Shown one piece after another: positions 1 through 64,000 of a stretch of DNA of 64,000 nucleotides. This DNA comes from a virus. Taxonomy: Duplodnaviria; Caudoviricetes. The stretch spans positions 1 to 64,000 of the IMG/VR virus record IMGVR_UViG_3300027740_000003, one strand, 5' to 3'. Numbering within the stretch: position 1 is the stretch's first letter; the number at the start of each line of letters is the position of its first letter. The notes below the pieces were generated by a model. It saw nothing but the letters and a program-made list of their open reading frames with translations, was not told the origin of the DNA and did not search any database. Both the position numbers and the translations under genes were made by a program.

Positions 1-1900
1 TCTCCAAAAATTCTTTTTCTGATATTAATTTGGTTCCATTTTTCTTTGCAGCTTGAAGCTTAGCACTGTTCCCCAAAGGATCTTCACAAATCAGGTACGA
101 TAAACCTTTTCCAACACTAGATTTTACAGAACCCCCGTGCTCAATAATCATTGCTTGCATTTTTGCCCGTGGCATCGAAAGAGAACCAGTAATACATAAA
201 GACTTACCAGTTAAAATTCCTACAATCTTTCCTTTTATCTTTACGCCCGCAGCTATAATGTTATCAATTCTATCTTTGTTCTCTTTTAACCCATTATAAA
301 ACTGCTCTGCTTTGATTAACCCAAAGCCAGTTATGTTCTCAAACTCAGATATGGTCATATTCTGAATCTTATTCAATGAATCATAACCAGCATCAATAAT
401 CAATTTGACAGAAGATGTTGCTATTCCTTCAATACATAATCCTCCAAGGAAATTCTCCAAAGAAATCTCGCGGAACTTGTCTAATTCTGTAATAAGATTT
501 ACGGCACTCTTATTACCCATTCTGTCTAAAGACTCTATGTCCTCTACTTTAAGTTTATAGATATCAGCAACATCAGAAACTAAACCGGAAGCAATAAGTT
601 TCTTTAGAATAGCTTCTCCCCACTCTAGGATATTAAGTTCACCAATCCATTTGTTAAGTCTGCCGACAACTTGGCCGGGACAAGACTGTTTATTTGTACA
701 AATAAGATATTCTCCCTGACGAATAGTGTTAGACCCACAAGTAGGACATTTAGTAGGAGAATCTGCAATTGTTCCTGTTGATTTGACAACAGATTTACAG
801 ACCGGGATGACGTCATTCGCACGAGAAATAACAGCTTCCGCACCAATATCAATTCCAAGATTCTCTACATTAGATACATTATATAGGCTGGCTCTTCTAA
901 TTTCTGCACCAAGCAAGAAAATTGGGTCAAATTCGGCAACGGGAGTTATTCTTCCAGTATCACCAACTTGCCATATGATGTTTCTAATGGTTGTTCTTGC
1001 TTCAGGAGCCTCGAATTTGAATGCAATTTGGCCTTTTGGCCTGTGATTTTTTTCACCAAGGGCTTTTTGAGTAGCGATATCATTGATTCTTACGACAAGT
1101 CCATCAATGTCATAATCTAATAAGGCTCTGATGCTATCCATGTAGTCTCGCCAAAGCTTAGTTGCATCGGTATAATCTCCTACTACTGTCCATTTAGGAG
1201 CAGACAGATTAAGGCTCTGAATAAACTCTAGTTGCTCAACCTCTGTGTTAAAGTCTTTTCCCTCAACGGTATAGCAAAGGACACTTAGATGTTCTACTCC
1301 TTCTCCAGATATCCTTTTTGCCAATCCAGAGGCTGCATTTCTAGGATTAGCTAGTTCTGGAAAGTATTGTTTCCAATCAGAATGTTTTAAAACAATTTCA
1401 CCACGAATATATCCTGTAAAAGGAGCGTTTAGTTTTACTGGAACCCCTTTCATTCTTCGGACATTACGTGTAATATCTTCTCCAATTTGTGAATCTCCCC
1501 GGGTTGCCCCCTGAACAAATACTCCATCTTTATATTCTAAAGAAATAGATATTCCATCAAGCTTATCTATTACTAATAATTTGCCATCACCACATTCATT
1601 ATACCACTTTTTTAATTCTTCTGGTAAATTGCATTTGTTAAGGCTTTGCATCGCCTGTTGTAAAACTACTTTTTCCCATTTGCCATCTTTTGGAGGGGGA
1701 GCTCCAACCCTAGACAAAGCATCTTTGCATCGAACAAGAAGTTTTTCTTCTTTTTTATTAGTGGGAACTAATTTGTCAGTTAGATGTTTAAGAGTGTCTT
1801 TTAAACCATCGTATTCTTGATCAGATACAATCTGATTATGCTTGTTGTAATAAGCGTCATCATATTCATCAATCTTATCTACAAGCTGTTTGACGTCCAT
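1..1900 (-). CDS. ligA: NAD-dependent DNA ligase (3' end runs off the window)
   Basis: Not in the ORF track (no stop in window). Manual translation from ATG at 1900: MDVKQLVDKIDEYDDAYYN..., KLDGISISLEYKDGVFVQGATRGD..GEDITRNV (adenylation motif), CPTC..C..C zinc finger, C-terminal BRCT (GKSLCITGSL...SVGKGLSYLI...KLQAAKKNG). Confidence 0.95.
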   Translation of the reverse strand, partial: MDVKQLVDKIDEYDDAYYNKHNQIVSDQEYDGLKDTLKHLTDKLVPTNKKEEKLLVRCKDALSRVGAPPPKDGKWEKVVLQQAMQSLNKCNLPEELKKWYNECGDGKLLVIDKLDGISISLEYKDGVFVQGATRGDSQIGEDITRNVRRMKGVPVKLNAPFTGYIRGEIVLKHSDWKQYFPELANPRNAASGLAKRISGEGVEHLSVLCYTVEGKDFNTEVEQLEFIQSLNLSAPKWTVVGDYTDATKLWRDYMDSIRALLDYDIDGLVVRINDIATQKALGEKNHRPKGQIAFKFEAPEARTTIRNIIWQVGDTGRITPVAEFDPIFLLGAEIRRASLYNVSNVENLGIDIGAEAVISRANDVIPVCKSVVKSTGTIADSPTKCPTCGSNTIRQGEYLICTNKQSCPGQVVGRLNKWIGELNILEWGEAILKKLIASGLVSDVADIYKLKVEDIESLDRMGNKSAVNLITELDKFREISLENFLGGLCIEGIATSSVKLIIDAGYDSLNKIQNMTISEFENITGFGLIKAEQFYNGLKENKDRIDNIIAAGVKIKGKIVGILTGKSLCITGSLSMPRAKMQAMIIEHGGSVKSSVGKGLSYLICEDPLGNSAKLQAAKKNGTKLISEKEFLE

Positions 1901-2077
1901 TTATGGCTCCGCGATAAATCCAAATTCTAAAGACCCAACTCTAGAACAAAGCGAGGTTATCTTCCGCTCAAGATCTTCTACTTTTTTCTGTAGATTTTTT
2001 ATTTGATCGTCCTTGTCCATCAAAGAATATTCCAATTGACTTATTCTTTCGTCAATGGTTTTTTCATACTGCGACAT
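1901..2077 (-). CDS. 58-aa coiled-coil hypothetical protein
   Basis: Manual translation MSQYEKTIDERISQLEYSLMDKDDQIKNLQKKVEDLERK...; fills the gap between neighbours. Confidence 0.6.
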   Translation of the reverse strand: MSQYEKTIDERISQLEYSLMDKDDQIKNLQKKVEDLERKITSLCSRVGSLEFGFIAEP

Positions 2078-2086
2078 CAGATTAAC

Positions 2087-3241
2087 CTATATTTTGTATG
2101 CTAATGCTTCTGTTATCATTCCAAGCGTAGCAAAGTCTACCAAATCAGAATTTAACAAGTCTCTAACTGTTTTTACTACAACGGTTGTTCTTTCCGAATC
2201 AGCTTCGACTCCACGCACCTGGTCTTTTGTATCAATTAAATGTTGAATATCTTTATCTGATATTGGTGCACAGAACAATTCCTGCTTGTGAATAGAAAAA
2301 GTTCCCATTCCTTGTCTATTGCTCATCTGAGATAAGTCTGACGGCTTGATTTCAATACCCGTTTCCTCACGAATTTCGTCAATAATTACCTTCTCAGGGC
2401 TATTTTTGGTTGTTGAAGAGCCTCCTGGAAGCTCATATACAAAACCATCCTTAGATGTATTGCCAGGAGAACGGAATTCTCTTACCAAAACAACCCTAGT
2501 TTCAAGAAAACTTTTTCCTTGCTCATATAATACAGCCTGAACAACCGGGGTTCTTCTAATAATGAACTCATTAACCTTAATTCTGTTCTCTTCAGGTATA
2601 AATACCTTTACATGAATAGCAAATGAGAACAAAAATCCGTTGCCAACCAAGAATGACCATAGAGGCTTGGCATATTTTAATTCATGCCCGGCCTTTTTTT
2701 GGACAGAATACCACTCTTTAAAGGCAGAATGGTTCCAAAAAATGGACGGAACCCACATTTCTCCATCATTTCTTGGAGTTGCCGGGGTTCTATCAATAGC
2801 TTCTTTACAAGCGTCCTCCAAAGATGAATGAACCTTAATTTTCTTTTCTTTTGCTGTCCAATCAAGATAATTCATCTTTGGAGCATCATCCGGTCTGCCA
2901 TAAACAACCCGGCCAGAACTACAATACAAACCAAACTCTACGTTGGTTGTAAATGCAGGCATATCTTGAAGCTCTCTTGGTACCCAAAAGAGAATTATAT
3001 CAGCAGATTGCATTGCAAGACGTTCCCATTTGATTTGATCGTCTGCACTGAAATCCTTTCCCTCGGGCCCGTCTTCATACTCAGGAACATATACTGTTCC
3101 GTCGTACCCCAGCTTTTCCAGCAAAGCTAACGCCTCGGGACGCCAAGATTTTACATTGGGATCCCTCGGAGTTGGGCCGGCCAGAAATAGGCTTCTAGAT
3201 ATAGAAGTCGGGAAGGAACTGCAAGAATACCTAATATCCAT
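2087..3241 (-). CDS. Nucleoside 2-deoxyribosyltransferase-like domain fused to NUDIX hydrolase
   Basis: N-term LFLAGPTPR..SWR..A, QIKWE..AM..ADIILFWVPR...TTNVEFG; C-term ELPGG...EIREETGI NUDIX-like box. Confidence 0.8.
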   Translation of the reverse strand: MDIRYSCSSFPTSISRSLFLAGPTPRDPNVKSWRPEALALLEKLGYDGTVYVPEYEDGPEGKDFSADDQIKWERLAMQSADIILFWVPRELQDMPAFTTNVEFGLYCSSGRVVYGRPDDAPKMNYLDWTAKEKKIKVHSSLEDACKEAIDRTPATPRNDGEMWVPSIFWNHSAFKEWYSVQKKAGHELKYAKPLWSFLVGNGFLFSFAIHVKVFIPEENRIKVNEFIIRRTPVVQAVLYEQGKSFLETRVVLVREFRSPGNTSKDGFVYELPGGSSTTKNSPEKVIIDEIREETGIEIKPSDLSQMSNRQGMGTFSIHKQELFCAPISDKDIQHLIDTKDQVRGVEADSERTTVVVKTVRDLLNSDLVDFATLGMITEALAYKI

Positions 3242-3246
3242 TTATT

Positions 3247-4107
3247 TCACCATTTGTCGTCATCATCATATCCGTTATCATGACAACTATAACCGTCATC
3301 ATCATAATCATCATCATCTTCGTCTTCTTCGTCTTCCTCATCATAGTCTGCGGAAGCTCCATATAGAGGAGACTCTTTATACTCTGCTTTGATCTCTTCC
3401 AGCACAGTAAATGCACACACTCTCATTTTTGCTTGATTATAATCTGTTGGGACGGCAACAACGTCTTTTGGATTTACTTTAACAGCAACCAACCGCCCAC
3501 TACCAGAATGGTAAAAATTACAAGCATATTCGTAATTAGCAACGTGAAGACCATAAGAACATGTTTGAGTAGGGTCTTCATTTACCCTGTTCCTAGGCAT
3601 AGAAACTTCAGCACCAATACTGTTATCAACTTTATTGGTGTAAAAGTCTTTAAAATTATCACTAACTCTACGATATGCTAGAAAACATCCATCGACAGTA
3701 AGAGGATGATTGTTCTTTTCCAAGAAATCATGTAGTTGTTGAACGCTACGATAGGATGGGTTTAGATTAAGATTAGCCCAGAACCTAAGCAAAGGCTCTA
3801 CCGGAAGGTTGTTCTTGGCAAAATCAAGAATTCTCATTGAGAGAGAATATGGCAAAGCCTCGTCGCCAACATATACCACATCCCCTTTTACAGTAAAGGT
3901 TGAACTAAACTTATCTGAAATTGGTTTGGTGGGAGTCAGTAAATCAGGAATGATTTCCCAATTTTTATCTGCAATTGCTTTAACCACTTCAGCAAATAAC
4001 TTATCTGTGGTTAGAACCGAACGAGGTTGCCCATCTGGGCAAGTAATAGTAATCTGCTTGTCGGTCTTGATGAAAGGAAGTCCAGTTTTTTGCCAATCAG
4101 TATTCAT
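3247..4107 (-). CDS. rIIB: rIIB-like protein
   Basis: LHDFLEKNNHPLTVDGCFLAYRRV, MPRNRVNEDPTQTCSYGLHV, VKVNPKDVVAVPTDYNQAKMRVC; acidic tail; follows rIIA. Start moved to ATG at 4107. Confidence 0.88.
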   Translation of the reverse strand: MNTDWQKTGLPFIKTDKQITITCPDGQPRSVLTTDKLFAEVVKAIADKNWEIIPDLLTPTKPISDKFSSTFTVKGDVVYVGDEALPYSLSMRILDFAKNNLPVEPLLRFWANLNLNPSYRSVQQLHDFLEKNNHPLTVDGCFLAYRRVSDNFKDFYTNKVDNSIGAEVSMPRNRVNEDPTQTCSYGLHVANYEYACNFYHSGSGRLVAVKVNPKDVVAVPTDYNQAKMRVCAFTVLEEIKAEYKESPLYGASADYDEEDEEDEDDDDYDDDGYSCHDNGYDDDDKW

Positions 4108-6322
4108 TTTCTTCTCCGTCTGTTGTTGCAATGTAGCCATTCGCCGACTGTCTGTCAAGCTCGGCATCAATCAAACACACATATTTTAATATAGCTTCAA
4201 ATTGATGGTCTATATCAATCGAAATCATTTTTAATATAGGGTATAATTCGTTTATTTTATCTTTTAAAGCAAATAGTGGTAGGTTTTCCTTGTCTTTACA
4301 TGATACATCTATTCCAGCAATTTTCATTAATTTTAATAATTGTTCATATTTTTTATTGTTTTCATATATTTGTTTTGATAATTTAACATATTCGTATAAC
4401 GCCCCTTCACAATGAACGGAGGTTATTTTTTCTATTTTTTTTATTAGAAAATGGCTATAATAATGAGTGTTGAAATTGTCTAAATATCCAGCACCGATTT
4501 GTTCAGAAAATTCTATTAGTTGCTCAGATGTTAGATTGTTTTCTACTAGTTTAGAATCTATTTCATTTTTAATATAATCTTTTAATTGGATCCAGCCTGT
4601 TCCAATATCGTTTTTATCTTTTTGTCTAATTGCAAATACTTTAATATCTTTGAAATATTCAATTAGGAACAACATGTTTTCATATGAAATATCTTTTTCA
4701 CCAGAAGTAATAACATTGTTTTGGCCAGAGGTAATAACGTATATTCCATTACCTTGTTCAACATCAATCTCAGCAGGCTGCCAATAATGATCACATTTCC
4801 TGCCACCTTGATATGTTAGATTAAACACAAAAGCTTTAGCCAAACTTCGACCACTAGTAGTTCTATTTCTTTTTTGTTTAATTTTCTTCGGAGCATCAAT
4901 TGATGATAGTAAAATTGGGTTTAAAATGTTTAAATCGAAATTATTATGCTTTTCAAATGATTTTAATCCCTGCTCGACGTCTAATTTAGAAAATGTAATA
5001 ACTTGAACTAAATTGTTGTCATGTGGATTATATCCATTTAACTCCATAAAATATTCTATTCGACTTCTGGCAATACTAGAGTCGCTAAGATCATTAATAA
5101 TGATTTGCATTATAGTATTAATAGTAGAGCCTTCTCTACTTGACACTTGTTTTTTATATTGTCTATTATTTCTAGCCCAAAATGCCTCGACATGATATTT
5201 TACATCATCTTCTTTTATCGCAGGATATTCAATTTTCAAGTTATGTTTTACTTTGATTCCATTCCATTCTGGAATATAATCATCAGGTAAAGCAAATTGA
5301 AAATTTCTTTCAATTTCTATATTGTTTTTTACTGCCTCAATATAAGACGGGGCATTGCCAATTTTATCTATAGCAAGCGCTTTGACCTCAGATAAAATTT
5401 GATCTAATCGTGTATTTATTATCTTCTGAGTTTTGGTATCATATTGCAACTCTTCCCTGTTTGCCGAAAGAGTCATCTCTCCATTATTAACAAAGAACTC
5501 AGACTGTCTAACAACTTCTCTTTTTAGAGAAATATTTTCCCCAGATAAAAATATGTTATCTGGATTTAAAGGATAGGCAATTCCGTCAATAATTGCCAAA
5601 GATCTTCTGTTATAATAACCCGAATATTTGCACAATCTATATTCTTTGGTTTCAAAGAAAGACTGTAGTTTATCTGGCCAGTGGGGAACGCCATTTCCTT
5701 TTAGGATGGGAAGAACGTTCCAATATTGGCACACCTCTACTGTTGCTTGGGCGAATTTTTTCCAATCATCCGGAGCAACAACTAATGAAATTTCTGTTCC
5801 AGTTTCTTCGTCTGTTGGGGACTCTGCTATGAGTCGCATTTTCCCAGTAGATGAAGCATCTATATAAGCAATATAAATTCTTTTTACATTAGAGCCGTCT
5901 TGACAAGGGTTCTTTGTAGTTGTAGTAATACTGAATTGATCAGAATAGGCAAAAGGAGTCTTGGCGCCTAGACCAAAACCACCAGTTTGAAAATCATCAT
6001 CATTTTTAGTGCTTATTCCATAACGAATAAACACGCCGGCCATTCTTTGATGAGAAATGCCTGGGCCATAATCTTTAACAACATAATGCTCATCAAAAGC
6101 ATTTGGTATATGAATTTCAATTGGCCTATCTGGTGTTCCAATTTCTCTATGAGCATCCCTTGCATTGCAGGAGATCTCTCTTGCAATAGCTTTAATTGGA
6201 TTAGAATACATTGAATTGCGAAGGATAACCATAATCCTTCCAATGTTTCCAATTTGGAACTCTTCCTCATAAAGGCAGGCCCCGCCAGTTTCAACACTTG
6301 GTTTATAATCCTCGATCCTCAT
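4097..6322 (-). CDS. rIIA: rIIA-like protein (N-terminal GHKL ATPase)
   Basis: MYSNPIKAIAREISCNARDAH, VKDYGPGI, STK..., GGFGLGAKTPFAYSDQF; paired with rIIB. Confidence 0.9.
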   Translation of the reverse strand: MRIEDYKPSVETGGACLYEEEFQIGNIGRIMVILRNSMYSNPIKAIAREISCNARDAHREIGTPDRPIEIHIPNAFDEHYVVKDYGPGISHQRMAGVFIRYGISTKNDDDFQTGGFGLGAKTPFAYSDQFSITTTTKNPCQDGSNVKRIYIAYIDASSTGKMRLIAESPTDEETGTEISLVVAPDDWKKFAQATVEVCQYWNVLPILKGNGVPHWPDKLQSFFETKEYRLCKYSGYYNRRSLAIIDGIAYPLNPDNIFLSGENISLKREVVRQSEFFVNNGEMTLSANREELQYDTKTQKIINTRLDQILSEVKALAIDKIGNAPSYIEAVKNNIEIERNFQFALPDDYIPEWNGIKVKHNLKIEYPAIKEDDVKYHVEAFWARNNRQYKKQVSSREGSTINTIMQIIINDLSDSSIARSRIEYFMELNGYNPHDNNLVQVITFSKLDVEQGLKSFEKHNNFDLNILNPILLSSIDAPKKIKQKRNRTTSGRSLAKAFVFNLTYQGGRKCDHYWQPAEIDVEQGNGIYVITSGQNNVITSGEKDISYENMLFLIEYFKDIKVFAIRQKDKNDIGTGWIQLKDYIKNEIDSKLVENNLTSEQLIEFSEQIGAGYLDNFNTHYYSHFLIKKIEKITSVHCEGALYEYVKLSKQIYENNKKYEQLLKLMKIAGIDVSCKDKENLPLFALKDKINELYPILKMISIDIDHQFEAILKYVCLIDAELDRQSANGYIATTDGEENEY
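4130..4158 (-). promoter_or_regulatory. sigma70-type promoter inside the 3' end of rIIA, serving rIIB
   Basis: TTGACA-17-TACATT. Confidence 0.65.
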
Positions 6323-6328
6323 GCGGAC

Positions 6329-6357
6329 AAGGTAAGCACTCCCGCTCGGTCTGTCAA
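6329..6357 (-). promoter_or_regulatory. sigma70-type promoter, rIIA (leaderless geometry)
   Basis: TTGACA-17-TACCTT, then 6 nt to ATG. Confidence 0.7.
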
Positions 6358-6399
6358 TGGCCAGAGTTTAATCTACATATCTATATCTAGAACGCCAAT

Positions 6400-6801
6400 T
6401 TATCCATAATAATCCGTGTCCCCATATCTATTTTTTAACTGATCAATAACAACATAACACACAGGCGGGTTTAACTTTGCCAATTTTTTATTTTCTTTAT
6501 GCGTCCTATACTGTTTTAAAGCCTGCTCTTTTGTTTTAAATATCCAACAATGTATTGTGCCATAGTATAATTCCGGGTTGCCATTTGTTGTATCTAAACA
6601 AACCCAACACATTGTTCCAATTAATTTTTTATTATATTTTGAAACAAGAAACGGATTATTTGTTTGTTCTAATATAGAATCGATAGATCTATGTGCAGTA
6701 TAATAATTGTTATTTGTTTCCCCGTCAACCCAAAAAATTTCCGGAAGAGCCATTGGATAATAGTTCATTTTCTCTAATGGTTTCGTATTTAACTTTAACA
6801 T
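6400..6801 (-). CDS. Hypothetical protein
   Basis: 133-aa ORF abutting the kinase gene. Confidence 0.6.
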   Translation of the reverse strand: MLKLNTKPLEKMNYYPMALPEIFWVDGETNNNYYTAHRSIDSILEQTNNPFLVSKYNKKLIGTMCWVCLDTTNGNPELYYGTIHCWIFKTKEQALKQYRTHKENKKLAKLNPPVCYVVIDQLKNRYGDTDYYG

Positions 6802-8492
6802 TATCTCATCTTTATTGAATAGGCCTTGTTGCCTTTATAGAACATTGTTTGAACACCACACGAGAATAACCTCATATCTCCGTCCAGAACATCATCCTCG
6901 ACTTCTTTTGCCTGATTATTATTTCTCTGTGCTGGAAACAATACTAACTTATCGTCCTCGTTTAGATGAGCACAAATCCCATTGTCAAGTACAGTAAAGT
7001 TTATACCAGAATAGTTAACGTCTTTATATTCTTTAATATCATATCCGTCATATGCAGAGGCCAGCCTTATTATATATTTATTGTATTTGCCGCCTTTGTT
7101 TGTGATAACCATTAATACTTTTCTTTCAAATTTGGCATCAATAATCTTTTGCCCATCAAGTTCTTTTATATTTAATTGGTAATGTTTACCACTATCAGGA
7201 AAGAAAGACACATATGTCGAACCAAGAAGGTTTTGTATTACACATCCGTCAAATAATTTTGAACCATAAGGCAATACATTAGCAACTTGAGACGAACCTG
7301 CAATTATATTATTCCCAATATCGGTTAGGTTAAGCTCATATATTGCATTGTTGCTTTTTATATATAATCTATTATCATATTTCATTATTTCAGACGCACT
7401 TAATATTGTTGGAACATCTGTTTTATTTGTAAGATTTTTTAGTTTAAGTAATCCATTGTCTATATTAGCAGCAATAATAGTATTTCTTCCAGGCAAACAT
7501 ATAATTTTAGAATCCAATGGTGCAGGATAGGTTTTTCCATTAATAATAGCACCATTGGTTGTTAAAACCGCTTTGGTTGGACTCCAGATTATATCAATAA
7601 TATCTGAATTAAAACTGTCCAATTCAACTATTTCAAATAGATTGCTGCCATTAACAGTTTTAACAACAATGGCCACATTAGCCACAGAGAAAGGATCGTT
7701 TGGTGGGGCCTCTCTTTTACCATCCTTTAGAACCCCTTTAAACCAATTCAGATAAGCTTCTGGGATTACGGTGAGGGGGTAGCATACCGCCGGCAAAGAT
7801 ACGTTAGAATCGAAAATAGACACGTTCCTGTCCATTCTTTCTTCCCAGGAACCAATCGTAGGATGTTTTCCTTTATAAGGATGAATCCCAACAAATAGGT
7901 TAAATGAAATGATAGCAAAAGAAAACCAATCAGAACCTGTTGTCCATTTATTATTTTTAACCTGTCTGTCTCTAATGTTTTCCATAATTGCTGTGGCCGG
8001 AAAACTCTTTGTTTGATAAGAGTCTACATCAATTCCATACAATTTTGTTGCATCTTCTGTTATTAAATAATTAAGCTCATTTAAATCAACAATAAGAATA
8101 TTGTTTTTATGACAAAAAGAAACTATATTTTGTAATTTTCTAACTAATTCTAATATTGTTTGTTCAGATATATTATTTCTTTTCCTATAAGTTCTAGTAA
8201 AAGCTTTACATAAGGCTACAGTATCTTTCACATAGCGCATAGTGTAGCCAACATTATGGCCTTTTGAATCTAGAAGAATATTATCTGGTTTTATGATAAT
8301 ACTTCCCGGGGAAGGTTCGTGGGTCAGAACAGAAAGTTCTTGTATTTTCCCTAAAGGAATAGCTTTTTTATGATCTAGGTAGACCTTGTAAGCTATTCCA
8401 TTACGAACAAAAACTTGACCTTCGCCACCTTGGGCTAGAAGATCTTGTTGGGTTAGATTAATTTCACCCTGCCCTTGAACAACAAGTTTCAT
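6801..8492 (-). CDS. Ser/Thr protein kinase, YegI/TerY-P-associated type
   Basis: LAQGGEGQVF Gly loop, AYKVY, VDLNELNYLI catalytic loop, GIDVDSYQ, SDWFSFAI, GIHPYKG. Confidence 0.85.
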   Translation of the reverse strand: MKLVVQGQGEINLTQQDLLAQGGEGQVFVRNGIAYKVYLDHKKAIPLGKIQELSVLTHEPSPGSIIIKPDNILLDSKGHNVGYTMRYVKDTVALCKAFTRTYRKRNNISEQTILELVRKLQNIVSFCHKNNILIVDLNELNYLITEDATKLYGIDVDSYQTKSFPATAIMENIRDRQVKNNKWTTGSDWFSFAIISFNLFVGIHPYKGKHPTIGSWEERMDRNVSIFDSNVSLPAVCYPLTVIPEAYLNWFKGVLKDGKREAPPNDPFSVANVAIVVKTVNGSNLFEIVELDSFNSDIIDIIWSPTKAVLTTNGAIINGKTYPAPLDSKIICLPGRNTIIAANIDNGLLKLKNLTNKTDVPTILSASEIMKYDNRLYIKSNNAIYELNLTDIGNNIIAGSSQVANVLPYGSKLFDGCVIQNLLGSTYVSFFPDSGKHYQLNIKELDGQKIIDAKFERKVLMVITNKGGKYNKYIIRLASAYDGYDIKEYKDVNYSGINFTVLDNGICAHLNEDDKLVLFPAQRNNNQAKEVEDDVLDGDMRLFSCGVQTMFYKGNKAYSIKMR

Positions 8493-9192
8493 TTTTCAGT
8501 ATTTCCTTTTCACTTTCCTCAATAATCTTTTCCCATTCGGGAAGCATTTCTTCATTATATTCTTGCTCAGCTACCCTAATTTTCTTGGCAACATTCTTAT
8601 TTCTGCTATATATTCTATACAAAAGACAAAACATTATTAATGTTTGTACCAAAGCAATTATTGCTAAAAACATTATATTGATCAAAAACAATACGACCGT
8701 TGCTAGAATTAGCAATAAAGCTATTGATATGTTAATATACTTTAATATATTAAGTTTTTTATTTAATTGGTTTAGCCTATTTATTTTTTGTTTGGCCGAT
8801 TCTCGTTTGCATATAAAGTTCCAATCTTTTCTGTAATAAGTTATTTGTTCATCACAATTCTCACACGATACATAAAAAAGATCACTATATTCATTATATG
8901 TCCAAGACAATTTATAAACTTTACACTTTTTACTACAATTACAAAACGGTTTATTTAAAACAAAAACCAATTTATAATTATCACTAGAAGTTTTGTCATC
9001 TATTATTTTTACATCATTTTTGTTAATATAAATGTTTTTTAAACAACTTTTACATTTTAAACAGAAAGAATCTTTTAAAGAATAGTTTGCGTGTCTATTA
9101 GGAATCCAAACTACTAAGCTTTGTTGTTCTTTTGAACAATCACAAAAATTATAAGGAATATTGAAATGTAATGTTAATGGAACATTGGTCAT
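8464..9192 (-). CDS. Membrane protein with Cys-rich N-terminus and two-helix TM segment
   Basis: Several CxC/CxxC pairs; hydrophobic ISIALLLILATVVLFLINIMFLAIIALVQTLIMFCLL. Confidence 0.65.
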   Translation of the reverse strand: MTNVPLTLHFNIPYNFCDCSKEQQSLVVWIPNRHANYSLKDSFCLKCKSCLKNIYINKNDVKIIDDKTSSDNYKLVFVLNKPFCNCSKKCKVYKLSWTYNEYSDLFYVSCENCDEQITYYRKDWNFICKRESAKQKINRLNQLNKKLNILKYINISIALLLILATVVLFLINIMFLAIIALVQTLIMFCLLYRIYSRNKNVAKKIRVAEQEYNEEMLPEWEKIIEESEKEILKNETCCSRAG

Positions 9193-9827
9193 TTTGCAAC
9201 TACCATTTCTGTCTCATAACAATTTTCCAGCTCTTCTAACATTGGTTCATCATCTATTTTGATTCTAATATTTTTATTATACTCTTCAATAATTTTATCA
9301 TATTGTTGCACCAATAGTTCGTTTAATTTTAATTCATTTTTGGCAATATTTTCTAAACAGAACCTGTATTTTGCATAATAAACATAGTATAAAATAACAA
9401 CTAGTGTTGTAAGAAATACTACTCCTATTGGAATTGTGTATAAACTAATAAACAAAGGAGGAATTGATAAAAGGAAAAAAAATATGCATAAAACAAACGC
9501 ATCTATCATTGTGGATTTTTTATCTTTTTTATTCTTCTCAAGTTTGTTTTTGATATCTTCAATCTCTTTCTCTAACTTATCTTCAGTTTTAGTTTCTTTT
9601 TTATCATCTTCTTTATTTAAATTTGTTTCTTTTGTTATTATAAAGTCCGCAAAAGTATTATTATATGCTCTTTTTACTATTAGACCCCGGTTTTTAAAAT
9701 ATTCTTCTGTTTCTTCGGAAGCAATGCCATTATAAAAATATGATAACTCTCCTAATTTAATAGATTTAACAATACCATTTTCAATTTTCTCTATTTGTTT
9801 CTCTACAGTTTCGCTATATGCTGACAT
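9189..9827 (-). CDS. Membrane protein (coiled coil + two TM helices)
   Basis: Hydrophobic AFVLCIFFFLLSIPPLFISLYTIPIGVVFLTTLVVILYYVYY. Confidence 0.65.
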   Translation of the reverse strand: MSAYSETVEKQIEKIENGIVKSIKLGELSYFYNGIASEETEEYFKNRGLIVKRAYNNTFADFIITKETNLNKEDDKKETKTEDKLEKEIEDIKNKLEKNKKDKKSTMIDAFVLCIFFFLLSIPPLFISLYTIPIGVVFLTTLVVILYYVYYAKYRFCLENIAKNELKLNELLVQQYDKIIEEYNKNIRIKIDDEPMLEELENCYETEMVVAK

Positions 9828-10627
9828 TTTGATTCCTCATATTGCTCTTGATCTGATTCGGCAATAATTTTATCCCATTCAGGTTCCATAATTTTATTAT
9901 ATTCATCCTCTGCTATTCTAACTTTCTTTTTATTTGGTTTATAAAAAAGAAAATATCCAATGACAGATGTAAACAATGTTGCAACAACAAAAGCTACAAC
10001 GCTTGCTGGTATAGATAAAACAAAAAACATAGACGTTAGAATTGCATATGTTAATATAAAATATCCTGGTATAACATATAATTTATTAATTCTAAATTCA
10101 TTTTTAGCAACAGCTAGCTTGTCTTCTGGAGATAAAGAAAAACAACTGCCATCAAGACATTTGGTTAAATAATTTGTTTCATTATATTTAATATCTTTAT
10201 CAAAAAAAAGATTATTTACTTTATCAATAAGTTTTTTTAACCAATTCGTTTCTTCATATTTGAGAGATTTAAGAGCTTCATCAAGCTGTTTTTCCACTTC
10301 TTCGTGTGGAATTAATTTAGGTCTATTATTTAGATCATACCGGAACATGTTTTCTATAGCGTCATGTGGTTCTAATTGTTTTAGAGAAAGATTGTTGCTC
10401 AAACGAATTTTTTCTAAAGATTTAATCATAGCAGACTCTTCATGGTCTGACATAATTAAATCAATAATCAAACGTTCCTCTTCTTGAGCTGTCATAATAT
10501 GGCGTTTCGTTTCTTGTGTTGTTATTTTTGGTTGAATAGAAGAATCTATCTTCAATACTTTATTGCGTTTTCTTTCTACCTCTTCAAGAGAAATAAAAAG
10601 CGTCGGAGGAGGCGGAAGCATTCCCAT
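9803..10627 (-). CDS. Membrane protein, C-terminally paralogous to 8464..9192
   Basis: Two TM helices then KKVRIAEDEYNKIMEPEWDKIIAES. Confidence 0.65.
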   Translation of the reverse strand: MGMLPPPPTLFISLEEVERKRNKVLKIDSSIQPKITTQETKRHIMTAQEEERLIIDLIMSDHEESAMIKSLEKIRLSNNLSLKQLEPHDAIENMFRYDLNNRPKLIPHEEVEKQLDEALKSLKYEETNWLKKLIDKVNNLFFDKDIKYNETNYLTKCLDGSCFSLSPEDKLAVAKNEFRINKLYVIPGYFILTYAILTSMFFVLSIPASVVAFVVATLFTSVIGYFLFYKPNKKKVRIAEDEYNKIMEPEWDKIIAESDQEQYEESKCQHIAKL

Positions 10628-10694
10628 ATTATTTCCTATATATTTCTTTTCAAGTCGGCCTGAACAATTTTTACATACTACATTGCAACCGGAA

Positions 10695-12626
10695 TTATAA
10701 CTCTTCTAATTCTTCTTCCATTCCGGAACTAAGAATAGGCCATCTGCACCAACTCCTAGGATCTAAATTCTCATCATCAAAATGGAAGCTTGGAGCGTAC
10801 CTTTCTCGTTTCCATTGATTCCGACTCCATAGTCTGAAGAACTTCTTAATCCACTCTTTTAATTTTTCATCTTCTGTTCCAGGAAATTCATTCATCGCTC
10901 TAAAATAATCAAAACATTCTTTGGGAGAAAGCTTATCTCGAATTGCTTTTTCCTCAATTGCTTCCAATGCCCAATATGGCATTAAATCATCTTCGTCTAT
11001 TTGATTCTGATCTAATGGACGAAGCTCAGCACTTGGACAAAGGTTTTTATAAAACTCTAAAGGTCTTGAATATTCTTTTTTGGACAAATAATCAAGCCAA
11101 GAAAGAACAAACTCTTTATCAATCCCGGCAATAGGAGCTAATCCTCCACAAGTATCGCCATCCATTGTTGCATATCCAACAGCTGCTTCGCTTCTATTGC
11201 TTGTGGTCAACAATAAAGCGTTTTTGATATTGGCCAACAACCATACGCTTGGAACCCTTACTCTAGCTTGAATATTCTGTAAAGCAACGTCATCCTTCTC
11301 CCAAACTAATTCTCTGCCAATCATTTCTTCAATTTTGAACAAATAATCATTTATAACATTATCAACATAAATCAAATAAAATTTAGCCCCCAGTTCGGCA
11401 GATAATTTTCTAGCAGAATGTAAAGTTTCTAAATCATTATTTTTTGTTTTTTGATATACACAAGTTAATATTTTTTCCAAAATATTTTTTTTATTTGTTC
11501 CATATTTTATCCCAAAGTAATTAAATATTGCTTCTGGATTTTCACACATAACATTTTCAACCATTTTGTGAACCATAATAGCCACAGCGCTGCTATCCGC
11601 TCCTCCACTTAATGAAAGCACAAATCCATTAGACTTGCTTTTTCTCATATAATCCCACAAAGCAAGCGAAGACGCAGCACTGAATTCTTCAAACTTATTC
11701 AAAGAGATCTGTGCGACAAACTTGTTTTCATTATCAAAAGTGGCTTGTGGAAATTTAACAGAGGCAGTTTTAGAATTAATGCAATCTTCTGGACGATACA
11801 TTCCATTTGCACACTGTGCCGTTCTTGTCTGGTCAATGTCAACAATAGCTGTAGATAAATAATGATCTTTAAAAGAAAACCTTTTCCCACATGACAACAG
11901 ATTTCCATTGCTAGCAATGATCGTATCTCCGTCATAGATGATTCTGCCAGCTTCATTGCCTAACAAATTAGCATAAATATAAGTACAGCGAAATGCTCTA
12001 GACCCCTCTAGAACAAATCGCTCTCTTATTTCGGATTTTCCAAATGCAAAATGGCTTGCACTAGGATTCAGAATGATATCCACACCATGAGAAGCTAACT
12101 TGATTCCCGGTCTATCAGCAACCCAGGCATCTTCACATATTTCAAACCCAATTTTAATTCCATCAATGTCTAAAATAGAATCGCCAATATAACAGCCTTT
12201 AACCATAGAAGAACAACCGTCCTTCCACGGTTTAAACCAACGGGATTCATAATGAATTCCATCGGATGCCAGGTTTTTCTTAGCGGCAATATAAAGAACT
12301 TTACTAATAGCAAATTCTTTTTTCCCAATAACCGCAGAACAATTATACAAAGCATTATTCCATCGGACAGGTAAACCAACCGAAAAAATAACACCAGTAT
12401 CTAATCGTTCTAGTCTTTCAAGAACTTCCCAGGCTTTTTCAGCCACATGATTGGATAAAAAAACATCTTCACAACCATATCCTGTGATGCAAAGCTCAGG
12501 AAGGCACAATAAACCAACCCCTCTTGCTTCAGCTTCTTTAATTGCCGCAACAATACGGTTATAATTCCCCTCCCAATCAAGGGGAATTTGGTTTACAGAG
12601 GCGGCTCCGACCTTAATTAGTCTCAT
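10695..12626 (-). CDS. nadE: Glutamine-dependent NAD+ synthetase
   Basis: Nitrilase domain (LPELCITGY, AAKKNL, FEICEDAW) plus synthetase domain (LSLSGGADS, NIQARVR, TSNRSEAAVGYATMDGD, PSAEL). Confidence 0.95.
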   Translation of the reverse strand: MRLIKVGAASVNQIPLDWEGNYNRIVAAIKEAEARGVGLLCLPELCITGYGCEDVFLSNHVAEKAWEVLERLERLDTGVIFSVGLPVRWNNALYNCSAVIGKKEFAISKVLYIAAKKNLASDGIHYESRWFKPWKDGCSSMVKGCYIGDSILDIDGIKIGFEICEDAWVADRPGIKLASHGVDIILNPSASHFAFGKSEIRERFVLEGSRAFRCTYIYANLLGNEAGRIIYDGDTIIASNGNLLSCGKRFSFKDHYLSTAIVDIDQTRTAQCANGMYRPEDCINSKTASVKFPQATFDNENKFVAQISLNKFEEFSAASSLALWDYMRKSKSNGFVLSLSGGADSSAVAIMVHKMVENVMCENPEAIFNYFGIKYGTNKKNILEKILTCVYQKTKNNDLETLHSARKLSAELGAKFYLIYVDNVINDYLFKIEEMIGRELVWEKDDVALQNIQARVRVPSVWLLANIKNALLLTTSNRSEAAVGYATMDGDTCGGLAPIAGIDKEFVLSWLDYLSKKEYSRPLEFYKNLCPSAELRPLDQNQIDEDDLMPYWALEAIEEKAIRDKLSPKECFDYFRAMNEFPGTEDEKLKEWIKKFFRLWSRNQWKRERYAPSFHFDDENLDPRSWCRWPILSSGMEEELEEL

Positions 12627-12632
12627 GCGACC

Positions 12633-12660
12633 AGTATAACCACCATGCCAGCCGTGTCAA
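12633..12660 (-). promoter_or_regulatory. sigma70-type promoter, nadE (leaderless geometry)
   Basis: TTGACA-16-TATACT, then 6 nt to ATG. Confidence 0.7.
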
Positions 12661-12695
12661 GGGGCCGCCCATAGTTGTTATTATTCAATAATCTT

Positions 12696-14009
12696 TCATT
12701 TCTTTATCTGTTGCATCCACCAGGCCCTGGACCGGTCCATTATTGCTTTGGCAACCTGTTTCCACTGTAAACCTGATTCCTCTAGCTCGGCAACGCTCTC
12801 CCTCTGCACATCCTGGCCGAATTCTTTTAGAAATTGACCAATATTTTTCATGTCAATTCCCCCAACCTTCTGTGCAATCTGTTCTAATCTATTATCTGTA
12901 CAAAACAACTCAACAAATTCGTTGATAGTAGAGACAAATTCTGGATTAATCTGTGCTGGTTGCTTTGAATTAACTACTTTATGTGCCTCTCCTTTGGCTT
13001 TAAATACCAAATCTGTATAATCTTGTTTGCTGATTAAAGTTTTGCCATCTAGAATAGGATACATTACAACCCCTTCCCCTATTCCTTCTATTCCAAATGT
13101 TTCTTTTACCCAAGGATCACATTTCTCCACATCGGCTACCATTTGGTTGATAACTTCTGTTGACTTTTTTAATTGATCCTCATCAAAATAGTCTAACTCA
13201 ATTTCGTTCCCATACCAAGGAATGATATAAACATCAGGCTCATTGTGTGGGCCAATGATTTTGGCAATTTCTGCCGGATCTGTTTCTAAATATCCATCAA
13301 TGGAACCAATTTGAATAGCAAAGATGGCCATAATCCGTTTATCAATCTTTGAAATGGCACATCTTTTTTGAATGGATTGTCCACAAAACTCTCCAAAAAT
13401 AACCAAATGATCTTTAATGCCCAAGCTATCTGCGTTCTTTCTAACATTAAGAAAAAAGTTATATTTAGCTACTGTCCAGGCAGCTGACCCCATGTTGTCT
13501 TCTTTGACACTGATGACTCTAGCATGACTTTGAGGGATAACTTTCAAACCATCATAATCAGATGGAGTCAGTTGAATACCAATATTCGTACCGTCAGCTT
13601 TGCATTTTGCCCGGTAAATGACCTTTCTTTCAAGCCCTTGTTTTTGCAAATCTCTTCGTACATTAAATAGGGACTCGATATGTGGCCAAGCAATTAAACT
13701 ACCGGCAGCCGGTTCTGGCTTGCAATATTCTTCTGACAAATCCGTTCCTTCTGAAGCTCCAGTTTTGCCTAATGCCATTCCATAAGAAGGGATATTTCTA
13801 ATTTTATGTGTTCTAATCGCCGTTCCATCTTTTAGTATAGATCCTGCCAAAACGATGGTGGCAATATCCCCAACCTCATATACGTTTTCTAGATTTGCTA
13901 CAATCTGAATTGGATCTGTTTTTTGAGGACAAACGAATTGGTATAGTTTTAAAGCATCGGCATTAGGATGCTTTTCGGCTTTAATACAACGCATTGCTAT
14001 TGCTGTCAT
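12696..14009 (-). CDS. RNA ligase (Rnl2-like) with N-terminal tRNA-binding OB domain
   Basis: N-term EKHPNADAL...QIV...GD...IRNIPSYGM (PheT-like OB); KADGTN (motif I), FGEFCG, EGIGEGVV, FKAKGEAH. Confidence 0.8.
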   Translation of the reverse strand: MTAIAMRCIKAEKHPNADALKLYQFVCPQKTDPIQIVANLENVYEVGDIATIVLAGSILKDGTAIRTHKIRNIPSYGMALGKTGASEGTDLSEEYCKPEPAAGSLIAWPHIESLFNVRRDLQKQGLERKVIYRAKCKADGTNIGIQLTPSDYDGLKVIPQSHARVISVKEDNMGSAAWTVAKYNFFLNVRKNADSLGIKDHLVIFGEFCGQSIQKRCAISKIDKRIMAIFAIQIGSIDGYLETDPAEIAKIIGPHNEPDVYIIPWYGNEIELDYFDEDQLKKSTEVINQMVADVEKCDPWVKETFGIEGIGEGVVMYPILDGKTLISKQDYTDLVFKAKGEAHKVVNSKQPAQINPEFVSTINEFVELFCTDNRLEQIAQKVGGIDMKNIGQFLKEFGQDVQRESVAELEESGLQWKQVAKAIMDRSRAWWMQQIKK

Positions 14010-14010
14010 T

Positions 14011-14805
14011 TTATTCTCCTAAATATATTCCTGCCACTGAAACATCATCGTAGTTTTCCCAGCCCAACTTTGGCATATCTTTTATAAATCTTTTTACTCT
14101 CCTCTTTATAAACTCTCCTTGATATCCTTTGAATGCCAATAGTTCTTTTAATACCTCATGATATGTTATCGGAACATTACCTTTGCTACTGTCCGATACT
14201 ACTTTTTTGGTAAAAGACTTTACTCCATCAGACATCAATAGTATTGCTTTATAAGCAAGTCTGTCAACATAAAAATATTGAAAACGTTCTTTTTGTTCTG
14301 TAATTGTTCCATCTTTGGTACTGCTGATAATAGCTTTGGTACCATATTTTTCTATATATTTATCTTCCCTTTCTTTATTTAAAGAATAAGAAAGATACCA
14401 CGGGGCTCCTGATGGATATTCTATATCTATAATATCTAGAGAATCATCATTGTTAATAAAACCCAATACCCCGTCTCCAATAACTTGAATCCAAACAAGT
14501 ATATCATCGGATATCACGGACAACAACGTAGCATCTAAACAGTCCGTGTCAACTCCCGGAAAACAAGAACATATACGCGCCGCATTATCAATAAACTTTT
14601 TGTCAAATAGGTTTTCGTGAGTTGTTGCTATTCTTTCCTCGGCAGAACATACTAGAATCCTTGCTCCAATATCTGTATGTTCCGAGCTGGAACATCCATC
14701 CGAAATAATTGCATATGATGCTCCCATGTTTGTTCTGCCACATCTAGAATAATCCTCACATACATTGTGAGACTTACCAGTAAAGAAAAAACAATCTGAA
14801 TGCAT
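14011..14805 (-). CDS. PP2C-family protein phosphatase
   Basis: GKSHNVCEDY, AIISDGCSSS, IGDG, LLMSDG, YDDVSV; start set at ATG 14805. Confidence 0.85.
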   Translation of the reverse strand: MHSDCFFFTGKSHNVCEDYSRCGRTNMGASYAIISDGCSSSEHTDIGARILVCSAEERIATTHENLFDKKFIDNAARICSCFPGVDTDCLDATLLSVISDDILVWIQVIGDGVLGFINNDDSLDIIDIEYPSGAPWYLSYSLNKEREDKYIEKYGTKAIISSTKDGTITEQKERFQYFYVDRLAYKAILLMSDGVKSFTKKVVSDSSKGNVPITYHEVLKELLAFKGYQGEFIKRRVKRFIKDMPKLGWENYDDVSVAGIYLGE

Positions 14806-15030
14806 ATTGCCCCTAATAATAATTGAACCCGCCAATTAAACGGGTTCAATTATTCAAATATATAAACGTCTATTCCGCAGATTCTAAATCTTGGTTCCGT
14901 ATTCTCTTTTTTGTAATTATAGAAAAAGAAATAACGTTTCCAAGAACGGTTCCACTCCTTTGGATTAGTATAACCAATCCAAAGGTTATTGGAAATAAAC
15001 CACATTATTGATTGGCCAGTTTTTGGCATA

Positions 15031-15786
15031 TCAAATCGTCAACGAACCATTAATGTTAATAACCTGTGATGGTCCGCCAGTTCCAAGACTTTGGCTCTGC
15101 GAAGAAATACTCTTGGAAATAAACTTGTTTAACTTAGCTAACGTAGATGCTGAAGCGTCATTTAGCTTAACAAGCTGATCAAACTTACCTTCCTTCTCAA
15201 GCTTATCAAGATAAGTAGGGCTAATGCTAGACGAATTTACTGCAACAAGTATGGTAAGAATGGATTCTAAAGCCTCTTCTTTAACACAAGAATCCTTTGC
15301 GTTTCCCACTCCTTGAGATCCAAACTTGGATACATTGTCCTCACCGTCCGTAATTACAATTACAATACCGTTAACATCAACGTCATTGGCATTTAATTGC
15401 TTGGCATAGTTTTTAATACCCTCAACTGCATCAATTGAAGCATCAAAACAAGCCGTGCTTCCACCACAGGACAGGACTCCAGAATAATCATTGATCTGAC
15501 AGTTTTCCAACAGTTTAAATCCATGAACTTCTTCTGGGGTATTGGCAAATTTAATTACCCTAACCATAAGGTTGTCTGCTCTAGGAGAATACTGAAGCGC
15601 TTTAATTGCTTCCTTGGTACACTTCTCCAGCTCTGATTGAAAAGATGCAACAGAACCACTTACATCAACAACAATTGTTGCTAAAGTATATTCGGATGCC
15701 CCAAGCTGGTCCATCCGAACACCAGAGAATCCGAAATGGCCAACGTTGGCATTTTCTTCCATTGTATTGTCATTTAATCGAGGCAT
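15031..15786 (-). CDS. vWA-domain protein (TerY-like)
   Basis: MIDAS VDVSGSV, GGSTA, VITDGEDN. Confidence 0.8.
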   Translation of the reverse strand: MPRLNDNTMEENANVGHFGFSGVRMDQLGASEYTLATIVVDVSGSVASFQSELEKCTKEAIKALQYSPRADNLMVRVIKFANTPEEVHGFKLLENCQINDYSGVLSCGGSTACFDASIDAVEGIKNYAKQLNANDVDVNGIVIVITDGEDNVSKFGSQGVGNAKDSCVKEEALESILTILVAVNSSSISPTYLDKLEKEGKFDQLVKLNDASASTLAKLNKFISKSISSQSQSLGTGGPSQVININGSLTI

Positions 15787-15799
15787 TGTATTATTCCTT

Positions 15800-16453
15800 T
15801 TACTTCAATTCTTCTTGTTCTTCATCTGTTAAAAACGATTCGTTAGCATCAGCATCATTTGTTAATCTCATTCGAGACATTCCACGGCTCAAATTAGTAT
15901 AAACCGCTTTTGTTCCAACACGGTTGGCAGAATAATTATATGCATTTTGCGGAGCTATACCTAAAGAAGTGGCTTGTGCTGATTGAAAATCAGGATCCCC
16001 TCCTCCAAGGAACACAAATGACCACTGGTATTTGTCGGTCTGATGGTGCACCATCTCTTCCACTTTTTCTGCAAGGAATTCCTGCGAAGAATTCTCCTGC
16101 CCATCTGTAATAATTAAAAATACTACTTTTCCTGGTCGTTTATCTTCCTCTGTATTTGCTAGCCTTTCGCCAACAGTATTAATTGTCTTCCCAACCGCAT
16201 CTAACAAAGCAGTCATTCCTCTCGGAACATATGTTGTTGTGTCCAACGGCTTTACATCATTGATGTCTACACCGTTGTAATCAATTTGATACTGATCATC
16301 AAATTGAACCAATGTTAAGATTGCTTTGCCTTCCAATTTTTGCTGTTCAGTTAAGAAATTATTGAAACCGCCAATGGTTTCATTAACCAGACATGACATA
16401 GAACCAGAACGATCTATGATTGCTACAATTTCTGTTAGATTTTTATCTGTCAT
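15800..16453 (-). CDS. vWA-domain protein
   Basis: IDRSGSM, PRGMTALLDA, IITDGQEN. Confidence 0.88.
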   Translation of the reverse strand: MTDKNLTEIVAIIDRSGSMSCLVNETIGGFNNFLTEQQKLEGKAILTLVQFDDQYQIDYNGVDINDVKPLDTTTYVPRGMTALLDAVGKTINTVGERLANTEEDKRPGKVVFLIITDGQENSSQEFLAEKVEEMVHHQTDKYQWSFVFLGGGDPDFQSAQATSLGIAPQNAYNYSANRVGTKAVYTNLSRGMSRMRLTNDADANESFLTDEEQEELK

Positions 16454-16458
16454 TTGTA

Positions 16459-17253
16459 TTACCTCAAAAACTTATCTGTGGTTGAAAGCTGCATTCCTTT
16501 GGAAACCATCTCTTTGATGAAATCCTCCTGGAGTTTTTCAAAACCAGGAACTGGACTTGTTGCATCTGTTAGAAGAACAAGCTTCTTAATGTAAGAAGCA
16601 TCATTGAACTGTGTTGCTAGGTCGCGAATACTATTAGCAAGACAATGTGATCCTGCTTCGCCAGCAACAACAATCAAATCGGCAGTCATTAGTGTTTGAA
16701 CTAATGCTGTATTAACCTGTGTTGACGGATCTTTGGGATCAGGAACGTCAGCCTGGAAGATTGAGTAATGCTCAGTCTTGATGTTGCTCCCTTTGGTGAC
16801 GTAATCGACTACAGCGAATTCCTCTTCCCATTTACAAAGAGCATCAAACAAAACTGGAACAACAGTGTGTCCACGGCTAGAAATGAGGCAGTGAGCTGGC
16901 CATACACATAATGGGTACCTGCCATTCTTTTCCAATTGCTTTACATAATCCAAAGAGTGTCTTTGGAAACTAGGTTGTGTCGCCATCCATCGACCAGATT
17001 CTACATCACTAACCGAGATAACTGTGAACGGACTTGGATGATCTCCGTTGCTGTTTCTCCACCAAATTGGATGAGCAATATGAACAGGATGATGACTGTC
17101 TAAAGTGATATGGATATCGTCTAATTTAGACGAACATCGTAGAACGAAATCTGTAAGCCTTGCCATGTCATCATCGGCACCTGGAACAAACAAAGCTCCA
17201 CTGGGTTCCGAAAAATCAATTTGCGGATCAATTACGAAGAGATGAACTTTCAT
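16459..17253 (-). CDS. pncA: Nicotinamidase/isochorismatase-family hydrolase (PncA-like)
   Basis: VIDPQIDF (Asp), LDSHHPVH (metal ligands), VTKGSN (Lys), EAGSHCL (Cys). Confidence 0.8.
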   Translation of the reverse strand: MKVHLFVIDPQIDFSEPSGALFVPGADDDMARLTDFVLRCSSKLDDIHITLDSHHPVHIAHPIWWRNSNGDHPSPFTVISVSDVESGRWMATQPSFQRHSLDYVKQLEKNGRYPLCVWPAHCLISSRGHTVVPVLFDALCKWEEEFAVVDYVTKGSNIKTEHYSIFQADVPDPKDPSTQVNTALVQTLMTADLIVVAGEAGSHCLANSIRDLATQFNDASYIKKLVLLTDATSPVPGFEKLQEDFIKEMVSKGMQLSTTDKFLR

Positions 17254-17286
17254 TTCATTATTCCTTTTTTCTCTAGTGTCCAGAAC

Positions 17287-17315
17287 ATCATAGTCATCCG
17301 GGCCCGTTCTGTCAA
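17287..17315 (-). promoter_or_regulatory. sigma70-type promoter for the pncA-vWA-vWA-PP2C-ligase unit
   Basis: TTGACA-17-TATGAT. Confidence 0.75.
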
Positions 17316-17361
17316 GCTCCGGATGGCCAGGAATACTTTTGTATTATTTTAGGAGGAAGAT

Positions 17362-18198
17362 ATGGGCATTATTCAAACAATTAAATCAACAATCGTGAAA
17401 CCAACAATTAAAATTGGAGGATGGCTTCCAGATCCTGCCAATAAAATATATTGGAAATTTGATAAATCTATTCTTTCTTTAATAGAAAGCAAAATACAAT
17501 ATAAAAGTGGTCAAAATGTTGATCTTCGTCCATATTCAAGTCCTCGACATAATCAAGGATCTACATCAAGTTGTGTTGGAAACGGTTTAATAAAAGCTCT
17601 TGAAATAAAAAGAATTATTCAACACGGTCATTCAGCTCATGTTGATTTATCTAGATCTTTTTTATATTACTACGCTAGGGCTAGAAAAAATCCACCCATG
17701 ACAAATGAAGATTCGGGTTGCTACATATATATTGCATGTGATGTAATGAGAAATATTGGAGTGTGCTCAGAAAGCCTACATCCTTTTTCAACAAAAACAA
17801 TAAACAAATGTCCATCTCAAATGGCAGCAAGAGAATGCAGATTAAACAGAATCAAATCTCATTTCAAAATTAAGTCTCAAGGCAATGAAAGATTAGATGA
17901 TATTATTTTTAATCTACAGGCTGGAAATCCTGTTGTATTTGGAACAACTGTTGGTCAAGATTGGATAGATTATAAAGGTGGAACCTTGGGTGTTGAAACA
18001 AGGCCTATTGGTGGCCATGCGCTTACTGTTGTCGGACATATAAACGGTCTGTTTATAATTGAAAATAGCTGGGGAGGAGGATCTTCTTGGGGGGAAGACG
18101 GTTTTGCATATGTTAAACCAGAAGTATTAACACATCCATCAACTAGAGATCTTTGGGTAATTGTAGATGGTTCTGAAGCTTGGACGGAGAAGAAATGA
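17362..18198 (+). CDS. Papain-like C1 cysteine peptidase
   Basis: NQGSTSSCVGN, GGHAL, IENSWG triad; AGGAGG RBS upstream. Confidence 0.9.
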   Translation: MGIIQTIKSTIVKPTIKIGGWLPDPANKIYWKFDKSILSLIESKIQYKSGQNVDLRPYSSPRHNQGSTSSCVGNGLIKALEIKRIIQHGHSAHVDLSRSFLYYYARARKNPPMTNEDSGCYIYIACDVMRNIGVCSESLHPFSTKTINKCPSQMAARECRLNRIKSHFKIKSQGNERLDDIIFNLQAGNPVVFGTTVGQDWIDYKGGTLGVETRPIGGHALTVVGHINGLFIIENSWGGGSSWGEDGFAYVKPEVLTHPSTRDLWVIVDGSEAWTEKK

Positions 18199-18551
18199 AA
18201 AACATATTAACAATAATTCTTAGTGCTTTTATAATTGGATGCGCTTCATGTAGTGGCGGGAATGACGATCCTAAACCATATATAGATATAGTTGATGATC
18301 TAGAAGACTGTGAGCCGGCTTGTTTTAATGCCGGACAGCTAGATTGCCCAGAGGGAGAAGATTTAGTATATCCTGGAACCACATGTATTGGTGATGGAGA
18401 TTGTGTTGATGGAGAATGTATTAATGGACAATGCACAGAAACATGTGAAAAACTTTGTGAAGAATTTGTTCATGAAGGGATTAGACAAGGATTAGAATGC
18501 TGGATAACAATGACCGCTTGTGAAGAAATTGAATCCGTTTGCAAAGGTTAA
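18195..18551 (+). CDS. Cys-rich putative lipoprotein
   Basis: MKNILTIILSAFIIG-C lipobox, many Cys, ATGA overlap with the peptidase stop. Confidence 0.65.
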   Translation: MKNILTIILSAFIIGCASCSGGNDDPKPYIDIVDDLEDCEPACFNAGQLDCPEGEDLVYPGTTCIGDGDCVDGECINGQCTETCEKLCEEFVHEGIRQGLECWITMTACEEIESVCKG

Positions 18552-19096
18552 TACCTTCCATGATATGAAGCTCCGGGAGTTTTATGATCTCCTATAGTGG
18601 TTGGTCTTTCGCTACGGTTGGAATTTTCCCAATTTTCGTTTATTATTTTCCATCTCATTTCAATTAGAGCACGCAGCTCTAAACAAAAACTCTCTGTTGC
18701 TGATAATGCTAAACTTAGGTTGTGTAGCAAATCTGGTTCGATCTGATCTATAAAATCTTTATAATTTTGTGAATCACTAAGTTTAGACAAATCATTGATT
18801 ATTTGGGGAATATTAGTCCATGTATTCCATTTGCGGGTATATTCCAAACAACCTTCTTTATTTTCAAATGCCTCTTTAAGCCTACTGTTTACATCTGGTT
18901 TAACTTTTTCTAAAGCTTTTTCTAATTCTTTGTAAATTAACGCCTTGTCTTCAACTGACCAATTACTAGAATTTTTCATAACAAAACCAATATGCTGAAC
19001 AAAATCTAAAGCCCCGCTTCCATTTTCAGCACAATATTTATTTACAATTCTTTTTAACTCTGTTTCTAACTCTTTTATATTCATTTTATTTTCCAT
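18548..19096 (-). CDS. Hypothetical protein
   Basis: 182-aa ORF. Confidence 0.6.
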   Translation of the reverse strand: MENKMNIKELETELKRIVNKYCAENGSGALDFVQHIGFVMKNSSNWSVEDKALIYKELEKALEKVKPDVNSRLKEAFENKEGCLEYTRKWNTWTNIPQIINDLSKLSDSQNYKDFIDQIEPDLLHNLSLALSATESFCLELRALIEMRWKIINENWENSNRSERPTTIGDHKTPGASYHGRY

Positions 19097-19110
19097 TTAA
19101 ATTGTATGTG

Positions 19111-19431
19111 TTATCCAATTATATCTATTATAGAAAGCTCTTCATCTGATGCTTCTTTGAAGAAAAGCATGTCATCTTCGTCTACAATCATAGATAGCCC
19201 CAATTTATTATCAGACTTGCAATAATACCCATTCTCGTATCTTAAATTATGCTTAGACTTACAATAATATCCTTTCTCGTATTTTAAATACGAAGACTCA
19301 CCCTTCTCTATAGAGGTCAATTGCCACAATACATTATTAAAACACTCTCTAAAATATCCACTGAAATATTTTTCACAAATATAATCCTTTCTTTCATCGT
19401 CAAGAATATATTTCTTTTGTAATGTTTGCAT
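19111..19431 (-). CDS. Hypothetical protein ending EELSIIDIIG
   Basis: 106-aa ORF; variant of the shared C-terminal tag. Confidence 0.6.
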   Translation of the reverse strand: MQTLQKKYILDDERKDYICEKYFSGYFRECFNNVLWQLTSIEKGESSYLKYEKGYYCKSKHNLRYENGYYCKSDNKLGLSMIVDEDDMLFFKEASDEELSIIDIIG

Positions 19432-19709
19432 TATTCGATTATATCTTTTATTATTTTACAAGTTTTACATAAATCTTTCATTTTAACAAACGAAAAGAAA
19501 ACACATTCTATATAATCTATAGACACATAGGTATCAGTATCAGATTTAAATTCAATATATTTTCTACAACATGAGGAACAGGCAGTATAATACAATACAA
19601 AATCTGTGTCAAATAATATGTTAAAAAATACCCTAGCTAATAAAAGCATCGGAAAAATTACTAATATTATAATTAAAAGAACGTTAATTACATAAAATAT
19701 AATATTCAT
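19431..19709 (-). CDS. Membrane-anchored Cys-rich protein ending IIKDIIE
   Basis: N-terminal TM, CxxC pairs, tag. Confidence 0.6.
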   Translation of the reverse strand: MNIIFYVINVLLIIILVIFPMLLLARVFFNILFDTDFVLYYTACSSCCRKYIEFKSDTDTYVSIDYIECVFFSFVKMKDLCKTCKIIKDIIE

Positions 19710-19712
19710 TTG

Positions 19713-19982
19713 TTATTCGATTATATCTTTTATTTTAACACATTCAAAACACAAATCTTCATTATTTAATTTTCTGGAAAACTTCCTACAAGAAGAGCAC
19801 CTGAATGTTAAAAAGTTTTTAATATATTCTATTATATTTATTTCCTGTTTTCCTTTACAATATCTGCAAGTTTTAAACTTGAGAGGAGTTGACTTGAAAG
19901 AACTATACGCAATTCCTTGAAGACAAAAAGGACAAATTCCGTTAAGATAATAAAATATAGATAGAATAGTACAATTAATCAT
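19713..19982 (-). CDS. Zn-finger-like protein ending KIKDIIE
   Basis: CPFC..CRYC..CSSC..CFEC, tag. Confidence 0.6.
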   Translation of the reverse strand: MINCTILSIFYYLNGICPFCLQGIAYSSFKSTPLKFKTCRYCKGKQEINIIEYIKNFLTFRCSSCRKFSRKLNNEDLCFECVKIKDIIE

Positions 19983-21330
19983 CTAAATCTTTTTCTTCTA
20001 AATCATCATCGTCATCCTCATCCTCAGAATACTTCCCAACAAATGAGTTCATATCATCAATATATTTAACAACCTCATCAAACGAGGTATACTTCAATTG
20101 AATAAGAACTTCTTTCAACCAAGCCCCGGTCATTTTTTCTGATTTCTCTGCAATAATATTTAACAAATCATCTTCTATATTTACATTAAATATCTTTGCA
20201 TATCCTTTAAGTATATCTAATCTTTCATTTTGATCGGGAAGATTAAATCTAACAATAGTATCTATCCTTCCAGGACGAAGAAAAGACTCTTCCATTTCTT
20301 CTGTCTTATTTGCTGTTAAAATAATAGAAACATTTGAATTGGTTTGTTTAATATGATCTAGAGTTGTAAGAAGCTCTGGTATTTTATAACTATGAGCCTT
20401 ATCAACATCGTCTACAATAATAAAATTGGGAGACAGCACATCAAATAAGAACCTAAGATTCGTTTCCGAAGTATTATGAAGCATATTAGCTCCCATTCTG
20501 ATAATCTTTCCACCAGATTCTGTAGCAAATCTTAAAGCCAAAGTGGTTTTGCCGGTTCCTGGTTTGCCCAGGAACAAATAGGTTCTAGATATATTGTCAA
20601 GAACAATCCTGCCATGCTTTTCTTTAAGTTCTTTTAGCCTTTCTGAGGCTCCTCCAAAAGCAGGAGGGTTAGGATAAGGGAAAGTTGAATAGCCGTATTC
20701 TTCGCCTCCAATGCTTGGGATTGAGCATACCTCAATCCTACCATCGTTCTTGTCCCAAATCATCTGGGACAGTTTCTTAAAATCAACACCTTTCGAATGG
20801 AAAAATACATCCCTGTAAATATATTCCCCGGCAAGATCTACCTCAACCAGAATAAAATCACCAATATCTTTATGTTTCAAAACAAGAATAGACTGATGAT
20901 CTTCAATAGGATCTCTGTCTACAACATCAAATACATCTAACATTCCGGTGGAAACAAACATATTAACAAAATGTTTATTGTTTTTAAATACGGCATCGTA
21001 TTTATTGCAAATAATCTGCATCTTACTTCTTTTGTCTCCCATAGACATAATTTTATTAATTATATTAGCAACTTTAATGCCTCCAGTAAATATATTATCT
21101 TGTTTATTAGGAAGGCTGGTAGATATTTCCGAGGCCACATTGAGTAAAGTAAAAGCATTAGATTTCAAATAAAACCAAGCCTTTTTTGTCAACGAATCAT
21201 TAGATTGTTTTTTATCACGTTTTGTTGGAGCTTCATTTTTCAATGAAGGATCATATCTGTCATTTTCAATGATAGCACGAACGTCTTCCATTATTTCAAT
21301 CCATTCTTTACGATTTGTTTGTGTTTCCAA
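19975..21330 (-). CDS. AAA+ ATPase
   Basis: GKPGTGKT, IIVDDVD, RPGRID second region of homology; acidic tail. Confidence 0.9.
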   Translation of the reverse strand: METQTNRKEWIEIMEDVRAIIENDRYDPSLKNEAPTKRDKKQSNDSLTKKAWFYLKSNAFTLLNVASEISTSLPNKQDNIFTGGIKVANIINKIMSMGDKRSKMQIICNKYDAVFKNNKHFVNMFVSTGMLDVFDVVDRDPIEDHQSILVLKHKDIGDFILVEVDLAGEYIYRDVFFHSKGVDFKKLSQMIWDKNDGRIEVCSIPSIGGEEYGYSTFPYPNPPAFGGASERLKELKEKHGRIVLDNISRTYLFLGKPGTGKTTLALRFATESGGKIIRMGANMLHNTSETNLRFLFDVLSPNFIIVDDVDKAHSYKIPELLTTLDHIKQTNSNVSIILTANKTEEMEESFLRPGRIDTIVRFNLPDQNERLDILKGYAKIFNVNIEDDLLNIIAEKSEKMTGAWLKEVLIQLKYTSFDEVVKYIDDMNSFVGKYSEDEDDDDDLEEKDLDD

Positions 21331-21944
21331 TGTTCATCTGTTTGAACATGGTTTTTTCTCACATACTTAGCAATAGATGTTTGGAACTGTTCATCAAAGA
21401 AACCTCCCTCGATTCTAATAACCAACCCTTCTCTTTCGTCCCCATAAAAAGATGGCCTCTTAGCCTCTTCAAGAATATAGTTTTCTAATTGTTTCTCGGA
21501 AAAGAACCATTTGTTTTTTGCAATAACTGGAACAGTTAATAATCCAAGGCTTTCAGCTATTGTTTCAACTGTAGGCCACATATACCAAGCGGATTCTTTG
21601 TCATCATCGTATCTTGCTGCAAAAATCATCAGGTATGCAGGCAATGAATCATAATAAATAGAATGTTGTGCAAATAACCATTCTCCATATATAGAAACAT
21701 TCTTTGGAAGAATATATTTAATAGAAGCGTGAATTGATTTTAATTGATCAAATGAAGGATGGTTAGGAGAACCCGAATGGCTTCTAGCAAAACAATTATC
21801 TTTGGAAAGAAAGACATTAGACCCGTCTAATTTTTCCGTAATTATCAATGGTTTGTTCAGCAGGCACGAGACATTATGCATAATTTTATCATCATTACTT
21901 GCTCCTGGGGAGAATGGAAGATGATATGTTCGTGGGTATTTCAT
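21291..21944 (-). CDS. Compact RNA ligase-family nucleotidyltransferase
   Basis: KYPRTYHLPFSPG, TEKLDGSN, YGEWLFA, EGLVIR, AKYVR. Confidence 0.8.
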   Translation of the reverse strand: MKYPRTYHLPFSPGASNDDKIMHNVSCLLNKPLIITEKLDGSNVFLSKDNCFARSHSGSPNHPSFDQLKSIHASIKYILPKNVSIYGEWLFAQHSIYYDSLPAYLMIFAARYDDDKESAWYMWPTVETIAESLGLLTVPVIAKNKWFFSEKQLENYILEEAKRPSFYGDEREGLVIRIEGGFFDEQFQTSIAKYVRKNHVQTDEHWKHKQIVKNGLK

Positions 21945-21989
21945 TGAATTATATTCCTGATTTTAATGCTGCATTGACGATTATGATTT

Positions 21990-22181
21990 TTAGTGTCCTG
22001 TCCAAAAATCAATGTATAGCGGCGACCCATAATTAGCATAATCACCATAACTATTATTATAGTTGTTATAGCCATTGTTGGCATCATCTAATATTCTTTC
22101 AATAGGAGATAATACTTCTATAATATCAGTTTTGTTAGCCAAACGTTTTAAGGCTGTTTGTCGTTTTATATATGTTTTCAT
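21990..22181 (-). CDS. 63-aa hypothetical protein (repeat copy 1)
   Basis: Identical to 22578..22769. Confidence 0.55.
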   Translation of the reverse strand: MKTYIKRQTALKRLANKTDIIEVLSPIERILDDANNGYNNYNNSYGDYANYGSPLYIDFWTGH

Positions 22182-22255
22182 ATTATTCCTTGTTATTGAA
22201 TTTATTTGGTCAATAATTATTCTGCTCTATTATACCCATTATCATTAGTTTAACT

Positions 22256-22465
22256 TCACAATATAATATCTTTAATTATTAATTCGTCTTTTAAAGACTG
22301 CAAGTTGAATGATTTGGGGAAAAGGTGGTCATATAATTTAGATTCTTTTATTATAATATCATTTCCTTGTTTATTTTTCAAAATCGGAAACGACTCTGAA
22401 AGCAATAAAGCATAATCAATTTTATTTTTCAGAAGTTTTTTCCTAGTATTAGCTCCAAACTCCAT
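22256..22465 (-). CDS. Hypothetical protein ending DELIIKDIIL (possibly 5'-truncated)
   Basis: Frame stays open upstream of the ATG to the repeat junction. Confidence 0.5.
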   Translation of the reverse strand: MEFGANTRKKLLKNKIDYALLLSESFPILKNKQGNDIIIKESKLYDHLFPKSFNLQSLKDELIIKDIIL

Positions 22466-22577
22466 CCCTTTTGTGAAAAAAGAAAGATATTTTAATTCTG
22501 AATTGAAGATGATATGTTCGTGGGTATTTCATTGAATTATATTCCTGATTTTAATGCTGCATTGACGATTATGATTT

Positions 22578-22769
22578 TTAGTGTCCTGTCCAAAAATCAA
22601 TGTATAGCGGCGACCCATAATTAGCATAATCACCATAACTATTATTATAGTTGTTATAGCCATTGTTGGCATCATCTAATATTCTTTCAATAGGAGATAA
22701 TACTTCTATAATATCAGTTTTGTTAGCCAAACGTTTTAAGGCTGTTTGTCGTTTTATATATGTTTTCAT
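22578..22769 (-). CDS. 63-aa hypothetical protein (repeat copy 2)
   Basis: Identical to 21990..22181. Confidence 0.55.
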   Translation of the reverse strand: MKTYIKRQTALKRLANKTDIIEVLSPIERILDDANNGYNNYNNSYGDYANYGSPLYIDFWTGH

Positions 22770-22946
22770 ATTATTCCTTGTTATTGAATTTATTTGGTCA
22801 ATAATTATTCTGCTCTATTATACCCATTATCATTAGTTTAACTTCACAATATAATATCTTTAATTATTAATTCGTCTTTTAAAGACTGCAAGTTGAATGA
22901 TTTGGGGAAAAGGTGGTCATATAATTTAGATTCTTTTATTATAATA

Positions 22947-23282
22947 TCATTTCCTTTCTGTTGTCCCAACAGATCCTGCCGCTCTATAAGCTGCTAAAAC
23001 TGTTATATGATTTATAGATTTTTCAGGACACAAAGAAATTCCACGTTTTATATTTGAAAATATATTTGTTGTAATTTTAAATTGTAATGATTTATTTCTA
23101 TTATTAGGATTAATAGGAAATTCAATAAAACTATCTAAATCTGTTAGACAGGTTTCTTCTGATAATTTCTTTAGTCCCGATTTGTTTAATAAATAAACGG
23201 TGTCAAAAATGATTGGAATATATTTAATATAATTATGATCATCTCTAATATAGAGATAGTCAACAGTATATTCACCCATCAC
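22947..23282 (-). CDS. Hypothetical protein terminating at the repeat junction
   Basis: 111-aa ORF; stop lies just inside repeat copy 2. Confidence 0.5.
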   Translation of the reverse strand: MMGEYTVDYLYIRDDHNYIKYIPIIFDTVYLLNKSGLKKLSEETCLTDLDSFIEFPINPNNRNKSLQFKITTNIFSNIKRGISLCPEKSINHITVLAAYRAAGSVGTTERK

Positions 23283-23532
23283 TTACTACCACCTCTCCAA
23301 TTGGAATAGACAAAACCTCTGTGTTCGACGATATCAACACAAGATTTTCCTCAGTAATTTTTAGGAACTCAAACTCATCCCCATTATAAAGAACTTTGAT
23401 TCCAGGTTTGAAAAATTGATTGCTCAATATCTTCTCTGCATCATACCAGTTGCTTTCAGCAGTAGAAGATCTGTTGTTAATAGATCTTATCTGCCACAAT
23501 TTGTATGCAAGCTCTCTAACAGATTGTTCCAT
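23272..23532 (-). CDS. Hypothetical protein
   Basis: 86 aa; RELAYKLWQ...NWYDAE resembles DUF2934-like motif. Confidence 0.55.
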   Translation of the reverse strand: MEQSVRELAYKLWQIRSINNRSSTAESNWYDAEKILSNQFFKPGIKVLYNGDEFEFLKITEENLVLISSNTEVLSIPIGEVVVSDG

Positions 23533-23900
23533 TAATTAATTGGTCCGTTCTTTTTTGGATCATATCCGGCTGTAGTAGCCTGGCTATTATTCATCATAGC
23601 TTCAAACATACTCTTGCTATTATTCATTAGCCTTTCGTTCATTTTAGCCTCTTCTCGATCTAAATCGAGAACACCAGCAATATTGTCAACCAAATTATAA
23701 ATGCACCACAAAGCAAATAGAGCTTTGTGCTTTGGAGAAAACATAACTGCTCCAACAAGCAGTCCTGTTTTCAACCCATTCTTGAACCATAAATCGCGAA
23801 TACCAAATGCTTTTTCTAAACCGAAATTAGCAAACAATTTTCTATTCATAAAATGACTTGCTAATGTTTTTGCATTTTTAATCAGGTTATCCTTGTCCAT
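23532..23900 (-). CDS. Hypothetical protein
   Basis: 122-aa ORF in an overlapping-gene chain. Confidence 0.6.
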   Translation of the reverse strand: MDKDNLIKNAKTLASHFMNRKLFANFGLEKAFGIRDLWFKNGLKTGLLVGAVMFSPKHKALFALWCIYNLVDNIAGVLDLDREEAKMNERLMNNSKSMFEAMMNNSQATTAGYDPKKNGPIN

Positions 23901-24231
23901 ATTTTTTATCTTTCAGTTCATTGAGTATTGAAAAAATGGAGACATATTCGCCACTTTTCTTGTGTTTGAGAACATAATCACCTTCGTCCCCTTTGTCAAG
24001 GCAGAACTCACTGATAGAAGGCATATATGGTGCTTTAGGAATAATAAGCTCTTCTGCGTATGTCTGAGGAGAAGGAGATGGATCCGTTGACCTAATTAGT
24101 TGAATAGGCACTCGTTTTCCAGAATACATTTCAAATGCTTCGGCAATTAATATATGTTCCTCCGGACTAACATTAACTTGATCGAAGAAATACCTGAGGT
24201 ATTCTATTTCATTGGCAATAGGTTTGCTCAT
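23887..24231 (-). CDS. Hypothetical protein
   Basis: 114-aa ORF. Confidence 0.6.
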   Translation of the reverse strand: MSKPIANEIEYLRYFFDQVNVSPEEHILIAEAFEMYSGKRVPIQLIRSTDPSPSPQTYAEELIIPKAPYMPSISEFCLDKGDEGDYVLKHKKSGEYVSIFSILNELKDKKYGQG

Positions 24232-24251
24232 ATAATTATGGAATAATATTC

Positions 24252-24923
24252 TTAGAAACCTGCCCCTAATGCAATTCCTGCCCAGGGATTAATATCCTCT
24301 GTCCTGGCTGCATAAGCTAATGCCCCAACGATACCAACTGTGAATGTTTTGCCAAGTGGCTGATAAATTGTTCCACTCAATGTTAGGTCTTGTATCCCTA
24401 ACTCTAAACCCTCATATCCAGAAATGCCACCGGTTAGTTTAATATTTGCTGCGCCGAAAGATGAAGCAAGACCAGAATAAGCATATGCCCCTTTTGTTAT
24501 TACAGGATCAACTGCCACCCCGGCTACTGGATATATAAACAAAGAATTATATGCAGATATATCAATGCTAACTTCGTGCATATAATCATCAACAGGATCT
24601 AATAAAACATATGCAGTATAAAATAGTTTTAGTTCCAAATTTTTTGTTGGACTAATAGTATAACCAATTCTAGGATCTACTTCGTGTGCATTTCCTTTAG
24701 TTGGGAAATAACCTAAGAAACCGCCAGACAAAGACCCAAGTTTAATATCTACCAAGGATTGAAAATTTGGATCAAACAAATCTTCAGACAGAAGATCTCC
24801 TCGCCATACATATGAGCTAGCAGTAAGAACTTCTACATATCCTTCGGTTTCTGCTTGGGCCTGGAAAGAATTTAAACCAATTAATGAAACAATAGCAATG
24901 ATGATATTATTTTTCATTTTCAA
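24252..24923 (-). CDS. Outer-membrane beta-barrel protein (TIGR02001/Gcw_chp-like)
   Basis: Signal peptide ending AQA, SSYVWRG motif, alternating amphipathic strands, terminal Phe. Confidence 0.7.
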   Translation of the reverse strand: MKMKNNIIIAIVSLIGLNSFQAQAETEGYVEVLTASSYVWRGDLLSEDLFDPNFQSLVDIKLGSLSGGFLGYFPTKGNAHEVDPRIGYTISPTKNLELKLFYTAYVLLDPVDDYMHEVSIDISAYNSLFIYPVAGVAVDPVITKGAYAYSGLASSFGAANIKLTGGISGYEGLELGIQDLTLSGTIYQPLGKTFTVGIVGALAYAARTEDINPWAGIALGAGF

Positions 24924-25377
24924 TTTCTTTAATCATGGAATCTACAATGATCCTAGCTTTATGTTTAGACATAATAGCCAACATAGCCTGATATTTGCTT
25001 TTTATTGCAGCAAGTTGTTCTAATGTAAGTTTAGAATTCTTTTTAAGATTATTACAATCAAAACACATTGTTTGTAAATTGTTTTGTTTTGTCGGTCCGC
25101 CTTTGGAATAAGGAACAACATGATCTTTTGTCATAAGGATAAGCTCACCATTTTCTTCTGCATATAGATTAAAATGGGGAACAAATTCTGATTCCTGATG
25201 TTTCTGTAAAAGAAATACGGTTCCTTTTATTCCACAACATACACAGCTTGGATTGTTCTTGAAACAAAATAATCTAGCAGATGAGGTTTTAATATTTTTT
25301 CCATCATAAGGATATGTTCCATTAAAAGAAACATATGGAAAAATTTCCTCTGGATCAAATTTTGCAATAGTGATCAT
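24907..25377 (-). CDS. HNH endonuclease-family protein
   Basis: CVCCG, MTKDHVVPYSKGG...NLQTMCFDCNNLK. Confidence 0.85.
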   Translation of the reverse strand: MITIAKFDPEEIFPYVSFNGTYPYDGKNIKTSSARLFCFKNNPSCVCCGIKGTVFLLQKHQESEFVPHFNLYAEENGELILMTKDHVVPYSKGGPTKQNNLQTMCFDCNNLKKNSKLTLEQLAAIKSKYQAMLAIMSKHKARIIVDSMIKEIENEK

Positions 25378-25648
25378 ATTATTATTTTTGCATCTATATA
25401 TGATTAGAACTATATTAGATTTAGTCTATGATTATATGTCTTTGAAAAAGGAAGGCAAAGATACCCTTGAGTGTAGGCGCAACTTTGCCAAAGCACTAAT
25501 GGCTTTTATTGATTTCCGCGTCGGAGCAGATGAAAAAGAATTAAAAACAGATGTTATTGATCTGCTCTCCAATGCACCTATCCCAGGATCAGAAAACTTC
25601 GACGAAGAATATAAAGAATGGTATGAAAAAACTAAAGAAATATTCTAG
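25370..25648 (+). CDS. Hypothetical protein on the opposite strand
   Basis: 92-aa ORF occupying a gap between minus-strand genes. Confidence 0.5.
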   Translation: MIILLFLHLYMIRTILDLVYDYMSLKKEGKDTLECRRNFAKALMAFIDFRVGADEKELKTDVIDLLSNAPIPGSENFDEEYKEWYEKTKEIF

Positions 25649-25656
25649 TTTAAACA

Positions 25657-26256
25657 TCATGGCGGCAGAACGCACCTAACATTATCTTCCCACCTATTCC
25701 CTTTTTTATATAGGAGATCGTACTTCTTTACAATGTTTTTAAAAGTATTTGCAACACAATGCAAAGAATAATACGGACTCATACAGACGCCTACACCCGC
25801 GCATCTATTTAAATCTATATTAAGGTTCTTTGGAAGAACTCTAATCGTTTTAGATTCATTCCAATCAACAAATGCGTTCCATTTCTTATATGTCTCATAA
25901 TAAGAAAAATCTGCGTTGTCTTTAAAATTACACGAACCGGCTTTGATTATACTGTCTCTAATCCAGAGATAAGATCCTTCTTTCCTCCAATTAACATATG
26001 AAACCCAAGACCCACATCCGAGTCTTTGAATTTTCTTGTGGTATAAATCAGAATGTCTGTCCACATTTACCAGAATTTTTGCACCAGAACTGTTAACATA
26101 AGGCAATAGTTGCTGGTGATTCATTACAGAACGAATTTCAATGCCACGCTTTTTAGCTAGAATAATTATATTTTCAACAAATGGCTCGGCACAATAAGGA
26201 TATTCATTAAAATAATCCATATCTATAGATAGATAGAATCTTTTATTGAATTTCAT
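25657..26256 (-). CDS. UPF0489/arginase-fold-like protein
   Basis: LSIDMDYF, NVDRHSDL. Confidence 0.55.
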   Translation of the reverse strand: MKFNKRFYLSIDMDYFNEYPYCAEPFVENIIILAKKRGIEIRSVMNHQQLLPYVNSSGAKILVNVDRHSDLYHKKIQRLGCGSWVSYVNWRKEGSYLWIRDSIIKAGSCNFKDNADFSYYETYKKWNAFVDWNESKTIRVLPKNLNIDLNRCAGVGVCMSPYYSLHCVANTFKNIVKKYDLLYKKGNRWEDNVRCVLPP

Positions 26257-27053
26257 AGTGGTAGATACTGTCCTTTTTGAAGGAAGCCTAAGAATCCGTC
26301 TTTAAAAGATTTTTCTTTCCACTCATCCCAATTGTTTCCAACATTATCCTGGTAATGATATAACCACATCTTGGCTTTAATTTCACTTGGAAGAGAGTTT
26401 AAATCAGAATAATGAGCATGAACTCCGCTTTTAATTGGGCCGCTATTAGAATAGATTGTTTCACAATCATGTAGTATTATATCTGCTTCCTTGTAATAAG
26501 CTTTCATGCTTGTTTCAGGAGCAAACATTACATCTGTAGAAATATAAACCCTCTTGTTAGTTTCTGGAGCAGTAAACATTAGTCCAAAAGAATCTACAAT
26601 GGCATACTTGGAAACAATGTGAAGCGACTGTACAAGATCAAATTTGGTTCCCTGCCATTCAAAGAATCCATTTTTTGATACAGGATGAAGTTCAAAATAT
26701 GTATCAAGCCTTGCCTCAATACCTTCAAGGCTTTCCATTCCGGCAGATAGTTTATTGTTCCACAATCTTTGAAGCAAATATTGTTCGCCATATAGTTTTG
26801 GTTTGCCACAGTTTGGATCAAAATATGTTTTGAAACCAAGCCATTCTGCATTCCCATGATCGTCGTGCAAATGCGAAACATATACCCCATCAATTTCTTT
26901 ATAAGACCTGCCTGCATCACGCATTGCAAAACGAATATCAGACCCACAATCAACAAGAAGATACTTCCCATCTGCCTCCAAAAGAAAATTACTATGATAA
27001 TTGTTCTCAGTAAAAGCTGAACCCGTCCCCAGACAAATTAGTTTCATGCCCAT
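26253..27053 (-). CDS. MBL-fold metallo-hydrolase (RNase Z/phosphodiesterase-like)
   Basis: LGTGSAF, LLVDCGSD, SHLHDDH, ILHDC, VHAHY, LYHY. Confidence 0.85.
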   Translation of the reverse strand: MGMKLICLGTGSAFTENNYHSNFLLEADGKYLLVDCGSDIRFAMRDAGRSYKEIDGVYVSHLHDDHGNAEWLGFKTYFDPNCGKPKLYGEQYLLQRLWNNKLSAGMESLEGIEARLDTYFELHPVSKNGFFEWQGTKFDLVQSLHIVSKYAIVDSFGLMFTAPETNKRVYISTDVMFAPETSMKAYYKEADIILHDCETIYSNSGPIKSGVHAHYSDLNSLPSEIKAKMWLYHYQDNVGNNWDEWKEKSFKDGFLGFLQKGQYLPL

Positions 27054-27598
27054 GCTTCATTCCTTATTTTGCACTGTGTGCAAATGTAGTTTTCAACAGG
27101 ATCAATATATGGATTATTATATCCACATTTGATACAAATATTTGTGCCGTCGTTAACAGAGCTGCAACTATTAGCAATTGTGGCAATTTCAAAATCTGTA
27201 TATACTGGAACATTTGTATTGTATTTGACAATACTAGAATGAGAATCTGTAATAAATTTTAGATTTGAAATTCCAACACTAGATTCATATATACAATCAT
27301 ATTTATAATAGTTAAGAAAACAATTATTAGCAAAACAATATTTTGTTTTTATGGGCGAAAAATCATCATCAAGAATTTGAGCCAATCTTGCTTGAACAAT
27401 AAAATCACAATCATCTTCATCATTACATTTATAATAAATGTTATTGACATTTGGTTCTGATTTTAGATTAGTGATGTAGGAAAATCCCTGAATAAAATAA
27501 AGTTTACATTGTTTCTTTCCCCATTGGAATACATCACAAGGTGGTGCTTTTTTAAAAGCAATTTTCCAACCACCCATTGAACATTGAATAATTTCCAT
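27044..27598 (-). CDS. Hypothetical protein with C-terminal zinc ribbon
   Basis: CIKCG...CTQC; start reset to ATG 27598 downstream of the promoter. Confidence 0.55.
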   Translation of the reverse strand: MEIIQCSMGGWKIAFKKAPPCDVFQWGKKQCKLYFIQGFSYITNLKSEPNVNNIYYKCNDEDDCDFIVQARLAQILDDDFSPIKTKYCFANNCFLNYYKYDCIYESSVGISNLKFITDSHSSIVKYNTNVPVYTDFEIATIANSCSSVNDGTNICIKCGYNNPYIDPVENYICTQCKIRNEAWA

Positions 27599-27632
27599 GT
27601 GTTTTATTCTCCAGCGGCACGTTGTCTGGATC

Positions 27633-27661
27633 AGCCTAAGCCTTCCCAAACCATCTGTCAA
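27633..27661 (-). promoter_or_regulatory. sigma70-type promoter
   Basis: TTGACA-17-TAGGCT. Confidence 0.65.
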
Positions 27662-27676
27662 GACCTAAGATACAGC

Positions 27677-27710
27677 AACGCCTCCGGTACTGTGTGGCAC
27701 CGGAGGCGTT
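27677..27710. terminator. GC-rich hairpin, probable terminator
   Basis: AACGCCTCCGGT...ACCGGAGGCGTT 12-bp perfect stem just after 27727..28059. Confidence 0.7.
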
Positions 27711-27726
27711 ATGTTTTGCTTTTGAA

Positions 27727-28059
27727 TTACGCGGCAACAGACTCGGCCTCGGGGTTGACCTCCGGCTCTTCCTCAGTGGGACTGCCTTCTGTTAGGTCCC
27801 ATTCCTTGATCCCACCAGCCCGACCCTTCGAAACGAAAAACTCATGCTCTCCGGGAAGGTCAAAAGCCTTGCTTGCCATGGCACACTTGACGTCAGCCGG
27901 GGTCCAAGCACAAGGATCATCTGGTCCAAGCTGAAGCTCAGCATTAATGCCCGCGGCAACCTCGGGGCCAAGAAGGCCCCGGCTATAACCGTTAGCAGCC
28001 AGCAGCCCCAGAAGAACCTTACGTCCTGCATCACAATGATTACTATCGAACTTTGCCAT
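27727..28059 (-). CDS. Small GC-richer hypothetical protein, possibly nucleic-acid binding
   Basis: Strong RBS GAGGAG, own promoter and hairpin; SKGRAGGI motif, acidic tail. Confidence 0.7.
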   Translation of the reverse strand: MAKFDSNHCDAGRKVLLGLLAANGYSRGLLGPEVAAGINAELQLGPDDPCAWTPADVKCAMASKAFDLPGEHEFFVSKGRAGGIKEWDLTEGSPTEEEPEVNPEAESVAA

Positions 28060-28150
28060 TTTGTTTTCTCCTCTTTCTCTTTTATTAATTTGGTTATTCA
28101 GAACAATAAGAGGAGGCTCTGGTTGAGTCCGTCGTTCCTCTTACAACATC

Positions 28151-28179
28151 AATCTAGGTCGTCTTGCTCCTTCTGTCAA
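28151..28179 (-). promoter_or_regulatory. sigma70-type promoter
   Basis: TTGACA-17-TAGATT. Confidence 0.7.
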
Positions 28180-28546
28180 CGGCCCCCGCGTTTTTTCTTT
28201 CGAGACACGGTTTCTGGAGAGCAGCGCCAAACACAACTCCACGAGATCTTTTAGGAAACGGCAGCCTGGTTCCTTCCGCTGCGGCTTTTTCATTTTCAAT
28301 AGCAATTGTTTTCATTGCTATAATTTCCATCGGAGCATTATTTATATTTATTCCACAAGCGTGGTGTGGTTTAAATTCTTCAGATATATTAACTTCCATT
28401 CCACAATAAATACATTTGCTACCAATCCAAGTTGTATTTTTATAAAACCTGTTTGCATTTACTGGTAAAACGAAACAACCCAGCTCATGGCCGTTTCTTG
28501 CAGCCATAAGCCGGGCGTTTCTTTTTAACCTATCGATTCTTTTCAC
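28154..28546 (-). CDS. Hypothetical protein
   Basis: 130-aa ORF, GHEL...CIYCG. Confidence 0.55.
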   Translation of the reverse strand: MKRIDRLKRNARLMAARNGHELGCFVLPVNANRFYKNTTWIGSKCIYCGMEVNISEEFKPHHACGININNAPMEIIAMKTIAIENEKAAAEGTRLPFPKRSRGVVFGAALQKPCLERKNAGAVDRRSKTT

Positions 28547-28549
28547 TGA

Positions 28550-29077
28550 TTACTCGTTATCATACAGCACATCATCAAGCTCAATGAAATCAAAACATCG
28601 ATTCTCATCCTTGAGAGCCTTCCACCAACCACGATCCATAGTCTCGGAGAAGAATGCTAGCGTAATGTTCAGATCAGGATCGTCTGCCTTGGCAGCCTTG
28701 ATCACTGGAAGCATATCCAAACTGTCAGAAACGATTACAATAGTATCGCTATCTGATGTGGCAAGCTGATATGCAATCTGTGCATCAAAGCGATAGTCCA
28801 CAGTATGCTCCTGATATCTTACATCTCGACTCTGGGACTTGTTTACATTCCACCCAAGCTCTTCTAACCCTTTAACAAAGGACTCTTGCTCTGGGTTCTT
28901 TGCGGAATACAGAGTATACCAAACATTACTATCCCACTTCTCAACATTCATGGCCTGAAGCAGACCACTGTTGAGTTGTGAATAGTTAATGCTTCGCCGA
29001 ACCCTACCAGGATTACAGCCGCTTCGTGCCGCATAGAGTGCTGTTAGATCACCAAATACACTAATTGTCTTACTCAT
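28550..29077 (-). CDS. NYN/LabA-like PIN-fold protein
   Basis: VFGDLTALY, FDAQIA, IVIVSDSLDMLPVI. Confidence 0.6.
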   Translation of the reverse strand: MSKTISVFGDLTALYAARSGCNPGRVRRSINYSQLNSGLLQAMNVEKWDSNVWYTLYSAKNPEQESFVKGLEELGWNVNKSQSRDVRYQEHTVDYRFDAQIAYQLATSDSDTIVIVSDSLDMLPVIKAAKADDPDLNITLAFFSETMDRGWWKALKDENRCFDFIELDDVLYDNE

Positions 29078-29105
29078 TTTTTGTTTCTTTCTGTTTAATT
29101 ACTTG

Positions 29106-29957
29106 TTAATTACCCTTTTTGGGAACCCTTTTAACCTGTGTCTTCTTTACCGGATTGTCAATGGGGAATCTGTATCCTTTTGACACAGGGACGTCATTTT
29201 TTAAACTTTCTTCTAGTGCAGAAAAGATATCTACAACTGGTGCCGCTGCAACTGTTCCAGGAGTAATTACAGCTTTAGGATCTTTCTTTTTATCCTCAAC
29301 CGCTTTTAATACCCTCTCAGCAAATTTATCGTGATATTTGCAAGCTTCAAACCTTGGCATACTAAGTTTATCAATCAACCGACATGCCATGTTTGTTTCT
29401 GCTTCAGTCGTTCCAATGTCAGCATAGTTATCTTCATAATCCCTTACTTCATTGATGTAATACAATGTATGTAAAAGTAATCCGCCTTTATATGGTCGGA
29501 GAAGAACAAGATGATCTTTGCCTCGATTGGTCCAATAACCAACAGCAGCTTTATTTTTCAAAGCCATTGAGTCGGCAAGTAGTTTGAAAGCCCGGTCAGC
29601 TCCTTTGTCTGGTTTAACATAACAAGAAGATTCGACATGAATCAAATCTACACTTTCTACCGGAACAAAGTTTTCAATTTCAACCGCACCTTTTGTTCCT
29701 GTTGATTCTAAAGCAGCAATTTCTTCTTTTGTAAAGACAACAAACTTTCCGGTTTCATATTCGAAACCAGAATTGCATTCAATTCTTTTAACTTCTTTAT
29801 CAGAAATAGGATCGAATGCTTCTTGTTTTAAAGCGTTGCCTTCTGGGGTAATTTTTTTGAACCTAATTGTTTCTGAACTTGCTGCTTTGTAATATTTTAC
29901 AGGAATAGAAAGTTTGCCAAAAGAAATTGGACCCGATGCTACTGCTCTGTCTGCCAT
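29106..29957 (-). CDS. ku: Prokaryotic Ku DNA-end-binding protein
   Basis: GPISFGKLSIPVKYYKA, GFEYETGKFVVFTKEEI, IENFVP, YVKPD, LLHTLYYINEVR, YHDKF. Confidence 0.92.
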   Translation of the reverse strand: MADRAVASGPISFGKLSIPVKYYKAASSETIRFKKITPEGNALKQEAFDPISDKEVKRIECNSGFEYETGKFVVFTKEEIAALESTGTKGAVEIENFVPVESVDLIHVESSCYVKPDKGADRAFKLLADSMALKNKAAVGYWTNRGKDHLVLLRPYKGGLLLHTLYYINEVRDYEDNYADIGTTEAETNMACRLIDKLSMPRFEACKYHDKFAERVLKAVEDKKKDPKAVITPGTVAAAPVVDIFSALEESLKNDVPVSKGYRFPIDNPVKKTQVKRVPKKGN

Positions 29958-29967
29958 AATGTCCTCT

Positions 29968-29995
29968 ACTGTAAGCCTACCGCCGACCTTGTCAA
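29968..29995 (-). promoter_or_regulatory. sigma70-type promoter, ku
   Basis: TTGACA-16-TACAGT. Confidence 0.65.
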
Positions 29996-30006
29996 GTGTG
30001 GCCGGC

Positions 30007-30441
30007 TTACTTATTTACCTTAATATGAAAGTGTCTCTCAAACTCTTTTACAAGAGAAGGATCTAAACTAGATACAAACTTCTCCTTGGCATCCTCTGCT
30101 TGCTTTTCTCGAAACTCTTGTTCTTTTTTAATCTTTTCAGCATCAAAAAACATATTTGATTCTTGGATTGATTCACAAATATCTATTTCTAAAACCTTCC
30201 AATAAACCGATGTACTATCCCAACCGCCAGTCATAAAAGAAAATTCAGGCAAGCCATCTTTATTACTGTCTACAATATTCCCACATCTACATCTACAACT
30301 AATCTCTTTCCTAATTTTAGCAAGAGCCTCCTTTGCTAAAGGCAATGAGGCAAATACATTCTTAGCCCCACTAATCTCACACCTATTTGCCGAAACAATA
30401 TATGCTTTTTTCATTATATACCTGCTCAACACAACAAACAA
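30007..30441 (-). CDS. Hypothetical protein
   Basis: 144-aa ORF. Confidence 0.55.
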   Translation of the reverse strand: MFVVLSRYIMKKAYIVSANRCEISGAKNVFASLPLAKEALAKIRKEISCRCRCGNIVDSNKDGLPEFSFMTGGWDSTSVYWKVLEIDICESIQESNMFFDAEKIKKEQEFREKQAEDAKEKFVSSLDPSLVKEFERHFHIKVNK

Positions 30442-30629
30442 AGCCCAATTGCTGAAAGAATATATGCCAGTGGATTAATCTGACCCAAACAAATACCAGC
30501 AACAATTAGTCCTAAAATAATTGCCCAACTCAATAGTGAAAGAAAAACATCAGACAACGCCTGAACAATTGTTCCCCCAACAATTAAAAGAAAAACTCCT
30601 ACAATAATAATTCCAACAACAGTAGCCAT
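30426..30629 (-). CDS. Small membrane protein
   Basis: 67 aa, almost entirely hydrophobic. Confidence 0.6.
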   Translation of the reverse strand: MATVVGIIIVGVFLLIVGGTIVQALSDVFLSLLSWAIILGLIVAGICLGQINPLAYILSAIGLCLLC

Positions 30630-30630
30630 A

Positions 30631-31110
30631 TTATTCCTTGTTTAATATAAATAATGCTGCAAAGACATGCTTCTCCTGCAACCCAAATATATAATCTGTT
30701 TTAATAAGATATGAAAATAGATTTCCCATATCATCTCCATCATCAATAATTACAAATTTGTCAACAGCATTGGTTTTTAACCACTCTTTTATTTCAGAAC
30801 CTCTATCTATAACCCTCGTAGAACTTCCTAGCTCCGGAGTAATCCCTATTATTCTGTCTTGATACGCAAATCCTTTTTCTAGCAATGCTGTTTTAATTTC
30901 ATCCAAAGATAACATTTTTCTCCAAGAACTAGAGATTACTATGCTTGCATCAGTTCTATCACAAAGAGAATTAAGTTGGATAATGTTGTCGTTAGAAATG
31001 TAATTCGAAGGATGTTTTTCCATTTCTTTTGCGGAAAATGTTTTATACTGCTCTTTCAAATAGAGCTCGTTGTTTAAAACGCCGTCAATGTCAAGAAATA
31101 TAACCTTCAC
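30631..31110 (-). CDS. HAD-domain protein (Swiss-army-knife RNA-repair-associated type)
   Basis: IFLDIDGVLN, IVISSSWR, RGSEIKEWL, FVIIDD. Confidence 0.85.
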   Translation of the reverse strand: MKVIFLDIDGVLNNELYLKEQYKTFSAKEMEKHPSNYISNDNIIQLNSLCDRTDASIVISSSWRKMLSLDEIKTALLEKGFAYQDRIIGITPELGSSTRVIDRGSEIKEWLKTNAVDKFVIIDDGDDMGNLFSYLIKTDYIFGLQEKHVFAALFILNKE

Positions 31111-31192
31111 AAATCACCCGTTAGCCAACATATATAAATAGAAAGACCAATGCAGAATATAATAAAAGCAATACTATTCAACAATTGAAGAA

Positions 31193-31477
31193 TCATAGTC
31201 TGTTAAGCATTTTAATTAGTCTCTTGCAAACAATTCTTGCCACATCATAACTAGGATGATCAAAATAATTTGACCAAGAAACAATGGTTTGCAACGTTAT
31301 ACCTAATTCTTTTGCCAATTCAATTTCATCAATATCATTTTCTTCACAAATAATAATTACTCTATTTAACAGAACGGAAAATTCTGTCGAATCATAATTG
31401 CTTGAAAGTAAATGTTCTAACTGAACAATAAGCTCTACAATTTCATTCTTCTTATTGAGAGTCTCGGAATCGGTCAT
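31193..31477 (-). CDS. Protein with C-terminal XRE-like HTH
   Basis: IELAKELGITLQTIVSW; start reset to ATG 31477. Confidence 0.6.
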   Translation of the reverse strand: MTDSETLNKKNEIVELIVQLEHLLSSNYDSTEFSVLLNRVIIICEENDIDEIELAKELGITLQTIVSWSNYFDHPSYDVARIVCKRLIKMLNRL

Positions 31478-31499
31478 ATCTAATCCCTTTAACTCCGTT

Positions 31500-31528
31500 A
31501 ACATAAGTCTTTTGGGCCGTCTTGTCAA
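31500..31528 (-). promoter_or_regulatory. sigma70-type promoter
   Basis: TTGACA-17-TATGTT; -35 inside GTCTTG-A-CAAGAC palindrome. Confidence 0.65.
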
Positions 31529-31752
31529 GACCCAGGCTCTTCTTCGGTCGATGGGCCGGGAACATCAACAGGCTCTTTGTCAGAAACAATTCCGGAATTT
31601 GGAGGAACCCAGTCCTCCTTCATAGAAGTAAATTGCTCGGCCGGAACCTGATAGTTGTTTAACGAGGATGGCATTGGTTCAGGAATAAATCCCTCATCTC
31701 GGAAGGACGAAACTGTAATTGCGGCAAGTAGAAGAATTGTTCCTGTTGTCAT
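31525..31752 (-). CDS. Small protein with N-terminal hydrophobic segment
   Basis: MTTGTILLLAAITVSSF...; start reset to ATG 31752. Confidence 0.5.
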   Translation of the reverse strand: MTTGTILLLAAITVSSFRDEGFIPEPMPSSLNNYQVPAEQFTSMKEDWVPPNSGIVSDKEPVDVPGPSTEEEPGS

Positions 31753-31758
31753 GTGATA

Positions 31759-31788
31759 AATATAACCAGCCAATACCGCCTCTGTCAA
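31759..31788 (-). promoter_or_regulatory. sigma70-type promoter (leaderless geometry)
   Basis: TTGACA-18-TATATT, then 6 nt to ATG. Confidence 0.6.
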
Positions 31789-31865
31789 TGCCCTTGGCTG
31801 CCAAAATGACGAAAGGGAGAAGGTTTTGAGCCTCCTCCCCTCACCTGCCCCCGAAAGCCTCTCTG

Positions 31866-32171
31866 TTAGGCCGCTACGACGTCGGAATCGTTATCCTTTG
31901 CTGCCTTCTTGGCCCGCCGGGCTCCCGTTGCCACTGTCCTACTTGGGCTTACATAGTCCTTTGGTTTGATGCCGGCCTTTTTAAGAATCTTATATTCTTC
32001 TAAAAGCCCCAGGGCAAACAATGCTGAAATAGCAACCTCAGCACCTTTACTAGTAATACCAAGAGCTTGCAATACAACTTTACGGCTTGTAGGCTCTCCT
32101 GCATCAAGCCTCCGCTGAATTTCTGTTTTAACCGATGCTACGAAATTTGTATCAAATATTTCCATCTTCAA
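31866..32171 (-). CDS. Small basic hypothetical protein
   Basis: 101 aa, Ala/Lys-rich tail, followed by a GC hairpin. Confidence 0.65.
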   Translation of the reverse strand: MKMEIFDTNFVASVKTEIQRRLDAGEPTSRKVVLQALGITSKGAEVAISALFALGLLEEYKILKKAGIKPKDYVSPSRTVATGARRAKKAAKDNDSDVVAA

Positions 32172-32228
32172 TTATCCTTTGTTTTAGACGTGTTGTCTTC
32201 GGCAAAATGATTAGATGGTAAAAACTAG

Positions 32229-32429
32229 CTACTCGACACAGATTTTTGCAATTAATGCTTTCAACGCTTCTTCCTCAGATTGATACAATGTAGTTTCGGC
32301 AACCACCTTTCCTCCTATTTCAATAGAGGCTCTCCAACCAATTTTGTTAGCAAAAGCACACTTATCAATGCAGATATCGTCTACATGGCAATCAAATAAT
32401 TCAGCAATTGTTTTAAGAAGATCTTTCAC
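32229..32429 (-). CDS. Hypothetical protein
   Basis: 66-aa ORF overlapping the ABC ATPase stop. Confidence 0.55.
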   Translation of the reverse strand: MKDLLKTIAELFDCHVDDICIDKCAFANKIGWRASIEIGGKVVAETTLYQSEEEALKALIAKICVE

Positions 32430-33229
32430 GACATGTAGTCTTCAATTTCTTGAACCATTGATGTGAACTCTGGAGATCTTTTCATCTTTCTATTTCTTTC
32501 TAACGGCAATGGAGAGACAAACTTCTTGGTAATATTCGCCGGCTTGCCGCCCATAACATAAATGTCATCACCAAGATATACTGCCTCCGAGATATCATGC
32601 GTTACCATGATAATTGTAGGCTCAATGTGAATCCAAATCTTGGCTAACAAATCCTGCATTTGAGTCCTAGTCTCAATGTCTAATGCTCCAAAAGGTTCGT
32701 CCATTAACAATATTTTAGAATCGTAAGCAAGACTCCTAGCAATTGCAACTCTTTGTAATTGTCCTCCAGATAGATTAGGATACTTTGCAAATTTGTTCTC
32801 CTGGCCCTCTAATCCAACTTTGACAATCATCTCCATTGCTTTTTCATTGCGTTCCTTCTTTGGAACACCACGATAACGTAATCCTAAAGAAACATTGTCT
32901 AGGACCGTCATGTGCTCCAATGAAGAATATTTTTGGAATACCATTCCTACTCTGTCATCCTCCTTGCGGGGCCTCCCACAAATCAAAACTTCACCAGATG
33001 TAGGGCTTCTCAAACCTGAGATATATGAAAGGATATGCGTTTTTCCAGATCCAGAGGCCCCAAGCACAACAATGAACTCACCTTTGCCTGGCAAATCTTC
33101 AATAAGAAGATTCAGTCCATCGATAACAACATTCTCTTTTCCGTCCTGATAATATACTTGGCGAACATTTTTCAGCTCAACAAGATCGGGAAGCTCCGTA
33201 TTAATCATCTCTACAGGTTGTGTTGTCAT
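32426..33229 (-). CDS. ABC transporter ATP-binding subunit (TauB/SsuB-like)
   Basis: GASGSGKT, LSGGQLQR, LLMDEPFGALD, VTHD. Confidence 0.95.
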   Translation of the reverse strand: MTTQPVEMINTELPDLVELKNVRQVYYQDGKENVVIDGLNLLIEDLPGKGEFIVVLGASGSGKTHILSYISGLRSPTSGEVLICGRPRKEDDRVGMVFQKYSSLEHMTVLDNVSLGLRYRGVPKKERNEKAMEMIVKVGLEGQENKFAKYPNLSGGQLQRVAIARSLAYDSKILLMDEPFGALDIETRTQMQDLLAKIWIHIEPTIIMVTHDISEAVYLGDDIYVMGGKPANITKKFVSPLPLERNRKMKRSPEFTSMVQEIEDYMS

Positions 33230-33238
33230 ATATACCTT

Positions 33239-34024
33239 TTAAACATATTTATATGGGAAAATTGTTTTGTCAAGCAATTGAAACAGTTTATCTTGAATGA
33301 ATCCAACAAAGACAATCACAAACAATAGGGCAAATACTTTGTCTATCCTGCCTTGCCGAGCACAAACAAACAACATTCCACCGATTCCTCCTGTGTTATT
33401 TACCATCTCGGCAACAATAACATAGGTCCATGATATGGCAACCAGAACACGAATGTCATTCATCAGCTGGCCAATAACATGAGGAAAGAAAACCGTCCTG
33501 AACATCTGCCATCTGTTTGCTGACAGAGTAAAGGCCGTTTGTTGATATACTTCCGGAACCTCTAAAACCCTTTGAACAACAACAGGCAGAAGATAAACCA
33601 TGATTCCGAAAGCCAGAAACTGAACCTTCATCGTGTTGTCAATACCAAACCACACAATGAACAGCCCCGTCACAGCAGTTAGCGGTATAAACCTAATGGA
33701 GTCTATAGACCTGCTAAACATGCTCTTAAAGATCGGAAACAGCCCAATCAGGAAACCAATTGGCAAACAGATTGCAATAGCTTCTATGTATCCCATTCCG
33801 TTAAGATACATGGAGTATATGAGATTCCTTACCATTGCGTCTTTGAAGTGTAGGTCTGGCAAAGAAGCAACCACTGACATAGGAGACGGCAGCAACTTGT
33901 CGGACACAACGCCAATTGAGCTAATCAACCACCAGGTTCCTAAAAGAAGAAGGATACCGGCAACCTCCAAGGCTGCCGATACCCTCTTGTCTAGGATCCC
34001 TCTTATCGAGAAAAGGGTTTCCAT
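33239..34024 (-). CDS. ABC transporter permease (TauC/SsuC-like)
   Basis: LLPSPMSV, RFIPLTA, multiple TM helices, VVAEMV. Confidence 0.92.
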   Translation of the reverse strand: METLFSIRGILDKRVSAALEVAGILLLLGTWWLISSIGVVSDKLLPSPMSVVASLPDLHFKDAMVRNLIYSMYLNGMGYIEAIAICLPIGFLIGLFPIFKSMFSRSIDSIRFIPLTAVTGLFIVWFGIDNTMKVQFLAFGIMVYLLPVVVQRVLEVPEVYQQTAFTLSANRWQMFRTVFFPHVIGQLMNDIRVLVAISWTYVIVAEMVNNTGGIGGMLFVCARQGRIDKVFALLFVIVFVGFIQDKLFQLLDKTIFPYKYV

Positions 34025-34032
34025 TTTATTTT

Positions 34033-35580
34033 TTAGTTCTCCAGGATTTGGAAATCTGTTCTTCGGTTTCTGGCACGACAGATTTCAGTATCATCGCTGC
34101 ACTGTGGCTTGTCAGGTCCATTGCCTACCACTACAAACCTGTTCTGATCCATCTTATGAGTCTCCACAAGATAGCTTACAACAGTCTGTGCCCTGGCCTT
34201 GCTGATCTTCCTATTGACATCAGCACTTCCTGTAGAATCCGTATTGCCCTCAATTCGAATTCGTGATGTGGGGAATGCCTTTGCTTGCTCAACGAACATC
34301 ATATCAATGATTCCTTTGGCATTCTCGTCAAGCTCAGAGCTTCCATGGGCAAAAGACACCCTAACCGGCTTACTAGCAACCGCTTTTGCCGCTACTTCCA
34401 CCTTGGTTGGTGCTGTAAATGCAGCCTTCTTCTCAGCAACCATGCCAATCTCCTGCTCTAAGTTTATCTCTTTGATGAAGGCTGTGTCTACAATCTGAGC
34501 CCAAGGCAGAGATCCGCTGGCCAGATTAAGCTTTCCATATACCGTTGTCATCTTCTCATACAGATCCTTGCCAGTGACGCCAGTATAGCCAGGATTCAAG
34601 CCAAAGAAGTCCAGGTTGTCTCCATATGTAGTAAGCCTAACATTATTGATTGCTCCAATACAGAACTCAGCATCAACCGAAGAGCCCAGTCCATCAGCAA
34701 GTACCTTGGCCGCCTTTGCCTTCACCTCATTGGAAGCATTAATTTCTGCCGCTCCTTTTAGCCAACCACGAACAAGCTTCACAAGCTCTGGCCTGCGTTT
34801 ATTATAGGTAGATTCCTTGATAAAGAACCCATCAGAGATGATATGAGTGGCTTGTTTGGTATTCACAAGGATTTTTGCTCCTGAAACAGCCTGGACACAA
34901 GCGGCATCATCAGGGCTCCAAACCACAGCGGCATCAACTTTGCCAGCCTTGAATGCTGCGGCAGCATCAATTGCTGAGTTTACCTTGACAACATTAACAT
35001 CCATTATTGATAGGCCTGCCATATCGAGCATCCAAAGCAAGAATGTATGTGATGGAGTCGCTTCGGCCACAGCAATCTTCTTTCCAGCAAGATCACCAAC
35101 AGCACCAACATTACCCTTGGTCACGATAGCGTCTCCACCGCGGGACCAATCAGCTTGGAAAAGCCACTTAACCGGCTCACCAAAACTACCCGACTCGGTT
35201 GGAAAGGAATCTATGGTAGACCACATCAGATCCATCTTGCCTGCCTTAAAAGCAGCTCGAGAGGCAGCAAAATCATCCATTACAGAGAAGTTAACACAGA
35301 TGTCGTCTTGATGATATCTCGAATTGGGATTATCTTTAAACCCTCCGTTCCACCACTGGCCACCGATATATCCTCCCCACGTCACCACCCCAATCTCTAA
35401 GCATTTATTCGTGGTTGTAGAAGCTGTTGCAGAAGCAGAGCCTCTCATCATACCAGAAACATCCTGAGCCTTATCTCCTTCTGGAAGAACCAGGGGACGA
35501 AGGAAAATGATGCTACCAACAATCGCGGAAGCAACAAGGACCGTGATTGCAATCTTACCAGCTGGTTTAATTTTTGCCAT
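34033..35580 (-). CDS. NMT1/SsuA-like substrate-binding protein fused to C-terminal OmpA-like domain
   Basis: N-term TM anchor; QADWSRGGDAIV, LAGKKIAV; OmpA: FAHGSSEL, IEGNTDSTG, NRKISKARA, NRRTDF. Confidence 0.88.
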   Translation of the reverse strand: MAKIKPAGKIAITVLVASAIVGSIIFLRPLVLPEGDKAQDVSGMMRGSASATASTTTNKCLEIGVVTWGGYIGGQWWNGGFKDNPNSRYHQDDICVNFSVMDDFAASRAAFKAGKMDLMWSTIDSFPTESGSFGEPVKWLFQADWSRGGDAIVTKGNVGAVGDLAGKKIAVAEATPSHTFLLWMLDMAGLSIMDVNVVKVNSAIDAAAAFKAGKVDAAVVWSPDDAACVQAVSGAKILVNTKQATHIISDGFFIKESTYNKRRPELVKLVRGWLKGAAEINASNEVKAKAAKVLADGLGSSVDAEFCIGAINNVRLTTYGDNLDFFGLNPGYTGVTGKDLYEKMTTVYGKLNLASGSLPWAQIVDTAFIKEINLEQEIGMVAEKKAAFTAPTKVEVAAKAVASKPVRVSFAHGSSELDENAKGIIDMMFVEQAKAFPTSRIRIEGNTDSTGSADVNRKISKARAQTVVSYLVETHKMDQNRFVVVGNGPDKPQCSDDTEICRARNRRTDFQILEN

Positions 35581-35614
35581 TATTTATTGTTCTACCTTTC
35601 TTTATCTTCTTAAT

Positions 35615-36631
35615 TCACTTAAGAAAAATCTTTGAAAACTCATTTGAGCTTGCTTCTGTTTCAGCTTGATATTGTTCAGCCTCAACTAAAGATGCCGAAG
35701 AACTATCGACACGAACCTTGCCAGTTAGATCTCCTGCTTTGTAAGAAAGGATTTCTGAACCGTTCTTTTCCCACTGTTCTAACAGAGCCAGGCCGTCCTC
35801 ATTGAACACACCGTTCTGCAAATCCATGGACAGCATAAAGTCTTTGCTGGTATCCATGAACCGATCCATTTCACCAAGTTTCATAGCAATATCATTGGCG
35901 GTGTATTCCATTGTCTGCTCAAACATTGCTTTGGCTTTATCGCCTTCAATAAGAGCCTCCGCACCCTTCATTGCTTTAAAAGAAGCCGTAATGCTCTTAT
36001 ATTCTATCTCACGAATATAAACCTCATGCTTCGTATCTTCGTACAGATCATTAAGATTGCTTTTCATCTTGCTTAGAATTCTTAGAATGTTTTCAGTCTT
36101 ATCAAGAATTACTGAAAGTTTCTCGGCAAAATGCTTTTCTCGGGCTGCCATATTGGCTTTTAGAGCCGCCTGATTTGGTTGCCCAGCTTTCTTGGCGGCA
36201 TTTGCTAACTTAATGTATTGCTCAATGTTCTGTAGTCTCTCAGTAATATTTCTCTCAAGACTAACTTTCTGGCCGCTAACTTCTTTGATATGCTTTTCAA
36301 CTTTGGCCAAACGTTCTTGCATTTCTTCTAGATAATTTTTTAGAATACCAATTGGGTCAACCGCAATAACCCAGCCAGTAAGCCAGCGCATTGCGCTTTG
36401 GAACAAAGAGGAACAAACGAACCTAAACTTATCATTCATCAACAGAGTAAAGATGGCAAACAGTCCGGCCCCGAGCAAGCTGGCATAAAGAAGATTAGAA
36501 AGGATAACGATAATTACTGGAAGCAGATACCAGCAAGCAACACCAGCACCAACAACGCCTGCTCCAATGAAAATTAGGCCAGTATTGCCCTCAGGCTTCT
36601 CGAAAAAACTCTTGATTTTAGGCTGTTCCAT
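35615..36631 (-). CDS. Membrane-anchored PspA/IM30-like coiled-coil protein
   Basis: N-terminal TM hairpin; LKNYLEEMQERL...YIKLANAAKKAGQPNQAAL resembles PspA helices. Confidence 0.6.
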   Translation of the reverse strand: MEQPKIKSFFEKPEGNTGLIFIGAGVVGAGVACWYLLPVIIVILSNLLYASLLGAGLFAIFTLLMNDKFRFVCSSLFQSAMRWLTGWVIAVDPIGILKNYLEEMQERLAKVEKHIKEVSGQKVSLERNITERLQNIEQYIKLANAAKKAGQPNQAALKANMAAREKHFAEKLSVILDKTENILRILSKMKSNLNDLYEDTKHEVYIREIEYKSITASFKAMKGAEALIEGDKAKAMFEQTMEYTANDIAMKLGEMDRFMDTSKDFMLSMDLQNGVFNEDGLALLEQWEKNGSEILSYKAGDLTGKVRVDSSSASLVEAEQYQAETEASSNEFSKIFLK

Positions 36632-36638
36632 ATTTTCC

Positions 36639-37277
36639 TTACTTAAGGTATGTTTCCATTTTCTGTTGGTCTTGTTGCAATCTTGCTAGAATATCTGCCT
36701 TGGTAGCTTCAAAAGCTGAAACCTTTTGCTGCACAGCGATTCTTTCCTGTGAAACCTCAGCCAACATATTTTCTCTACCAATACGAAGTTCCTGAATCTC
36801 TTTCGTAAGTTTTTCGATCTCTTGGGCTTTTTGCTGCATTGTATTGTTTACATCAGCAATTTTCTTCTCCTTAGTAGCAATTTCTGCATTAGGAGAGGTT
36901 TCAATGAACTTATTGAACTCAACGGCTTTTTTATTTACAACGCCGACGTAGTGAGTGATTGAATCAACCAGAGATTTTTTGTCTACATTGCCCATAACCT
37001 GAGCTGTGGCGAACACCGCTTGGTATTTTTGCTCCTCTGTCATTGGCATCCCTGCCATTTTTGCCAGGGAGTCTTTGAATTCAAAGTAATCGAAGCCGGG
37101 CAGATTACCCGCAACAATTGCTTCTTCAAAAATCTTAACAATTTCAGGATCGGCTTGTCCAGGAATAACGGGAACCACAGCAATGGGGGTCGGCTTTTCT
37201 GGTGCTTTAGTTTTTGGTGCCTCTTTCTTTTCCTCATCACCGGTTTCGACAAACAGACTAGTAAATTTTTTGAACAC
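36639..37277 (-). CDS. Coiled-coil hypothetical protein of the ABC/OmpA cluster
   Basis: 212 aa, GFDYFEFK, heptad C-terminus, co-oriented with tight spacing. Confidence 0.7.
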   Translation of the reverse strand: MFKKFTSLFVETGDEEKKEAPKTKAPEKPTPIAVVPVIPGQADPEIVKIFEEAIVAGNLPGFDYFEFKDSLAKMAGMPMTEEQKYQAVFATAQVMGNVDKKSLVDSITHYVGVVNKKAVEFNKFIETSPNAEIATKEKKIADVNNTMQQKAQEIEKLTKEIQELRIGRENMLAEVSQERIAVQQKVSAFEATKADILARLQQDQQKMETYLK

Positions 37278-37287
37278 TATATTTTAC

Positions 37288-37557
37288 TCACTTTCCTTCT
37301 GGAACATCGGCCAGTCTTGTTTTTGCGTTATGTATTGCACACTGAGCTTTGTCTAAAAGTTTTTTAAAGTCGGGAGCTTGTATAATTACTTCAAGAATAT
37401 CGTCTTGATCTATTGTTCCGTTATAATTAATAGAAATAGTTTGTTCTAGTTTTTGATCTAGAACGACACAAACTTTAATACCGTTGATATCAACGGATCC
37501 AAGTTCTATTGTTTTTGTTGTAGTATTTTTTGTGGTGGACACTGTTAATTTGCTCAA
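37288..37557 (-). CDS. Hypothetical protein
   Basis: 89-aa ORF. Confidence 0.5.
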   Translation of the reverse strand: MSKLTVSTTKNTTTKTIELGSVDINGIKVCVVLDQKLEQTISINYNGTIDQDDILEVIIQAPDFKKLLDKAQCAIHNAKTRLADVPEGK

Positions 37558-37776
37558 TTAGGGGATGGCAACCGCCGCCAGTGGTAAAAAACTAAAGACT
37601 TAACAAAATGAGGAATTAACATTTTTATCCAACTTTACTTTAACGAACCATCTTCATATAACAAATACATCTTGAATTCCGGAATTCAAATTTCCGGAAT
37701 CATCTTTTTAAGATTTTGCTTATTAGTTTCGATTCCCGTTTTCTCAATACAAAAAGGATCAGAAAATTTAATCATA

Positions 37777-38514
37777 CTACAAATCTGCCAGCATATTAAC
37801 AATCCCAGGATTAACATTCTGTTCAATCCATGGAATTAAATCATGGCGAATCCTGTTTCTAGTATATTTGTTAGTAGAGTTAGACGCATCTTCCGACCAG
37901 GAAAGGTTCCAAATTGCTGCGTATCTTTCAATATCTTTTCTTGTTAACTTAAGCATGGGACGCTTGAACACAACGCCTCCCCACTCTAGATCTTTTAGAT
38001 CTTTTACCTCATATCCTTTGAGGAATTTAAACAGTTTCGTTTCAACATTGTCATTGGCATTATGAGCCAAAAGTCCAATCCCACCATAATCTACAGCAAT
38101 CACATCAGATAAAACATTATACCTGGCGTCTCTTGCTAAAGCCTGGATATTACTGTTTTTTTTATCAATATTTACAGTGAGAATTTTTACATCAAATCCA
38201 AGCTCTAGTCCTAGATTAGAAATAAAAGAAATGTCAGTATCTGTTTCTTCTTTGGAACGAAGCTGATGGTTAACATAGATAAGACATTTTTTAATAGGAA
38301 TATTAGATATAAATGTTTTAGATGTAATTGAAAAAGCGTGAGCCATTACTGTTGAATCAATTCCTCCCGAACACGCAATGGCAATAGGAATATAGTGTTC
38401 ACCAACAATAGAATTTAGAAAAAGTCTAAATGACGAATAAATATTCCTGCAAAATTTTTTATCATCTGTTGTAATTTTGTCGGGCCACAAAATATTTTGT
38501 CTGTCTGGTTTCAT
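37777..38514 (-). CDS. tilS: tRNA(Ile)-lysidine synthetase, N-terminal catalytic domain only
   Basis: IACSGGIDST PP-loop, VNHQLR, ARDARY, AHNANDNVET, RPML, DASN, RNRIRH. Confidence 0.9.
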   Translation of the reverse strand: MKPDRQNILWPDKITTDDKKFCRNIYSSFRLFLNSIVGEHYIPIAIACSGGIDSTVMAHAFSITSKTFISNIPIKKCLIYVNHQLRSKEETDTDISFISNLGLELGFDVKILTVNIDKKNSNIQALARDARYNVLSDVIAVDYGGIGLLAHNANDNVETKLFKFLKGYEVKDLKDLEWGGVVFKRPMLKLTRKDIERYAAIWNLSWSEDASNSTNKYTRNRIRHDLIPWIEQNVNPGIVNMLADL

Positions 38515-38521
38515 AATTTAG

Positions 38522-38594
38522 TAGCCCTTGTTGGGATCGAACCAACGACCGATCGATTATGAGTCGATTGCTCTAACCACTGAGCTAAAGGGCC
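38522..38594 (-). tRNA. tRNA with CAT anticodon, Ile2 type; CCA not encoded
   Basis: Cloverleaf GGCCCTT TA GCTC AGTGGTTA GAGC A ATCGA CTCATAA TCGAT CGGTC GTTGG TTCGATC CCAAC AAGGGCT A; C4-G69 and C5-G68. Confidence 0.92.
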
Positions 38595-38640
38595 ATATTG
38601 TTAGGGTTTCAGAAAAGCTTGTTGACTCTCGAACGCCAAC

Positions 38641-38668
38641 AACCTAAGGCTCGGATGGGCCTTGTCAA
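38641..38668 (-). promoter_or_regulatory. sigma70-type promoter for tRNA-tilS
   Basis: TTGACA-16-TAGGTT; -35 centred in GATGGGGCCTTG-A-CAAGGCCCATC. Confidence 0.65.
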
Positions 38669-38726
38669 GGCCCCATCATTTACAGTTTATTAGATAGTTG
38701 TGCACTAATATTCCGGCATAAATTAT

Positions 38727-39329
38727 ATGATGTTAAACAAGTTAGAAACATTAGCCAATATTTTTTATGTGGTTGGTAGCGACACTATTCGGTTTGACCA
38801 AATAGAAACGCCAGAAAATTTTCTTAAATGGATGGACCGCATAGAATACGGATGGTTAGATAGTTATAACAAAAAAATGAAAGGTGATGATAAGTTTGGG
38901 GAATTTTGGTGGGATAATTATTTATTTGCAACTCCAACATTAGTTGTTAAATATCTAATTGGCACCTGTTATGAACAGGCAATTTTAGAACATTATGTAT
39001 TCGATCGTAAATTATACCTGGAAAACAAAGTGTTTTTCGCGGCTGATTCTAATAATAAGTTTGATATTTTGGACACCAACGCTAATACCCATATGTTTCT
39101 AGTATACCAACAGGATGGAAAATGGTATTGGTTTGAACATAGTTGGGATAAAGAAAAAGGTATACATGGACCTTTTGATAATATCAACGATATTCAAGAA
39201 GCTTATAAAAAGAAAACAGGCTCTAAAAATTTCTTCTTTAAAGAAATTGATCCTAAAAAATATACCAAAAGAATTGATGCAAAAGAATTTTATAAGTCAG
39301 TAGGTTTTCTTGATTATATCAATTCATGA
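38727..39329 (+). CDS. Hypothetical protein, possible transglutaminase-like fold
   Basis: GTCYEQ...THMFLVY...WFEHSW (Cys-His-Glu spacing). Confidence 0.5.
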   Translation: MMLNKLETLANIFYVVGSDTIRFDQIETPENFLKWMDRIEYGWLDSYNKKMKGDDKFGEFWWDNYLFATPTLVVKYLIGTCYEQAILEHYVFDRKLYLENKVFFAADSNNKFDILDTNANTHMFLVYQQDGKWYWFEHSWDKEKGIHGPFDNINDIQEAYKKKTGSKNFFFKEIDPKKYTKRIDAKEFYKSVGFLDYINS

Positions 39330-39371
39330 CTTGATATAATACTGCTCCTTAATATTTAAAGCCACGTCATA

Positions 39372-39616
39372 TCACTTTTCGTTGGATAATGTGATTGTTT
39401 CATTTGGATCCAAAATTCTCCATGTTGATAGATCATCAACATCAATCCAATGTTCTTTAATATGTCCTATATTACATTTTGTAGAGTCTTTAGATACAAC
39501 AATTCCCTTCGCTGGCGAAATAAATAATACCACAAATTTTTCTTTAATATTTTCGGCCAGTATTGGAAATTTTATTTTTCTATTTCTTGTAGATTGTTTT
39601 TAACAGAACTAATCAT
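39372..39616 (-). pseudogene. Frameshifted small gene
   Basis: ATG at 39616 and a long open frame ending TGA 39372 are joined by adding one A to an A5 run near 39597-39601; span is 245 nt. Confidence 0.5.
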
Positions 39617-39617
39617 T

Positions 39618-39800
39618 TTATTTATTCTCCGTATATTCGTAATATCCTACAACATTGCAACAGTCTTCAATGAATTCATATGCATTTTCGATAACACTAT
39701 CTGTTTGTGCTATCTTTTCAGAGCAATTAATTTGCTCTTGTTGAATAAAGTTCTCGACAACATTCCACAGATCAGTTAGTTGTTTCTCGGTTGGTTTCAT
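39618..39800 (-). CDS. Hypothetical protein
   Basis: 60-aa ORF, ATGA overlap. Confidence 0.65.
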   Translation of the reverse strand: MKPTEKQLTDLWNVVENFIQQEQINCSEKIAQTDSVIENAYEFIEDCCNVVGYYEYTENK

Positions 39801-40312
39801 TCTATTATGTCTTTAATTGTTTTTTCGTCATATGTTAGAACATAATTATCTTTACAAACTAGATTAAATAAATCACCAACTGCCGCTGGTCCAACAAATT
39901 TATTTGTAATATTAGGATGAAGTAAAATTTCAGAATAATTTTCTTCTATTTCTGAATCTGAAACTGAATAATAATAACTTCTTCTTATTTTTATAAAAAT
40001 ACTAAGTTCGCCATAACTCGAAATAAACAGCCCAATGTTTTTTATTTTTGCAGCATCAAAACTTGTTTTAAGTTTGCCATAACTACAAAATAAATTTACA
40101 TTAAAATTAATAGTTATAAAATAATGTTCGGTACCAGACAAATCATAACCAACAGTAAATTCTTTTGTATATTTTTTCAATTCTGGAACAAATAACTTAA
40201 CAGTTTGTTTTATTAATTCTAATCTGTACCTATCAGCTTCAATACATTTATATAATCCATTTTCATCTAATAAATTGTTTTTATTATCATTTAACGTTTT
40301 ATGTAATTTCAT
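39797..40312 (-). CDS. Hypothetical protein ending DEKTIKDIIE
   Basis: 171-aa ORF with tag. Confidence 0.6.
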   Translation of the reverse strand: MKLHKTLNDNKNNLLDENGLYKCIEADRYRLELIKQTVKLFVPELKKYTKEFTVGYDLSGTEHYFITINFNVNLFCSYGKLKTSFDAAKIKNIGLFISSYGELSIFIKIRRSYYYSVSDSEIEENYSEILLHPNITNKFVGPAAVGDLFNLVCKDNYVLTYDEKTIKDIIE

Positions 40313-40315
40313 TGT

Positions 40316-40654
40316 TCATCCAAATGTGAATCCGAAAGATTCTTCTAAACCCTCTGGTGTTTTATCTAATTTTCTACACTGACCGAAATGACCATCTTCC
40401 ATATAAGCTTTCCAATACGAAATCACTTCATCTAAAGTTCCAGCGCCTTGATAGCACTTTTCAATAACGGCATAATTCCAACGACATTCAAATGGATCTC
40501 CGTGATAATAATGTTCTCTAATCTTCTTCCCCGCATCGTTTAAATACTTTTCGGCATCTTCTAATTTGAAGAACCAAATCTTCTTTCCCCATTCAGAAAT
40601 GCAATTATCTTTTATATTGAAAGAAGTTATAACAAATATAAAATCATTCGTCAT
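40316..40654 (-). CDS. Hypothetical protein
   Basis: 112 aa, YAVIEK motif. Confidence 0.65.
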   Translation of the reverse strand: MTNDFIFVITSFNIKDNCISEWGKKIWFFKLEDAEKYLNDAGKKIREHYYHGDPFECRWNYAVIEKCYQGAGTLDEVISYWKAYMEDGHFGQCRKLDKTPEGLEESFGFTFG

Positions 40655-41085
40655 TTGATGATACCGTTTTCAACAACAAGGGCTATCAATTCGTCTCTGG
40701 ATAATTCTGAAGCTTTGGAATAGGTTTTCTCTTTCTCAGTGGGTTTTACTTTTTTAGCAAAGGGGAAATAATATTCTTCTCCGGAAGCAATTGCGTTTTT
40801 GGTAATTGTTCTATAACAGATCTTTCTTTCCAATACTTTTGCCGCTTCATCTAGTATTGTAAGTCTGGCTCCTTTTAAATGATGTCCGTCTTTTATAAGA
40901 TATTTTATTAGATTTCTTAAATTATCATCTGACCAATCGTCAAAACTTTCTTTAATTGCATCCTCTGCTAAGCCATATAGAGAGACTATATAATTTGCCG
41001 TATATTCGAAATCATCCTCAGGAGATGTTTTCAAAGCCTCTAGCTTGTTTCTTTGCAAGAATTGTTCTACGTCATCAAAGTTCAT
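40651..41085 (-). CDS. Hypothetical protein
   Basis: 144-aa ORF. Confidence 0.6.
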   Translation of the reverse strand: MNFDDVEQFLQRNKLEALKTSPEDDFEYTANYIVSLYGLAEDAIKESFDDWSDDNLRNLIKYLIKDGHHLKGARLTILDEAAKVLERKICYRTITKNAIASGEEYYFPFAKKVKPTEKEKTYSKASELSRDELIALVVENGIIK

Positions 41086-41366
41086 ATCAACTCATCAATC
41101 TTATCTGAACTTGCTTCAAGTTCTTTTTCTACAACAATGAACGCTTCTGTTTCAGAAATAAGTTTTGCAAGACGACAGTCGGGTTTATGATTTTCATCAT
41201 AATCAGGACTATGATCTCCAAACGTATAAAAACATGTTGGGCAGCACTCTATATATTCAGGATGACAATGACAGGCGGTATTTTTTCTACCAGAATATTG
41301 TGCAAACTCTTTTACAAAATATAAAAGATCTTCAAGAATATCTATGTTTGTCCTAACGTTGTCCAT
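41082..41366 (-). CDS. Cys/His-rich hypothetical protein
   Basis: CHCH..CCPTC...H...C. Confidence 0.6.
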   Translation of the reverse strand: MDNVRTNIDILEDLLYFVKEFAQYSGRKNTACHCHPEYIECCPTCFYTFGDHSPDYDENHKPDCRLAKLISETEAFIVVEKELEASSDKIDELI

Positions 41367-41368
41367 GT

Positions 41369-41908
41369 CTATCTTTCATTCCAAACAACTTTTGCCTTTA
41401 AAACAATTGTATCATTATTAAATGATGAACAACAATCACAAACCCCTCCGGCTTTATTAATGTCCCCAATGAGATATTGTTCTACTTCGTCTTCGTTTTT
41501 AATTTTAATTAATACTCCTGGTCTGCATAATTCCGAATGATAGAATGAGATTTTTGCTCTTTCTTTAATTCTATTATCATCAAACATATTATAATTTCTA
41601 TTCCACTCATCCAGTTCTGGAATAGAACTATGTGAGTTTAAAAAATCCTTTATCTCTGTTAGTTTTATTAACAATTTGTCTGCTTCTTGAGTTGCTTCGA
41701 ATGGAATAAATATATTAGTATCCTCTGGATAAGAGGCCACATATCGTTCCACGCCCCATTTGTCTTTAAAAGCTTGGCCTAATTCTTCTGTTGTAGCTCC
41801 AAACTTTTCTCTAACAACCTTATTAATGGCTTCAACTGGGAAGGGTTTATCAAAAGATGAACCTATATCTTTAAACCATGGAAGATTAACTTCAATCCAA
41901 TCAGACAT
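41369..41908 (-). CDS. Hypothetical protein
   Basis: 179 aa, LIGDIN..GGVCDCC. Confidence 0.6.
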   Translation of the reverse strand: MSDWIEVNLPWFKDIGSSFDKPFPVEAINKVVREKFGATTEELGQAFKDKWGVERYVASYPEDTNIFIPFEATQEADKLLIKLTEIKDFLNSHSSIPELDEWNRNYNMFDDNRIKERAKISFYHSELCRPGVLIKIKNEDEVEQYLIGDINKAGGVCDCCSSFNNDTIVLKAKVVWNER

Positions 41909-41909
41909 A

Positions 41910-42407
41910 TTATATTGTTCTCAGTTCTTTTCTTACATCCATTAATACTTTGCCAAGCAAATTGGTTCCTTTCCATTTGCTTTCATCCTGTGCTTCCGGA
42001 TCGCCTTCCGCCAACCCAATCCCCCATATTTTATCATATGGAGAAGCTTCCACTAGAACTTTATTTTCCGTATCTAATAGTTGTTTTGATAACCAACTGT
42101 TTTGTGCAAACTTGTGCTGAACAGCCAAGTACATAGCTGGAATACATTTTAGTTTCCACACTTCCGGATCAAAGTTTTTAACTTGTCTTCCTAATTTCTT
42201 GCATTGAATTGGGGTATTATTTACATTGCACATCTTTAAAATATCATTGGCAGTTTCTGTGTCTGAAAATGAAATAGCTTTCAACCACATATAGGATTGC
42301 TCTGACCAATAAAAATGATGCCCCTCCATATCAAATTGAGCGGGATAAAAATTGGAATATATATCCTCTTCTCCCCAGAACAAAACATACTTATCTGTTG
42401 TGATCAT
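41910..42407 (-). CDS. NADAR (YbiA/DUF1768) family protein
   Basis: YSNFY, SEQSYMWLKA, KKLGRQVKNFD, KFAQN, LVEASPYDKIWGIG, GTNLLGKVLM. Confidence 0.92.
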   Translation of the reverse strand: MITTDKYVLFWGEEDIYSNFYPAQFDMEGHHFYWSEQSYMWLKAISFSDTETANDILKMCNVNNTPIQCKKLGRQVKNFDPEVWKLKCIPAMYLAVQHKFAQNSWLSKQLLDTENKVLVEASPYDKIWGIGLAEGDPEAQDESKWKGTNLLGKVLMDVRKELRTI

Positions 42408-42564
42408 TGTGGTCCTTATTTATTGTAAGTAGCGAGAAGATTTTTGTATAGCAAAGAACGCAAAGATGATGTTTTTGTACCAAGTTATTGTTGGGCGGCC
42501 CAAATAATAGACCTCCAGGTTCTTTTAATTCAGAACCACATCTAATACAATCTACTTTAATCAT
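42391..42564 (-). CDS. Small zinc-ribbon protein (57 aa)
   Basis: Manual translation MIKVDCIRCG...HHLCVLCY. Confidence 0.55.
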   Translation of the reverse strand: MIKVDCIRCGSELKEPGGLLFGPPNNNLVQKHHLCVLCYTKIFSLLTINKDHNDHNR

Positions 42565-42566
42565 CT

Positions 42567-42884
42567 TTATATTTCTTTATCTGCTTCCTGCAATGCTGCA
42601 ATTAAATGTTCCACATCTTCTTTGCTCATTACGATCTCGCCACAATCACCATACCGAGACTTGTATCCAATAACATGTTTAATTGCTTGCCACAATCTTT
42701 TATACCATTGCCAATTATAATTGAGATGATATCTGATATACATCTGTTCATAATCTTTTTCATTCTTTTTTGGCCGCCAAGAAAATCCAATAATGTGTTC
42801 CAATTCGCCACAAGTACATTGAACAATATAACTTTTCTCATCTTGCCATTTAGGATCTTTCCTAATCTTTTTAAATATGCTCAT
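42567..42884 (-). CDS. Hypothetical protein
   Basis: CTCGELEH, WYKRLWQAIKHVIGYKSRYG; start reset to ATG 42884. Confidence 0.6.
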   Translation of the reverse strand: MSIFKKIRKDPKWQDEKSYIVQCTCGELEHIIGFSWRPKKNEKDYEQMYIRYHLNYNWQWYKRLWQAIKHVIGYKSRYGDCGEIVMSKEDVEHLIAALQEADKEI

Positions 42885-42889
42885 TGAGT

Positions 42890-43771
42890 TTACCTTGATT
42901 GAAGAAGTGAGATTTTTTGCAAAACACAAGAAGTATGTTTGTTGCACAACCTGCTGTTAAAAAATAGCTCTGGAACCACACTGCATTTTGCAATATCTAA
43001 TGGACAGATAATCTTTTCACCATCAGGAAATATGTTTCCAAACCTACAACGTTTTACCGTATCAAAGCTTTGCGATTTTGTTCTCAATACTCCCCGTGTA
43101 GCAATATCAATTCGTGGAATGTTCCCACTATATAAATTAATAAATGTTTGTGCTATGTTTGCATAATCGTCATTAGAAATAGTATCTGGCGTATCCTCCC
43201 AATAATCGTTAGTAATAGCAATGTCTCGGATTGAACTAAGATATAACGATGTACAATTAAACCTAGCTTCTGCTTGTGCAGCAAGATCGTATAAACAAGA
43301 AACATTATCTTTGCGCAACATTAATACTATCTTCGTTGGCCAATCTGTTTCTTGAACTTTAGATAACGGCTTTTCGGATGTATCAGATCCTAGAACCCCA
43401 ATACGCAAATCTACATTTGTATTAGGAAGATTTTTAATAGATTCTAGGTGTCTTCCATTGGTGTATATTGTTGTCAATAGATTGCGTTTAATATTCTCAG
43501 AAATAATATCACCAAGCTGTGGATGAAGAAGAGGTTCGCCTCCAAGCAGAGTTATTTTCCCAATATGTTGTGAATACTTATCAAGAATACTACGATAAGT
43601 AGCAAGGCTCATGTCTTGATTATCTAATTTGTGGCCATAAAAACAACCTTTACACCTAAGATTACAACGATTAGTAATGAATACTTGAAGTGTATTTACG
43701 GGCAGTACAGAAATTTCTTGCCATTTTGATTGATCATAATCCAAAATATATGATTGTTTAGATGCAGTCAT
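42890..43771 (-). CDS. Radical SAM protein
   Basis: ITNRCNLRCKGCFY (CxxxCxxC), LLGGEPLLHP, YTNG; Cys-rich C-terminus. Confidence 0.9.
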   Translation of the reverse strand: MTASKQSYILDYDQSKWQEISVLPVNTLQVFITNRCNLRCKGCFYGHKLDNQDMSLATYRSILDKYSQHIGKITLLGGEPLLHPQLGDIISENIKRNLLTTIYTNGRHLESIKNLPNTNVDLRIGVLGSDTSEKPLSKVQETDWPTKIVLMLRKDNVSCLYDLAAQAEARFNCTSLYLSSIRDIAITNDYWEDTPDTISNDDYANIAQTFINLYSGNIPRIDIATRGVLRTKSQSFDTVKRCRFGNIFPDGEKIICPLDIAKCSVVPELFFNSRLCNKHTSCVLQKISLLQSR

Positions 43772-44906
43772 TTTGAACAGACTCTTTCAACCACCCTAGA
43801 TATGTTTTGTCATTACAAACGGCCTTGCTTGGATCAACAGATAGTTTTGCAACTGGCCTGCCGTTTAGTTTTACTAATTTCATTACAATATTTAATGGTT
43901 TTACGCCAGGAATATCATTGGTTAAATGAGTTCCAATTCCATATATGGTTTTGATTCTGCCGTCAGTTTTAGTCTCAATCTGTTGGGCTTTTTTTACAGT
44001 TAATGCGTTGCTAAAAATAGCCGTTTTTCTTTTAGGATCAATGCCACAATTAGAATACATCTCTAGCATTCTATTTAGCCAAACAATCTCATCTCCACTA
44101 TCTTGTCTTACTCCGTCAAAAGTCTTTGCCAAAGAACCAGAAAAGTCTTTTACGAATTTATCTGTACCCAAAGTATCACTAAGAGCAATGCCCAGTTGCC
44201 CATTATATTCTTGTTGCCAGATCTCCAACATTCTTTTCTGAGAATCCATTGGATGAAACAACGCTTGGCCGGCAGAGATCCATTCATGAGCCATTGTGCC
44301 AACGGCAGGAATGTTATTCTGAGCGGCAAAAAGAACATTGCTTGTTCCAATGAATGTGCTTCTTGGAAGAGAAGAAGCTAGTGTTTTAACAACTTGTTCT
44401 TGCCAATACCCAGCTCTTCTTCTTCTTGTTCCCATATCAACTAACTTGATAGGGTTTGCTAATAGCGAAACAATTTTATCATTAAGAATAGCTGTGCCAG
44501 AATTTGCAGCGCAAAATGAATTAAAATATAATTCACTTACAGTGGCGAGAACTGGAACCTCGTACCAAATGGTATTGATCCATGGGCCTTTAATCGTAAT
44601 ATCAAGAAAACCTTGGTCATCAGAGATTTCAACATAACGTTGCGGATTTAGTTTAAAGTTGTCAATATAATCTAGAAAATCTTTGCTGATCCATTTGATG
44701 TTTTCTAATTGGCTAGTAGGTTTAGAAACCGTGGCCCATGTTGAAATCTCATTTATCAAATGATTTTTTAAAAATCCCAGTTCCGTTTCTGCGCCCCGAC
44801 AAATAAATTGATACTCAGCTGTTGCTCCAGGGAAATGATGGAACACAGCTTGAGCCATCGAAAATTTATAAGCGTCTTGATCTAAGAAATTATTCCAAAT
44901 TGCCAT
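43758..44906 (-). CDS. pncB: Nicotinate phosphoribosyltransferase
   Basis: DQDAYKFSM, DMGTRRR, GTSNV, GTMAHEW, LSDT, GVRQDSGD, YGIGTHLT, VMKL. Confidence 0.92.
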   Translation of the reverse strand: MAIWNNFLDQDAYKFSMAQAVFHHFPGATAEYQFICRGAETELGFLKNHLINEISTWATVSKPTSQLENIKWISKDFLDYIDNFKLNPQRYVEISDDQGFLDITIKGPWINTIWYEVPVLATVSELYFNSFCAANSGTAILNDKIVSLLANPIKLVDMGTRRRRAGYWQEQVVKTLASSLPRSTFIGTSNVLFAAQNNIPAVGTMAHEWISAGQALFHPMDSQKRMLEIWQQEYNGQLGIALSDTLGTDKFVKDFSGSLAKTFDGVRQDSGDEIVWLNRMLEMYSNCGIDPKRKTAIFSNALTVKKAQQIETKTDGRIKTIYGIGTHLTNDIPGVKPLNIVMKLVKLNGRPVAKLSVDPSKAVCNDKTYLGWLKESVQNDCI

Positions 44907-45079
44907 ATTAATTCACTTCTTTGTTGGTATAGTGTAAACTATATATGCCATAATTATAGAAGAAAATATAAAACAAAGTAGTTGTTCTTTTGTCGCAACA
45001 CCCATATAACACAATGTCATATAGCTTGCGACATTAATGAAATAGAAAATAAAAGACATTAAATAAAGAAAAATGCATA

Positions 45080-45439
45080 TCAATAATCTTCTTTAATAAG
45101 TTCTACAAGTTTCTCTTCAATGTCAGAAATCTCAGATGCAGTTAATGCATCATCAACTTCACATTTGTTTAGAATATTATTCCAAACAGAACACTCTGCT
45201 GTCCATTCCAGATCCCCTTCTTCTGGATAACAGATCTCTGGTGGACCATATGTTTTAGCTGGAGTATAATATCCCTCCCCTTTAATCAGGAGAATAAGTT
45301 CAACAAAGCTCCAACCATTACCTTCTTCTTCAGGAACTTCCAGATCGTTTTCGAAATAATATTGTTTTGTTGGCTCATAATAAACTCTTTGAATTGGATA
45401 TTCAAAAGAAGCACATCCTGACCAGGCACCATTTGACAT
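45080..45439 (-). CDS. Acidic hypothetical protein
   Basis: Start reset to ATG 45439 behind AGGAG. Confidence 0.55.
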   Translation of the reverse strand: MSNGAWSGCASFEYPIQRVYYEPTKQYYFENDLEVPEEEGNGWSFVELILLIKGEGYYTPAKTYGPPEICYPEEGDLEWTAECSVWNNILNKCEVDDALTASEISDIEEKLVELIKEDY

Positions 45440-45459
45440 AATCTTGCTCCTAGGTGGAC

Positions 45460-45487
45460 AATATAAGCACTCCCAAGCCGTTGTCAA
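45460..45487 (-). promoter_or_regulatory. sigma70-type promoter
   Basis: TTGACA-16-TATATT; -35 centred in AGCCGTTG-A-CAACGGCT. Confidence 0.7.
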
Positions 45488-45516
45488 CGGCTGCCGACGC
45501 AGTAGTAATTTTTATA

Positions 45517-45990
45517 TCACTGGTCTTTAGGATTAGAGTCCTGTTCTGTTTTGTGATAACTAGAATGTGAAGGATATGCTGGGCCAATATATTCTCGTAC
45601 ATCATACTCGTCAATATCAAAACTTATTTTTTTATTTTTAGACTGGAAAATTCCAGTTTTATATTCAAATGTTTCTTTTGAAAACGTTTCCCCATCAACA
45701 ACAACCGTTTTATATATTTTATTTGAATCAACCGGAGCTTCGTCCCAAGATAAAATAATATTTGGATAACTAGAACGATTTACAACAGCAGATCTATTTT
45801 TAATTTTAGAATTATATTCATTTACATAAAAACAACGAAAAACAAACTCTAAATCATTCTTTTCAACAAAATTACAACAAAAATGATATAATGCATCTAA
45901 GCTATTTACATATAATGGAACGAACTCTCTATACTGTTCTTGCAAATAATTAACTCTATCTACATAATCCTCCGCTCTATAGATTTTCAT
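45517..45990 (-). CDS. Hypothetical protein
   Basis: 157-aa ORF. Confidence 0.55.
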   Translation of the reverse strand: MKIYRAEDYVDRVNYLQEQYREFVPLYVNSLDALYHFCCNFVEKNDLEFVFRCFYVNEYNSKIKNRSAVVNRSSYPNIILSWDEAPVDSNKIYKTVVVDGETFSKETFEYKTGIFQSKNKKISFDIDEYDVREYIGPAYPSHSSYHKTEQDSNPKDQ

Positions 45991-45994
45991 TTTA

Positions 45995-46489
45995 TTATAT
46001 CTTTCTTTTTCCTATATTTAGATCTTTATCTTTATCTTTATCTTTATCTTTATCTTTATCTTTATCTTTATCTTTAATTAACTCAAAAGCCTCATGAACA
46101 GATAAAGCTTTTGCTTTTTTAATATCACTATGTTTTGATGTGTTAGTTTTACAAGTTGCTGCTGTTCCTTTTACGATATCTATAAAATCTTGAGAGTGCT
46201 CTCCCGGAATCCACTCAGGAACATTATCCTCTGTTATTGAATCTTCTACTGTTTTTGACTCAATAGAACAGTCTGCAACAATTTCCTCTTCTATATCTGC
46301 TAGTAATTCATAAATCTCCACAAAGGCAGTTTCTAATTCTTTTTGATCATCTACCATTCCAAATACTTTTTTATTAAGTATTTTTAATATTGTCGGAGCT
46401 TTTGCTGACAATAATTGTTTCATCTGCCCTACAGTAGATTGTATAATTTTAATAGCTTCTATTGTTTTCATACTATGAAATGTTTTCAT
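45995..46489 (-). CDS. Hypothetical protein with (KD)9 tract
   Basis: 164-aa ORF. Confidence 0.6.
   Translation of the reverse strand: MKTFHSMKTIEAIKIIQSTVGQMKQLLSAKAPTILKILNKKVFGMVDDQKELETAFVEIYELLADIEEEIVADCSIESKTVEDSITEDNVPEWIPGEHSQDFIDIVKGTAATCKTNTSKHSDIKKAKALSVHEAFELIKDKDKDKDKDKDKDKDKDLNIGKRKI
46023..46076. repeat. Perfect hexanucleotide microsatellite (TCTTTA)9
   Basis: Direct reading. Confidence 0.95.
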
Positions 46490-46498
46490 ACTATGAAA
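46463..46498. repeat. Tandem 18-bp repeat, each unit containing TTTCATA-C-TATGAAA palindrome
   Basis: TGTTTTCATACTATGAAA x2 over the start of 45995..46489. Confidence 0.85.
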
Positions 46499-46645
46499 TG
46501 TGAAAATATTAATAATGATATTTTCGAAACAATCTTTTAAATCGCAGACCTGAGTAATGTTTTGATCTCCAGGTGGGAACTATAAAAATAACCCTCCCTT
46601 TATCATCGCATTCTTTGTCAGGAATAGTGTTCATATATTCAAAAT

Positions 46646-46876
46646 TCATAACAAATACAGGCTACTAACTAAACACAAAGTAAATAACAGCCAACAACCA
46701 ACCACAGCTAAGCTTCTTTTTATTCTTCCACCTAGAACTTCTTTTAGCGTCTTTGTTCCAAATTCTATTTGATCAGATTCAAATTTCCAAATGGAAAAAT
46801 GCCGACCGGTATATAGTACGAGCCAGCTTATGGCCACAAATTCAATTAAAGCCAATACAGCTAATTTAATCATCAT
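46646..46876 (-). CDS. Small two-TM membrane protein
   Basis: Two hydrophobic stretches. Confidence 0.6.
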   Translation of the reverse strand: MMIKLAVLALIEFVAISWLVLYTGRHFSIWKFESDQIEFGTKTLKEVLGGRIKRSLAVVGCWLLFTLCLVSSLYLL

Positions 46877-47114
46877 TTCCTATACACCTTTCAGGATTAC
46901 ACACTATACTGCTGTAAACTCCCCATTCAGCACAAGCTCCAATTGGATGATAACAGTTGTTGGTTGGACAACTGCCGGAAATACAAACCAAACCATCTTC
47001 ACATTGTGAGCTGTCTGTGCAAGGTTTTAAATAACTTTCTTCAGCAGAATTCGTAGCCTCTCCGCTACAGCAGATACAAAACAAGATAACGAATAAACAA
47101 ATGCTACGTACCAT
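46866..47114 (-). CDS. Cys-rich exported protein
   Basis: Hydrophobic N-terminus, CTDSSQCEDGLVCISGSC. Confidence 0.55.
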   Translation of the reverse strand: MVRSICLFVILFCICCSGEATNSAEESYLKPCTDSSQCEDGLVCISGSCPTNNCYHPIGACAEWGVYSSIVCNPERCIGNDD

Positions 47115-47359
47115 GGCTTAACTACCTCCCCAACCGGAACAGATACATCATCAACAATAGATCTATATTTGTAAACTGATTCAATCTCTTTTGGATCAGA
47201 AACAATATGTCTAATTCTAATTACATAATCATCTCCTTCAAAATTAATTTTAGCTAAGCTGGTCCCGTCCCAACATGCTACTTCTACTTGTCGAATCGGG
47301 GGAAGTTCTGTTCTAGAATCTGTTGGAAGAAATGGATAACATGTATAACCAGTAATCAT
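47027..47359 (-). CDS. Hypothetical protein
   Basis: 110 aa, YPF...P.R.V.V..WDG. Confidence 0.5.
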   Translation of the reverse strand: MITGYTCYPFLPTDSRTELPPIRQVEVACWDGTSLAKINFEGDDYVIRIRHIVSDPKEIESVYKYRSIVDDVSVPVGEVVKPWYVAFVYSLSCFVSAVAERLRILLKKVI

Positions 47360-47368
47360 TGTTTGCCT

Positions 47369-47779
47369 CTATTCGATTATATCTTTTGCTATTTTTTCTG
47401 CTTCAGATAATTTCGTTTGTTTAAAATCAACTTCTACCGAATATCCGTTAGAGCTTTCTCCAAGCCAACGAATAGTCAAATACCCTTTAATTGTAGCGAG
47501 TTTGTAGAATGTCCAAACTCCATAGTTTTCTTTTTCAGAATCTTCGTGGACATAATTACTAACCTCTTCTGCCATCACTAAAGGGCTGCCAATAAGATCT
47601 TTAGGATCCCCGCATATATCTTCTATTTCAACCTGCTCGCAACAGTCCTGTTCGTGCTGTAGCTCATATTCAGAACCATCGGAACAAATGAATAATATTC
47701 CGGAACTGCCCTTTTCCAGTCCAGCAATCCTAGTAATGGTTTTTCCAATCATATAAGATATATCAATTTGCTTGTCCAT
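47369..47779 (-). CDS. Conserved phage hypothetical protein ending AEKIAKDIIE
   Basis: HEQDCCEQVEIEDICGD, WTFYKLATIKGYLTIRWLGESSNGYS; tag appended. Confidence 0.7.
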   Translation of the reverse strand: MDKQIDISYMIGKTITRIAGLEKGSSGILFICSDGSEYELQHEQDCCEQVEIEDICGDPKDLIGSPLVMAEEVSNYVHEDSEKENYGVWTFYKLATIKGYLTIRWLGESSNGYSVEVDFKQTKLSEAEKIAKDIIE

Positions 47780-47815
47780 TTTCTATGATTCTTTCTAATG
47801 TTTTATTTAAAAAAT

Positions 47816-47883
47816 GATAGGAAATCGAGAAACCTGTTTTTAATCATTGGTAAATGTAGAAGGAAGGTTTCTTCTGGCCTATC
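47816..47883 (-). ncRNA. Candidate structured ncRNA, unit A
   Basis: GATAGG/CCTATC outer stem, AGAAACC/GGTTTCT inner stem, loop TTCCTTCT..ATTTAC..AAACA. Confidence 0.6.
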
Positions 47884-47892
47884 GTTAGTTGG

Positions 47893-47953
47893 TGATGGGG
47901 AATCGAAAAATCTGTTTCGTAAAATGAGAAGGAAGATTAATCATGGCCCATCA
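47893..47953 (-). ncRNA. Candidate structured ncRNA, unit B
   Basis: TGATGGG/CCCATCA outer stem, AATC/GATT inner stem, same loop motifs as unit A. Confidence 0.6.
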
Positions 47954-47962
47954 TTGTCTTGT

Positions 47963-50002
47963 TCAACCACTTAAAATCTTATTAAGATCTAGTGGAGTGT
48001 AATCTGTTTTCTCCTCGTTTTGGAAGATATATGAAGGTTGTTTTGGACCAACCTTAACTCCTTTATTCGAATATAATACCTGCCCTTTACCTCGACTACG
48101 AACCGACTCTTTGAATAAATCATGTACTGACGGAAGGGTATTTATATATTCCAAGAATGCCGGCATCTGTTCGCTAAGTGTTTGCCCATTCATAGCTGCA
48201 CTTCTAACATTAGACTTCAGATTAGCATCAATATAAATCAGCTCTTTGGTCTTCAAATCAATTAAACAAACATACTTTGTTTTGTACTCTCCAGTAAGTT
48301 TAAACGAAAGCTGACACCGCGATGGTTCAAATAATTTTCCTGCTTGTGGATCAGTTCCCCATTGCAATGCAGCAAAAACATCCTTTGCCGCAGAGAAAGG
48401 AACTCCAGAAAAGCAAAGAATATTCCAGACGGCATATCTAACACCGGATTTTACCAACTTGTCGGGATAGATATCGATTAGTTGTGCTGCTCGACCTTTC
48501 ATATCTGAACTATTACAAGGATCCCCAGAGAAAATAGCAGCATCATGGAAACGATTTGTATTCCAACAACATGCTCCAATCGATTTCCAGTTGGCATCAA
48601 AAAAGTTCCACCCATTATCAAACCAAGTGTTTCCATGTGATTTGTTTTCCCAGTAAGATGCTGTTCGAATAAACTTTACATCGTCTGGAATCTGGAACAC
48701 TGTGCCCCTAGCATAATTTCCTTCATCATTTCCATTTGGAAGCTTGATGGATTCCGTTGCGGGATCTAGGTTGAGAACCTTTGGAACGCGACGAGACAAC
48801 TCTTTCCCAATTGCAGAAGAAATTTTCTTAATACATTCTGCATTTACAGGACGCGGTGAACTAATTTTTAACCTTGCCCAATTTCCCTTGGGAGGAAATA
48901 CCCGATGCTGTCTTAGATTAGCCGTTTCAAGCAAACGCCGAATAGAAACAAGCTGCTGAATTGTTAGTTTAGGAACGATTGAAACAAAAGAACTAGCCGC
49001 ATGTTCCCCAAAGACATCAACAGTATGAACTAGACGCCGCATAAACTCTCCAGGACGAGCCGATAACATATCTAGTACCGCCAGGTCCTTTTGCTTCAAA
49101 AGCTTTTCTACTTTTGAATTAAAAGTTATTAAGCGGTTATTGTAGAGTTTGTCAGCAATATCAACAACGCTAGCATGAGATTCTTTAAAATCTCCGGGGT
49201 GGAGATTGTGAAATAATTTCTTCCATACATTCTTTCTTCTAGCTACATCTTCTGATAGATTATTACACCTATCTAGCATGTCCATTAAGAATCTTCGGGT
49301 CTTTCGATTGAAAGACTTGAACTTAACATTCTCTCGCAATGATACATCACCATCACTTAGTCCAGCTGCTAAACGCAGAACATCAGTAGCTGTCTTTACT
49401 TTAATCTGTATTCCAGAATTAATATAATGTTTAGCAAGACTTACCAGATTTTCTTTAAAAGAAATTTTAGAAAAGTCTACAACATGTTCTTCACTAAGAA
49501 AAAGAACATCTTCAAACTCGCTGTTCTTCCATTTAACTTTAATGGACAGCAATGAGTTCAACACGTTTTGTAATGTGTTTGGTTTCGCAGGCATTAAAGC
49601 AACAGACTTGCGTTCTGTTGGATTCATGTCTTCACGGGGTTTTGTTGGTTCCGTAAAGAGTTCTTTTGGAAAACCCCAATACATAAGGATTTGTGGGATC
49701 CAATATTCAGCTTCGCTCTTTGCTAGAACCTCAGCGGGGAAGTTTTTGTAAACAACAAACTTGCCAATCTTTCGGCTCTCACCAGTGATAAGTTTTAACT
49801 CTTTTTCTACGGCAAACCACCAATTTACTAGAGTAGAATGAGGAAGAACACTGACGGTTTTGTAAAAATCTGGGCTAAGACAATAGCCATAGTATTCCAG
49901 ATTCATTAGAATCGTAGCTAACGCTTCAGTATTTGGCTCTGATGGTTCAGATGTAGGAATCTGAACATAATTGTTTCGCAGTAGAATATTAACGTTATTC
50001 AT
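47963..50002 (-). CDS. Large helical (ROT/TROVE-like) protein with C-terminal TerD-like domain
   Basis: NILLR..LATILMNLEYYGY N-terminus, KENL, RPGEFMRRL, C-terminal FSGD...AAQLIDI...GVRYAVWNILCFSGVPF; start reset to ATG 50002. Confidence 0.65.
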   Translation of the reverse strand: MNNVNILLRNNYVQIPTSEPSEPNTEALATILMNLEYYGYCLSPDFYKTVSVLPHSTLVNWWFAVEKELKLITGESRKIGKFVVYKNFPAEVLAKSEAEYWIPQILMYWGFPKELFTEPTKPREDMNPTERKSVALMPAKPNTLQNVLNSLLSIKVKWKNSEFEDVLFLSEEHVVDFSKISFKENLVSLAKHYINSGIQIKVKTATDVLRLAAGLSDGDVSLRENVKFKSFNRKTRRFLMDMLDRCNNLSEDVARRKNVWKKLFHNLHPGDFKESHASVVDIADKLYNNRLITFNSKVEKLLKQKDLAVLDMLSARPGEFMRRLVHTVDVFGEHAASSFVSIVPKLTIQQLVSIRRLLETANLRQHRVFPPKGNWARLKISSPRPVNAECIKKISSAIGKELSRRVPKVLNLDPATESIKLPNGNDEGNYARGTVFQIPDDVKFIRTASYWENKSHGNTWFDNGWNFFDANWKSIGACCWNTNRFHDAAIFSGDPCNSSDMKGRAAQLIDIYPDKLVKSGVRYAVWNILCFSGVPFSAAKDVFAALQWGTDPQAGKLFEPSRCQLSFKLTGEYKTKYVCLIDLKTKELIYIDANLKSNVRSAAMNGQTLSEQMPAFLEYINTLPSVHDLFKESVRSRGKGQVLYSNKGVKVGPKQPSYIFQNEEKTDYTPLDLNKILSG

Positions 50003-50043
50003 GTTTTGGTCCAAATTGTACTGAGCTCGGCTCGTAGGTATCA

Positions 50044-50072
50044 AGTGTAATCACTTGGGGCCAGGCTGTCAA
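50044..50072 (-). promoter_or_regulatory. sigma70-type promoter for the TROVE-like/TerD gene
   Basis: TTGACA-17-TACACT. Confidence 0.7.
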
Positions 50073-50288
50073 GAGCACGGCCAATTGTTATTTAATATAA
50101 TTTTAAGAACAATATAAACATACACATTTAACATAATAAATGTTATTGTTTTTCTAACAAAAGTAATTATCTTAACAGTAGTTTCTGACCACAAAAAATC
50201 CAATACGTCTGACTCTTCAATAATAGAAAGTTCTAAATGACAAAAATAATAAACACAAACCAAAAGACTAAAAGCAATATTTCAATCA

Positions 50289-50552
50289 TTAGAACGAGTT
50301 TCCATCTGGGCGAAGCATTCTTTCTGGCATGTTTTTGTTATTACATTTTAACCAAGCCTCGATTAATTTTGCATGTTTACAATAATTAGAGCACCTACAT
50401 CCTGGACTATCACAGGACCATTTCTTTTTAGACCGGTGGATAATATAAATTGCTACAGGCTCCTTGTCAAGGTCCCATTTTGATACTTCAAAAGTATCCC
50501 AACGAAGTTCACGAATCAGGTAGCCTACTTCCATTTGGTTCCTATTATTCAA
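50289..50552 (-). CDS. SWIM zinc-finger protein
   Basis: WSCDSPGC...CKHAKLI. Confidence 0.7.
   Translation of the reverse strand: MNNRNQMEVGYLIRELRWDTFEVSKWDLDKEPVAIYIIHRSKKKWSCDSPGCRCSNYCKHAKLIEAWLKCNNKNMPERMLRPDGNSF
50442..50470 (-). promoter_or_regulatory. Possible internal sigma70-type promoter
   Basis: TTGACA-17-TATATT within the SWIM gene. Confidence 0.45.
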
Positions 50553-51063
50553 TAATATCTTTTATAGCCAATTCATCTTCTGATAAGGCTCTAGAGCCGG
50601 CAGGAAACACATATTCTGTTATTCTTTTTATTTTTGGGTTATAGATTTTAATAGAAACTAATTTCTTTTCGGAAATTAATTCCCTGATTATTTTTAAAAA
50701 ATAAGAACATGCATCTTCTTCACCCGGATATTGTTCAAAATCATTTATGTATTCCCCTTGATCAACAATTTCAACAAGCGGGAGTTCAGCATTTGTCATA
50801 AATTTTTGGATAATATTTTTATTCCGTTTATATACATTTTTCACATAATTTTCATTTATGTCAATCCAGAATTTAGGTGTAGTTTTAAACGCCTTTGCTA
50901 AACCTTTTGCGATATTTTCATTTATACAAATTTCATCATAATACAAGTTATACAACTCTTCCGCTGATATACCAGATAATTTTGAAATTTCTTCATCGGA
51001 AAAATTTAAATCTGTCTTTTTTTCACCGAGAACTTCTCCTGGAGATTTTATCTTTCTGTTCAT
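50545..51063 (-). CDS. HigA-like HTH protein with extra C-terminal domain ending DELAIKDIIE
   Basis: SPGEVL...LSGIS...IAKGLAKAFKTTPKFWI. Confidence 0.7.
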   Translation of the reverse strand: MNRKIKSPGEVLGEKKTDLNFSDEEISKLSGISAEELYNLYYDEICINENIAKGLAKAFKTTPKFWIDINENYVKNVYKRNKNIIQKFMTNAELPLVEIVDQGEYINDFEQYPGEEDACSYFLKIIRELISEKKLVSIKIYNPKIKRITEYVFPAGSRALSEDELAIKDIIE

Positions 51064-51094
51064 ATTATTTATCCATACTTTGTTGTGAAAACAA

Positions 51095-51427
51095 TTATGT
51101 TATGATGTCTTTTATCATTAATTCGTCTGGAGATAATTTTCTTAAGTTAGGCAATAGGTTGTTTATAAAATCTGACAAACGCCAATCTCCCTTGTCTTCA
51201 TAAATAACCAATATACTGTTCTGCTTTCTGTTCCGCTTTTTTCTAAAGAATTCCATATAAAATTTAGTAGATTCTAGCCACTTAAAAAAATCAAATTTTA
51301 TTAAATTAAATTTTATTGATATCATTTCATTTTGATGAAAATCAATGCCTAAATTTTTTAAACAACAATCATTAAGAACAACATATTCACCCTCAGATAT
51401 AAAACACTCTAGAATTACTCTGTCCAT
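51095..51427 (-). CDS. Paralog family member 1 (tagged)
   Basis: ILECFISEGEYVVLNDC...LPNLRKLSPDELMIKDIIT. Confidence 0.7.
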   Translation of the reverse strand: MDRVILECFISEGEYVVLNDCCLKNLGIDFHQNEMISIKFNLIKFDFFKWLESTKFYMEFFRKKRNRKQNSILVIYEDKGDWRLSDFINNLLPNLRKLSPDELMIKDIIT

Positions 51428-51450
51428 ACTACGCCTTAAATTTAATTATA

Positions 51451-51786
51451 TTAAGTAATAATGTCTTTTATCATTAGTTCGTCTGGAGTTAGTTTTTTAA
51501 GATTGGGAAGAAGGTTGTTTATAAACGCATCTAAAGTAGGCAAACCATTGATATATTTAGTATTTTCCCAAATAGCAAGATTAAATCTTGCGCCACAAAT
51601 GATTAAAACAAAACTATGTAAAATCATTTTAGGATTGGGGTTTAAAACAATTTTTTCTTCACGAAATTTAACTTGTACCAATTCGTCTTTATTAAACGGA
51701 TAATAGCAACTACAATCATTCAGGACAACATATTCTCCTTCCGATATAAAACACTCTAGAAATATTTTGTCGTTAGGAAATCTCAT
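51451..51786 (-). CDS. Paralog family member 2 (tagged)
   Basis: FLECFISEGEYVVLNDC...LPNLKKLTPDELMIKDIIT. Confidence 0.7.
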   Translation of the reverse strand: MRFPNDKIFLECFISEGEYVVLNDCSCYYPFNKDELVQVKFREEKIVLNPNPKMILHSFVLIICGARFNLAIWENTKYINGLPTLDAFINNLLPNLKKLTPDELMIKDIIT

Positions 51787-52067
51787 GTTATGATGTCTTT
51801 TATCATTAATTCATCTGGAGATAATTTTCTTAAGTTAGGCAATATGTCGTTTATAAAATCTATTAAATGCCGAGTATCAAAATCATAATTAATACAAAAC
51901 CCAGTATATCCATAATCTCTATTTTTTGAGATGATTAAATAGTTTTCATCAATTTTAACTTGTACCAATTCGTTTTCATAAAACGGAAAATAACAATAAC
52001 AATTATTCAGGACAACATATTCTCCGTCCAATATAAAACACTCTAGAATTATTTGTTGGTTATTCAT
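51783..52067 (-). CDS. Paralog family member 3 (tagged)
   Basis: ILECFILDGEYVVLNNC...LPNLRKLSPDELMIKDIIT. Confidence 0.7.
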   Translation of the reverse strand: MNNQQIILECFILDGEYVVLNNCYCYFPFYENELVQVKIDENYLIISKNRDYGYTGFCINYDFDTRHLIDFINDILPNLRKLSPDELMIKDIIT

Positions 52068-52138
52068 GCTATTTGGTTTGCCAACCGGATTCTATTCATA
52101 TTCTATCAAACAACAGCTGTTATTAAAAATTTCAAAGT

Positions 52139-52444
52139 TTAATAATAATGTTTACATTCGCTAACCAAATCATAACTATTTTGCGATGTTGGGTTGTTGT
52201 CTACACGACTATTTGCCGGAAAAATTTTAACAATTAAAACTTCTTCGGGATTATCTTTTGAATAACGAAGAACTGTATAATCTTCATATTTTAAATCTCC
52301 AATATCTAGCTCATTAGGGGCCTGTTCAAATCCTAATTTTTTAGCAAGCTTGTTTGATTCGGCTGGTGTTTTTATTTCATCTGAATAATCATCTTCAGAC
52401 GAAAAGCGTGAAACTCCATAAAATTCCTTTTCGTTCACAATCAT
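52139..52444 (-). CDS. Hypothetical protein
   Basis: 101-aa ORF. Confidence 0.55.
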   Translation of the reverse strand: MIVNEKEFYGVSRFSSEDDYSDEIKTPAESNKLAKKLGFEQAPNELDIGDLKYEDYTVLRYSKDNPEEVLIVKIFPANSRVDNNPTSQNSYDLVSECKHYY

Positions 52445-53169
52445 ATATTTGCCTTTGATTTTAAAATTTCATTAATTGTTTTTTCTTTTTCTGGATCTAA
52501 TTTTGTGATTTCTACAATGTCAACAATTTTACCTATATCATTTGTTTTCAACTCAATACCATAAATTAAACTAACTCCTGGATTATAAATATTTCGTAAT
52601 GTTCCGGTACTGAAATAAAGTTCATAACTAAAACTTTGATCATTAATTGCTTTTTCAGCATTGTAATCTGCTTCTTTTTGACTACAAGCCGCTTCAGTGG
52701 TAAAATAATAATTTTTGTGGGGCTCATTAACTTTATAAGGAGTCTTGTCTAGATTCCTATTATAAGGATCTTCGTCATTTGATAATTTAAAACATTTTCC
52801 ATTATCTGGTAAAAGTTGGGCCCAATTATTTTTTTCTAATTCTAATTCTATATCTTCAAAAGAATTTGATTTGAAATATTCTTCTATATCATTTTTTATT
52901 AGATTATAAAAACCCTCAGTCAGGATTTTATATTTTTTATCGTAGTTGTTGTAAATATGATTTACTGATTCTAAATTGTATTTTTCCAAAAATTTATTAT
53001 ATTTATCTTTATTCGTTGGAATATTATAATTCATTGGAATATTATATTTTTCTATTAAAAACTTTAACATATAAATTATTTCTTCACCGGCTTGTAAAAA
53101 TTTATTAGTTAATTCAGCAAACAAATCATTTTCTTTTTTAGTTATCAACATATTTTTCTTTCTTTTCAT
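52441..53169 (-). CDS. Hypothetical protein
   Basis: 242-aa AT-rich ORF downstream of a promoter. Confidence 0.6.
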   Translation of the reverse strand: MKRKKNMLITKKENDLFAELTNKFLQAGEEIIYMLKFLIEKYNIPMNYNIPTNKDKYNKFLEKYNLESVNHIYNNYDKKYKILTEGFYNLIKNDIEEYFKSNSFEDIELELEKNNWAQLLPDNGKCFKLSNDEDPYNRNLDKTPYKVNEPHKNYYFTTEAACSQKEADYNAEKAINDQSFSYELYFSTGTLRNIYNPGVSLIYGIELKTNDIGKIVDIVEITKLDPEKEKTINEILKSKANI

Positions 53170-53197
53170 TTGCGGTGTTTCCGCGGGGTAGGCAACT

Positions 53198-53225
53198 AAT
53201 CTAGCTGATATTTTTCTTTTGTCAA
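53198..53225 (-). promoter_or_regulatory. sigma70-type promoter
   Basis: TTGACA-16-TAGATT. Confidence 0.6.
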
Positions 53226-53296
53226 GCTCAGACTAAGGTTTTTTTTTGGCTGAAAATTTGTTCAGGTAGTGTGAACAAATGGATACAGGTGGGAGG

Positions 53297-54007
53297 CTAG
53301 AAGGTTTCTTCTGGGGGCGAACCACATTCACACACCTGTTCACCGGCTGAGTTAGAATTTATAATATAGGTGCATATATAGCCGGCAGGGTAATTTTCCC
53401 ATATAAGCTGGGACTCGATAGCTTCGCTTTGGAGCTGAGACAGGGGAAAAATATCATCATCTTCATCATTTAGAGGATCATCAGGATCATAAGGCACACA
53501 TGATGCTTTTTCCCAGCATACATCACCGTGTCCTAGTAGTTGGATATAATTATGCATTCCCACATAATGATAACAGTTCCAATCTGTTGTTATGTCTGAA
53601 TAAGTATTGGTGTTAGTTATTCTAATTGGATTTGTTTCTGTTGTTATGTCTGTTTCTGTAGAAGTTGTTATTTCTGTTGTTGTATTTATCTGAGATTGTG
53701 TTTCGGGGGATGTTTCAATTTGAGATTCTGTTGTTGTTTCTTGGAAGGTTTCTGTTTCGGTGGAAATTGTTATTTCTGTCTCTGTATTTATTTGAGATTC
53801 GGTGAATGTTTCCGGGGAGGTTTCAATTTGAGACGCGGTTTCTGTATTTATTTGGGTTTCAATTTGAGTTTCGGGGAAAGTTTCAGCTCCGGTGGAAGTT
53901 TCCGTTGTTGTTTGGGTTCGGTATTCTATCTCGGGAAAGAGGTAGGTGTCATTTCCACCGCAGGCGGAAAGAGCAACTAGGACCGGAATAATTAGTAGTT
54001 TTTTCAT
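53297..54007 (-). CDS. Lipoprotein with Thr/Glu-rich low-complexity repeats
   Basis: MKKLLIIPVLVALSA-C lipobox; repeated ETSPET/SQIET/TETE units; Cys-containing C-terminal domain. Confidence 0.75.
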   Translation of the reverse strand: MKKLLIIPVLVALSACGGNDTYLFPEIEYRTQTTTETSTGAETFPETQIETQINTETASQIETSPETFTESQINTETEITISTETETFQETTTESQIETSPETQSQINTTTEITTSTETDITTETNPIRITNTNTYSDITTDWNCYHYVGMHNYIQLLGHGDVCWEKASCVPYDPDDPLNDEDDDIFPLSQLQSEAIESQLIWENYPAGYICTYIINSNSAGEQVCECGSPPEETF

Positions 54008-54200
54008 GGTTTTCCTTTTAGATTTTTTTTATTTATCACAAATCACAGGTTTAAATGAATATTCTTCAAATGGTTCAATATTTTGACCACAATAGTCAAT
54101 TGACTCCGCTGGGTGTAAATTCCTAATCGGTTGGTTGGGTATAACAAATAATGTCTGTTGATTTCTCTTTGCTTGTATTAGGTTTTTTAATTTTCATTCT

Positions 54201-54794
54201 TCATTTCCTTGCAACATTTTTTTTAATGAATGGAAGGATTCTTCTGAACGTATAAACATCAACAATAATAAACCTTCTGCCAGACAATATCATCTTATAA
54301 TCACCATCTTGTTTTTTTATACCTAGAACCATACGTCCAAGATCTTTAAATATCCACTCTCTAGTTTCAGAGTTTTCTTTTGATAAAACTTTGGCAGCAT
54401 CTTTATGTTTCGACCAATCTAAAACCGATTCTGTTCCCTGAATAAAAAAACTTGCATCATCATATAAACTACAATAAAGAAGAGTATATCCGTCTATCCA
54501 TACCAAACCTTCCCTCTTTATCTGATCATAAAAAGATGAAGGCAAAATTATTGCAGGAACTTTAATCCCAACACTCCTTGCTGCCGCAATCCTGTGAGAT
54601 CCTGTAATAGAATAATACTTCCACCGTTTTGAATTACGCAATTTAATTACTACTAATGGCCTGTTCTTCCACCCTACATCTAAAAACCTTTTAGACAAAA
54701 CAATAGATCTTAACCTGCAAGTCTCTCCATGTGGCGGACGTATCGAATTAGGATCTAACCATTTCATTTCTGCTATACCCTGTTTCTTTTCCAA
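54201..54794 (-). CDS. ParB/Srx-like domain protein
   Basis: IRPPH, GWKNRPLVV, ITGSHRIAAARSVG..VPA. Confidence 0.7.
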   Translation of the reverse strand: MEKKQGIAEMKWLDPNSIRPPHGETCRLRSIVLSKRFLDVGWKNRPLVVIKLRNSKRWKYYSITGSHRIAAARSVGIKVPAIILPSSFYDQIKREGLVWIDGYTLLYCSLYDDASFFIQGTESVLDWSKHKDAAKVLSKENSETREWIFKDLGRMVLGIKKQDGDYKMILSGRRFIIVDVYTFRRILPFIKKNVARK

Positions 54795-54912
54795 ATTAGA
54801 TCAAAAAGTGTACAATAAGTATAAGTTGCTAAAAATAAGATTAAAGCAAGTATAGCGTCGCCAAATAGAAAATAATGTATACACGCAGCAAACAACGACA
54901 TTACAAAATTCA

Positions 54913-55131
54913 TTAATTTAACTCCACTAGAAGATAGGGCAAACCAGCTCGATAAAAAATATCATTATCATCAGCTACACAATGTGTGATCTTTACTATT
55001 TCAAATGATCCCGAACCGTCCGTGGATTGCACATAATCACCAACCATAGGCCTACAAGCAAATTCAATTGGCCAGTCCCCAAATTCAGGATTGTTATTAA
55101 CTACACACGCCACTCTAATCTTTTCCATCAC
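54913..55131 (-). CDS. Hypothetical protein
   Basis: 72 aa, F..RPMVGDYV. Confidence 0.55.
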   Translation of the reverse strand: MMEKIRVACVVNNNPEFGDWPIEFACRPMVGDYVQSTDGSGSFEIVKITHCVADDNDIFYRAGLPYLLVELN

Positions 55132-56873
55132 GCCTCTTCCTTCTTAGATGCTTCAGGTTTCCCAACCACATATGTCAACCAATTCTTAGCCCTAGTAATT
55201 GCGACATACATTAAGTGTGCCTCTTCTTCATTCGCATCCCTGGGTGCATACGTGTCCACTAATACATAAACGTGAGGCCTCTCCAAACCTTTGAAACGGT
55301 GCGTGCTAGAAAGTGTAATGCATTCCTTCCCATCTTTATCTTCCTTGTTCTCCTCAGGAGAAAACACATTGCACCTATCTAGAATTTCCTGAACAGATTT
55401 GACACTATTCAAAGCCGAATCCAAATCACTAGTTAATGCAACCACAGTCTCCCATTCATCCCTTAGCCTGTCCGCAGCTACTTTATAATCACTTTCCTTC
55501 TTGTTCTGGGAATGATGCCTAAGCCACTCATCATTATAATTCAATACCTCCTGTCCAGTAAACAACCCGCAAACCTCACCCTTCTCCACCAATACATCAT
55601 GTCGCCTCTTCCAACACTTGATCCGATACGAAAGCATCCTTCCATAATCCCGGCCAATAAACTTTACTTTCCTCTGCTGCTTTGCTAGCTGAAAAAATAC
55701 CCTAACCAATGGAGCATTGGTCCTGCTAATCAATACATCACCAGCCTCAATCTTCTCAAGCAACTCTTTGCATTCACATTTATCCACAATTCCCGCTGGT
55801 GCATTGGGCCTTGCCGTAATAATTGGATTAAATTGCTGAGCTTCGTTAATAATCAGTTCATCACACCTCCAGGAACAGGAAAGAGGCAAGCTAACACAAT
55901 TGAATTGCTCAACCATTTCTGGCAAAGCATTGCTGTCTGCACAAGCAAAGCCGAAAATTGCTTGGCAAATATCACCCACGATAAAAATTCTTCCCGAATC
56001 CTTAACGGACTTTGCAACAAGCTCTCGCCTTGCTTTGCTTAGGTCTTGACATTCATCAACAAAAACCTCATCATATTGGTCCACAGCCCAATCATTCACA
56101 ATGGGCAGCCAAATCTCGTCATCGAATGTCAACGCAGCTTTAACGAAAGTCTTTCCTCCTTTGCCTTGACAAATGGTTGTTCCGGCCCTATGCTTTGTGA
56201 ACTCCATGATCTTCAAAGCATACTTGACAAATTCCTTCCTATCATAACCGGTTTCAATATTAAACCGATCCATTAGCTTAATCATTCCTTGTGCACCACT
56301 TGTCAATGTCATCTTAGCTTTGGAGATCAGGTCCATCAAAGCATCTCTGTCATCAGCTTTTTCTTTCTCGGGGCCAAGTTCATTCTCTACCAACCCTCGC
56401 ATATAAGGACCAGAAGAATCCTGAACATCGAATTGCTTTCCTGCCCAGGCTTTCTTTAAGGAACGATAGCCAAGGCCATGACAGGTTAGAACATCAACAT
56501 TATTATATCCAGCAAGCCTTTTTGCTCCTTCTTCTTTGATGGAAACATTAAAAGCCACAAAGAGAATCTTGTGGCTTGGGTTCTTTTCGGAGCACCGAAT
56601 AATACTTTCTACAATGGAGGCCGTTTTTCCCGATCCAGCTACGGCCTCAATACAACCATTTCCTGTTCCATTCTCGACAAAGTCAAAAACAGTTTGGAAT
56701 TGTTCATTCCAGCCATCCTGTGGAACATATCTTGGAAGCCTTTCTTTTGATGCCTCTGGCTTGGCCCAGGAACGGCTTTTGATTCCTCCTGCCCCCTGGG
56801 GGCCGGACTTCTTGAAAGAGCTTCCAGCGGGCGGATAAGAGGCTTTGCGGGCAGCATTAGAATAATAGGCCAT
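55128..56873 (-). CDS. UvrD/Rep-family SF1 helicase
   Basis: AVAGSGKT, VAFN, VFVDECQD, VGDICQAIFGF, SWRC, STHRFKGLE, YVAITRAK. Confidence 0.92.
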   Translation of the reverse strand: MAYYSNAARKASYPPAGSSFKKSGPQGAGGIKSRSWAKPEASKERLPRYVPQDGWNEQFQTVFDFVENGTGNGCIEAVAGSGKTASIVESIIRCSEKNPSHKILFVAFNVSIKEEGAKRLAGYNNVDVLTCHGLGYRSLKKAWAGKQFDVQDSSGPYMRGLVENELGPEKEKADDRDALMDLISKAKMTLTSGAQGMIKLMDRFNIETGYDRKEFVKYALKIMEFTKHRAGTTICQGKGGKTFVKAALTFDDEIWLPIVNDWAVDQYDEVFVDECQDLSKARRELVAKSVKDSGRIFIVGDICQAIFGFACADSNALPEMVEQFNCVSLPLSCSWRCDELIINEAQQFNPIITARPNAPAGIVDKCECKELLEKIEAGDVLISRTNAPLVRVFFQLAKQQRKVKFIGRDYGRMLSYRIKCWKRRHDVLVEKGEVCGLFTGQEVLNYNDEWLRHHSQNKKESDYKVAADRLRDEWETVVALTSDLDSALNSVKSVQEILDRCNVFSPEENKEDKDGKECITLSSTHRFKGLERPHVYVLVDTYAPRDANEEEAHLMYVAITRAKNWLTYVVGKPEASKKEEA

Positions 56874-56986
56874 GGGATCCTTGGGGGTGTGGCGGGTGCA
56901 GCTGTGTCAGCCACAAGTGGCTGCTGGTGTAGCAACACCAGTATAGCCACTCTAGGGAGGGGCGCAAGTGTCGGAGATTGTTTATG

Positions 56987-57340
56987 TTATGGCCGCCAGC
57001 CTGCCGCCAGAGCCTCTCTCATCCAAGGTTTAGTGTCTTTTTCTAGCAACCCATCAGCAATTTTCTCTGTTGCCAGCAAGGCTTTTAGCGGATTTTTAAA
57101 AAACCTTGTTTTCTTTATTGTTCTGAAACGGTTTCTAGTTATAGGATAAAACGATACTTGACCAATATATCCTTTATCATTTCTATCCACTGAACAAAAA
57201 CAACTTTGCGGCCAAACAATGGTTTTAATATTTAATGTCCAGGAGCCATGTTGTAATGGCGGACTTGCCCAAAGATATTTGGTACCTTTTGGCGGAAAGT
57301 AATCTAATTTATATTCTCCACTCATTGTATTTTCTTTCAA
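56987..57340 (-). CDS. Hypothetical protein
   Basis: 117 aa ending WMREALAAGWRP. Confidence 0.6.
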   Translation of the reverse strand: MKENTMSGEYKLDYFPPKGTKYLWASPPLQHGSWTLNIKTIVWPQSCFCSVDRNDKGYIGQVSFYPITRNRFRTIKKTRFFKNPLKALLATEKIADGLLEKDTKPWMREALAAGWRP

Positions 57341-57849
57341 AAATATACAACAGATTGTTGTCGATTGGGGTATAGAATATTAAGGCCGCAGTTCTGGGCT
57401 TCTGGGAAGGTATCTAATGTATAATCATTTCCTTTTGTCTGGCGGGCATTTTTCTTGATATAATCACCACAAGCATCCTTAACAAGGAATACATTTATAG
57501 GTGTATTGTTAATGTGATAATAATTTTTCAAAGAATAAGCTGTTTCAAAAACACAAACACTAGATTGAACGCCACAGATTCTGACGTTATTATTTTGTAA
57601 TACTTTAACTACTTCATCGGAACCATCATCGGTAGTTTTTCTTACAAAGACTTTGTTAGTATATCCTTTGAGAGCTTTTAAAATGTAGTCGTTTGTCCTA
57701 CCATATCCAGCAAAATGGGCAACAACAATTTGCCTATTATATTTTCGGGCCAGAGCAATTTCTCTAAGGATAGGTTCCTTAAGAGAGGGTTGTCTTGCTG
57801 CCAAAAACCCCCGCTGCATATCAATAATAACTAAAGAATATGATTTCAT
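57337..57849 (-). CDS. Isochorismatase-family cysteine hydrolase
   Basis: IIDMQ, RKTTDDGS, ICGVQSSVCV, DACGD. Confidence 0.85.
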   Translation of the reverse strand: MKSYSLVIIDMQRGFLAARQPSLKEPILREIALARKYNRQIVVAHFAGYGRTNDYILKALKGYTNKVFVRKTTDDGSDEVVKVLQNNNVRICGVQSSVCVFETAYSLKNYYHINNTPINVFLVKDACGDYIKKNARQTKGNDYTLDTFPEAQNCGLNILYPNRQQSVVYF

Positions 57850-57852
57850 TAT

Positions 57853-58185
57853 TTAATCACCATCAGATAGTTCTTGTTCTTTTATTTCATAATAAATAAA
57901 AGAGGCATCGTCATTAAATTTCGTGAAATAATCATTTAATAAATATTCAAGAAGACTAAAGTTTGAAGATTTCAATGCAGCTTCTGCATGAAATAAAACT
58001 TCCTCGTAATCATCATTGTTGTCAATTCTTGAATTAAAATTATTTACAATATGAAACAAACATGCTAAAGCAGACGCTTTTGTGTTTTTGATATCAAGAG
58101 TAAAGTTTCCTGAGAAATCCTGATCAAAGAAGCAAACGATGTATACTTTTTTCATTTTATTTCCTTTCATTTTACACGTTAACAA
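57853..58185 (-). CDS. Hypothetical protein
   Basis: 110-aa ORF. Confidence 0.55.
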   Translation of the reverse strand: MLTCKMKGNKMKKVYIVCFFDQDFSGNFTLDIKNTKASALACLFHIVNNFNSRIDNNDDYEEVLFHAEAALKSSNFSLLEYLLNDYFTKFNDDASFIYYEIKEQELSDGD

Positions 58186-58679
58186 TTAAGCTGTAGTTCA
58201 TATAGGTCTTTCATAATTGGAGAATAGAAACATTTAGATTTAATAATATTTGTAATTCTTTGTTTTGCCGAAGTTTTAGACAAAGAGTTAAGATGTATCA
58301 TCTCTTGTTTAACAGCACCAATAGCATCTTGTGTTAAGATATTAATGCCTTTAGCGACATTGCACCATTCACACATAGTTTGCAGATTAGACAATACGTT
58401 TTCCCCACCAAAATAAACCGGAATAATATGATCTTTTGTCATCAAAACAAAAGACCCATCATCTCTTTTGGCATATAGATTAAAGAATGGAGCTCCATCG
58501 GTTTCGACATGTTTTTGCAGTTTGATTATAGTTCCTTTAATTCCACAACATACACAGCAAGGATTTCTTTTAAAGCATTGTAGTTTTAAAGAATTTCTGG
58601 ATATTTTATATTTGCCGTATTTAAATCTGTTTATTGATTCGAAGATTGATTCAGCACTATAAGTTTCTAGAGTAATCAT
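58179..58679 (-). CDS. HNH endonuclease-family protein, paralog of 24907..25377
   Basis: CCVCCG, MTKDHIIP..GG..NLQTMCEWCNVAKG. Confidence 0.85.
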   Translation of the reverse strand: MITLETYSAESIFESINRFKYGKYKISRNSLKLQCFKRNPCCVCCGIKGTIIKLQKHVETDGAPFFNLYAKRDDGSFVLMTKDHIIPVYFGGENVLSNLQTMCEWCNVAKGINILTQDAIGAVKQEMIHLNSLSKTSAKQRITNIIKSKCFYSPIMKDLYELQLNC

Positions 58680-58827
58680 ATATTATGGGCGGGGGAATAT
58701 TGTTTCCAAGTTTTCAATAAGCCCAATAACCCAAGGGGCAAAAATACTTTCAACCAAATAGGTGTAAGGTTGAAGAGGAGTTCCTATGCAATAACTTCGA
58801 ATTATTCTACTCAATGATTCTTGTTCT

Positions 58828-59160
58828 TCATTTGTCAGTTTCATTTTCCAAACCTCCATTAGGACAGGTCCAGCCTTGAATATAGCCTTTAGGATATTTA
58901 TATTTCAATTCAATTAGCACGGCTACAAGATTGTCATAATCATTGCTAGAAACAATTAGACCAAAACGTCCAGGCTCTTGAACAACACAGAATCCTCTTA
59001 CAAGTAGAAATCCAATTATTTTATTGAAAACCCTTTTAGTTGTTTCTACATGTGCTGAGTATTTTTTATTCTTCATCCCAGTCTTCTTCTTTCGGAGCCT
59101 TCTCTTCTTTAGTATCCAATCCGGAATGAGTGCCGGCACCAGAATGCAAAATAGCAGCAA
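58828..59160 (-). CDS. Hypothetical protein (true start probably at MKNKKY)
   Basis: ORF track; N-terminal part overlaps the neighbour. Confidence 0.45.
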   Translation of the reverse strand: MLLFCILVPALIPDWILKKRRLRKKKTGMKNKKYSAHVETTKRVFNKIIGFLLVRGFCVVQEPGRFGLIVSSNDYDNLVAVLIELKYKYPKGYIQGWTCPNGGLENETDK

Positions 59161-59248
59161 GACAGGCAGAACTTCTCACCCGCAATTTGCTGCGTCGCTT
59201 TTTAACTCTACGTATCTTTGCCTTCCGGCTTAATCTGTTCTGGGACAT
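59066..59248 (-). CDS. Small highly basic protein
   Basis: RLSRKAKIRRVKKRRSKLRVR. Confidence 0.5.
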   Translation of the reverse strand: MSQNRLSRKAKIRRVKKRRSKLRVRSSACLAAILHSGAGTHSGLDTKEEKAPKEEDWDEE

Positions 59249-59610
59249 TAGTTAATTCCATAATCATATATTTTCAATCTTCTTTTGGAATCATAACCAA
59301 CCTGGGCACAATCAACATAATCGGTCCACCTAGGAAGATTATTCCTACTACCAACATCAATGTCTAATTTTTCCATTACAAGAATATGTGGCCCACACAT
59401 TCTACATCTTGCATATGGCCAGTCTTTATGTCGTTTAAAAGCAAACGCTTCGTGCCAATTATCATGCAAACCAGATTCACATGTTGGAATTTTTGCTACA
59501 TATCCTTTGCTAAGGTCATATGTTTTTCTAAACCTTCCCTCACCAATAATAGGAAACCTACTACTAAAGTAGGCCTCTAGTTTTTCCAGCTCAATACTAA
59601 GTTCTTCCAT
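59248..59610 (-). CDS. Minimal protein-kinase-like domain
   Basis: IGEGRFRKTY, VAKIP, NWHE, VMEKL, DCAQVG, IYDYG. Confidence 0.55.
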   Translation of the reverse strand: MEELSIELEKLEAYFSSRFPIIGEGRFRKTYDLSKGYVAKIPTCESGLHDNWHEAFAFKRHKDWPYARCRMCGPHILVMEKLDIDVGSRNNLPRWTDYVDCAQVGYDSKRRLKIYDYGIN

Positions 59611-59819
59611 AACAAATGGGTAGTGTATTCTAACAGCCTCTAAGAAAGCACACCTTTATGAACAACATGGTTTGATGACGAACGAGCAGAAGATTGTTCA
59701 CAAATATAGAGGTTCCCCATGTTAGTCTTACGACATTTTTAGATGCTAGCCAAAACATATTAACCGAAACTAATTTGCTCAGGGCAACACCTAAAATTAT
59801 TTTTTCCTTTTTGGTCTTA

Positions 59820-60272
59820 CTACCTTGTGCTATATTCTTTCTTTGCAATCCTAATTAGAGAGAAAAGATCCTTATTTGACAGTTGTTTAATTTGCTCGTT
59901 GGCAGTAATTTCAAATACTGACGGCCTCAGTCCAATCTTGTAATTCTTCTTCCTAATTCCTTTCCTAAGCCAGTCAGGGATTTTATCATTTAAATCTACA
60001 ACGTCAAATTTAAACATATACTCTACTAGAGCTGTGTTTAGAACATCGTTCCAATCACCATTGCAAATAAACTCAATTCTAGATTTAGAAATAAGTTTTG
60101 CTTCAGCTTTCATTCTTCCATTTTTCTTCGTAAAAGTGTCCTCCAAAGAACAGAAAGCAAATGCCGCAACATGCTTCCCAGTCGTATCTCCCTTCTCAGG
60201 TCGGCTAATTGCCACCGTAAGATACCCATTGCCCTTGTTTGTTGGGAAAACTACATAACCATACTTTACCAT
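59820..60272 (-). CDS. Hypothetical protein
   Basis: AFAFCSLEDTFTKKNGR motif. Confidence 0.6.
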   Translation of the reverse strand: MVKYGYVVFPTNKGNGYLTVAISRPEKGDTTGKHVAAFAFCSLEDTFTKKNGRMKAEAKLISKSRIEFICNGDWNDVLNTALVEYMFKFDVVDLNDKIPDWLRKGIRKKNYKIGLRPSVFEITANEQIKQLSNKDLFSLIRIAKKEYSTR

Positions 60273-60290
60273 TGTTTTATTCCTTTCTTT

Positions 60291-60575
60291 CTAGATTAGA
60301 TCGATTTCTTTCATTTGATAGAATGTCAAATGTAATTTTTGAGAAAACTCAACAGCATTAACAATCAATTTGTTATTATCTACTTCTACATCTGAGTCTT
60401 TTTTAATTTGGATTAATTCATACTCGTCAAGAATGAGAAGCAAATCCTCATCAGGATCTTTCAGATGATCTTCAGAAATAGTAGCATTGCCCACAAATTT
60501 TGTTCCATTACAAGTGCAAACTGCAACAGTTCCAGTTTGAGGAAAAACTTTGTTAAAAATATCAATTGCCTTCAT
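60291..60575 (-). CDS. Hypothetical protein
   Basis: 94 aa behind a promoter and GGGAG RBS. Confidence 0.65.
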   Translation of the reverse strand: MKAIDIFNKVFPQTGTVAVCTCNGTKFVGNATISEDHLKDPDEDLLLILDEYELIQIKKDSDVEVDNNKLIVNAVEFSQKLHLTFYQMKEIDLI

Positions 60576-60600
60576 TTGCCATCACTCCCGTCAGAAGCAC

Positions 60601-60628
60601 AATATAAGGCTCACTTGGCCGTTGTCAA
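60601..60628 (-). promoter_or_regulatory. sigma70-type promoter
   Basis: TTGACA-16-TATATT, GGCC-rich flanks. Confidence 0.65.
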
Positions 60629-60647
60629 CAACTTCGGCCGGCCGGAC

Positions 60648-60893
60648 TCACTTGGATACTTTAGCTTCCTGTTTTAGCCGCTCGCCAAACTTAATCAAAT
60701 CATCTGCTAATTCTTCTAATTGTTTTTCATTGTTAACCCAGATAAAATCTGCACGACATGGGTTCTCAATACAAAAATCACCTTCCGGACCTTTGCTTAT
60801 AAAGTTTGCCAGGAAGAGCTTCTTAAAATTAGAATAGTTCTGATGGCTTGACATTGTTTTGTCTTTCTCAACAATCAAATTACTGCAAGACAA
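60648..60893 (-). CDS. Hypothetical protein
   Basis: 81-aa ORF. Confidence 0.5.
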   Translation of the reverse strand: MSCSNLIVEKDKTMSSHQNYSNFKKLFLANFISKGPEGDFCIENPCRADFIWVNNEKQLEELADDLIKFGERLKQEAKVSK

Positions 60894-61735
60894 CTATAGA
60901 ATTCTTCTGGTGAAGTTATAATACTTGCCGTGCCACCATCATTTAATTCAATTATTGTCCAAGATCCGTTGGTTGTTTCAGCTACATCAACGGCAAAAAA
61001 CATACTGGAAACAAAAGGAATAATATTTTCTACAAATTGTTGTGGTGGTTTTTCTGAATTAGAATAATCTCGACTGTCCCAGCGAATACTTTGTGTTAAT
61101 ATTTTCCCTTTATAAACGAACAAACGATGCTCATTTGGTAGAGGAAGATCCGTTTTAGGATGTTTTCCACTGCATTTCAGAGGAACATATTCTCTAAAAA
61201 CAAGCCCTCCTTCTAGATCACAAGATTGCAATCGAAGAAAATTGTTCACTACCCGTTTAATATCAACGGAACTAGATGCAGACGGTATATAACAAGCATC
61301 CTCCCATTCATAACACCGACTTTTTACATAGTCTTTAACTATAAGAGGTTTATCTCCAAACTCAGAAGCAAGTTTACTAACAATCTCGTCTAAATCAAAT
61401 TTAGACCCGGGAAACCAAATTGATTTTGGAGTATTTTTTACACCTAATCTAGGATACCAACAAGGGAACTGATTACAGAATTGGTATTCTTCTAGTTTGG
61501 TAATTAAATTCTTTCCACAATTATTAACACCATCAGCCATTTTTGCATAGTTGTCTAACGATAAAATCCATCCACGATAAAGAACATCTCCTGGGCCAAT
61601 CGGAAGATTATTTTTTCCACCATCACATACTAAACCAACATCAAAACCCGCCTTCTTGGCCGCCTCTATTTCTTTCAAAAAGAACTGGTCTGGATTCTTT
61701 TTAAGAATAGGATCTGTAGGAAATAAAATATACAT
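60875..61735 (-). CDS. ATP-grasp domain protein (R2K-type)
   Basis: LYRGWIL, TPKSIW, IVKDYVKS, GGLVFREYV, EHRLF, FAVDVA, IIELNDG. Confidence 0.8.
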   Translation of the reverse strand: MYILFPTDPILKKNPDQFFLKEIEAAKKAGFDVGLVCDGGKNNLPIGPGDVLYRGWILSLDNYAKMADGVNNCGKNLITKLEEYQFCNQFPCWYPRLGVKNTPKSIWFPGSKFDLDEIVSKLASEFGDKPLIVKDYVKSRCYEWEDACYIPSASSSVDIKRVVNNFLRLQSCDLEGGLVFREYVPLKCSGKHPKTDLPLPNEHRLFVYKGKILTQSIRWDSRDYSNSEKPPQQFVENIIPFVSSMFFAVDVAETTNGSWTIIELNDGGTASIITSPEEFYSCLAVI

Positions 61736-61906
61736 TTTTTAACTACCTATTAGAAATCAACATCCTTGCTGCGCCTTCAGTAGAAAGACCGTTATCAAAC
61801 AACCCTCTAATTCTTTCGTCATTATTGCAAACATCAGATAAACATATTCCAGCTATAAACTGAACCTGTTTGTCTAACTCCGCTTTCCACTTAAGATATT
61901 TTTTAA

Positions 61907-62677
61907 TCATATTGTAAATACTTTTGCAATAGCTGGGTTTCTATATTCAGCTGCCCCGACAAACATTATCATATTATGAGACACGCGATAGGTATATGGC
62001 TTGTGCCTATGTCCTGCAAGGATTGTAAAAGAAGTTTCTGGGAAATCAGCAGCAATATCTGCTAGTTTATTTCCCATTGAGATGTGAACGAACCAAGGAT
62101 CCCATACTCCATCTTTTCTTTCAGGGTCTGGAAAAGGTGGCACATGAGTTGCAAAGTAGATATTTTTGTATTGCTTTGCAATATTTCTGATTTGAAAATC
62201 AGCCTGTTGTGCCAACGTATCAGCTTCTACTTTTGATAGCCTAATGATTTCATCTTTATGGCAAAATTTAAATTCTTCAATTACATGATGGTCGGTCATA
62301 TCTAAAAGATAAGGATTTTCCCCACAACGACAATCATACCATCCATCTGAGCCAACAAGAATTGTTTCATTGTTTAAAACGACTGGTTGGCAAGGAAGAT
62401 AGAAAAGGTTTTCCGTATATTTGCTTATCTTTTTTGCAAGCTCCCTGGTTCCACTAATAGAATTTCCATAACAACAATGATTGCCATTTACAAAATAAAT
62501 AGGCTTCTCAAATCCATCAGCAAGCTCACACAAATTATACTCTAAAGAAGTAGATTCTGCTGTGTCTCCAGTAATAACCAACACATCACCGTGTTTAGAC
62601 AGTTCTTTTCCGAATTCTTTAGGGAAAGATGGAGGTAGAAAATTAAGATGTAGATCTGTACAATGAATAAGTTTCAT
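61907..62677 (-). CDS. Calcineurin-like metallophosphoesterase
   Basis: TDLHL, VITGD, NGNH, THVPP, AGHRH. Confidence 0.88.
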   Translation of the reverse strand: MKLIHCTDLHLNFLPPSFPKEFGKELSKHGDVLVITGDTAESTSLEYNLCELADGFEKPIYFVNGNHCCYGNSISGTRELAKKISKYTENLFYLPCQPVVLNNETILVGSDGWYDCRCGENPYLLDMTDHHVIEEFKFCHKDEIIRLSKVEADTLAQQADFQIRNIAKQYKNIYFATHVPPFPDPERKDGVWDPWFVHISMGNKLADIAADFPETSFTILAGHRHKPYTYRVSHNMIMFVGAAEYRNPAIAKVFTI

Positions 62678-62866
62678 TTTCTAAATTTTCTTTTCTCATC
62701 ATCGGTTAGAACTGGATAGCTTTTGATTTCAAAAGCAACATTCTCTCCTTTAATGCTTGCACGAAGATCAAGTTCATACTGTGTACAATCAGGACAACGA
62801 CATTTACAATCATAATTGTGAGGAATATAATTTTGGAACTGCATAATAATATTCTTTTTTATTGCT

Positions 62867-63325
62867 TTATTTTGGAACAGGAAACAAAATGTATCCGTTA
62901 TCTACTAACAGTTTTCTTATTCTATCATATCCTGTTCTGTCTTGAAGAGCTTTAAGAATTATAACTTGGCTTTCTTTTTTTGGACCGGACCAATAAATTG
63001 CATCGTGAACTAGGTTTAATACATATCTTTCTTCAGAGACTCTCGAAGCTTCACATCTAAACTCTAATTCGTTTAATAAATCTTCTTGGTTCAAATAAAA
63101 TAGTTCACTATAAAAACCGTCTGTCAAATGATGGATTTTGTGAAAAAACTCTTTGGCCGACAAATGATCAATAGGCTCAAGTTCACCACAAATCTTGCAT
63201 CTCCAATACCTAGACTTGAATGTTCCAAACCAGAAAATTATAAGTTTTCTTTTAATCCTAGAAAACATTCTTTTACCAAACATTATTAAAACTCCAGAAT
63301 ATCTAGAATATCTTCTGTATCCCAA
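62867..63325 (-). CDS. Hypothetical protein
   Basis: WRCKICGE...H motif. Confidence 0.55.
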   Translation of the reverse strand: MGYRRYSRYSGVLIMFGKRMFSRIKRKLIIFWFGTFKSRYWRCKICGELEPIDHLSAKEFFHKIHHLTDGFYSELFYLNQEDLLNELEFRCEASRVSEERYVLNLVHDAIYWSGPKKESQVIILKALQDRTGYDRIRKLLVDNGYILFPVPK

Positions 63326-63579
63326 CAGTCCCTATATGATCTGCTAATCGGATTATAAATCTCTCGATATGTTTGAGGATGATTACGTTCCGAATCTGGC
63401 TCAGTCCATTCTGACAATTCCTCAACCGTTTTTCCAACCAACCCAATTTTAGAATATGCTCCGCCAAGTTTTTGAACATCAACAACTTTATTATTAGCAA
63501 TTGTTAAAATGAATTCCGAATGGCACTCATCGTCCAGCACATTGTCAGAAATCCTAGCTTTAATAGTTGCTGTTCTCAT
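63286..63579 (-). CDS. Hypothetical protein
   Basis: 97-aa ORF. Confidence 0.55.
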   Translation of the reverse strand: MRTATIKARISDNVLDDECHSEFILTIANNKVVDVQKLGGAYSKIGLVGKTVEELSEWTEPDSERNHPQTYREIYNPISRSYRDCWDTEDILDILEF

Positions 63580-63956
63580 GTGTTCCTTTTATAAATTTTA
63601 ACTGGAAGAATTTGTTTCTTTCCATCAACTACGACTTCTTTTTCCTCAATATAAAATACTAAATCGGCCGCCACGGTTGCCGCAACGGTTGGTTTTATTT
63701 CTTCCTGCACTTGTTCTTTAGGATACTTGTTTTTGCGTCCTCTAGAATCCTCATCTGATAATGTTTTATAACCAAGACAGGCCCGAATAAATTCTCCAAA
63801 CTGGAAATTGTCCAACGCGGAATCAGGAAAAACCCTGCCGTTTATTTCAACAAGAAGATCTGGAACAAAATTCTTAACTTCTTCTTTTGTTGCATTTTTC
63901 GGCGGTTTGGTTAATCCCAAGATGCCTACGTTAAACAATCCAGCGGTTTTTATCAT
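63576..63956 (-). CDS. Hypothetical protein
   Basis: 126-aa ORF. Confidence 0.55.
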   Translation of the reverse strand: MIKTAGLFNVGILGLTKPPKNATKEEVKNFVPDLLVEINGRVFPDSALDNFQFGEFIRACLGYKTLSDEDSRGRKNKYPKEQVQEEIKPTVAATVAADLVFYIEEKEVVVDGKKQILPVKIYKRNT

Positions 63957-64000
63957 GCGTTCCTTTTAATTTTTCAAAGTATTCTTGGTTAGAGATACAT

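Follow-up and report, generated by a model that had tools for sequence, protein, structure and literature searches.

Linked genes for a vWA-domain protein, a PP2C-like phosphatase and a Ser/Thr kinase are known as the TerY-P triad, described as a metal-dependent phosphorylation switch by Anantharaman, Iyer and Aravind (2012), and TerY-P-like modules with anti-phage activity were reported by Gao et al. (2020), both as reviewed in PMC11090510. In E. coli the proteins YegI (kinase), PphC/YegK (PP2C) and YegL (vWA) were studied by Rajagopalan and Dworkin (bioRxiv 10.1101/819920, 10.1101/303594), YegI being reported in the former as a two-pass membrane protein. Phages are also known to carry the NAD+ reconstitution pathways NARP1 (Adps/Namat), NARP2 (Nampt/NMNAT) and NARP3 (PnuC/NadR) (bioRxiv 10.1101/2024.02.11.579819; PMC13464706).

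The locus analyzed here lies in the first 64 kb (the window) of a 435-kb phage genome, where ten tightly packed genes occupy positions 6801-17253 on the minus strand, which is also the strand of all further features located below. ORF and domain checks place all ten where an earlier note, made from the sequence alone, had put them. That note read them as a single unit, in which a TerY-P-like triad with two vWA members is interleaved with pncA and other genes; the recurrent gene set is real, but its core differs from the one proposed and consists of four genes. Their products are a nicotinamidase of the PncA type, a vWA protein that has a MIDAS and a tail rich in Ser, a PP2C phosphatase and a YegI-type kinase-propeller fusion. 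We found no published description of this four-gene cassette in the literature.

The first gene (16459..17253) encodes a nicotinamidase of 264 aa, identified by profile and fold matches with an intact triad and metal site; the product has zero Pfam matches. A profile of 27 homologues retrieves nicotinamidases in 6 of 6 PDB matches (best 2h0r, 5.4e-13), and the top 13 Foldseek matches of the AF2 model (pLDDT 95.3) are all nicotinamidases (2wta, E 2e-14, TMt 0.80). It shares with PncA/Pnc1 the fold, the Asp-Lys-Cys triad (Asp9-Lys154-Cys204, conserved) and the Asp/His metal site (Asp52/His54/His61, likewise conserved), but it is a long form that exceeds the solved bacterial PncA chains (173-216 residues) by about 60-80 residues and has a conserved insert at residues ~62-115, and it is encoded alongside the vWA, PP2C and kinase set. 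It is also the most conserved member of the cassette, and in 75 of 83 viral loci a homologue is found no more than 10 kb from the kinase; it is part of the core and not the interleaved neighbour it was earlier taken for.

The second gene (15031..15786) encodes a vWA protein with a complete MIDAS, matching PF13519 and PF00092 (24.1 bits, cut-off 23.8). In an alignment of 28 sequences D41, S45, T111 and D147 do not vary, and S43 is kept in at least 90% of them. The C-terminal Ser-rich tail (SxSISSQSQ-LGTGGPSQ) is conserved too, with S224, S226 and S231 invariant in the same alignment, making the tail an obvious candidate phospho-acceptor. In related loci this gene adjoins that of the nicotinamidase, with a median gap of 53 nt in viral and 30 nt in bacterial copies. 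Of the two vWA genes it is the one belonging to the conserved set. The other (15800..16453; 217 aa, MIDAS DxSxS...T...D, phrog_7371 at 1.6e-59) is a member of a separate, widespread phage family inserted between genes 1 and 2, with homologues in 217 cultured phage genomes, including Streptomyces, Microbacterium, Pseudomonas and Myxococcus phages (46% in Myxococcus phage Mx1); in LR745208.1 the homologue lies ~240 kb away from the kinase gene, and a separate copy near the cassette occurs in only a few related loci.

The third gene (14011..14805) encodes the PP2C-type Ser/Thr phosphatase (PF13672, PP2C_2; 7.5e-13, 48.9 bits, cut-off 24), with metal-binding D46, D121, D203, D263 and D264 invariant in 28 sequences. 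Its start is most likely the ATG at 14805 and not the TTG at 14835, since a Shine-Dalgarno element precedes the former (AGGGG-N5-ATG) and the family N-terminus agrees.

The fourth gene (6801..8492) encodes a protein whose residues 1 to ~260 form a Ser/Thr kinase domain (Pkinase, 2.8e-7) and whose residues 276-563 form an all-beta propeller in the AF2 model (pLDDT 88.6). As had been suggested, the kinase is of the YegI type (hhalign to E. coli YegI: probability 97%, E 9.7e-11, 275 columns), with the same atypical catalytic-loop and post-kinase motifs; G22, G23, K36, D136, N141 and D155 are invariant, and there are more than 1,781 full-length homologues. Top Foldseek matches of the whole model are the LRRK2 kinase plus WD40 (E 9e-11) and the clathrin and Nup159 propellers. 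The predicted order, with the protein kinase domain first and a WD40-like propeller at the C-terminus, is shared with LRRK2-type proteins, but the identity is 10-13%, neither the organisms nor the contexts are related, and the modelled phage protein holds the kinase and propeller domains alone; the likeness of the model is one of architecture and not of family membership. Judged by catalytic and metal-binding residues conserved across phages, all four cassette proteins look active.

Concerning the known triads, the architecture of vWA, PP2C and kinase is TerY-P-like, in agreement with the earlier note. However, the cassette lacks two features that define TerY-P: its kinase ends in a propeller, the zinc ribbon or OB fold of TerY-P being absent, and its neighbours are NAD-salvage genes instead of tellurite-resistance or restriction genes. 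In addition, the nicotinamidase is a fixed fourth member, and the cassette vWA reaches an hhalign probability of only 15% against TerY/YegL. The narrower assignment to the E. coli yegL/pphC/yegI type did not hold, the cassette being distinct in its nicotinamidase core and propeller-ended kinase. PphC belongs to the same Pfam family (PF13672) and YegL, judged by eye, also ends in a Ser-rich tail, but the similarity of the cassette PP2C and vWA to these two is generic only; the E. coli locus has no nicotinamidase, and the phage kinase is modelled as a soluble protein with a propeller, without the membrane hairpin.

The cassette was found in more than 100 loci of huge phages and bacteria. Among 104 non-redundant loci with all four genes (64 viral and 40 from bacterial assemblies), the order pncA-vWA-PP2C-kinase on a single strand is kept in 99, i.e. 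in 59 of the 64 viral and in all 40 bacterial ones, with Armatimonadota chromosomes of 3.8-6.2 Mb among the bacterial carriers; as families and order repeat in this way, the grouping goes far beyond chance. Within 10 kb of the kinase, PP2C is present in 81 and the vWA in 76 of the 83 viral loci, and a nicotinamidase homologue in 57 of 80 genome loci. The four genes could be syntenic passengers without shared function, their grouping being an inherited genome segment: nearly every gene in the window is co-oriented, which makes co-orientation alone a weak argument for a unit, and phage cassettes often carry other genes between members (median extra DNA 1.7 kb). We consider this extremely improbable, because phages and bacteria from several phyla keep the four genes together in this order amid differing neighbours, because the pncA-vWA and PP2C-kinase pairs each shift as a block in the order-permuted loci, and because bacterial copies are compact and operon-like, with median gaps of 30-66 nt.

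Trees of the four genes agree with one another, in that the kinase tree's deepest split recurs in the other three with 6 changes for PP2C (38.9 when shuffled), 9 for vWA (37.4) and 5 for nicotinamidase (38.4), a congruence that could in part reflect simple vertical descent of entire genomes. The earlier note had named kinase and PP2C trees of unrelated origin as evidence against its reading; the congruent trees do not refute it. The kinase tree also shows at least 10 phage/bacterium label changes. The cassette is old, occurs widely both in huge phages and in bacterial chromosomes, and is not a private capture by this phage as had been supposed. Repeated exchange of homologous phage and bacterial versions, including sister kinases from a bacterial lineage and a viral contig (L137 and L053), would be in keeping with phage copies that serve as decoys to neutralise a host TerY-P-type system, the PP2C erasing host phosphorylation and the vWA proteins titrating partners, which was one of the two functions the earlier note offered. 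Nevertheless, phages retain the full set, including an apparently active kinase and nicotinamidase, neither of which a decoy would need; catalytic and metal-binding residues of the four proteins are conserved across more than 60 phage loci, and the family of the extra vWA is common in phages without PP2C and kinase genes nearby. A decoy role thus seems very improbable.

The Preiss-Handler salvage route comprises PncA, PncB, NadD and NadE. This phage encodes, besides the nicotinamidase, a nicotinate phosphoribosyltransferase (PncB/NAPRTase; 43758..44906, PF04095 4.8e-59, PF17767 5.1e-24), 26.5 kb from the cassette, and, inside the cassette, a glutamine-dependent NAD+ synthetase, NadE (10695..12626), with CN_hydrolase and NAD_synthase domains (PF00795 9.7e-20, PF02540 7.7e-29, NF010588 3.6e-73); no PF01467 adenylyltransferase or NadD-type gene was found in it. 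nadE lies within the cassette in the kinase subclade of the window (L028, L029, L034, L036 and L095); in the close relative L169 it stands directly 5' of the kinase region. In 19 viral loci it is no more than 10 kb from the kinase, and NAPRTase is equally near in 28. Of the phage genomes that carry the cassette and reach at least 200 kb (n=26), a count that covered cassette carriers alone, 21 have a NAPRTase-family match, 5 have none and 19 have an NAD synthase match. NAPRTase uses nicotinate, the product of nicotinamidase, and NrtR regulates NAD metabolism; in the flanks of 14 bacterial cassettes the former is present in 7 and the latter in 3. Hence, the linkage of the cassette to NAD enzymes is frequent, though not universal.

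On the whole we think it probable that the cassette is a kinase/PP2C phospho-switch that gates the recycling of nicotinamide to NAD+ by way of the vWA protein and the nicotinamidase, and of the two functions offered earlier a phospho-switch tied to NAD status fits better. From the gene identities, intact active sites, kept order, co-inheritance and NAD-salvage neighbourhood we infer the kinase-target pairing, the signal to the propeller and the effect on NAD+ flux. Kinase and PP2C would most likely form a reversible switch, in which the propeller senses a signal or serves for docking and the vWA protein is an adaptor that depends on metal; the probable phospho-target would be this adaptor or else the nicotinamidase. 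The switch would gate the first step, nicotinamide to nicotinate, the later ones being carried out by phage NAPRTase, host NadD and phage NadE; in the phage, this would maintain NAD+ supply during infection, with nicotinamide set free, for example, by NADase defences of the host or by NAD-consuming enzymes of the phage itself. NARP1-3 are alike in that phage enzymes could rebuild NAD+ from nicotinamide freed by NAD-depleting defences, but the cassette route would run through deamidation to nicotinate followed by NAPRTase and NadE (the NARP3 paper mentions neither nicotinamidase nor NadE), and all three pathways are without a kinase/phosphatase/vWA set. The cassette points to an undescribed phosphorylation control of NAD+ recycling.

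The same trio could instead sense an invader or immune signal, with the nicotinamidase as effector, removal of nicotinamide serving to alter signalling or the activity of NADases, sirtuins or ADP-ribosyltransferases, and not to feed NAD+ resynthesis; the cassette would then be a defence in bacteria, and counter-defence or superinfection exclusion in phages. Consistent with such a conflict module, phage-bacterium exchange is frequent, the kinase weakly matches PD-T4-6 defence kinase models, PARP/WGR and ADP-ribosylglycohydrolase genes occur in some bacterial flanks (PARP in 2 and ADP-ribosylglycohydrolase in 2 of the 14), and TerY-P and TerY-P-like triads are, according to PMC11090510, linked to restriction systems and active as stand-alone anti-phage systems. 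We nonetheless hold it to be unlikely, given that NAPRTase is the commonest neighbour, that NrtR stands beside 3 of the 14 bacterial cassettes, that several phages carry nadE inside the cassette and that neither nucleases nor other effectors typical of defence recur in the flank census of bacterial cassettes.

In this phage the cassette is split by the extra vWA, a tRNA-binding RNA ligase, nadE and three membrane paralogues, and with 6.4 kb of inserted DNA it is the most fragmented of the copies sampled; the four genes are thus non-contiguous and may lack co-expression. The ligase and the membrane paralogues are lineage-specific insertions. The former (12696..14009) is of the Rnl2 type with an N-terminal EMAP/Trbp111-like tRNA-binding domain (phrog_548 at 5.8e-36; PF18043, PF01588 and PF09414, all near cut-offs) and shares its fusion with 435 full-length homologues from cyanobacteria and huge-phage contigs; the fusion occurs in none of the related loci examined, and in the closest relative an unfused RNA ligase follows PP2C. 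The paralogues (9803-10627, 9189-9827 and 8464-9192; 274, 212 and 242 aa) were recognised by alignment (first against third, 5e-11), and each carries at its C-terminus a hydrophobic hairpin of two helices and an acidic tail; the third gene overlaps the kinase start by 29 nt. They have just 4 representatives among 1.84 billion proteins and are missing from all related loci examined, where unrelated genes fill the slot 5' of the kinase.

A sigma-70-like promoter motif (CTTGACA-N17-TATGAT, 17287..17316, 11 of 12 consensus positions) lies in the gap 5' of the nicotinamidase gene and a second of the same class (CTTGACA-N16-TATACT, 12633..12661) directly 5' of nadE. The window holds 6 copies of CTTGACA-N16/17-TATNNT where 0.09 are expected (~60-fold enriched), and both sites are putative promoters judged by their motifs; the cassette now probably comprises two or three transcription units, with pncA and nadE, each preceded by this promoter type, at the head of two. 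Between the cassette vWA and PP2C genes lies a structured 225-nt spacer (14806..15030), present once in the genome and without a match in Rfam; a 59-aa ORF within it, with no match in Pfam, is probably spurious. RNA folding gives three hairpins with an MFE of -70.7 kcal/mol, whereas shuffled sequences give -42.5 +/- 4.2 (z = -6.7), the last hairpin being a 16-bp stem directly 5' of the PP2C Shine-Dalgarno, a structure suggestive of a terminator or attenuator.

The virus record, of 435,004 bp, is rated complete by CheckV, and the window covers its first 64 kb. Nearly all genes of the window lie on the minus strand, so that co-orientation by itself is little informative. ORF calling together with Pfam, PHROG and NCBIfam scans recovers every gene that the earlier note had named at 6801-17253, all of them on the minus strand. 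In transcription order these are the gene of an isochorismatase-superfamily protein of 264 aa, hereafter the nicotinamidase (16459-17253), an extra vWA gene of 217 aa belonging to phrog_7371 (15800-16453), a second vWA gene of 251 aa (15031-15786), a PP2C_2 phosphatase (14011-14835 as called), an Rnl2-type RNA ligase with an N-terminal tRNA-binding domain (12696-14009), nadE, coding for a glutamine-dependent NAD+ synthetase (10695-12626), three small membrane proteins, each with a C-terminal two-helix hydrophobic hairpin (9803-10627, 9189-9827 and 8464-9192), and finally a kinase of 563 aa (6801-8492). For PP2C the ATG at 14805 is the most likely start, since an AGGGG precedes it at the right spacing and the N-terminus of the family matches. 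A nucleotide search of GenBank phages yields no match to the region, and no Rfam family is found in it.

To which of these genes the conserved unit corresponds is seen from related loci. Full-length homologues of the kinase number more than 1,781, many of them from contigs of 100-620 kb, and 83 viral or metagenomic loci were searched with the window's proteins 10 kb either side of the kinase. PP2C is present in 81/83 of them, the 251-aa vWA in 76/83 and the nicotinamidase-like gene in 75/83, while nadE appears in only 19/83, the 217-aa vWA as an independent gene in only a handful, and the RNA ligase and membrane proteins in none of the 83 within these flanks. Viral contigs scanned with the kinase or PP2C as a single sequence returned no matches, an alignment being required as query. 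The order nicotinamidase-vWA-PP2C-kinase on one strand is kept in 59 of the 64 non-redundant viral loci with all four genes; another four show the permuted order PP2C-kinase-nicotinamidase-vWA, hence the nicotinamidase-vWA and PP2C-kinase pairs travel as blocks. A prokaryote scan using one genome per species adds 80 further loci, including Capsulimonadaceae and Chthonomonadaceae chromosomes of 3.8-6.2 Mb as well as loci of Pyrinomonadaceae, Myxococcota, Thiotrichales and Desulfobacteraceae, and here the same order holds in 40/40 non-redundant four-gene loci, with median gaps of 30-66 nt. The real conserved unit is thus a cassette of four genes. Of the signalling set of two vWA proteins, PP2C and kinase proposed in the earlier note, the 251-aa vWA, PP2C and kinase stand as conserved members, whereas the 217-aa vWA does not. 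At 10,453 bp, of which 6,415 bp are foreign DNA, the copy in the window holds more inserted sequence than any other locus sampled, the next being one of 9,942 bp with 5,856 bp extra; this ranking is bounded by the 10-kb flank limit, which would hide much larger copies.

The inserted genes have histories of their own. Members of the phrog_7371 family occur in 217 cultured phages, whose hosts include Streptomyces, Microbacterium and Pseudomonas, and in one huge phage the homologue of the 217-aa vWA lies ~240 kb away from the kinase gene. In the inserted ligase, a tRNA-binding domain of the EMAP/Trbp111-like kind is joined to the Rnl2-type part. Full-length homologues of this fusion number ~435 and come chiefly from filamentous cyanobacteria and from contigs of huge phages; a role in the repair of tRNAs is plausible. 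In the closest relative PP2C is followed by an unfused RNA ligase. The three membrane proteins are mutual paralogues and near-orphans, a set of 1.84 billion proteins containing only 4 representatives, and in relatives the slot just upstream of the kinase is filled by unrelated soluble proteins. Both observations speak against the membrane proteins being conserved partners of the kinase, and the slot behaves as an insertion hot spot rather than a partner site. It can be added that the paralogues (8464-10627, minus strand) share an internal acidic segment following the membrane part (EWDKIIAES, YDKIIEE and EWEKIIEES), and that the third carries two N-terminal Cys-rich CxC...CxxC repeats.

Concerning the nicotinamidase, the protein has no Pfam match, and its assignment comes from profile and structure comparisons. 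A profile built from 27 sequences finds only nicotinamidases in the PDB (6/6 matches, best 2h0r at 5.4e-13), and the AF2 model (pLDDT 95.3) retrieves nicotinamidases as all top 13 Foldseek PDB matches, with TM ~0.8 by target, so the predicted isochorismatase-like fold is nearest to solved nicotinamidases of the PncA/Pnc1 type. The Asp9-Lys154-Cys204 triad and the Asp52/His54/His61 metal site are kept in the family (among the 27 homologues K154, C204, D52 and H54 are invariant, and D9 and H61 at least 90% conserved), corresponding to the catalytic triad and Asp/His/His site of PncA/Pnc1, and deamidase activity is predicted. It belongs to a long form that has a conserved insert around residues 62-115. 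In the cassette vWA the MIDAS residues D41, S45, T111 and D147 are invariant and S43 is at least 90% conserved, and the C-terminus is a strikingly conserved Ser-rich tail (SxSISSQSQ-LGTGGPSQ); judged by eye only, the C-terminus of E. coli YegL is likewise Ser-rich. A complex prediction for nicotinamidase and cassette vWA scored 0.02, speaking neither for nor against binding.

The PP2C matches PF13672 at 48.9 bits (cut-off 24), with all metal-binding aspartates invariant, and in the kinase the G-loop, Lys36, Asp136/Asn141 and Asp155 are invariant. Alignment with E. coli YegI (hhalign probability 97%, E 9.7e-11 over 275 columns; BLASTP 2e-6) indicates that the kinase domain is specifically YegI-like. 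As for PP2C and both vWA proteins, BLASTP against PphC and YegL is not significant and hhalign is weak. The AF2 model of the kinase (pLDDT 88.6) has no helix beyond residue 256, and residues 276-563 are all beta, forming a propeller, with LRRK2 kinase plus WD40 and the clathrin and Nup159 propellers as best structural matches. In this model neither a zinc ribbon, an OB fold nor a membrane segment is seen; the only conserved Cys in the kinase alignment are C95 and C507 (at least 90% each), with no Cys cluster, and the linker of the window's kinase has a single Cys.

These features bear on the TerY-P identity suggested previously. TerY-P systems are defined by a C-terminal zinc ribbon on the kinase (an OB fold in Gao-type defence modules) and by a restriction/tellurite context (PMC11090510). 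The cassette, which would work much as such a triad does, likewise joins vWA, PP2C and kinase, with PP2C and YegI-type kinase features present and a linked vWA fold with full MIDAS, although the similarity of the latter to YegL reaches only 14.7% hhalign probability. It lacks, however, two defining features: the modelled kinase carries a propeller instead of the zinc ribbon or OB fold, and the tellurite-resistance or DNA restriction/processing neighbourhood is missing, the flanks of 14 bacterial cassettes being dominated by NAPRTase, NrtR and ADP-ribose enzymes, and the neighbours in the window's phage being NAD and RNA-repair genes. No TerY-specific model matches the cassette proteins. PADLOC gives no TerY-P model match for any protein, a null that is uninformative because the E. 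coli YegI/PphC/YegL control is equally blank. YegI is reported to have a two-pass membrane segment after the kinase domain (10.1101/819920), and the cassette differs from the E. coli triad by its kinase, which is modelled as a soluble propeller protein, and by its nicotinamidase. The full-text literature yielded no paper, whether on prokaryotes or on phages, that links a nicotinamidase to the combination of PP2C, vWA and kinase, and two large jumbo-phage surveys mention neither nicotinamidase, PP2C nor the TerY triad.

The kinase tree (FastTree, unrooted, 151 rows) shows viral and bacterial-assembly rows interleaved, with at least 10 label changes, and places the window's kinase in a well-supported, mostly viral set of 65 rows. 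Its deepest split recurs in the trees of PP2C (6 changes vs 38.9 with shuffled labels), vWA (9 vs 37.4) and nicotinamidase (5 vs 38.4). Unrelated origins of kinase and PP2C, which the earlier note had named as the case against a joint module, are therefore not what the trees display. Part of the bacterial copies could owe their label to binning: L140, a small MAG contig, is nearly identical to the viral locus L067, and some such small contigs are probably binned phage DNA. Against such an origin for all bacterial copies stands a separate 52-row clade without viral rows, whose branching agrees with the taxonomy of Armatimonadota and Acidobacteriota and which has Mb-scale chromosomes among its members. 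The kinases of L137 (an Armatimonadota contig of 1.36 Mb) and L053 (a viral contig of 479 kb) are sisters with short branches of 0.28 and 0.34, nested in an otherwise mixed clade, which suggests a recent exchange between a huge phage and an Armatimonadota lineage and is perhaps a clue to the host. With its presence in bacterial chromosomes and more than 100 huge-phage contigs, the cassette is a clear example of repeated exchange of a gene module.

The genomic context points to NAD salvage. Among the genes flanking 14 bacterial cassettes, the NAPRTase family recurs most often (7 loci), followed by NrtR (3), ADP-ribosylglycohydrolase (2) and PARP (2), and NAPRTase lies at most 10 kb from the kinase in 28 viral loci. 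Among 26 phage genomes of at least 200 kb, all of them with the cassette, so that the count covers cassette carriers only, NAPRTase family matches are present in 21/26 (14 of them strong; the weaker ones may be Nampt-like), NAD synthase in 19/26 and PF01467 nucleotidyltransferase in 21/26. A nadE inside or beside the cassette is common to the window's kinase subclade and its closest relatives. The window encodes a NAPRTase at 43758-44906, and PF01467 (NadD/NMNAT-type) has no match at E <= 0.001 across the 435-kb genome; with NadE, the phage therefore covers three of the four Preiss-Handler steps, the NadD step being presumably borrowed from the host.

NAD+ depletion is a major anti-phage strategy of bacteria, and the phage answers known so far, NARP1-3, are unregulated enzyme pairs. 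The best-supported reading of the cassette is a kinase/PP2C phospho-switch acting on nicotinamide deamidation, each biochemical step of which we infer: the vWA adaptor would relay the switch to the deamidase, the switched deamidation would control NAD+ recycling and, in the phage, NAD+ would be sustained while infection proceeds. If true, this would be the first case, for prokaryotes and their viruses, of NAD salvage controlled by protein phosphorylation, and would give the poorly understood TerY-P/YegI-type triads a concrete, assayable metabolic output. A bolder extension, which we consider rather improbable, is that huge phages have in the cassette a kinase-gated Preiss-Handler route, a fourth kind of NAD+ reconstitution. 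Cleavage of NAD+, or some other cue of infection, would be sensed by the propeller-kinase/PP2C/vWA switch, which would then start deamidation, so that NAD+ is rebuilt through nicotinate and NADase immunity escaped; in bacteria the switch would serve their own NrtR-controlled NAD homeostasis. The cassette is chemically distinct from NARP1-3 (bioRxiv 10.1101/2024.02.11.579819; PMC13464706), and the phage-encoded NMN/NaMN adenylyltransferase (a HIGH nucleotidyltransferase, PF01467) of NARP2 and NARP3 has no match in this phage at the threshold given above.

Regarding transcription, the window has 6 copies of the motif CTTGACA-N16/17-TATNNT, whose spacer is G+C-rich, vs 0.09 expected, at 12633-12661, 17287-17316, 23971-24000, 31500-31529 and 50442-50471 on the minus strand and at 56165-56194 on the plus strand. 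The motif is probably a host-sigma70-type promoter class of the phage. Two of the copies occupy the region's only gaps of any size, one immediately ahead of the nicotinamidase gene and the other immediately ahead of nadE, and one of the six precedes a Ro60-like/TerD gene. The 225-nt spacer between vWA and PP2C (14806-15030, minus strand) folds into three strong hairpins (z = -6.7 vs shuffles) and ends with one of 16 bp immediately ahead of the ribosome-binding site of PP2C; its sequence occurs nowhere else in the genome and matches no Rfam family, and it could be a terminator, an attenuator or a small structured RNA. A 59-aa ORF within it (14850-15029) was rejected as a gene, considering that it has no family match, that the spacer is strongly structured and that the slot is usually empty in relatives. 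This layout suggests that the cassette is divided into separate transcription units, with predicted starts near 17287 and 12633 and a predicted stop at the 14806-14860 hairpin, and the module so split still looks functional. The locus would then represent a natural dissection, pointing to pncA-vWA and PP2C-kinase as the gene pairs that must stay together. What the window adds is hence the most fragmented cassette copy so far, a second vWA set apart from the cassette, and the promoter/spacer layout.

A final point concerns the surrounding genes. Beyond the kinase the minus strand encodes a 741-aa HATPase_c_3 protein (4097-6322) and a fusion of Nuc_deoxyri_tr2 (SLOG-like) and NUDIX domains (2087-3241); in the related locus L168 a HATPase_c_3 gene directly follows the kinase gene, and then come rIIB and an ATP-dependent DNA ligase. 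On the other side, and divergent from the gene of the nicotinamidase, a cysteine peptidase of the papain family (C1; 278 aa; 17362-18198, plus strand) is the only sizeable plus-strand gene near the cassette and has a homologue in one related locus (L074).

Follow-up and report, generated by a model that had tools for sequence, protein, structure and literature searches.

A phage genome with three enzymes of NAD+ synthesis raises the question of which rebuilding route it encodes and how much of that route it leaves to its host; bacteria commonly deplete NAD+ to defend themselves against phages. Three phage pathways that rebuild NAD+ have been demonstrated experimentally, namely NARP1 (Adps+Namat) and NARP2 (Nampt+Nmnat) (bioRxiv 10.1101/2024.02.11.579819) and NARP3 (PnuC+NadR) (PMC13464706), the last of which was not among the pathways named in the first-pass annotation. 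The nicotinate route of jumbo phages is known from annotation only.

We analyzed a 64,000-nt window, the first 64 kb of the 435-kb uncultured phage record IMGVR_UViG_3300027740_000003. CheckV places the completeness of the record at 100%; because terminal repeats are lacking, the case for a complete genome is based on CheckV together with the LigA reading frame, which closes after two codons across the joined contig ends. This NAD+-dependent DNA ligase is a clear NAD+ consumer of the phage. NadE, a PncA-like nicotinamidase and PncB all lie on the minus strand between positions 10,695 and 44,906, where they are dispersed rather than gathered in one cluster, with PncB 27 kb away from the nicotinamidase (Table 1).

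Three NAD+ enzymes with intact active sites

PncB exceeded the cut-offs of both TIGR01514 (369.3 bits; cut-off 269.55) and NF003704 (426.7 bits; cut-off 379), and its phospho-histidine motif GTMAHEW aligned with the same residues of the solved PncB 1yir, which bears out the earlier identification of the gene by this motif. The claim of a full two-domain NadE also held: both Pfam domains were present, and the protein aligned end to end with the solved glutamine-dependent NadE 3ilv (E 4.5e-181), with the P-loop SLSGGADSS in place and the E/K/C positions aligned. NadE scored above the cut-off of the domain model TIGR00552 (89.5; cut-off 63.65) and below that of the full-length NCBIfam equivalog NF010588 (246.8; cut-off 479). 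A promoter-like site (11/12) lies upstream of the gene at 12660-12633.

Table 1. Features of the 64,000-nt window discussed in the text
Feature	Length (aa)	Position	Strand	Evidence and predicted role
LigA, NAD+-dependent DNA ligase		2..1900	-	DNA_ligase_aden, OB, HhH and BRCT domains
Nucleoside 2-deoxyribosyltransferase-like + degenerate Nudix fusion		2087..3241	-	NUDIX is the C-terminal half
Cassette Ser/Thr kinase	563	6801..8492	-	N-terminal kinase domain + ~300-aa C-terminal domain
NadE, glutamine-dependent NAD+ synthetase	643	10695..12626	-	CN_hydrolase + NAD_synthase; predicted NaAD -> NAD+
Rnl2-type RNA ligase		12696..14009	-	N-terminal tRNA-binding OB domain; phrog_548 RNA ligase, E 5.8e-36
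Cassette PP2C phosphatase	274	14011..14835	-	PP2C_2, E 7.5e-13; 35% identity to bacterial cassette gene
Cassette vWA protein	251	15031..15786	-	Intact MIDAS motif; 49% identity to bacterial cassette gene
Second vWA protein	217	15800..16453	-	Pfam VWA, E 1.3e-4; phrog_7371, E 1.6e-59
Long-form PncA-type nicotinamidase, cassette gene 1	264	16459..17253	-	Predicted Nam -> nicotinate
NADAR-domain protein		41910..42407	-	PF08719, 151.8 bits
PncB, nicotinate phosphoribosyltransferase	382	43758..44906	-	NAPRTase_N + NAPRTase; predicted NA -> NaMN
Small isochorismatase-family protein	170	57337..57849	-	PF00857, 37.6 bits; without nicotinamidase metal motif

For the nicotinamidase, a Pfam search gave no PF00857 match at E<=1, and the score against the NCBIfam PncA equivalog NF008623 (26.7 bits) fell below the cut-off of 174; PF00857 does match some members of its family, among 2440 homologues at about 65% identity. 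An Asp-His-His metal site distinguishes nicotinamidases from other isochorismatase-like hydrolases, and here the corresponding ligands D52/H54/H121 are invariant in the family and align with the Pnc1 motif. The catalytic triad recognized in the first-pass annotation was likewise conserved, as D9/K154/C204 align with the Pnc1 triad and are invariant or nearly so in sets of 25 and 34 family members. In a Foldseek search of the PDB with an AF2 model (pLDDT 94.7), the best 12 folds were all nicotinamidases, led by Pnc1 3v8e and A. baumannii 2wt9 (TM 0.80 by target). As the protein fails both PF00857 and the PncA equivalog, its substrate could be something other than free nicotinamide. Co-occurrence across phages, which the annotation had proposed to survey, was found among 50,697 GenBank phage records: the PncA-like gene was present in 4, PncB in 13 and both in 2, which is more than chance.

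The adenylyltransferase is absent from the whole genome

The adenylyltransferase step was correctly described as absent from the window, and it did not turn up in the remaining genome, where the first-pass annotation had suggested looking: PF01467 and TIGR00482 gave no match in six frames of the 435-kb genome, nor did phage NadD-like queries and the HIGH motif. Searches of the same genome also failed to find Prs/Adps (Pribosyltran_N), Nampt or any NAPRTase-family gene besides PncB, PnuC, or the repressor NrtR, so that, judged by these genes and by PF01467, NARP1, NARP2 and NARP3 are missing from this phage. The route predicted from its enzymes is thus three of the four Preiss-Handler steps, is incomplete without host NadD, and, with no adenylyltransferase in the genome, would have to pass through that host enzyme.

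This arrangement recurs in other giant phages. PncA-like, PncB and NadE without NadD were also found in G010 (350 kb, terminal repeats, 100% complete) and G004 (224 kb, 91%), and in G014 (195 kb, 100%) the sole PF01467 match falls under the cut-off. All four steps are encoded in 6 of 24 large records, and the adenylyltransferases linked to the nicotinamidase cassette in relatives are NadD-type.

The nicotinamidase heads a conserved cassette

Canonical PncA is a stand-alone protein of 180-215 aa. The 264-aa phage form, by contrast, is not free-standing but heads a conserved nicotinamidase-vWA-PP2C-kinase cassette. Among 82 viral loci, the PncA-like gene is followed by a vWA gene in 75, a PP2C gene in 74 and a kinase gene in 73, with the cassette genes on one strand and their order nearly always kept. 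In our phage, NadE, the RNA ligase and three membrane proteins intervene between PP2C and the kinase, and the second vWA protein is an extra copy that few relatives share (6/82 loci). The catalytic machinery is preserved throughout: the kinase residues G22-G23, K36, D136/N141 and D155 are conserved in 36 sequences, the vWA MIDAS residues D41/S45/T111/D147 are invariant in 34, and the PP2C keeps its metal-binding Asp residues. Genes for the other NAD+ steps lie within 10 kb of the viral PncA-like gene in some cases (PncB 22/82, NadD 10/82, NadE 5/82) and are often interleaved with the cassette (for example in L019, L036, L060 and L011).

Bacterial chromosomes carry a five-gene PncA-like/vWA/PP2C/kinase/PncB cluster whose products are 65, 49, 35, 38 and 41% identical to those of the phage, respectively, in the case of the kinase over its full length. 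At least 581 bacterial species representatives carry the cassette on the chromosome, and of 49 bacterial loci, 44 included vWA, 41 the kinase, 28 PP2C and 13 PncB. NrtR lies directly upstream of the bacterial cassette in L119, L121 and L126, with PARG between the two in L119, and in four loci (L082, L083, L117 and L161) the long-form nicotinamidase directly adjoins PncB with the triad absent. The cassette is widespread across bacteria and phages, and we found no published description of it in the literature.

Like the TerY-P triad and the E. coli YegL-PphC-YegI operon (bioRxiv 10.1101/819920, 10.1101/303594), the cassette encodes vWA, PP2C and Ser/Thr kinase proteins together, an architecture kept in 73-75 of the 82 viral loci, and the likeness extends to the conserved kinase and PP2C catalytic residues and vWA MIDAS. 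Unlike in those systems, the trio is firmly tied to a nicotinamidase and to NAD genes, a link that we found in no publication. PADLOC models did not match the cassette vWA or PP2C, and the kinase drew weak matches to PD-T4-6 kinase models only.

Neighbouring genes

The NADAR gene lies within the 10,695-44,906 segment, as first annotated. Its association with the cassette is loose: 5 viral loci have a NADAR gene no more than 10 kb from PncA-like and 2 bacterial loci have one no more than 8 kb away, and in L109, L049 and L143 the gene is either internal to the cassette or immediately upstream of it. The second isochorismatase-family gene that had been placed in this segment does exist but lies outside it, at 57,337-57,849; it is the only isochorismatase gene at Pfam level, and its family is mostly viral, with one homologue within a cassette (L043). 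The NUDIX gene assigned to the same segment did not survive scrutiny, as the window offers a single candidate, the C-terminal half of the fusion protein at 2087-3241, which is outside the segment and under threshold (18.6 bits; cut-off 21.1), with a Nudix box that we read as degenerate in the alignment. Homologues of this fusion had no NAD genes around them in three bacterial contexts.

The RNA ligase wedged between PP2C and NadE gave weak Pfam matches to tRNA_bind, RNA_ligase and T4_Rnl2_C and was near the cassette in only 2/82 loci; judging by these domains, it probably serves RNA repair, outside the NAD route. Besides NADAR and RNA-repair ligases, the window neighbours of the NAD genes include an Apyc1-like hydrolase (77.8; Pfam cut-off 50).

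Discussion

The reading of the three enzymes as nicotinamide to nicotinate to NaMN to NaAD to NAD+ was right; the claim that this is a new third chemistry was not, since jumbo phages with genes of this route were reported in 2024 and NARP3 has been described. The 'NAD-jumbo phages' (Microbiome 2024) carry pncB-nadD-nadE clusters, as in Kuafu_71, with pncA mentioned, and the genes were interpreted as phage-driven NAD+ synthesis via nicotinate, on the basis of annotation rather than assays of this route (PMC11662467). Like our phage, they have jumbo genomes with PncB, NadE, nicotinamidase and NAD+ consumers such as ligase; as presented in that paper, however, the class has the complete pathway including nadD, which is lacking here, and its nicotinamidase comes without a described kinase/PP2C/vWA cassette (PMC11662467). 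The NARP pathways also rebuild NAD+ from breakdown products or precursors, NARP2 likewise starting at nicotinamide, but nicotinate and NaAD are never intermediates, and each was presented as a self-sufficient two-gene pathway and tested against defences, whereas the phage studied here would leave one step to the host. Its enzymes and chemistry are those of the bacterial PncA-PncB-NadD-NadE pyridine nucleotide cycle, which is under the repressor NrtR in bacteria and has a stand-alone PncA in place of the form tied to vWA, PP2C and kinase.

We favor, as probable, the explanation that the phage covers three of the four deamidating steps, host NadD bridges the gap and the cassette gates entry. The metal-dependent PncA-type enzyme would convert nicotinamide to nicotinate, PncB would form NaMN from nicotinate, PRPP and ATP, and NaMN would pass to host NadD, whose presence we assume; glutamine-dependent NadE would then amidate NaAD to NAD+. 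NadD is essential in bacteria and NaMN is its preferred substrate, which suggests that the phage boosts the reactions before and after a dependable host enzyme. NAD+ would thereby be kept available during infection for the phage's ligase, and probably also while NAD+ is being cleaved to nicotinamide, to the benefit of the phage. We infer that vWA, PP2C and kinase may act as a phosphorylation switch over the entry of nicotinamide into the route.

A counter-defence role for the NAD genes is plausible. That they are dedicated to counter-defence, amounting to a fourth reconstitution pathway selected mainly for returning NADase-released nicotinamide to NAD+ and switched on by the kinase, PP2C and vWA under NAD+ cleavage, seems to us somewhat unlikely. 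Several observations speak for it: the bacterial cassette stands in three loci behind NrtR, which responds to ADP-ribose, with PARG beside one, and the phage has Apyc1-like, NADAR and RNA-repair ligase neighbours and lacks NARP1, NARP2 and NARP3. The NADase defences Thoeris, DSR and SIR2-HerA release the very entry substrate, nicotinamide (bioRxiv 10.1101/2024.02.11.579819). Against this, the route takes four steps, is costly in ATP and requires a host enzyme, and in the literature we found neither a deamidating route tried against a defence nor an experiment showing counter-defence by one. The chromosomal spread of the cassette over so many bacterial species argues that it has its own function in housekeeping or stress, and the phage's NAD+-dependent ligase is a simpler reason for keeping NAD+ up. 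Also unlikely is the more far-reaching idea that the cassette is a phosphorylation-gated entry valve, opening on NAD+ cleavage, which giant phages acquired along with PncB and NadE, and sometimes with NadD, to give a regulated fourth strategy of NAD+ reconstitution that uses host NadD and defeats NADase defences.

It is quite improbable that the genes form no single pathway, the cassette removing or sensing nicotinamide (for instance relieving nicotinamide inhibition of NAD+-consuming enzymes, or giving a TerY-P-like signaling output) and PncB and NadE being independent metabolic passengers. The invariant core in phages is indeed the four-gene cassette, near which PncB and NadE are found in the limited fractions given above; the NAD genes are dispersed in this phage, and of 24 large records, 7 lack any member of the NAPRTase family and another 5 show nothing beyond weak matches of 450-531 aa, under PncB strength. 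Yet PncB, NadD and NadE lie repeatedly inside the cassette (L019, L036, L045, L052 and L060), the long-form nicotinamidase adjoins PncB even without the triad, and of the 12 large records in which a gene reaches PncB strength, 9 also encode NadE. Completion of the route by an adenylyltransferase unrelated to NadD is highly improbable. The candidate, the Rnl2-type ligase, would transfer AMP to NaMN; its gene adjoins NadE, and step 1 of NAD+-dependent ligases is the chemical reverse of NMN adenylylation, but its tRNA-binding OB and Rnl2 C-terminal domains fit RNA repair, it is rarely near the cassette, and relatives that complete the route use an ordinary NadD.

Under the favored explanation, this phage has a leaner version of the nicotinate route, in which the steps flanking host NadD are kept and the adenylyltransferase is dropped; the NadD-less set is shared by at least two further giant-phage genomes that are nearly complete. 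In bacteria (hundreds of species) and phages (hundreds of contigs) alike, the enzyme that opens the route comes with a fixed kinase/phosphatase/vWA trio. If the trio controls the nicotinamidase, NAD+ homeostasis would gain a new point of control, and the nicotinamidase would be the first metabolic target for a TerY-P-like triad.

Enzymes of nicotinamide salvage

The three nicotinamide-salvage enzymes assigned by the first-pass annotation are all present, and their active sites are intact. NadE carries CN-hydrolase and NAD-synthase domains and aligned over its whole length with a solved glutamine-dependent NadE (3ilv, E 4.5e-181), with its SGGADSS loop within the alignment. PncB scored 369 bits against an NCBIfam equivalog cut-off of 270 bits and has the GTMAHEW motif in common with the solved PncB 1yir. 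The PncA-like, 264-aa nicotinamidase was not detected in a Pfam search of its gene; in a weak alignment with yeast Pnc1, the triad (D9, K154, and C204) was in place, as were the metal ligands D52, H54, and H121, all of them positions at which the family varies little or not at all. Its structure model had a pLDDT of 94.7, and solved nicotinamidases outranked every other isochorismatase-like enzyme as matches.

A NADAR gene was present as annotated. A second isochorismatase-family gene and a NUDIX gene had also been placed within 10695-44906, and neither was found there: the sole Pfam-level isochorismatase gene lies elsewhere, and the sole NUDIX match in the window is the C-terminal half of a fusion protein, below threshold and with a degenerate Nudix box. 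This protein joins a nucleoside 2-deoxyribosyltransferase-like domain to the degenerate Nudix domain, and its family comprises at least 1606 proteins from giant phages, Armatimonadota, Planctomycetota, and CPR bacteria. We left it out of the route because it stands alone in three bacterial contexts, none of which contains NAD genes. NUDIX proteins are also encoded outside the window: one of 562 aa, whose NUDIX domain (25.5 bits) is accompanied by what reads in the sequence as a phosphatase-like HCxxGxxR motif, and a separate one of 150 aa.

Positions of the features discussed
Feature	Position	Strand	Remark
NAD+-dependent ligase	2-1900
2-Deoxyribosyltransferase-like/Nudix fusion	2087-3241
Cassette kinase	6801-8492		homologue of bacterial cluster kinase
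Three tandem paralogues	8464-10627		between NadE and kinase
NadE	10695-12626	-
Cassette PP2C	14011-14835		homologue of bacterial cluster PP2C
Cassette vWA	15031-15786		homologue of bacterial cluster vWA
Extra vWA	15800-16453		additional copy in phage
Nicotinamidase	16459-17253	-
Compact RNA ligase	21291-21944		nucleic-acid repair set near NAD genes
Apyc1-like protein	26253-27053
NYN-like nuclease	28550-29077		nucleic-acid repair set near NAD genes
Ku	29106-29957		nucleic-acid repair set near NAD genes
HAD_SAK_2 phosphatase	30631-31110		nucleic-acid repair set near NAD genes
ABC importer set and PspA/IM30-like protein	32426-36631
NADAR	41910-42407
Radical SAM protein	42890-43771
PncB	43758-44906	-
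Isochorismatase-family protein	57337-57849
562-aa protein with NUDIX domain	314317-316005		outside window
150-aa NUDIX protein	380353-380805		outside window

Absence of an adenylyltransferase

The window covers bases 1-64000 of an IMG/VR virus record that is 435,004 bp long, with a CheckV completeness of 100% and no terminal repeats; the window has a G+C content of 35% and carries almost all of its genes on the minus strand. Because the LigA gene, truncated at position 1, closes across the contig junction (joining the ends adds two further residues and then a stop), the record seems to be a complete, circularly permuted genome without a gap.

The adenylyltransferase step had been described as missing from the window, which is correct, and the absence extends to the whole genome, so it is not a matter of the window's limits. 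A six-frame search of the 435-kb genome for PF01467 and for TIGR00482 (the NadD equivalog), a check proposed by the first-pass annotation, gave no match, while all 14 control genomes responded. Searches with two phage NadD-type proteins (tblastn and phmmer) and a scan of the genome for the HIGH motif yielded no credible match. Nor did the genome contain a second NAPRTase/Nampt gene, a Prs/Adps-like gene, PnuC, or NrtR. Lacking a second NAPRTase/Nampt gene, Prs/Adps, PnuC, and an adenylyltransferase, the phage therefore has none of the described NAD+ reconstitution pathways NARP1 (Adps and Namat), NARP2 (Nampt and Nmnat), or NARP3 (PnuC and NadR; PMC13464706). By sequence, the phage encodes three, and no more, of the nicotinate route's four steps.

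NadD is essential in bacteria, and NaMN is its preferred substrate. With no adenylyltransferase in the phage genome, transfer of NaMN to the host NadD is the parsimonious interpretation. The Rnl2-like RNA ligase is unlikely to stand in as the adenylyltransferase; just 2 of 82 viral loci have it close to the cassette.

We checked 24 large viral records bearing the cassette (191-485 kb) for genes of the route. A PF01467 gene above cut-off was present in 18 and NadE in 18, a PncB-strength gene was present in 12, and all four steps were found in six. Two records carry nicotinamidase, PncB, and NadE without a PF01467 gene (G010, 350 kb, with terminal repeats and 100% complete; G004, 224 kb, 91%), and in a third (G014, 195 kb, 100%) the sole PF01467 match fell below cut-off. 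The configuration of the present phage is therefore recurrent.

A conserved cassette around the nicotinamidase

By locating genes encoding bacterial homologues of the nicotinamidase, we detected a cluster in complete chromosomes of Capsulimonadaceae. Its five genes encode nicotinamidase, a vWA protein (247 aa), PP2C, a kinase (552 aa), and PncB, and the phage has a homologue of each. Identities between phage and bacterial proteins were 65% for nicotinamidase, 49% for vWA, 35% for PP2C, 38% for the kinase, and 41% for PncB. The phage cassette (nicotinamidase, vWA, PP2C, and Ser/Thr kinase) is stretched, with an Rnl2-type RNA ligase, NadE, and three small membrane proteins separating PP2C from the kinase, all co-directional.

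An alignment-based scan found the nicotinamidase in 242 IMG/VR contigs. At 82 viral loci examined, vWA (75 loci), PP2C (74), and the kinase (73) follow the nicotinamidase on its own strand, and their order hardly ever changes. Within 10 kb of the viral nicotinamidase, PncB occurs at 22 of the 82 loci, a NadD-type gene at 10, and NadE at five; these genes often sit inside the cassette (e.g., loci L019, L036, L045, L052, and L060), and one locus, L011, reads PncB-NadE-nicotinamidase-vWA-PP2C-kinase-nicotinamidase-NadD. The adenylyltransferases at viral cassette loci are NadD-type. At least 581 bacterial species representatives have the nicotinamidase gene, and among 49 bacterial loci with sufficient flank, it is accompanied by vWA (44 loci), the kinase (41), PP2C (28), and PncB (13), with vWA following it. 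Conservation extends to the MIDAS residues of the vWA protein, the kinase's catalytic residues, and the aspartates with which PP2C binds metal.

At some loci, PncB directly adjoins a long-form nicotinamidase lacking the vWA/PP2C/kinase triad; this pairing supports a role for the long form as the genuine PncA in those genomes. NrtR lies directly upstream of the cassette in three Acidobacteriota loci, with PARG in between in one. That one, from an Acidobacteria MAG (L119:6224-8789), has the order NrtR, microbial-type PARG, nicotinamidase, vWA, and kinase, linking the cassette to the removal of poly/mono-ADP-ribose. A predicted complex of nicotinamidase and the cassette vWA protein scored 0.03, which speaks neither for nor against an interaction. 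A promoter scan returned 84 sites against 74.5 expected, overall not above chance, with two 11-of-12 sites upstream of nicotinamidase and of NadE.

Neighboring genes

The three tandem paralogues share an acidic tail motif and apparently have two C-terminal membrane helices each; a role as niacin or nicotinamide importer was rejected. The phage also has genes for an ABC importer, namely an ATPase, a permease, and a substrate-binding protein that carries a fused OmpA domain; a PspA/IM30-like protein with a membrane anchor is encoded after them. Between PncB and NADAR lies a radical SAM gene, which shares 14 bases with the end of PncB; it matched no specific rSAM family, and its position beside PncB is not conserved among the 82 viral loci. 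A metallo-beta-lactamase-fold protein matched the anti-Pycsar Apyc1 family (77.8 bits against a Pfam cut-off of 50) and is a candidate cyclic-nucleotide-degrading counter-defence protein.

Discussion

The genes are real, and the chemistry of the route is ordinary and already published in outline. The first-pass annotation's proposal of a third phage chemistry does not hold: a 2024 paper had already reported complete salvage or Preiss-Handler pathways in 174 jumbo phages, a pncB-nadD-nadE cluster among them, and phage pncA is mentioned there too (PMC11662467). Annotated PncB is likewise already present in cultured jumbo phages such as Atu_ph07. Neither NARP paper mentions the nicotinate route, and our literature search found no experiment on it. 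When the PncB-NADAR region was compared with GenBank phages by megablast, no match emerged. For the cassette, PADLOC models gave no TerY-P-type match, and no searchable paper was found to couple a TerY-P-like triad to nicotinamidase; the nearest characterized triad is the E. coli YegL-PphC-YegI operon.

Building on the enzyme identities, NadD absence, and cassette conservation demonstrated here, we propose that nicotinamide would be deamidated, phosphoribosylated by PncB, adenylylated by the host NadD, and finally amidated by NadE, and that the kinase, PP2C, and vWA trio may gate the nicotinamidase step. NAD+ is needed directly by the phage's own NAD+-dependent ligase. A search for further NAD+ consumers gave no clear candidate: SIR2 was not matched, and neither Macro nor KptA passed its cut-off. 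The bacterial NrtR/PARG context and neighbors such as the Apyc1-like hydrolase make counter-defence against NADases a plausible benefit. Beyond what has been published, these phages present a recurrent NadD-less form of the route that leans on the host, and a nicotinamidase fixedly coupled to a kinase/phosphatase/vWA module.

Follow-up and report, generated by a model that had tools for sequence, protein, structure and literature searches.

A jumbo phage with a 435,004-bp genome ends about one gene in seven with the same short C-terminal peptide. Across the whole 435-kb genome, the pattern [IVM]-I-K-[D/N]-I-I-x-stop closes 105 called genes, which fall into approximately 69 BLAST families. This recurrence suggests an undescribed tag for docking or sorting, used phage-wide in the form of a predicted C-terminal helix. 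The window, the first 64 kb (64,000 nucleotides) of this genome, holds eleven such genes on the minus strand, which share a C-terminal ...IKDIIE-stop-type ending on otherwise unrelated small proteins (Table 1). The first-pass annotation of the window had listed ten endings; all ten were found at their stop coordinates, and a further copy absent from its list has its stop at 22844, inside a tandem duplication. The ten ORFs are real, but the scale is much larger than the annotation recognized, at approximately 105 genes and a whole clade of phages; it also missed the overlap with signals for translational coupling. No paper in the searchable literature describes the tag, and queries on its core sequence and on C-terminal motifs of jumbo phages gave nothing relevant.

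Table 1. Tagged genes of the window; each ending is followed directly by the stop codon.
Coordinates	Strand	Length (aa)	C-terminal ending	Features
19111..19431	-	106	...EELSIIDIIG (stop TAA)	Degenerate tag; no Pfam or PHROG match
19431..19709	-	92	...CKIIKDIIE	C-terminal CxxC precedes tag; hydrophobic N-terminus, a probable membrane helix; stop overlaps next start (TAATG)
19713..19982	-	89	...CVKIKDIIE	Cys-rich, weak zinc-finger match; directly downstream of AAA ATPase
22256..22465	-	69	...DELIIKDIIL (stop TGA)	
22844..22969	-		Identical to 22256..22465	Shorter second copy of the 22256 gene, in 588-bp tandem duplication (100% identical)
39797..40312	-	171	...YDEKTIKDIIE	ATGA at stop (GAATGA)
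47369..47779	-		...KLSEAEKIAKDIIE (...AEKIAKDIIE)	DUF7448 domain (residues 10-118) and appended tail
50545..51063	-	172	...LSEDELAIKDIIE (...DELAIKDIIE)	N-terminal HTH (phrog_1381, antitoxin-like)
51095..51427	-	110	...LSPDELMIKDIIT (...DELMIKDIIT)	Paralogue 1 of 3
51451..51786	-	111	...LTPDELMIKDIIT (...DELMIKDIIT)	Paralogue 2 of 3
51783..52067	-	94	...LSPDELMIKDIIT (...DELMIKDIIT)	Paralogue 3 of 3; ATGA overlap with next start

The frequency and position of the motif are far beyond chance. Exact IKDIIx-stop endings occur in 82 of the 741 called proteins, compared to 0.002 expected from composition, and the maximum in 1000 shuffles was one. IKDII occurs internally only once in 136,403 residues. 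When a looser pattern was sought in all six frames, 109 of 120 occurrences were flush with a stop codon, as had been observed for the window, and the remaining 11 look like chance matches. The placement of tagged genes in the most AT-rich tracts also held: their GC content is 27.2%, compared to 35.5% for the window (p = 1e-5) and 36.2% genome-wide (p = 1e-41). Tandem arrays account for many of the tagged genes, and 14 families are multi-member; the 200-340 kb section of the genome is almost free of tags.

The tag comprises approximately 12 residues with the consensus L-[S/T/C]-x-[D/E]-[E/C]-h-[M/I]-I-K-[D/N]-I-I-x-COOH. The start of the putative helix is capped by an S/T..E box or a CxxC zinc knuckle at fixed spacing. 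Hydrophobic residues fill five of the last eight positions, and the Ile pair is followed by exactly one variable residue (E, Q, L, T, K or I). The Asp position uses both GAT and GAC, the Ile positions use ATA, ATT and ATC, and tagged genes end in all three stop codons. Replacements of Ile are limited to Leu or Val; ATC, CTG and GTN are found at these positions, and AAA, AAT and TAT never. There is no sequence conservation past the stop codon of tagged genes. Since the changes are only synonymous or conservative, the tag is under purifying selection as a peptide, as the first-pass annotation had proposed. The synonymous variation it noted is real, but is not free: AAG encodes the tag Lys in 47% of cases, compared to 11% of Lys codons in the corresponding gene bodies (p = 2.5e-19).

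The bodies that carry the tag are mutually unrelated. A Pfam scan of 101 tagged proteins returned only DUF4116, DUF7448 and a few weak matches; apart from DUF4116 the matches are limited to a few single-member families, and the PHROG matches are HTH families. Zinc ribbons with hypervariable inserts and helical-repeat proteins are also found among the tagged mini-proteins. The DUF7448 protein allows the tag to be separated from its body. Among the 120 best-scoring of its 940 homologues, the tail is present only in the query and in one 71%-identical relative, and 118 of the 120 are without it. Judged from this sequence comparison, the tag is an appended module that has been grafted onto a DUF7448 domain, and it is portable. 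Structure predictions for two unrelated bodies suggest that the tag forms a short amphipathic alpha-helix, at residues 126-135 of the DUF7448 protein (block pLDDT 91-95) and at residues 100-109 of the first of the three paralogues. In both models the predicted helix begins only approximately two residues after the folded body; some of its hydrophobic face may therefore be buried against the body and not be free.

The tag, with IKNIIE variants, recurs in related phages from soil, sediment and groundwater, where nearly all the proteins that bear it are different ones. A 458-kb relative has 36 tags, a 131-kb fragment (28% GC) has 20 of the IKNIIE type, and a metagenome set contains 203 tags across 77 loci. 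The complete 435-kb and 458-kb genomes otherwise have 232 genes in common, yet only two to three tagged orthologue pairs. A complete 36.9-kb phage with few genes in common with the 435-kb phage has two tags. The tag is absent from XacN1, a phage-database match, and megablast of positions 47,000-52,500 against GenBank phages gave no match. A pattern scan of 185,579 cellular genomes returned 31 matches, nearly all in very short frames; the tag is effectively absent there, and host mimicry was rejected. Near-total turnover of the carriers with a constant tag is the expectation for host-takeover or anti-defence repertoires, and the tag could therefore mark such genes in uncultured phages.

The favored explanation, to which we give about an even chance, is docking: a single shared partner, encoded by the phage or the host, would recognize the portable tag by its free C-terminus. 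The constant helix would be the handle by which many variable bodies attach to one invariable machine, whether they are cargo or exchangeable adaptors (substrate receptors). Among related phages, the small AT-rich carriers are almost entirely replaced while the tag stays. That a single variable residue follows the Ile pair agrees with recognition of the free C-terminus. In the three paralogues of the window, the N-terminal part and the tail are conserved and the middle is hypervariable, a layout that fits a binder joined to a constant handle. Should the tag prove to be such a handle, it would open up a hidden layer of jumbo-phage biology: approximately 100 orphan proteins per genome would be assigned to one pathway, and the peptide would provide a direct bait for the hub as well as a portable tag that sends foreign proteins to it.

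Known systems offer partial parallels. The SspB XB motif and the ssrA tag are likewise short peptides at the extreme C-terminus that couple a protein to one machine, and this phage carries ClpP and tmRNA, as in AAA+ protease adaptor and degron systems. However, their sequences are LRVVK (XB motif) and ...LAA (ssrA), whereas the phage tag, a proposed docking peptide of unrelated sequence, is acidic and putatively helical, is gene-encoded on approximately 105 proteins and lacks a long flexible linker. The Legionella Dot/Icm effectors are hundreds of unrelated proteins with a Glu-rich C-terminal signal, one coupling complex and a repertoire with fast turnover. Their signal is degenerate, without a fixed heptapeptide, and belongs to a bacterial secretion system.

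Within the docking explanation, a tentative and rather unlikely version is that the tagged mini-proteins are interchangeable substrate receptors for different host or rival-phage targets, with the helix plugging into one machine, such as a ClpP-linked or Cdc48-like AAA+ unfoldase, and with turnover driven by an arms race. This would be the phage equivalent of F-box/PRANC targeted degradation. The poxvirus ankyrin/PRANC (F-box-like) families are likewise large and fast-evolving, with variable binding bodies and a constant C-terminal element that connects them to one host machine, and helical-repeat bodies are common to both, here as DUF4116. PRANC differs in being a domain of approximately 40-60 aa that binds eukaryotic Skp1, compared to approximately 12 aa for the phage element, and the Pfam scan of the tagged proteins gave no PRANC or F-box match.

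Several candidate partners and readers were considered. A Cdc48-like AAA ATPase at 19975-21330 is directly upstream of three tagged genes, an arrangement already evident in the first-pass annotation. A MoxR/VWA pair sits inside tag arrays in three phages. It was rejected as a tag-specific partner: four relatives have the MoxR-VWA-DksA-ClpP block with no tags in the 6-10 kb that flank it on each side, and in one of these MoxR is 67% identical. When the VWA-metallopeptidase (G000 417,643-418,836) was modeled in complex with a tagged tail of 40 aa plus Mg and Zn, the prediction scored zero (0.00), which argues neither for nor against docking. A tag-like stretch near the N-terminus of the VWA protein is common to its family at large and was set aside as a clue. 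The phage genome encodes no PDZ, S41, Lon or proteasome homologue; PDZ_2 and Peptidase_S41 profiles matched control genomes and not the phage, which removes a PDZ or tail-specific-protease ligand with a phage-encoded reader. Peptidase_S77 gave no match in the phage, and none in the controls either. The required Gln or aromatic residues of the sliding-clamp-binding motif (QL[SD]LF) and the SSB tail (DDDIPF) are absent from the tag consensus. A 221-aa protein common to the 435-kb phage and the small phage G002 has no Pfam or PHROG match and adjoins lysis genes, and the tag-like helix at the N-terminus of this protein is not present in the 458-kb relative. The 693-aa neighbor at 47963-50044 lacks a Walker A motif and is a member of phrog_33734; it was rejected as an AAA ATPase.

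Alternatively, the tag could be a degron or timer that marks its own proteins for an AAA+ protease and clears the accessory set on schedule, for example through host ClpX or ClpA with phage ClpP, or through the phage Cdc48-like unfoldase. C-terminal degrons typically have such a terminal place and lie at a fixed distance from the carboxylate. The phage also encodes a tmRNA, and its Cdc48-like ATPase gene is directly upstream of three tagged genes. The phage ClpP (180 bits) is apparently genuine, with Ser-His-Asp picked out by eye in its sequence, and ClpP occurs in some jumbo phages (PMC7824862). Nonetheless, the ClpP block is also found in the relatives without tags nearby, the phage AAA proteins lack an IGF-type loop for docking on ClpP, and the tmRNA encodes its own tag, ANDNADLTAAAA, which differs from the IKDIIE tag. 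Known degrons of ClpX, ClpA and Tsp are non-polar and unstructured, and acidic C-termini are usually protective, whereas the phage tag is acidic, apparently helical and tight against the body. A degron of the ssrA type, whose non-polar extreme C-terminus ...LAA-COOH is tmRNA-added or encoded, or of the ClpX C-motif-1 type was rejected by sequence, as the tags end in I-I-[E/Q/T/L]. A self-marking degron appears unlikely.

Loading of a small-protein arsenal into the very large capsid for co-injection is improbable. Encapsulin cargo peptides and the T4 capsid-targeting sequence, to which such a signal is likened, are also short and portable and sort unrelated proteins into HK97-fold shells; the cargo peptides bind the shell and are likewise flush with the C-terminus. 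Small, fast-evolving proteins would suit anti-defence cargo. Giant phage heads contain many ejection proteins (PMC7411985). However, tagged genes are neither in nor beside the head module, in which the major head protein gene occupies 298,570-299,583, and nearly none lie in the surrounding 200-340 kb. The complete 36.9-kb phage, with few common genes, still has two tags, and approximately 100 cargo species would be without precedent. An encapsulin-type peptide was rejected, since cargo peptides are extended and Gly/Ser-rich whereas the tag is acidic and hydrophobic with a predicted helix; encapsulin cargo genes also adjoin their shell gene, whereas a long distance separates the tagged genes from the gene for the major head protein. 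A T4-type sequence was rejected because it is N-terminal and cleaved off by a gp21-type prohead protease, whereas the phage tag sits at the C-terminus.

The tag is also linked to translation of the next gene. The stop codon overlaps the next start in 66% of tagged genes, compared to approximately 22-27% in comparison genes (26-27% of untagged genes in the same arrays), and AAG at the Lys codon is associated with this overlap (p = 1e-5). Where stop and start overlap, the Lys-Asp codons (AAG-GAY) form the Shine-Dalgarno (SD) sequence of the next gene. An SD-like motif 10-14 nt before the overlapping start was found at tagged junctions. The tag codons supply the motif, mostly AAGGA, in 38 of the 67 genes that overlap a tagged stop, at -14 (28 genes) or -17 (10 genes); genome-wide, SD motifs peak at -14 to -10. 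Translational-coupling junctions likewise have an ATGA overlap and an SD inside the upstream gene, but an ordinary junction fixes no peptide of 7-13 residues, and the phage tag persists without coupling. The tag is equally conserved on 38 tagged genes uncoupled to a next start, where the peptide is retained with Lys encoded by AAA, and perfect tags make up 69% with overlap and 61% without (p = 0.40). The tag is therefore not only a coupling signal, and the RNA level alone does not explain its conservation, as substitutions preserve the amino acid and the peptide is kept without coupling.

The strong association of tag and overlap leaves room for a role at the ribosome. The last approximately 12 residues could act as a nascent chain in the ribosome tunnel, slowing release and favoring re-initiation on the next gene, with a functionless mature tail. 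The position flush with the stop is exactly as predicted, and the excess of overlaps and an SD at -14, within the genome's range, agree. Against this are the equal conservation on uncoupled genes, the capping by S/T..E or zinc knuckle at fixed spacing, which looks like a folded-protein constraint, and the lack of features known from arrest peptides, for example a terminal Pro; we regard a nascent-chain signal as doubtful. Self-association of the tags into bundles, yielding homo- or hetero-oligomers or a shared assembly, is also quite improbable. The wide non-polar face must be buried somewhere, and short Ile-rich helices often form bundles. However, approximately 1.5 heptads are short for a stable bundle, and a stereospecific reader is suggested by the invariant Lys and Asp/Asn and by the single residue that always follows the Ile pair.

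Finally, a very improbable DNA/RNA by-product or common descent, either a duplicated gene junction (SD, AU-rich spacer, ATGA) or the best-kept part of one diverged family, would account for the AAG enrichment, its tie to overlap, the tandem arrays and the multi-member families, but is largely refuted by the codon pattern, which preserves the amino acid and not AU-richness, by the lack of conservation after the stop, by the AAA-encoded peptide of uncoupled genes and by the acquisition of the tail by a DUF7448 domain. The Lys-Asp codons that double as the next Shine-Dalgarno sequence provide a clear case of overlapping peptide and RNA constraints.

The 435-kb jumbo phage is represented by a single virus contig (435,004 bp, 35% GC), and the window is its first 64 kb. 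In the window, the first-pass annotation had listed ten ORFs ending in a common peptide, IKDIIE or a variant of it, flush with the stop codon. Six-frame translation recovered every one of these endings on the minus strand with its stop at the reported position. An eleventh tagged ending, also on the minus strand, was found at 22844 within a perfect tandem duplication (window 21912-23087; 588-bp spacing, 100% identity over at least 300 nt). A tagged gene and the genes beside it are thereby present twice; the duplication may be very recent or an artefact of assembly. Among the tagged bodies in the window are the DUF7448 protein, an HTH protein, several Cys-rich proteins, a probable membrane protein and three paralogues, which are conserved in their N-terminal part and tail and hypervariable in between.

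Tags are also frequent beyond the window. The pattern [IVLM][KR]D[IVL]I-x occurs 120 times anywhere in the genome; 109 occurrences end stop-to-stop frames of at least 30 aa, and the remaining 11 are loose internal matches within unrelated proteins. A simple gene caller made 741 calls, 105 of them tagged. The exact ending IKDIIx was observed at 82 C-termini, compared to 0.002 expected from composition and a maximum of one in 1000 shuffles, while internal IKDII occurs once in 136,403 residues. The tagged proteins are short, with a median length of 96 aa, and their genes were correctly described as AT-rich, with a GC content of 27.2% versus 36.2% (p = 1e-41); the same offset is seen in related phages. 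In all five phages examined (the 435-kb genome and four related records), tagged genes lie 2-10 GC points below the other genes of their own genome, and Ile, Lys, Asn, Tyr and Phe are over-represented in the encoded proteins.

The extended consensus of the tag is L-[S/T/C]-x-[D/E]-[E/C]-h-[M/I]-I-K-D-I-I-E. At fixed spacing, its start is formed by an S/T..E capping box in some tags and by the second CxxC of a zinc ribbon in others. Hydrophobic residues occupy five of the final eight positions, and exactly one residue, variable in identity, follows the Ile pair. The C-terminus is predicted by AlphaFold2 to be helical in two proteins with unrelated bodies, comprising residues 126-135 of the DUF7448 protein (window 47369-47779; mean pLDDT 90.6, tail blocks 95 and 91) and, with moderate confidence, residues 100-109 of the paralogue at 51095.

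Selection at the protein level had been proposed because synonymous codons vary among the endings and the motif is always flush with the stop. Indeed, TAA, TGA and TAG are all used as stops in the window, Ile and Asp codons differ among the endings, and the DNA 3' of the window stop codons is not conserved. Across the tags of the 435-kb genome, the three Ile positions draw on ATA, ATT and ATC, Leu or Val codons are occasional there and other AU-rich codons never occur, and the Asp codon is GAT or GAC, a pattern indicating selection on the amino acids. However, the choice of Lys codon is not free. AAG encodes the tag Lys in 46 of 97 tags but accounts for 11% in the bodies of these genes (p = 2.5e-19). 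Where the stop of the tagged gene overlaps the next start, AAG or AGG is found in 43 of 67 tags, versus seven of 37 others (p = 1e-5). AAG followed by GAY reads AAGGA, which in an ATGA overlap is positioned 14 nt upstream of the next ATG, within the -14 to -10 peak of Shine-Dalgarno-like motifs in this genome. An overlap with the next start is present in 66% of tagged genes; the proportion is 26-27% for the untagged members of these arrays and 22% for genes elsewhere. The peptide is equally preserved either way, a perfect IKDIIE being present in 69% of tags with an overlap and 61% without (p = 0.40). Taken together, the codon pattern, the association of AAG with overlaps and the retention of the peptide where there is no overlap indicate that the tag acts as a signal at the peptide level, two of its codons additionally carrying an RNA signal.

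The description of the bodies as unrelated holds genome-wide. With tails removed, they form approximately 69 BLAST families, 55 of which are singletons. Pfam matches are mainly DUF4116 repeats (10 proteins), with DUF7448 (one protein) and a few weaker matches; PHROGs adds HTH families and otherwise families of no assigned function. Among the 120 best-scoring of 940 homologues of the DUF7448 protein, the tail is restricted to the query itself and a single relative of 71% identity, and the remainder stop just past the domain. Judged from these homologues, the DUF7448 case thus shows the tag to be portable.

Strict-pattern matches in IMG/VR include a complete 458,729-bp relative with 36 tags of the form I[KR][DN]II[E/T/Q], a 131-kb fragment (28% GC) with 20 tags, mostly IIKNIIE, a 28.7-kb fragment with six tags and a complete 36.9-kb phage with two. 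The two large genomes have 232 genes in common, yet a counterpart could be detected for only two or three tagged proteins, and these keep the tag; by this comparison the tag outlasts the proteins bearing it. A metagenome scan identified at least 111 loci, at least 77 of them with at least 203 in-frame tags of the same consensus. The window sequence itself was found in soil metagenome runs, with a small share from one groundwater run. Across 185,579 bacterial and archaeal genomes, the pattern was matched 31 times, almost always in very short frames. The best match to a window protein in the phage database (43% identity) came from Xanthomonas phage XacN1; this phage lacks the tag and has only 24 genes in common with the 435-kb genome.

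We give an even chance to the tag being a portable docking handle, whose free C-terminus on many proteins would be read by one partner, with the bodies working as interchangeable adaptors or as cargo. Rival explanations are that the tag acts as a degron, as a capsid-packaging signal, through the nascent chain at termination, or in self-association. The tag did not match any of the known tag families that could be tested. A by-product of gene junctions or descent is largely excluded, since the codon pattern of the tag speaks against it.

The partner of such a docking handle may be a host protein, a reading compatible with the small phage, which carries two tags and has host-contact genes in common with the 435-kb phage. 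Genes found in both phages encode a tail fibre (64-67% identity), an endolysin, RuvC and a lipoprotein metalloprotease, and it is probable from these sequences that the two phages share a host and have swapped genes. No PDZ, S41, Lon or proteasome homologues were found in the phage; its ClpP is apparently genuine. Three tagged genes do lie directly downstream of the Cdc48/p97-like AAA ATPase, as originally noted, with stops and starts overlapping or nearly so. This ATPase has an N-terminal domain of approximately 245 aa of no recognised type and an acidic tail, and 26-28%-identical matches occur in two related phage records. The genome encodes a second AAA protein. The 693-aa window protein was rejected as an AAA ATPase, since it lacks a Walker A motif and has no match in Pfam.

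A MoxR ATPase forms a pair with a VWA protein that has conserved HExxH and MIDAS motifs. These are the only non-tagged genes near tags in all three larger phages; in four relatives, tags are absent near the MoxR/VWA block. The 435-kb genome and several related contigs (L213-L216) have a conserved block of MoxR - VWA-peptidase - ... - DksA - ClpP - ~480 aa protein - DUF192 - FtsK-like. PMC7824862 describes a MoxR-vWA-peptidase pair and ClpP in some jumbo phages; searches within that paper turned up no such C-terminal tag.

Features of the window, the 435-kb genome (G000) and the small phage (G002)
Feature	Location	Strand	Remarks
Nucleoside 2-deoxyribosyltransferase-like protein	window 2087-3241	-	grouped as NAD-related
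Protein-kinase-like protein	window 6801-8492	-	
Glutamine-dependent NAD synthetase type	window 10695-12626	-	CN_hydrolase + NAD_synthase
Rnl2-type RNA ligase	window 12696-14009	-	fused to tRNA-binding domain
Cdc48/p97-like AAA ATPase	window 19975-21330	-	single module; closest to Cdc48/p97/VAT D2 domain, E = 3e-27
Periplasmic-binding-like protein	window 34033-35580	-	with OmpA domain
Nicotinate phosphoribosyltransferase	window 43758-44906	-	NAD-related
693-aa protein	window 47963-50044	-	phrog_33734; 43% identity to XacN1 ORF396
UvrD-type helicase	window 55128-56873	-	
tmRNA	G000 97,812-98,149 (L179:13812-14149)	-	outside window; ARAGORN; tag peptide ANDNADLTAAAA; tRNA-Arg and tRNA-Tyr nearby
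ClpP and DksA/TraR-type zinc-finger protein	G000 410,663-411,280 and 411,285-411,686	-	adjacent; ClpP Pfam 180 bits
Complete small phage, two tagged genes	G002 (IMG/VR record behind loci L043/L046)		36,869 bp; direct terminal repeats

A tubulin (PhuZ-like) homologue is encoded at 218,299-219,666 of the 435-kb genome (minus strand; phrog_4733, E = 1e-6), with a tagged gene immediately upstream. The related 28.7-kb fragment also encodes a tubulin homologue, with a tagged gene approximately 0.8 kb upstream.
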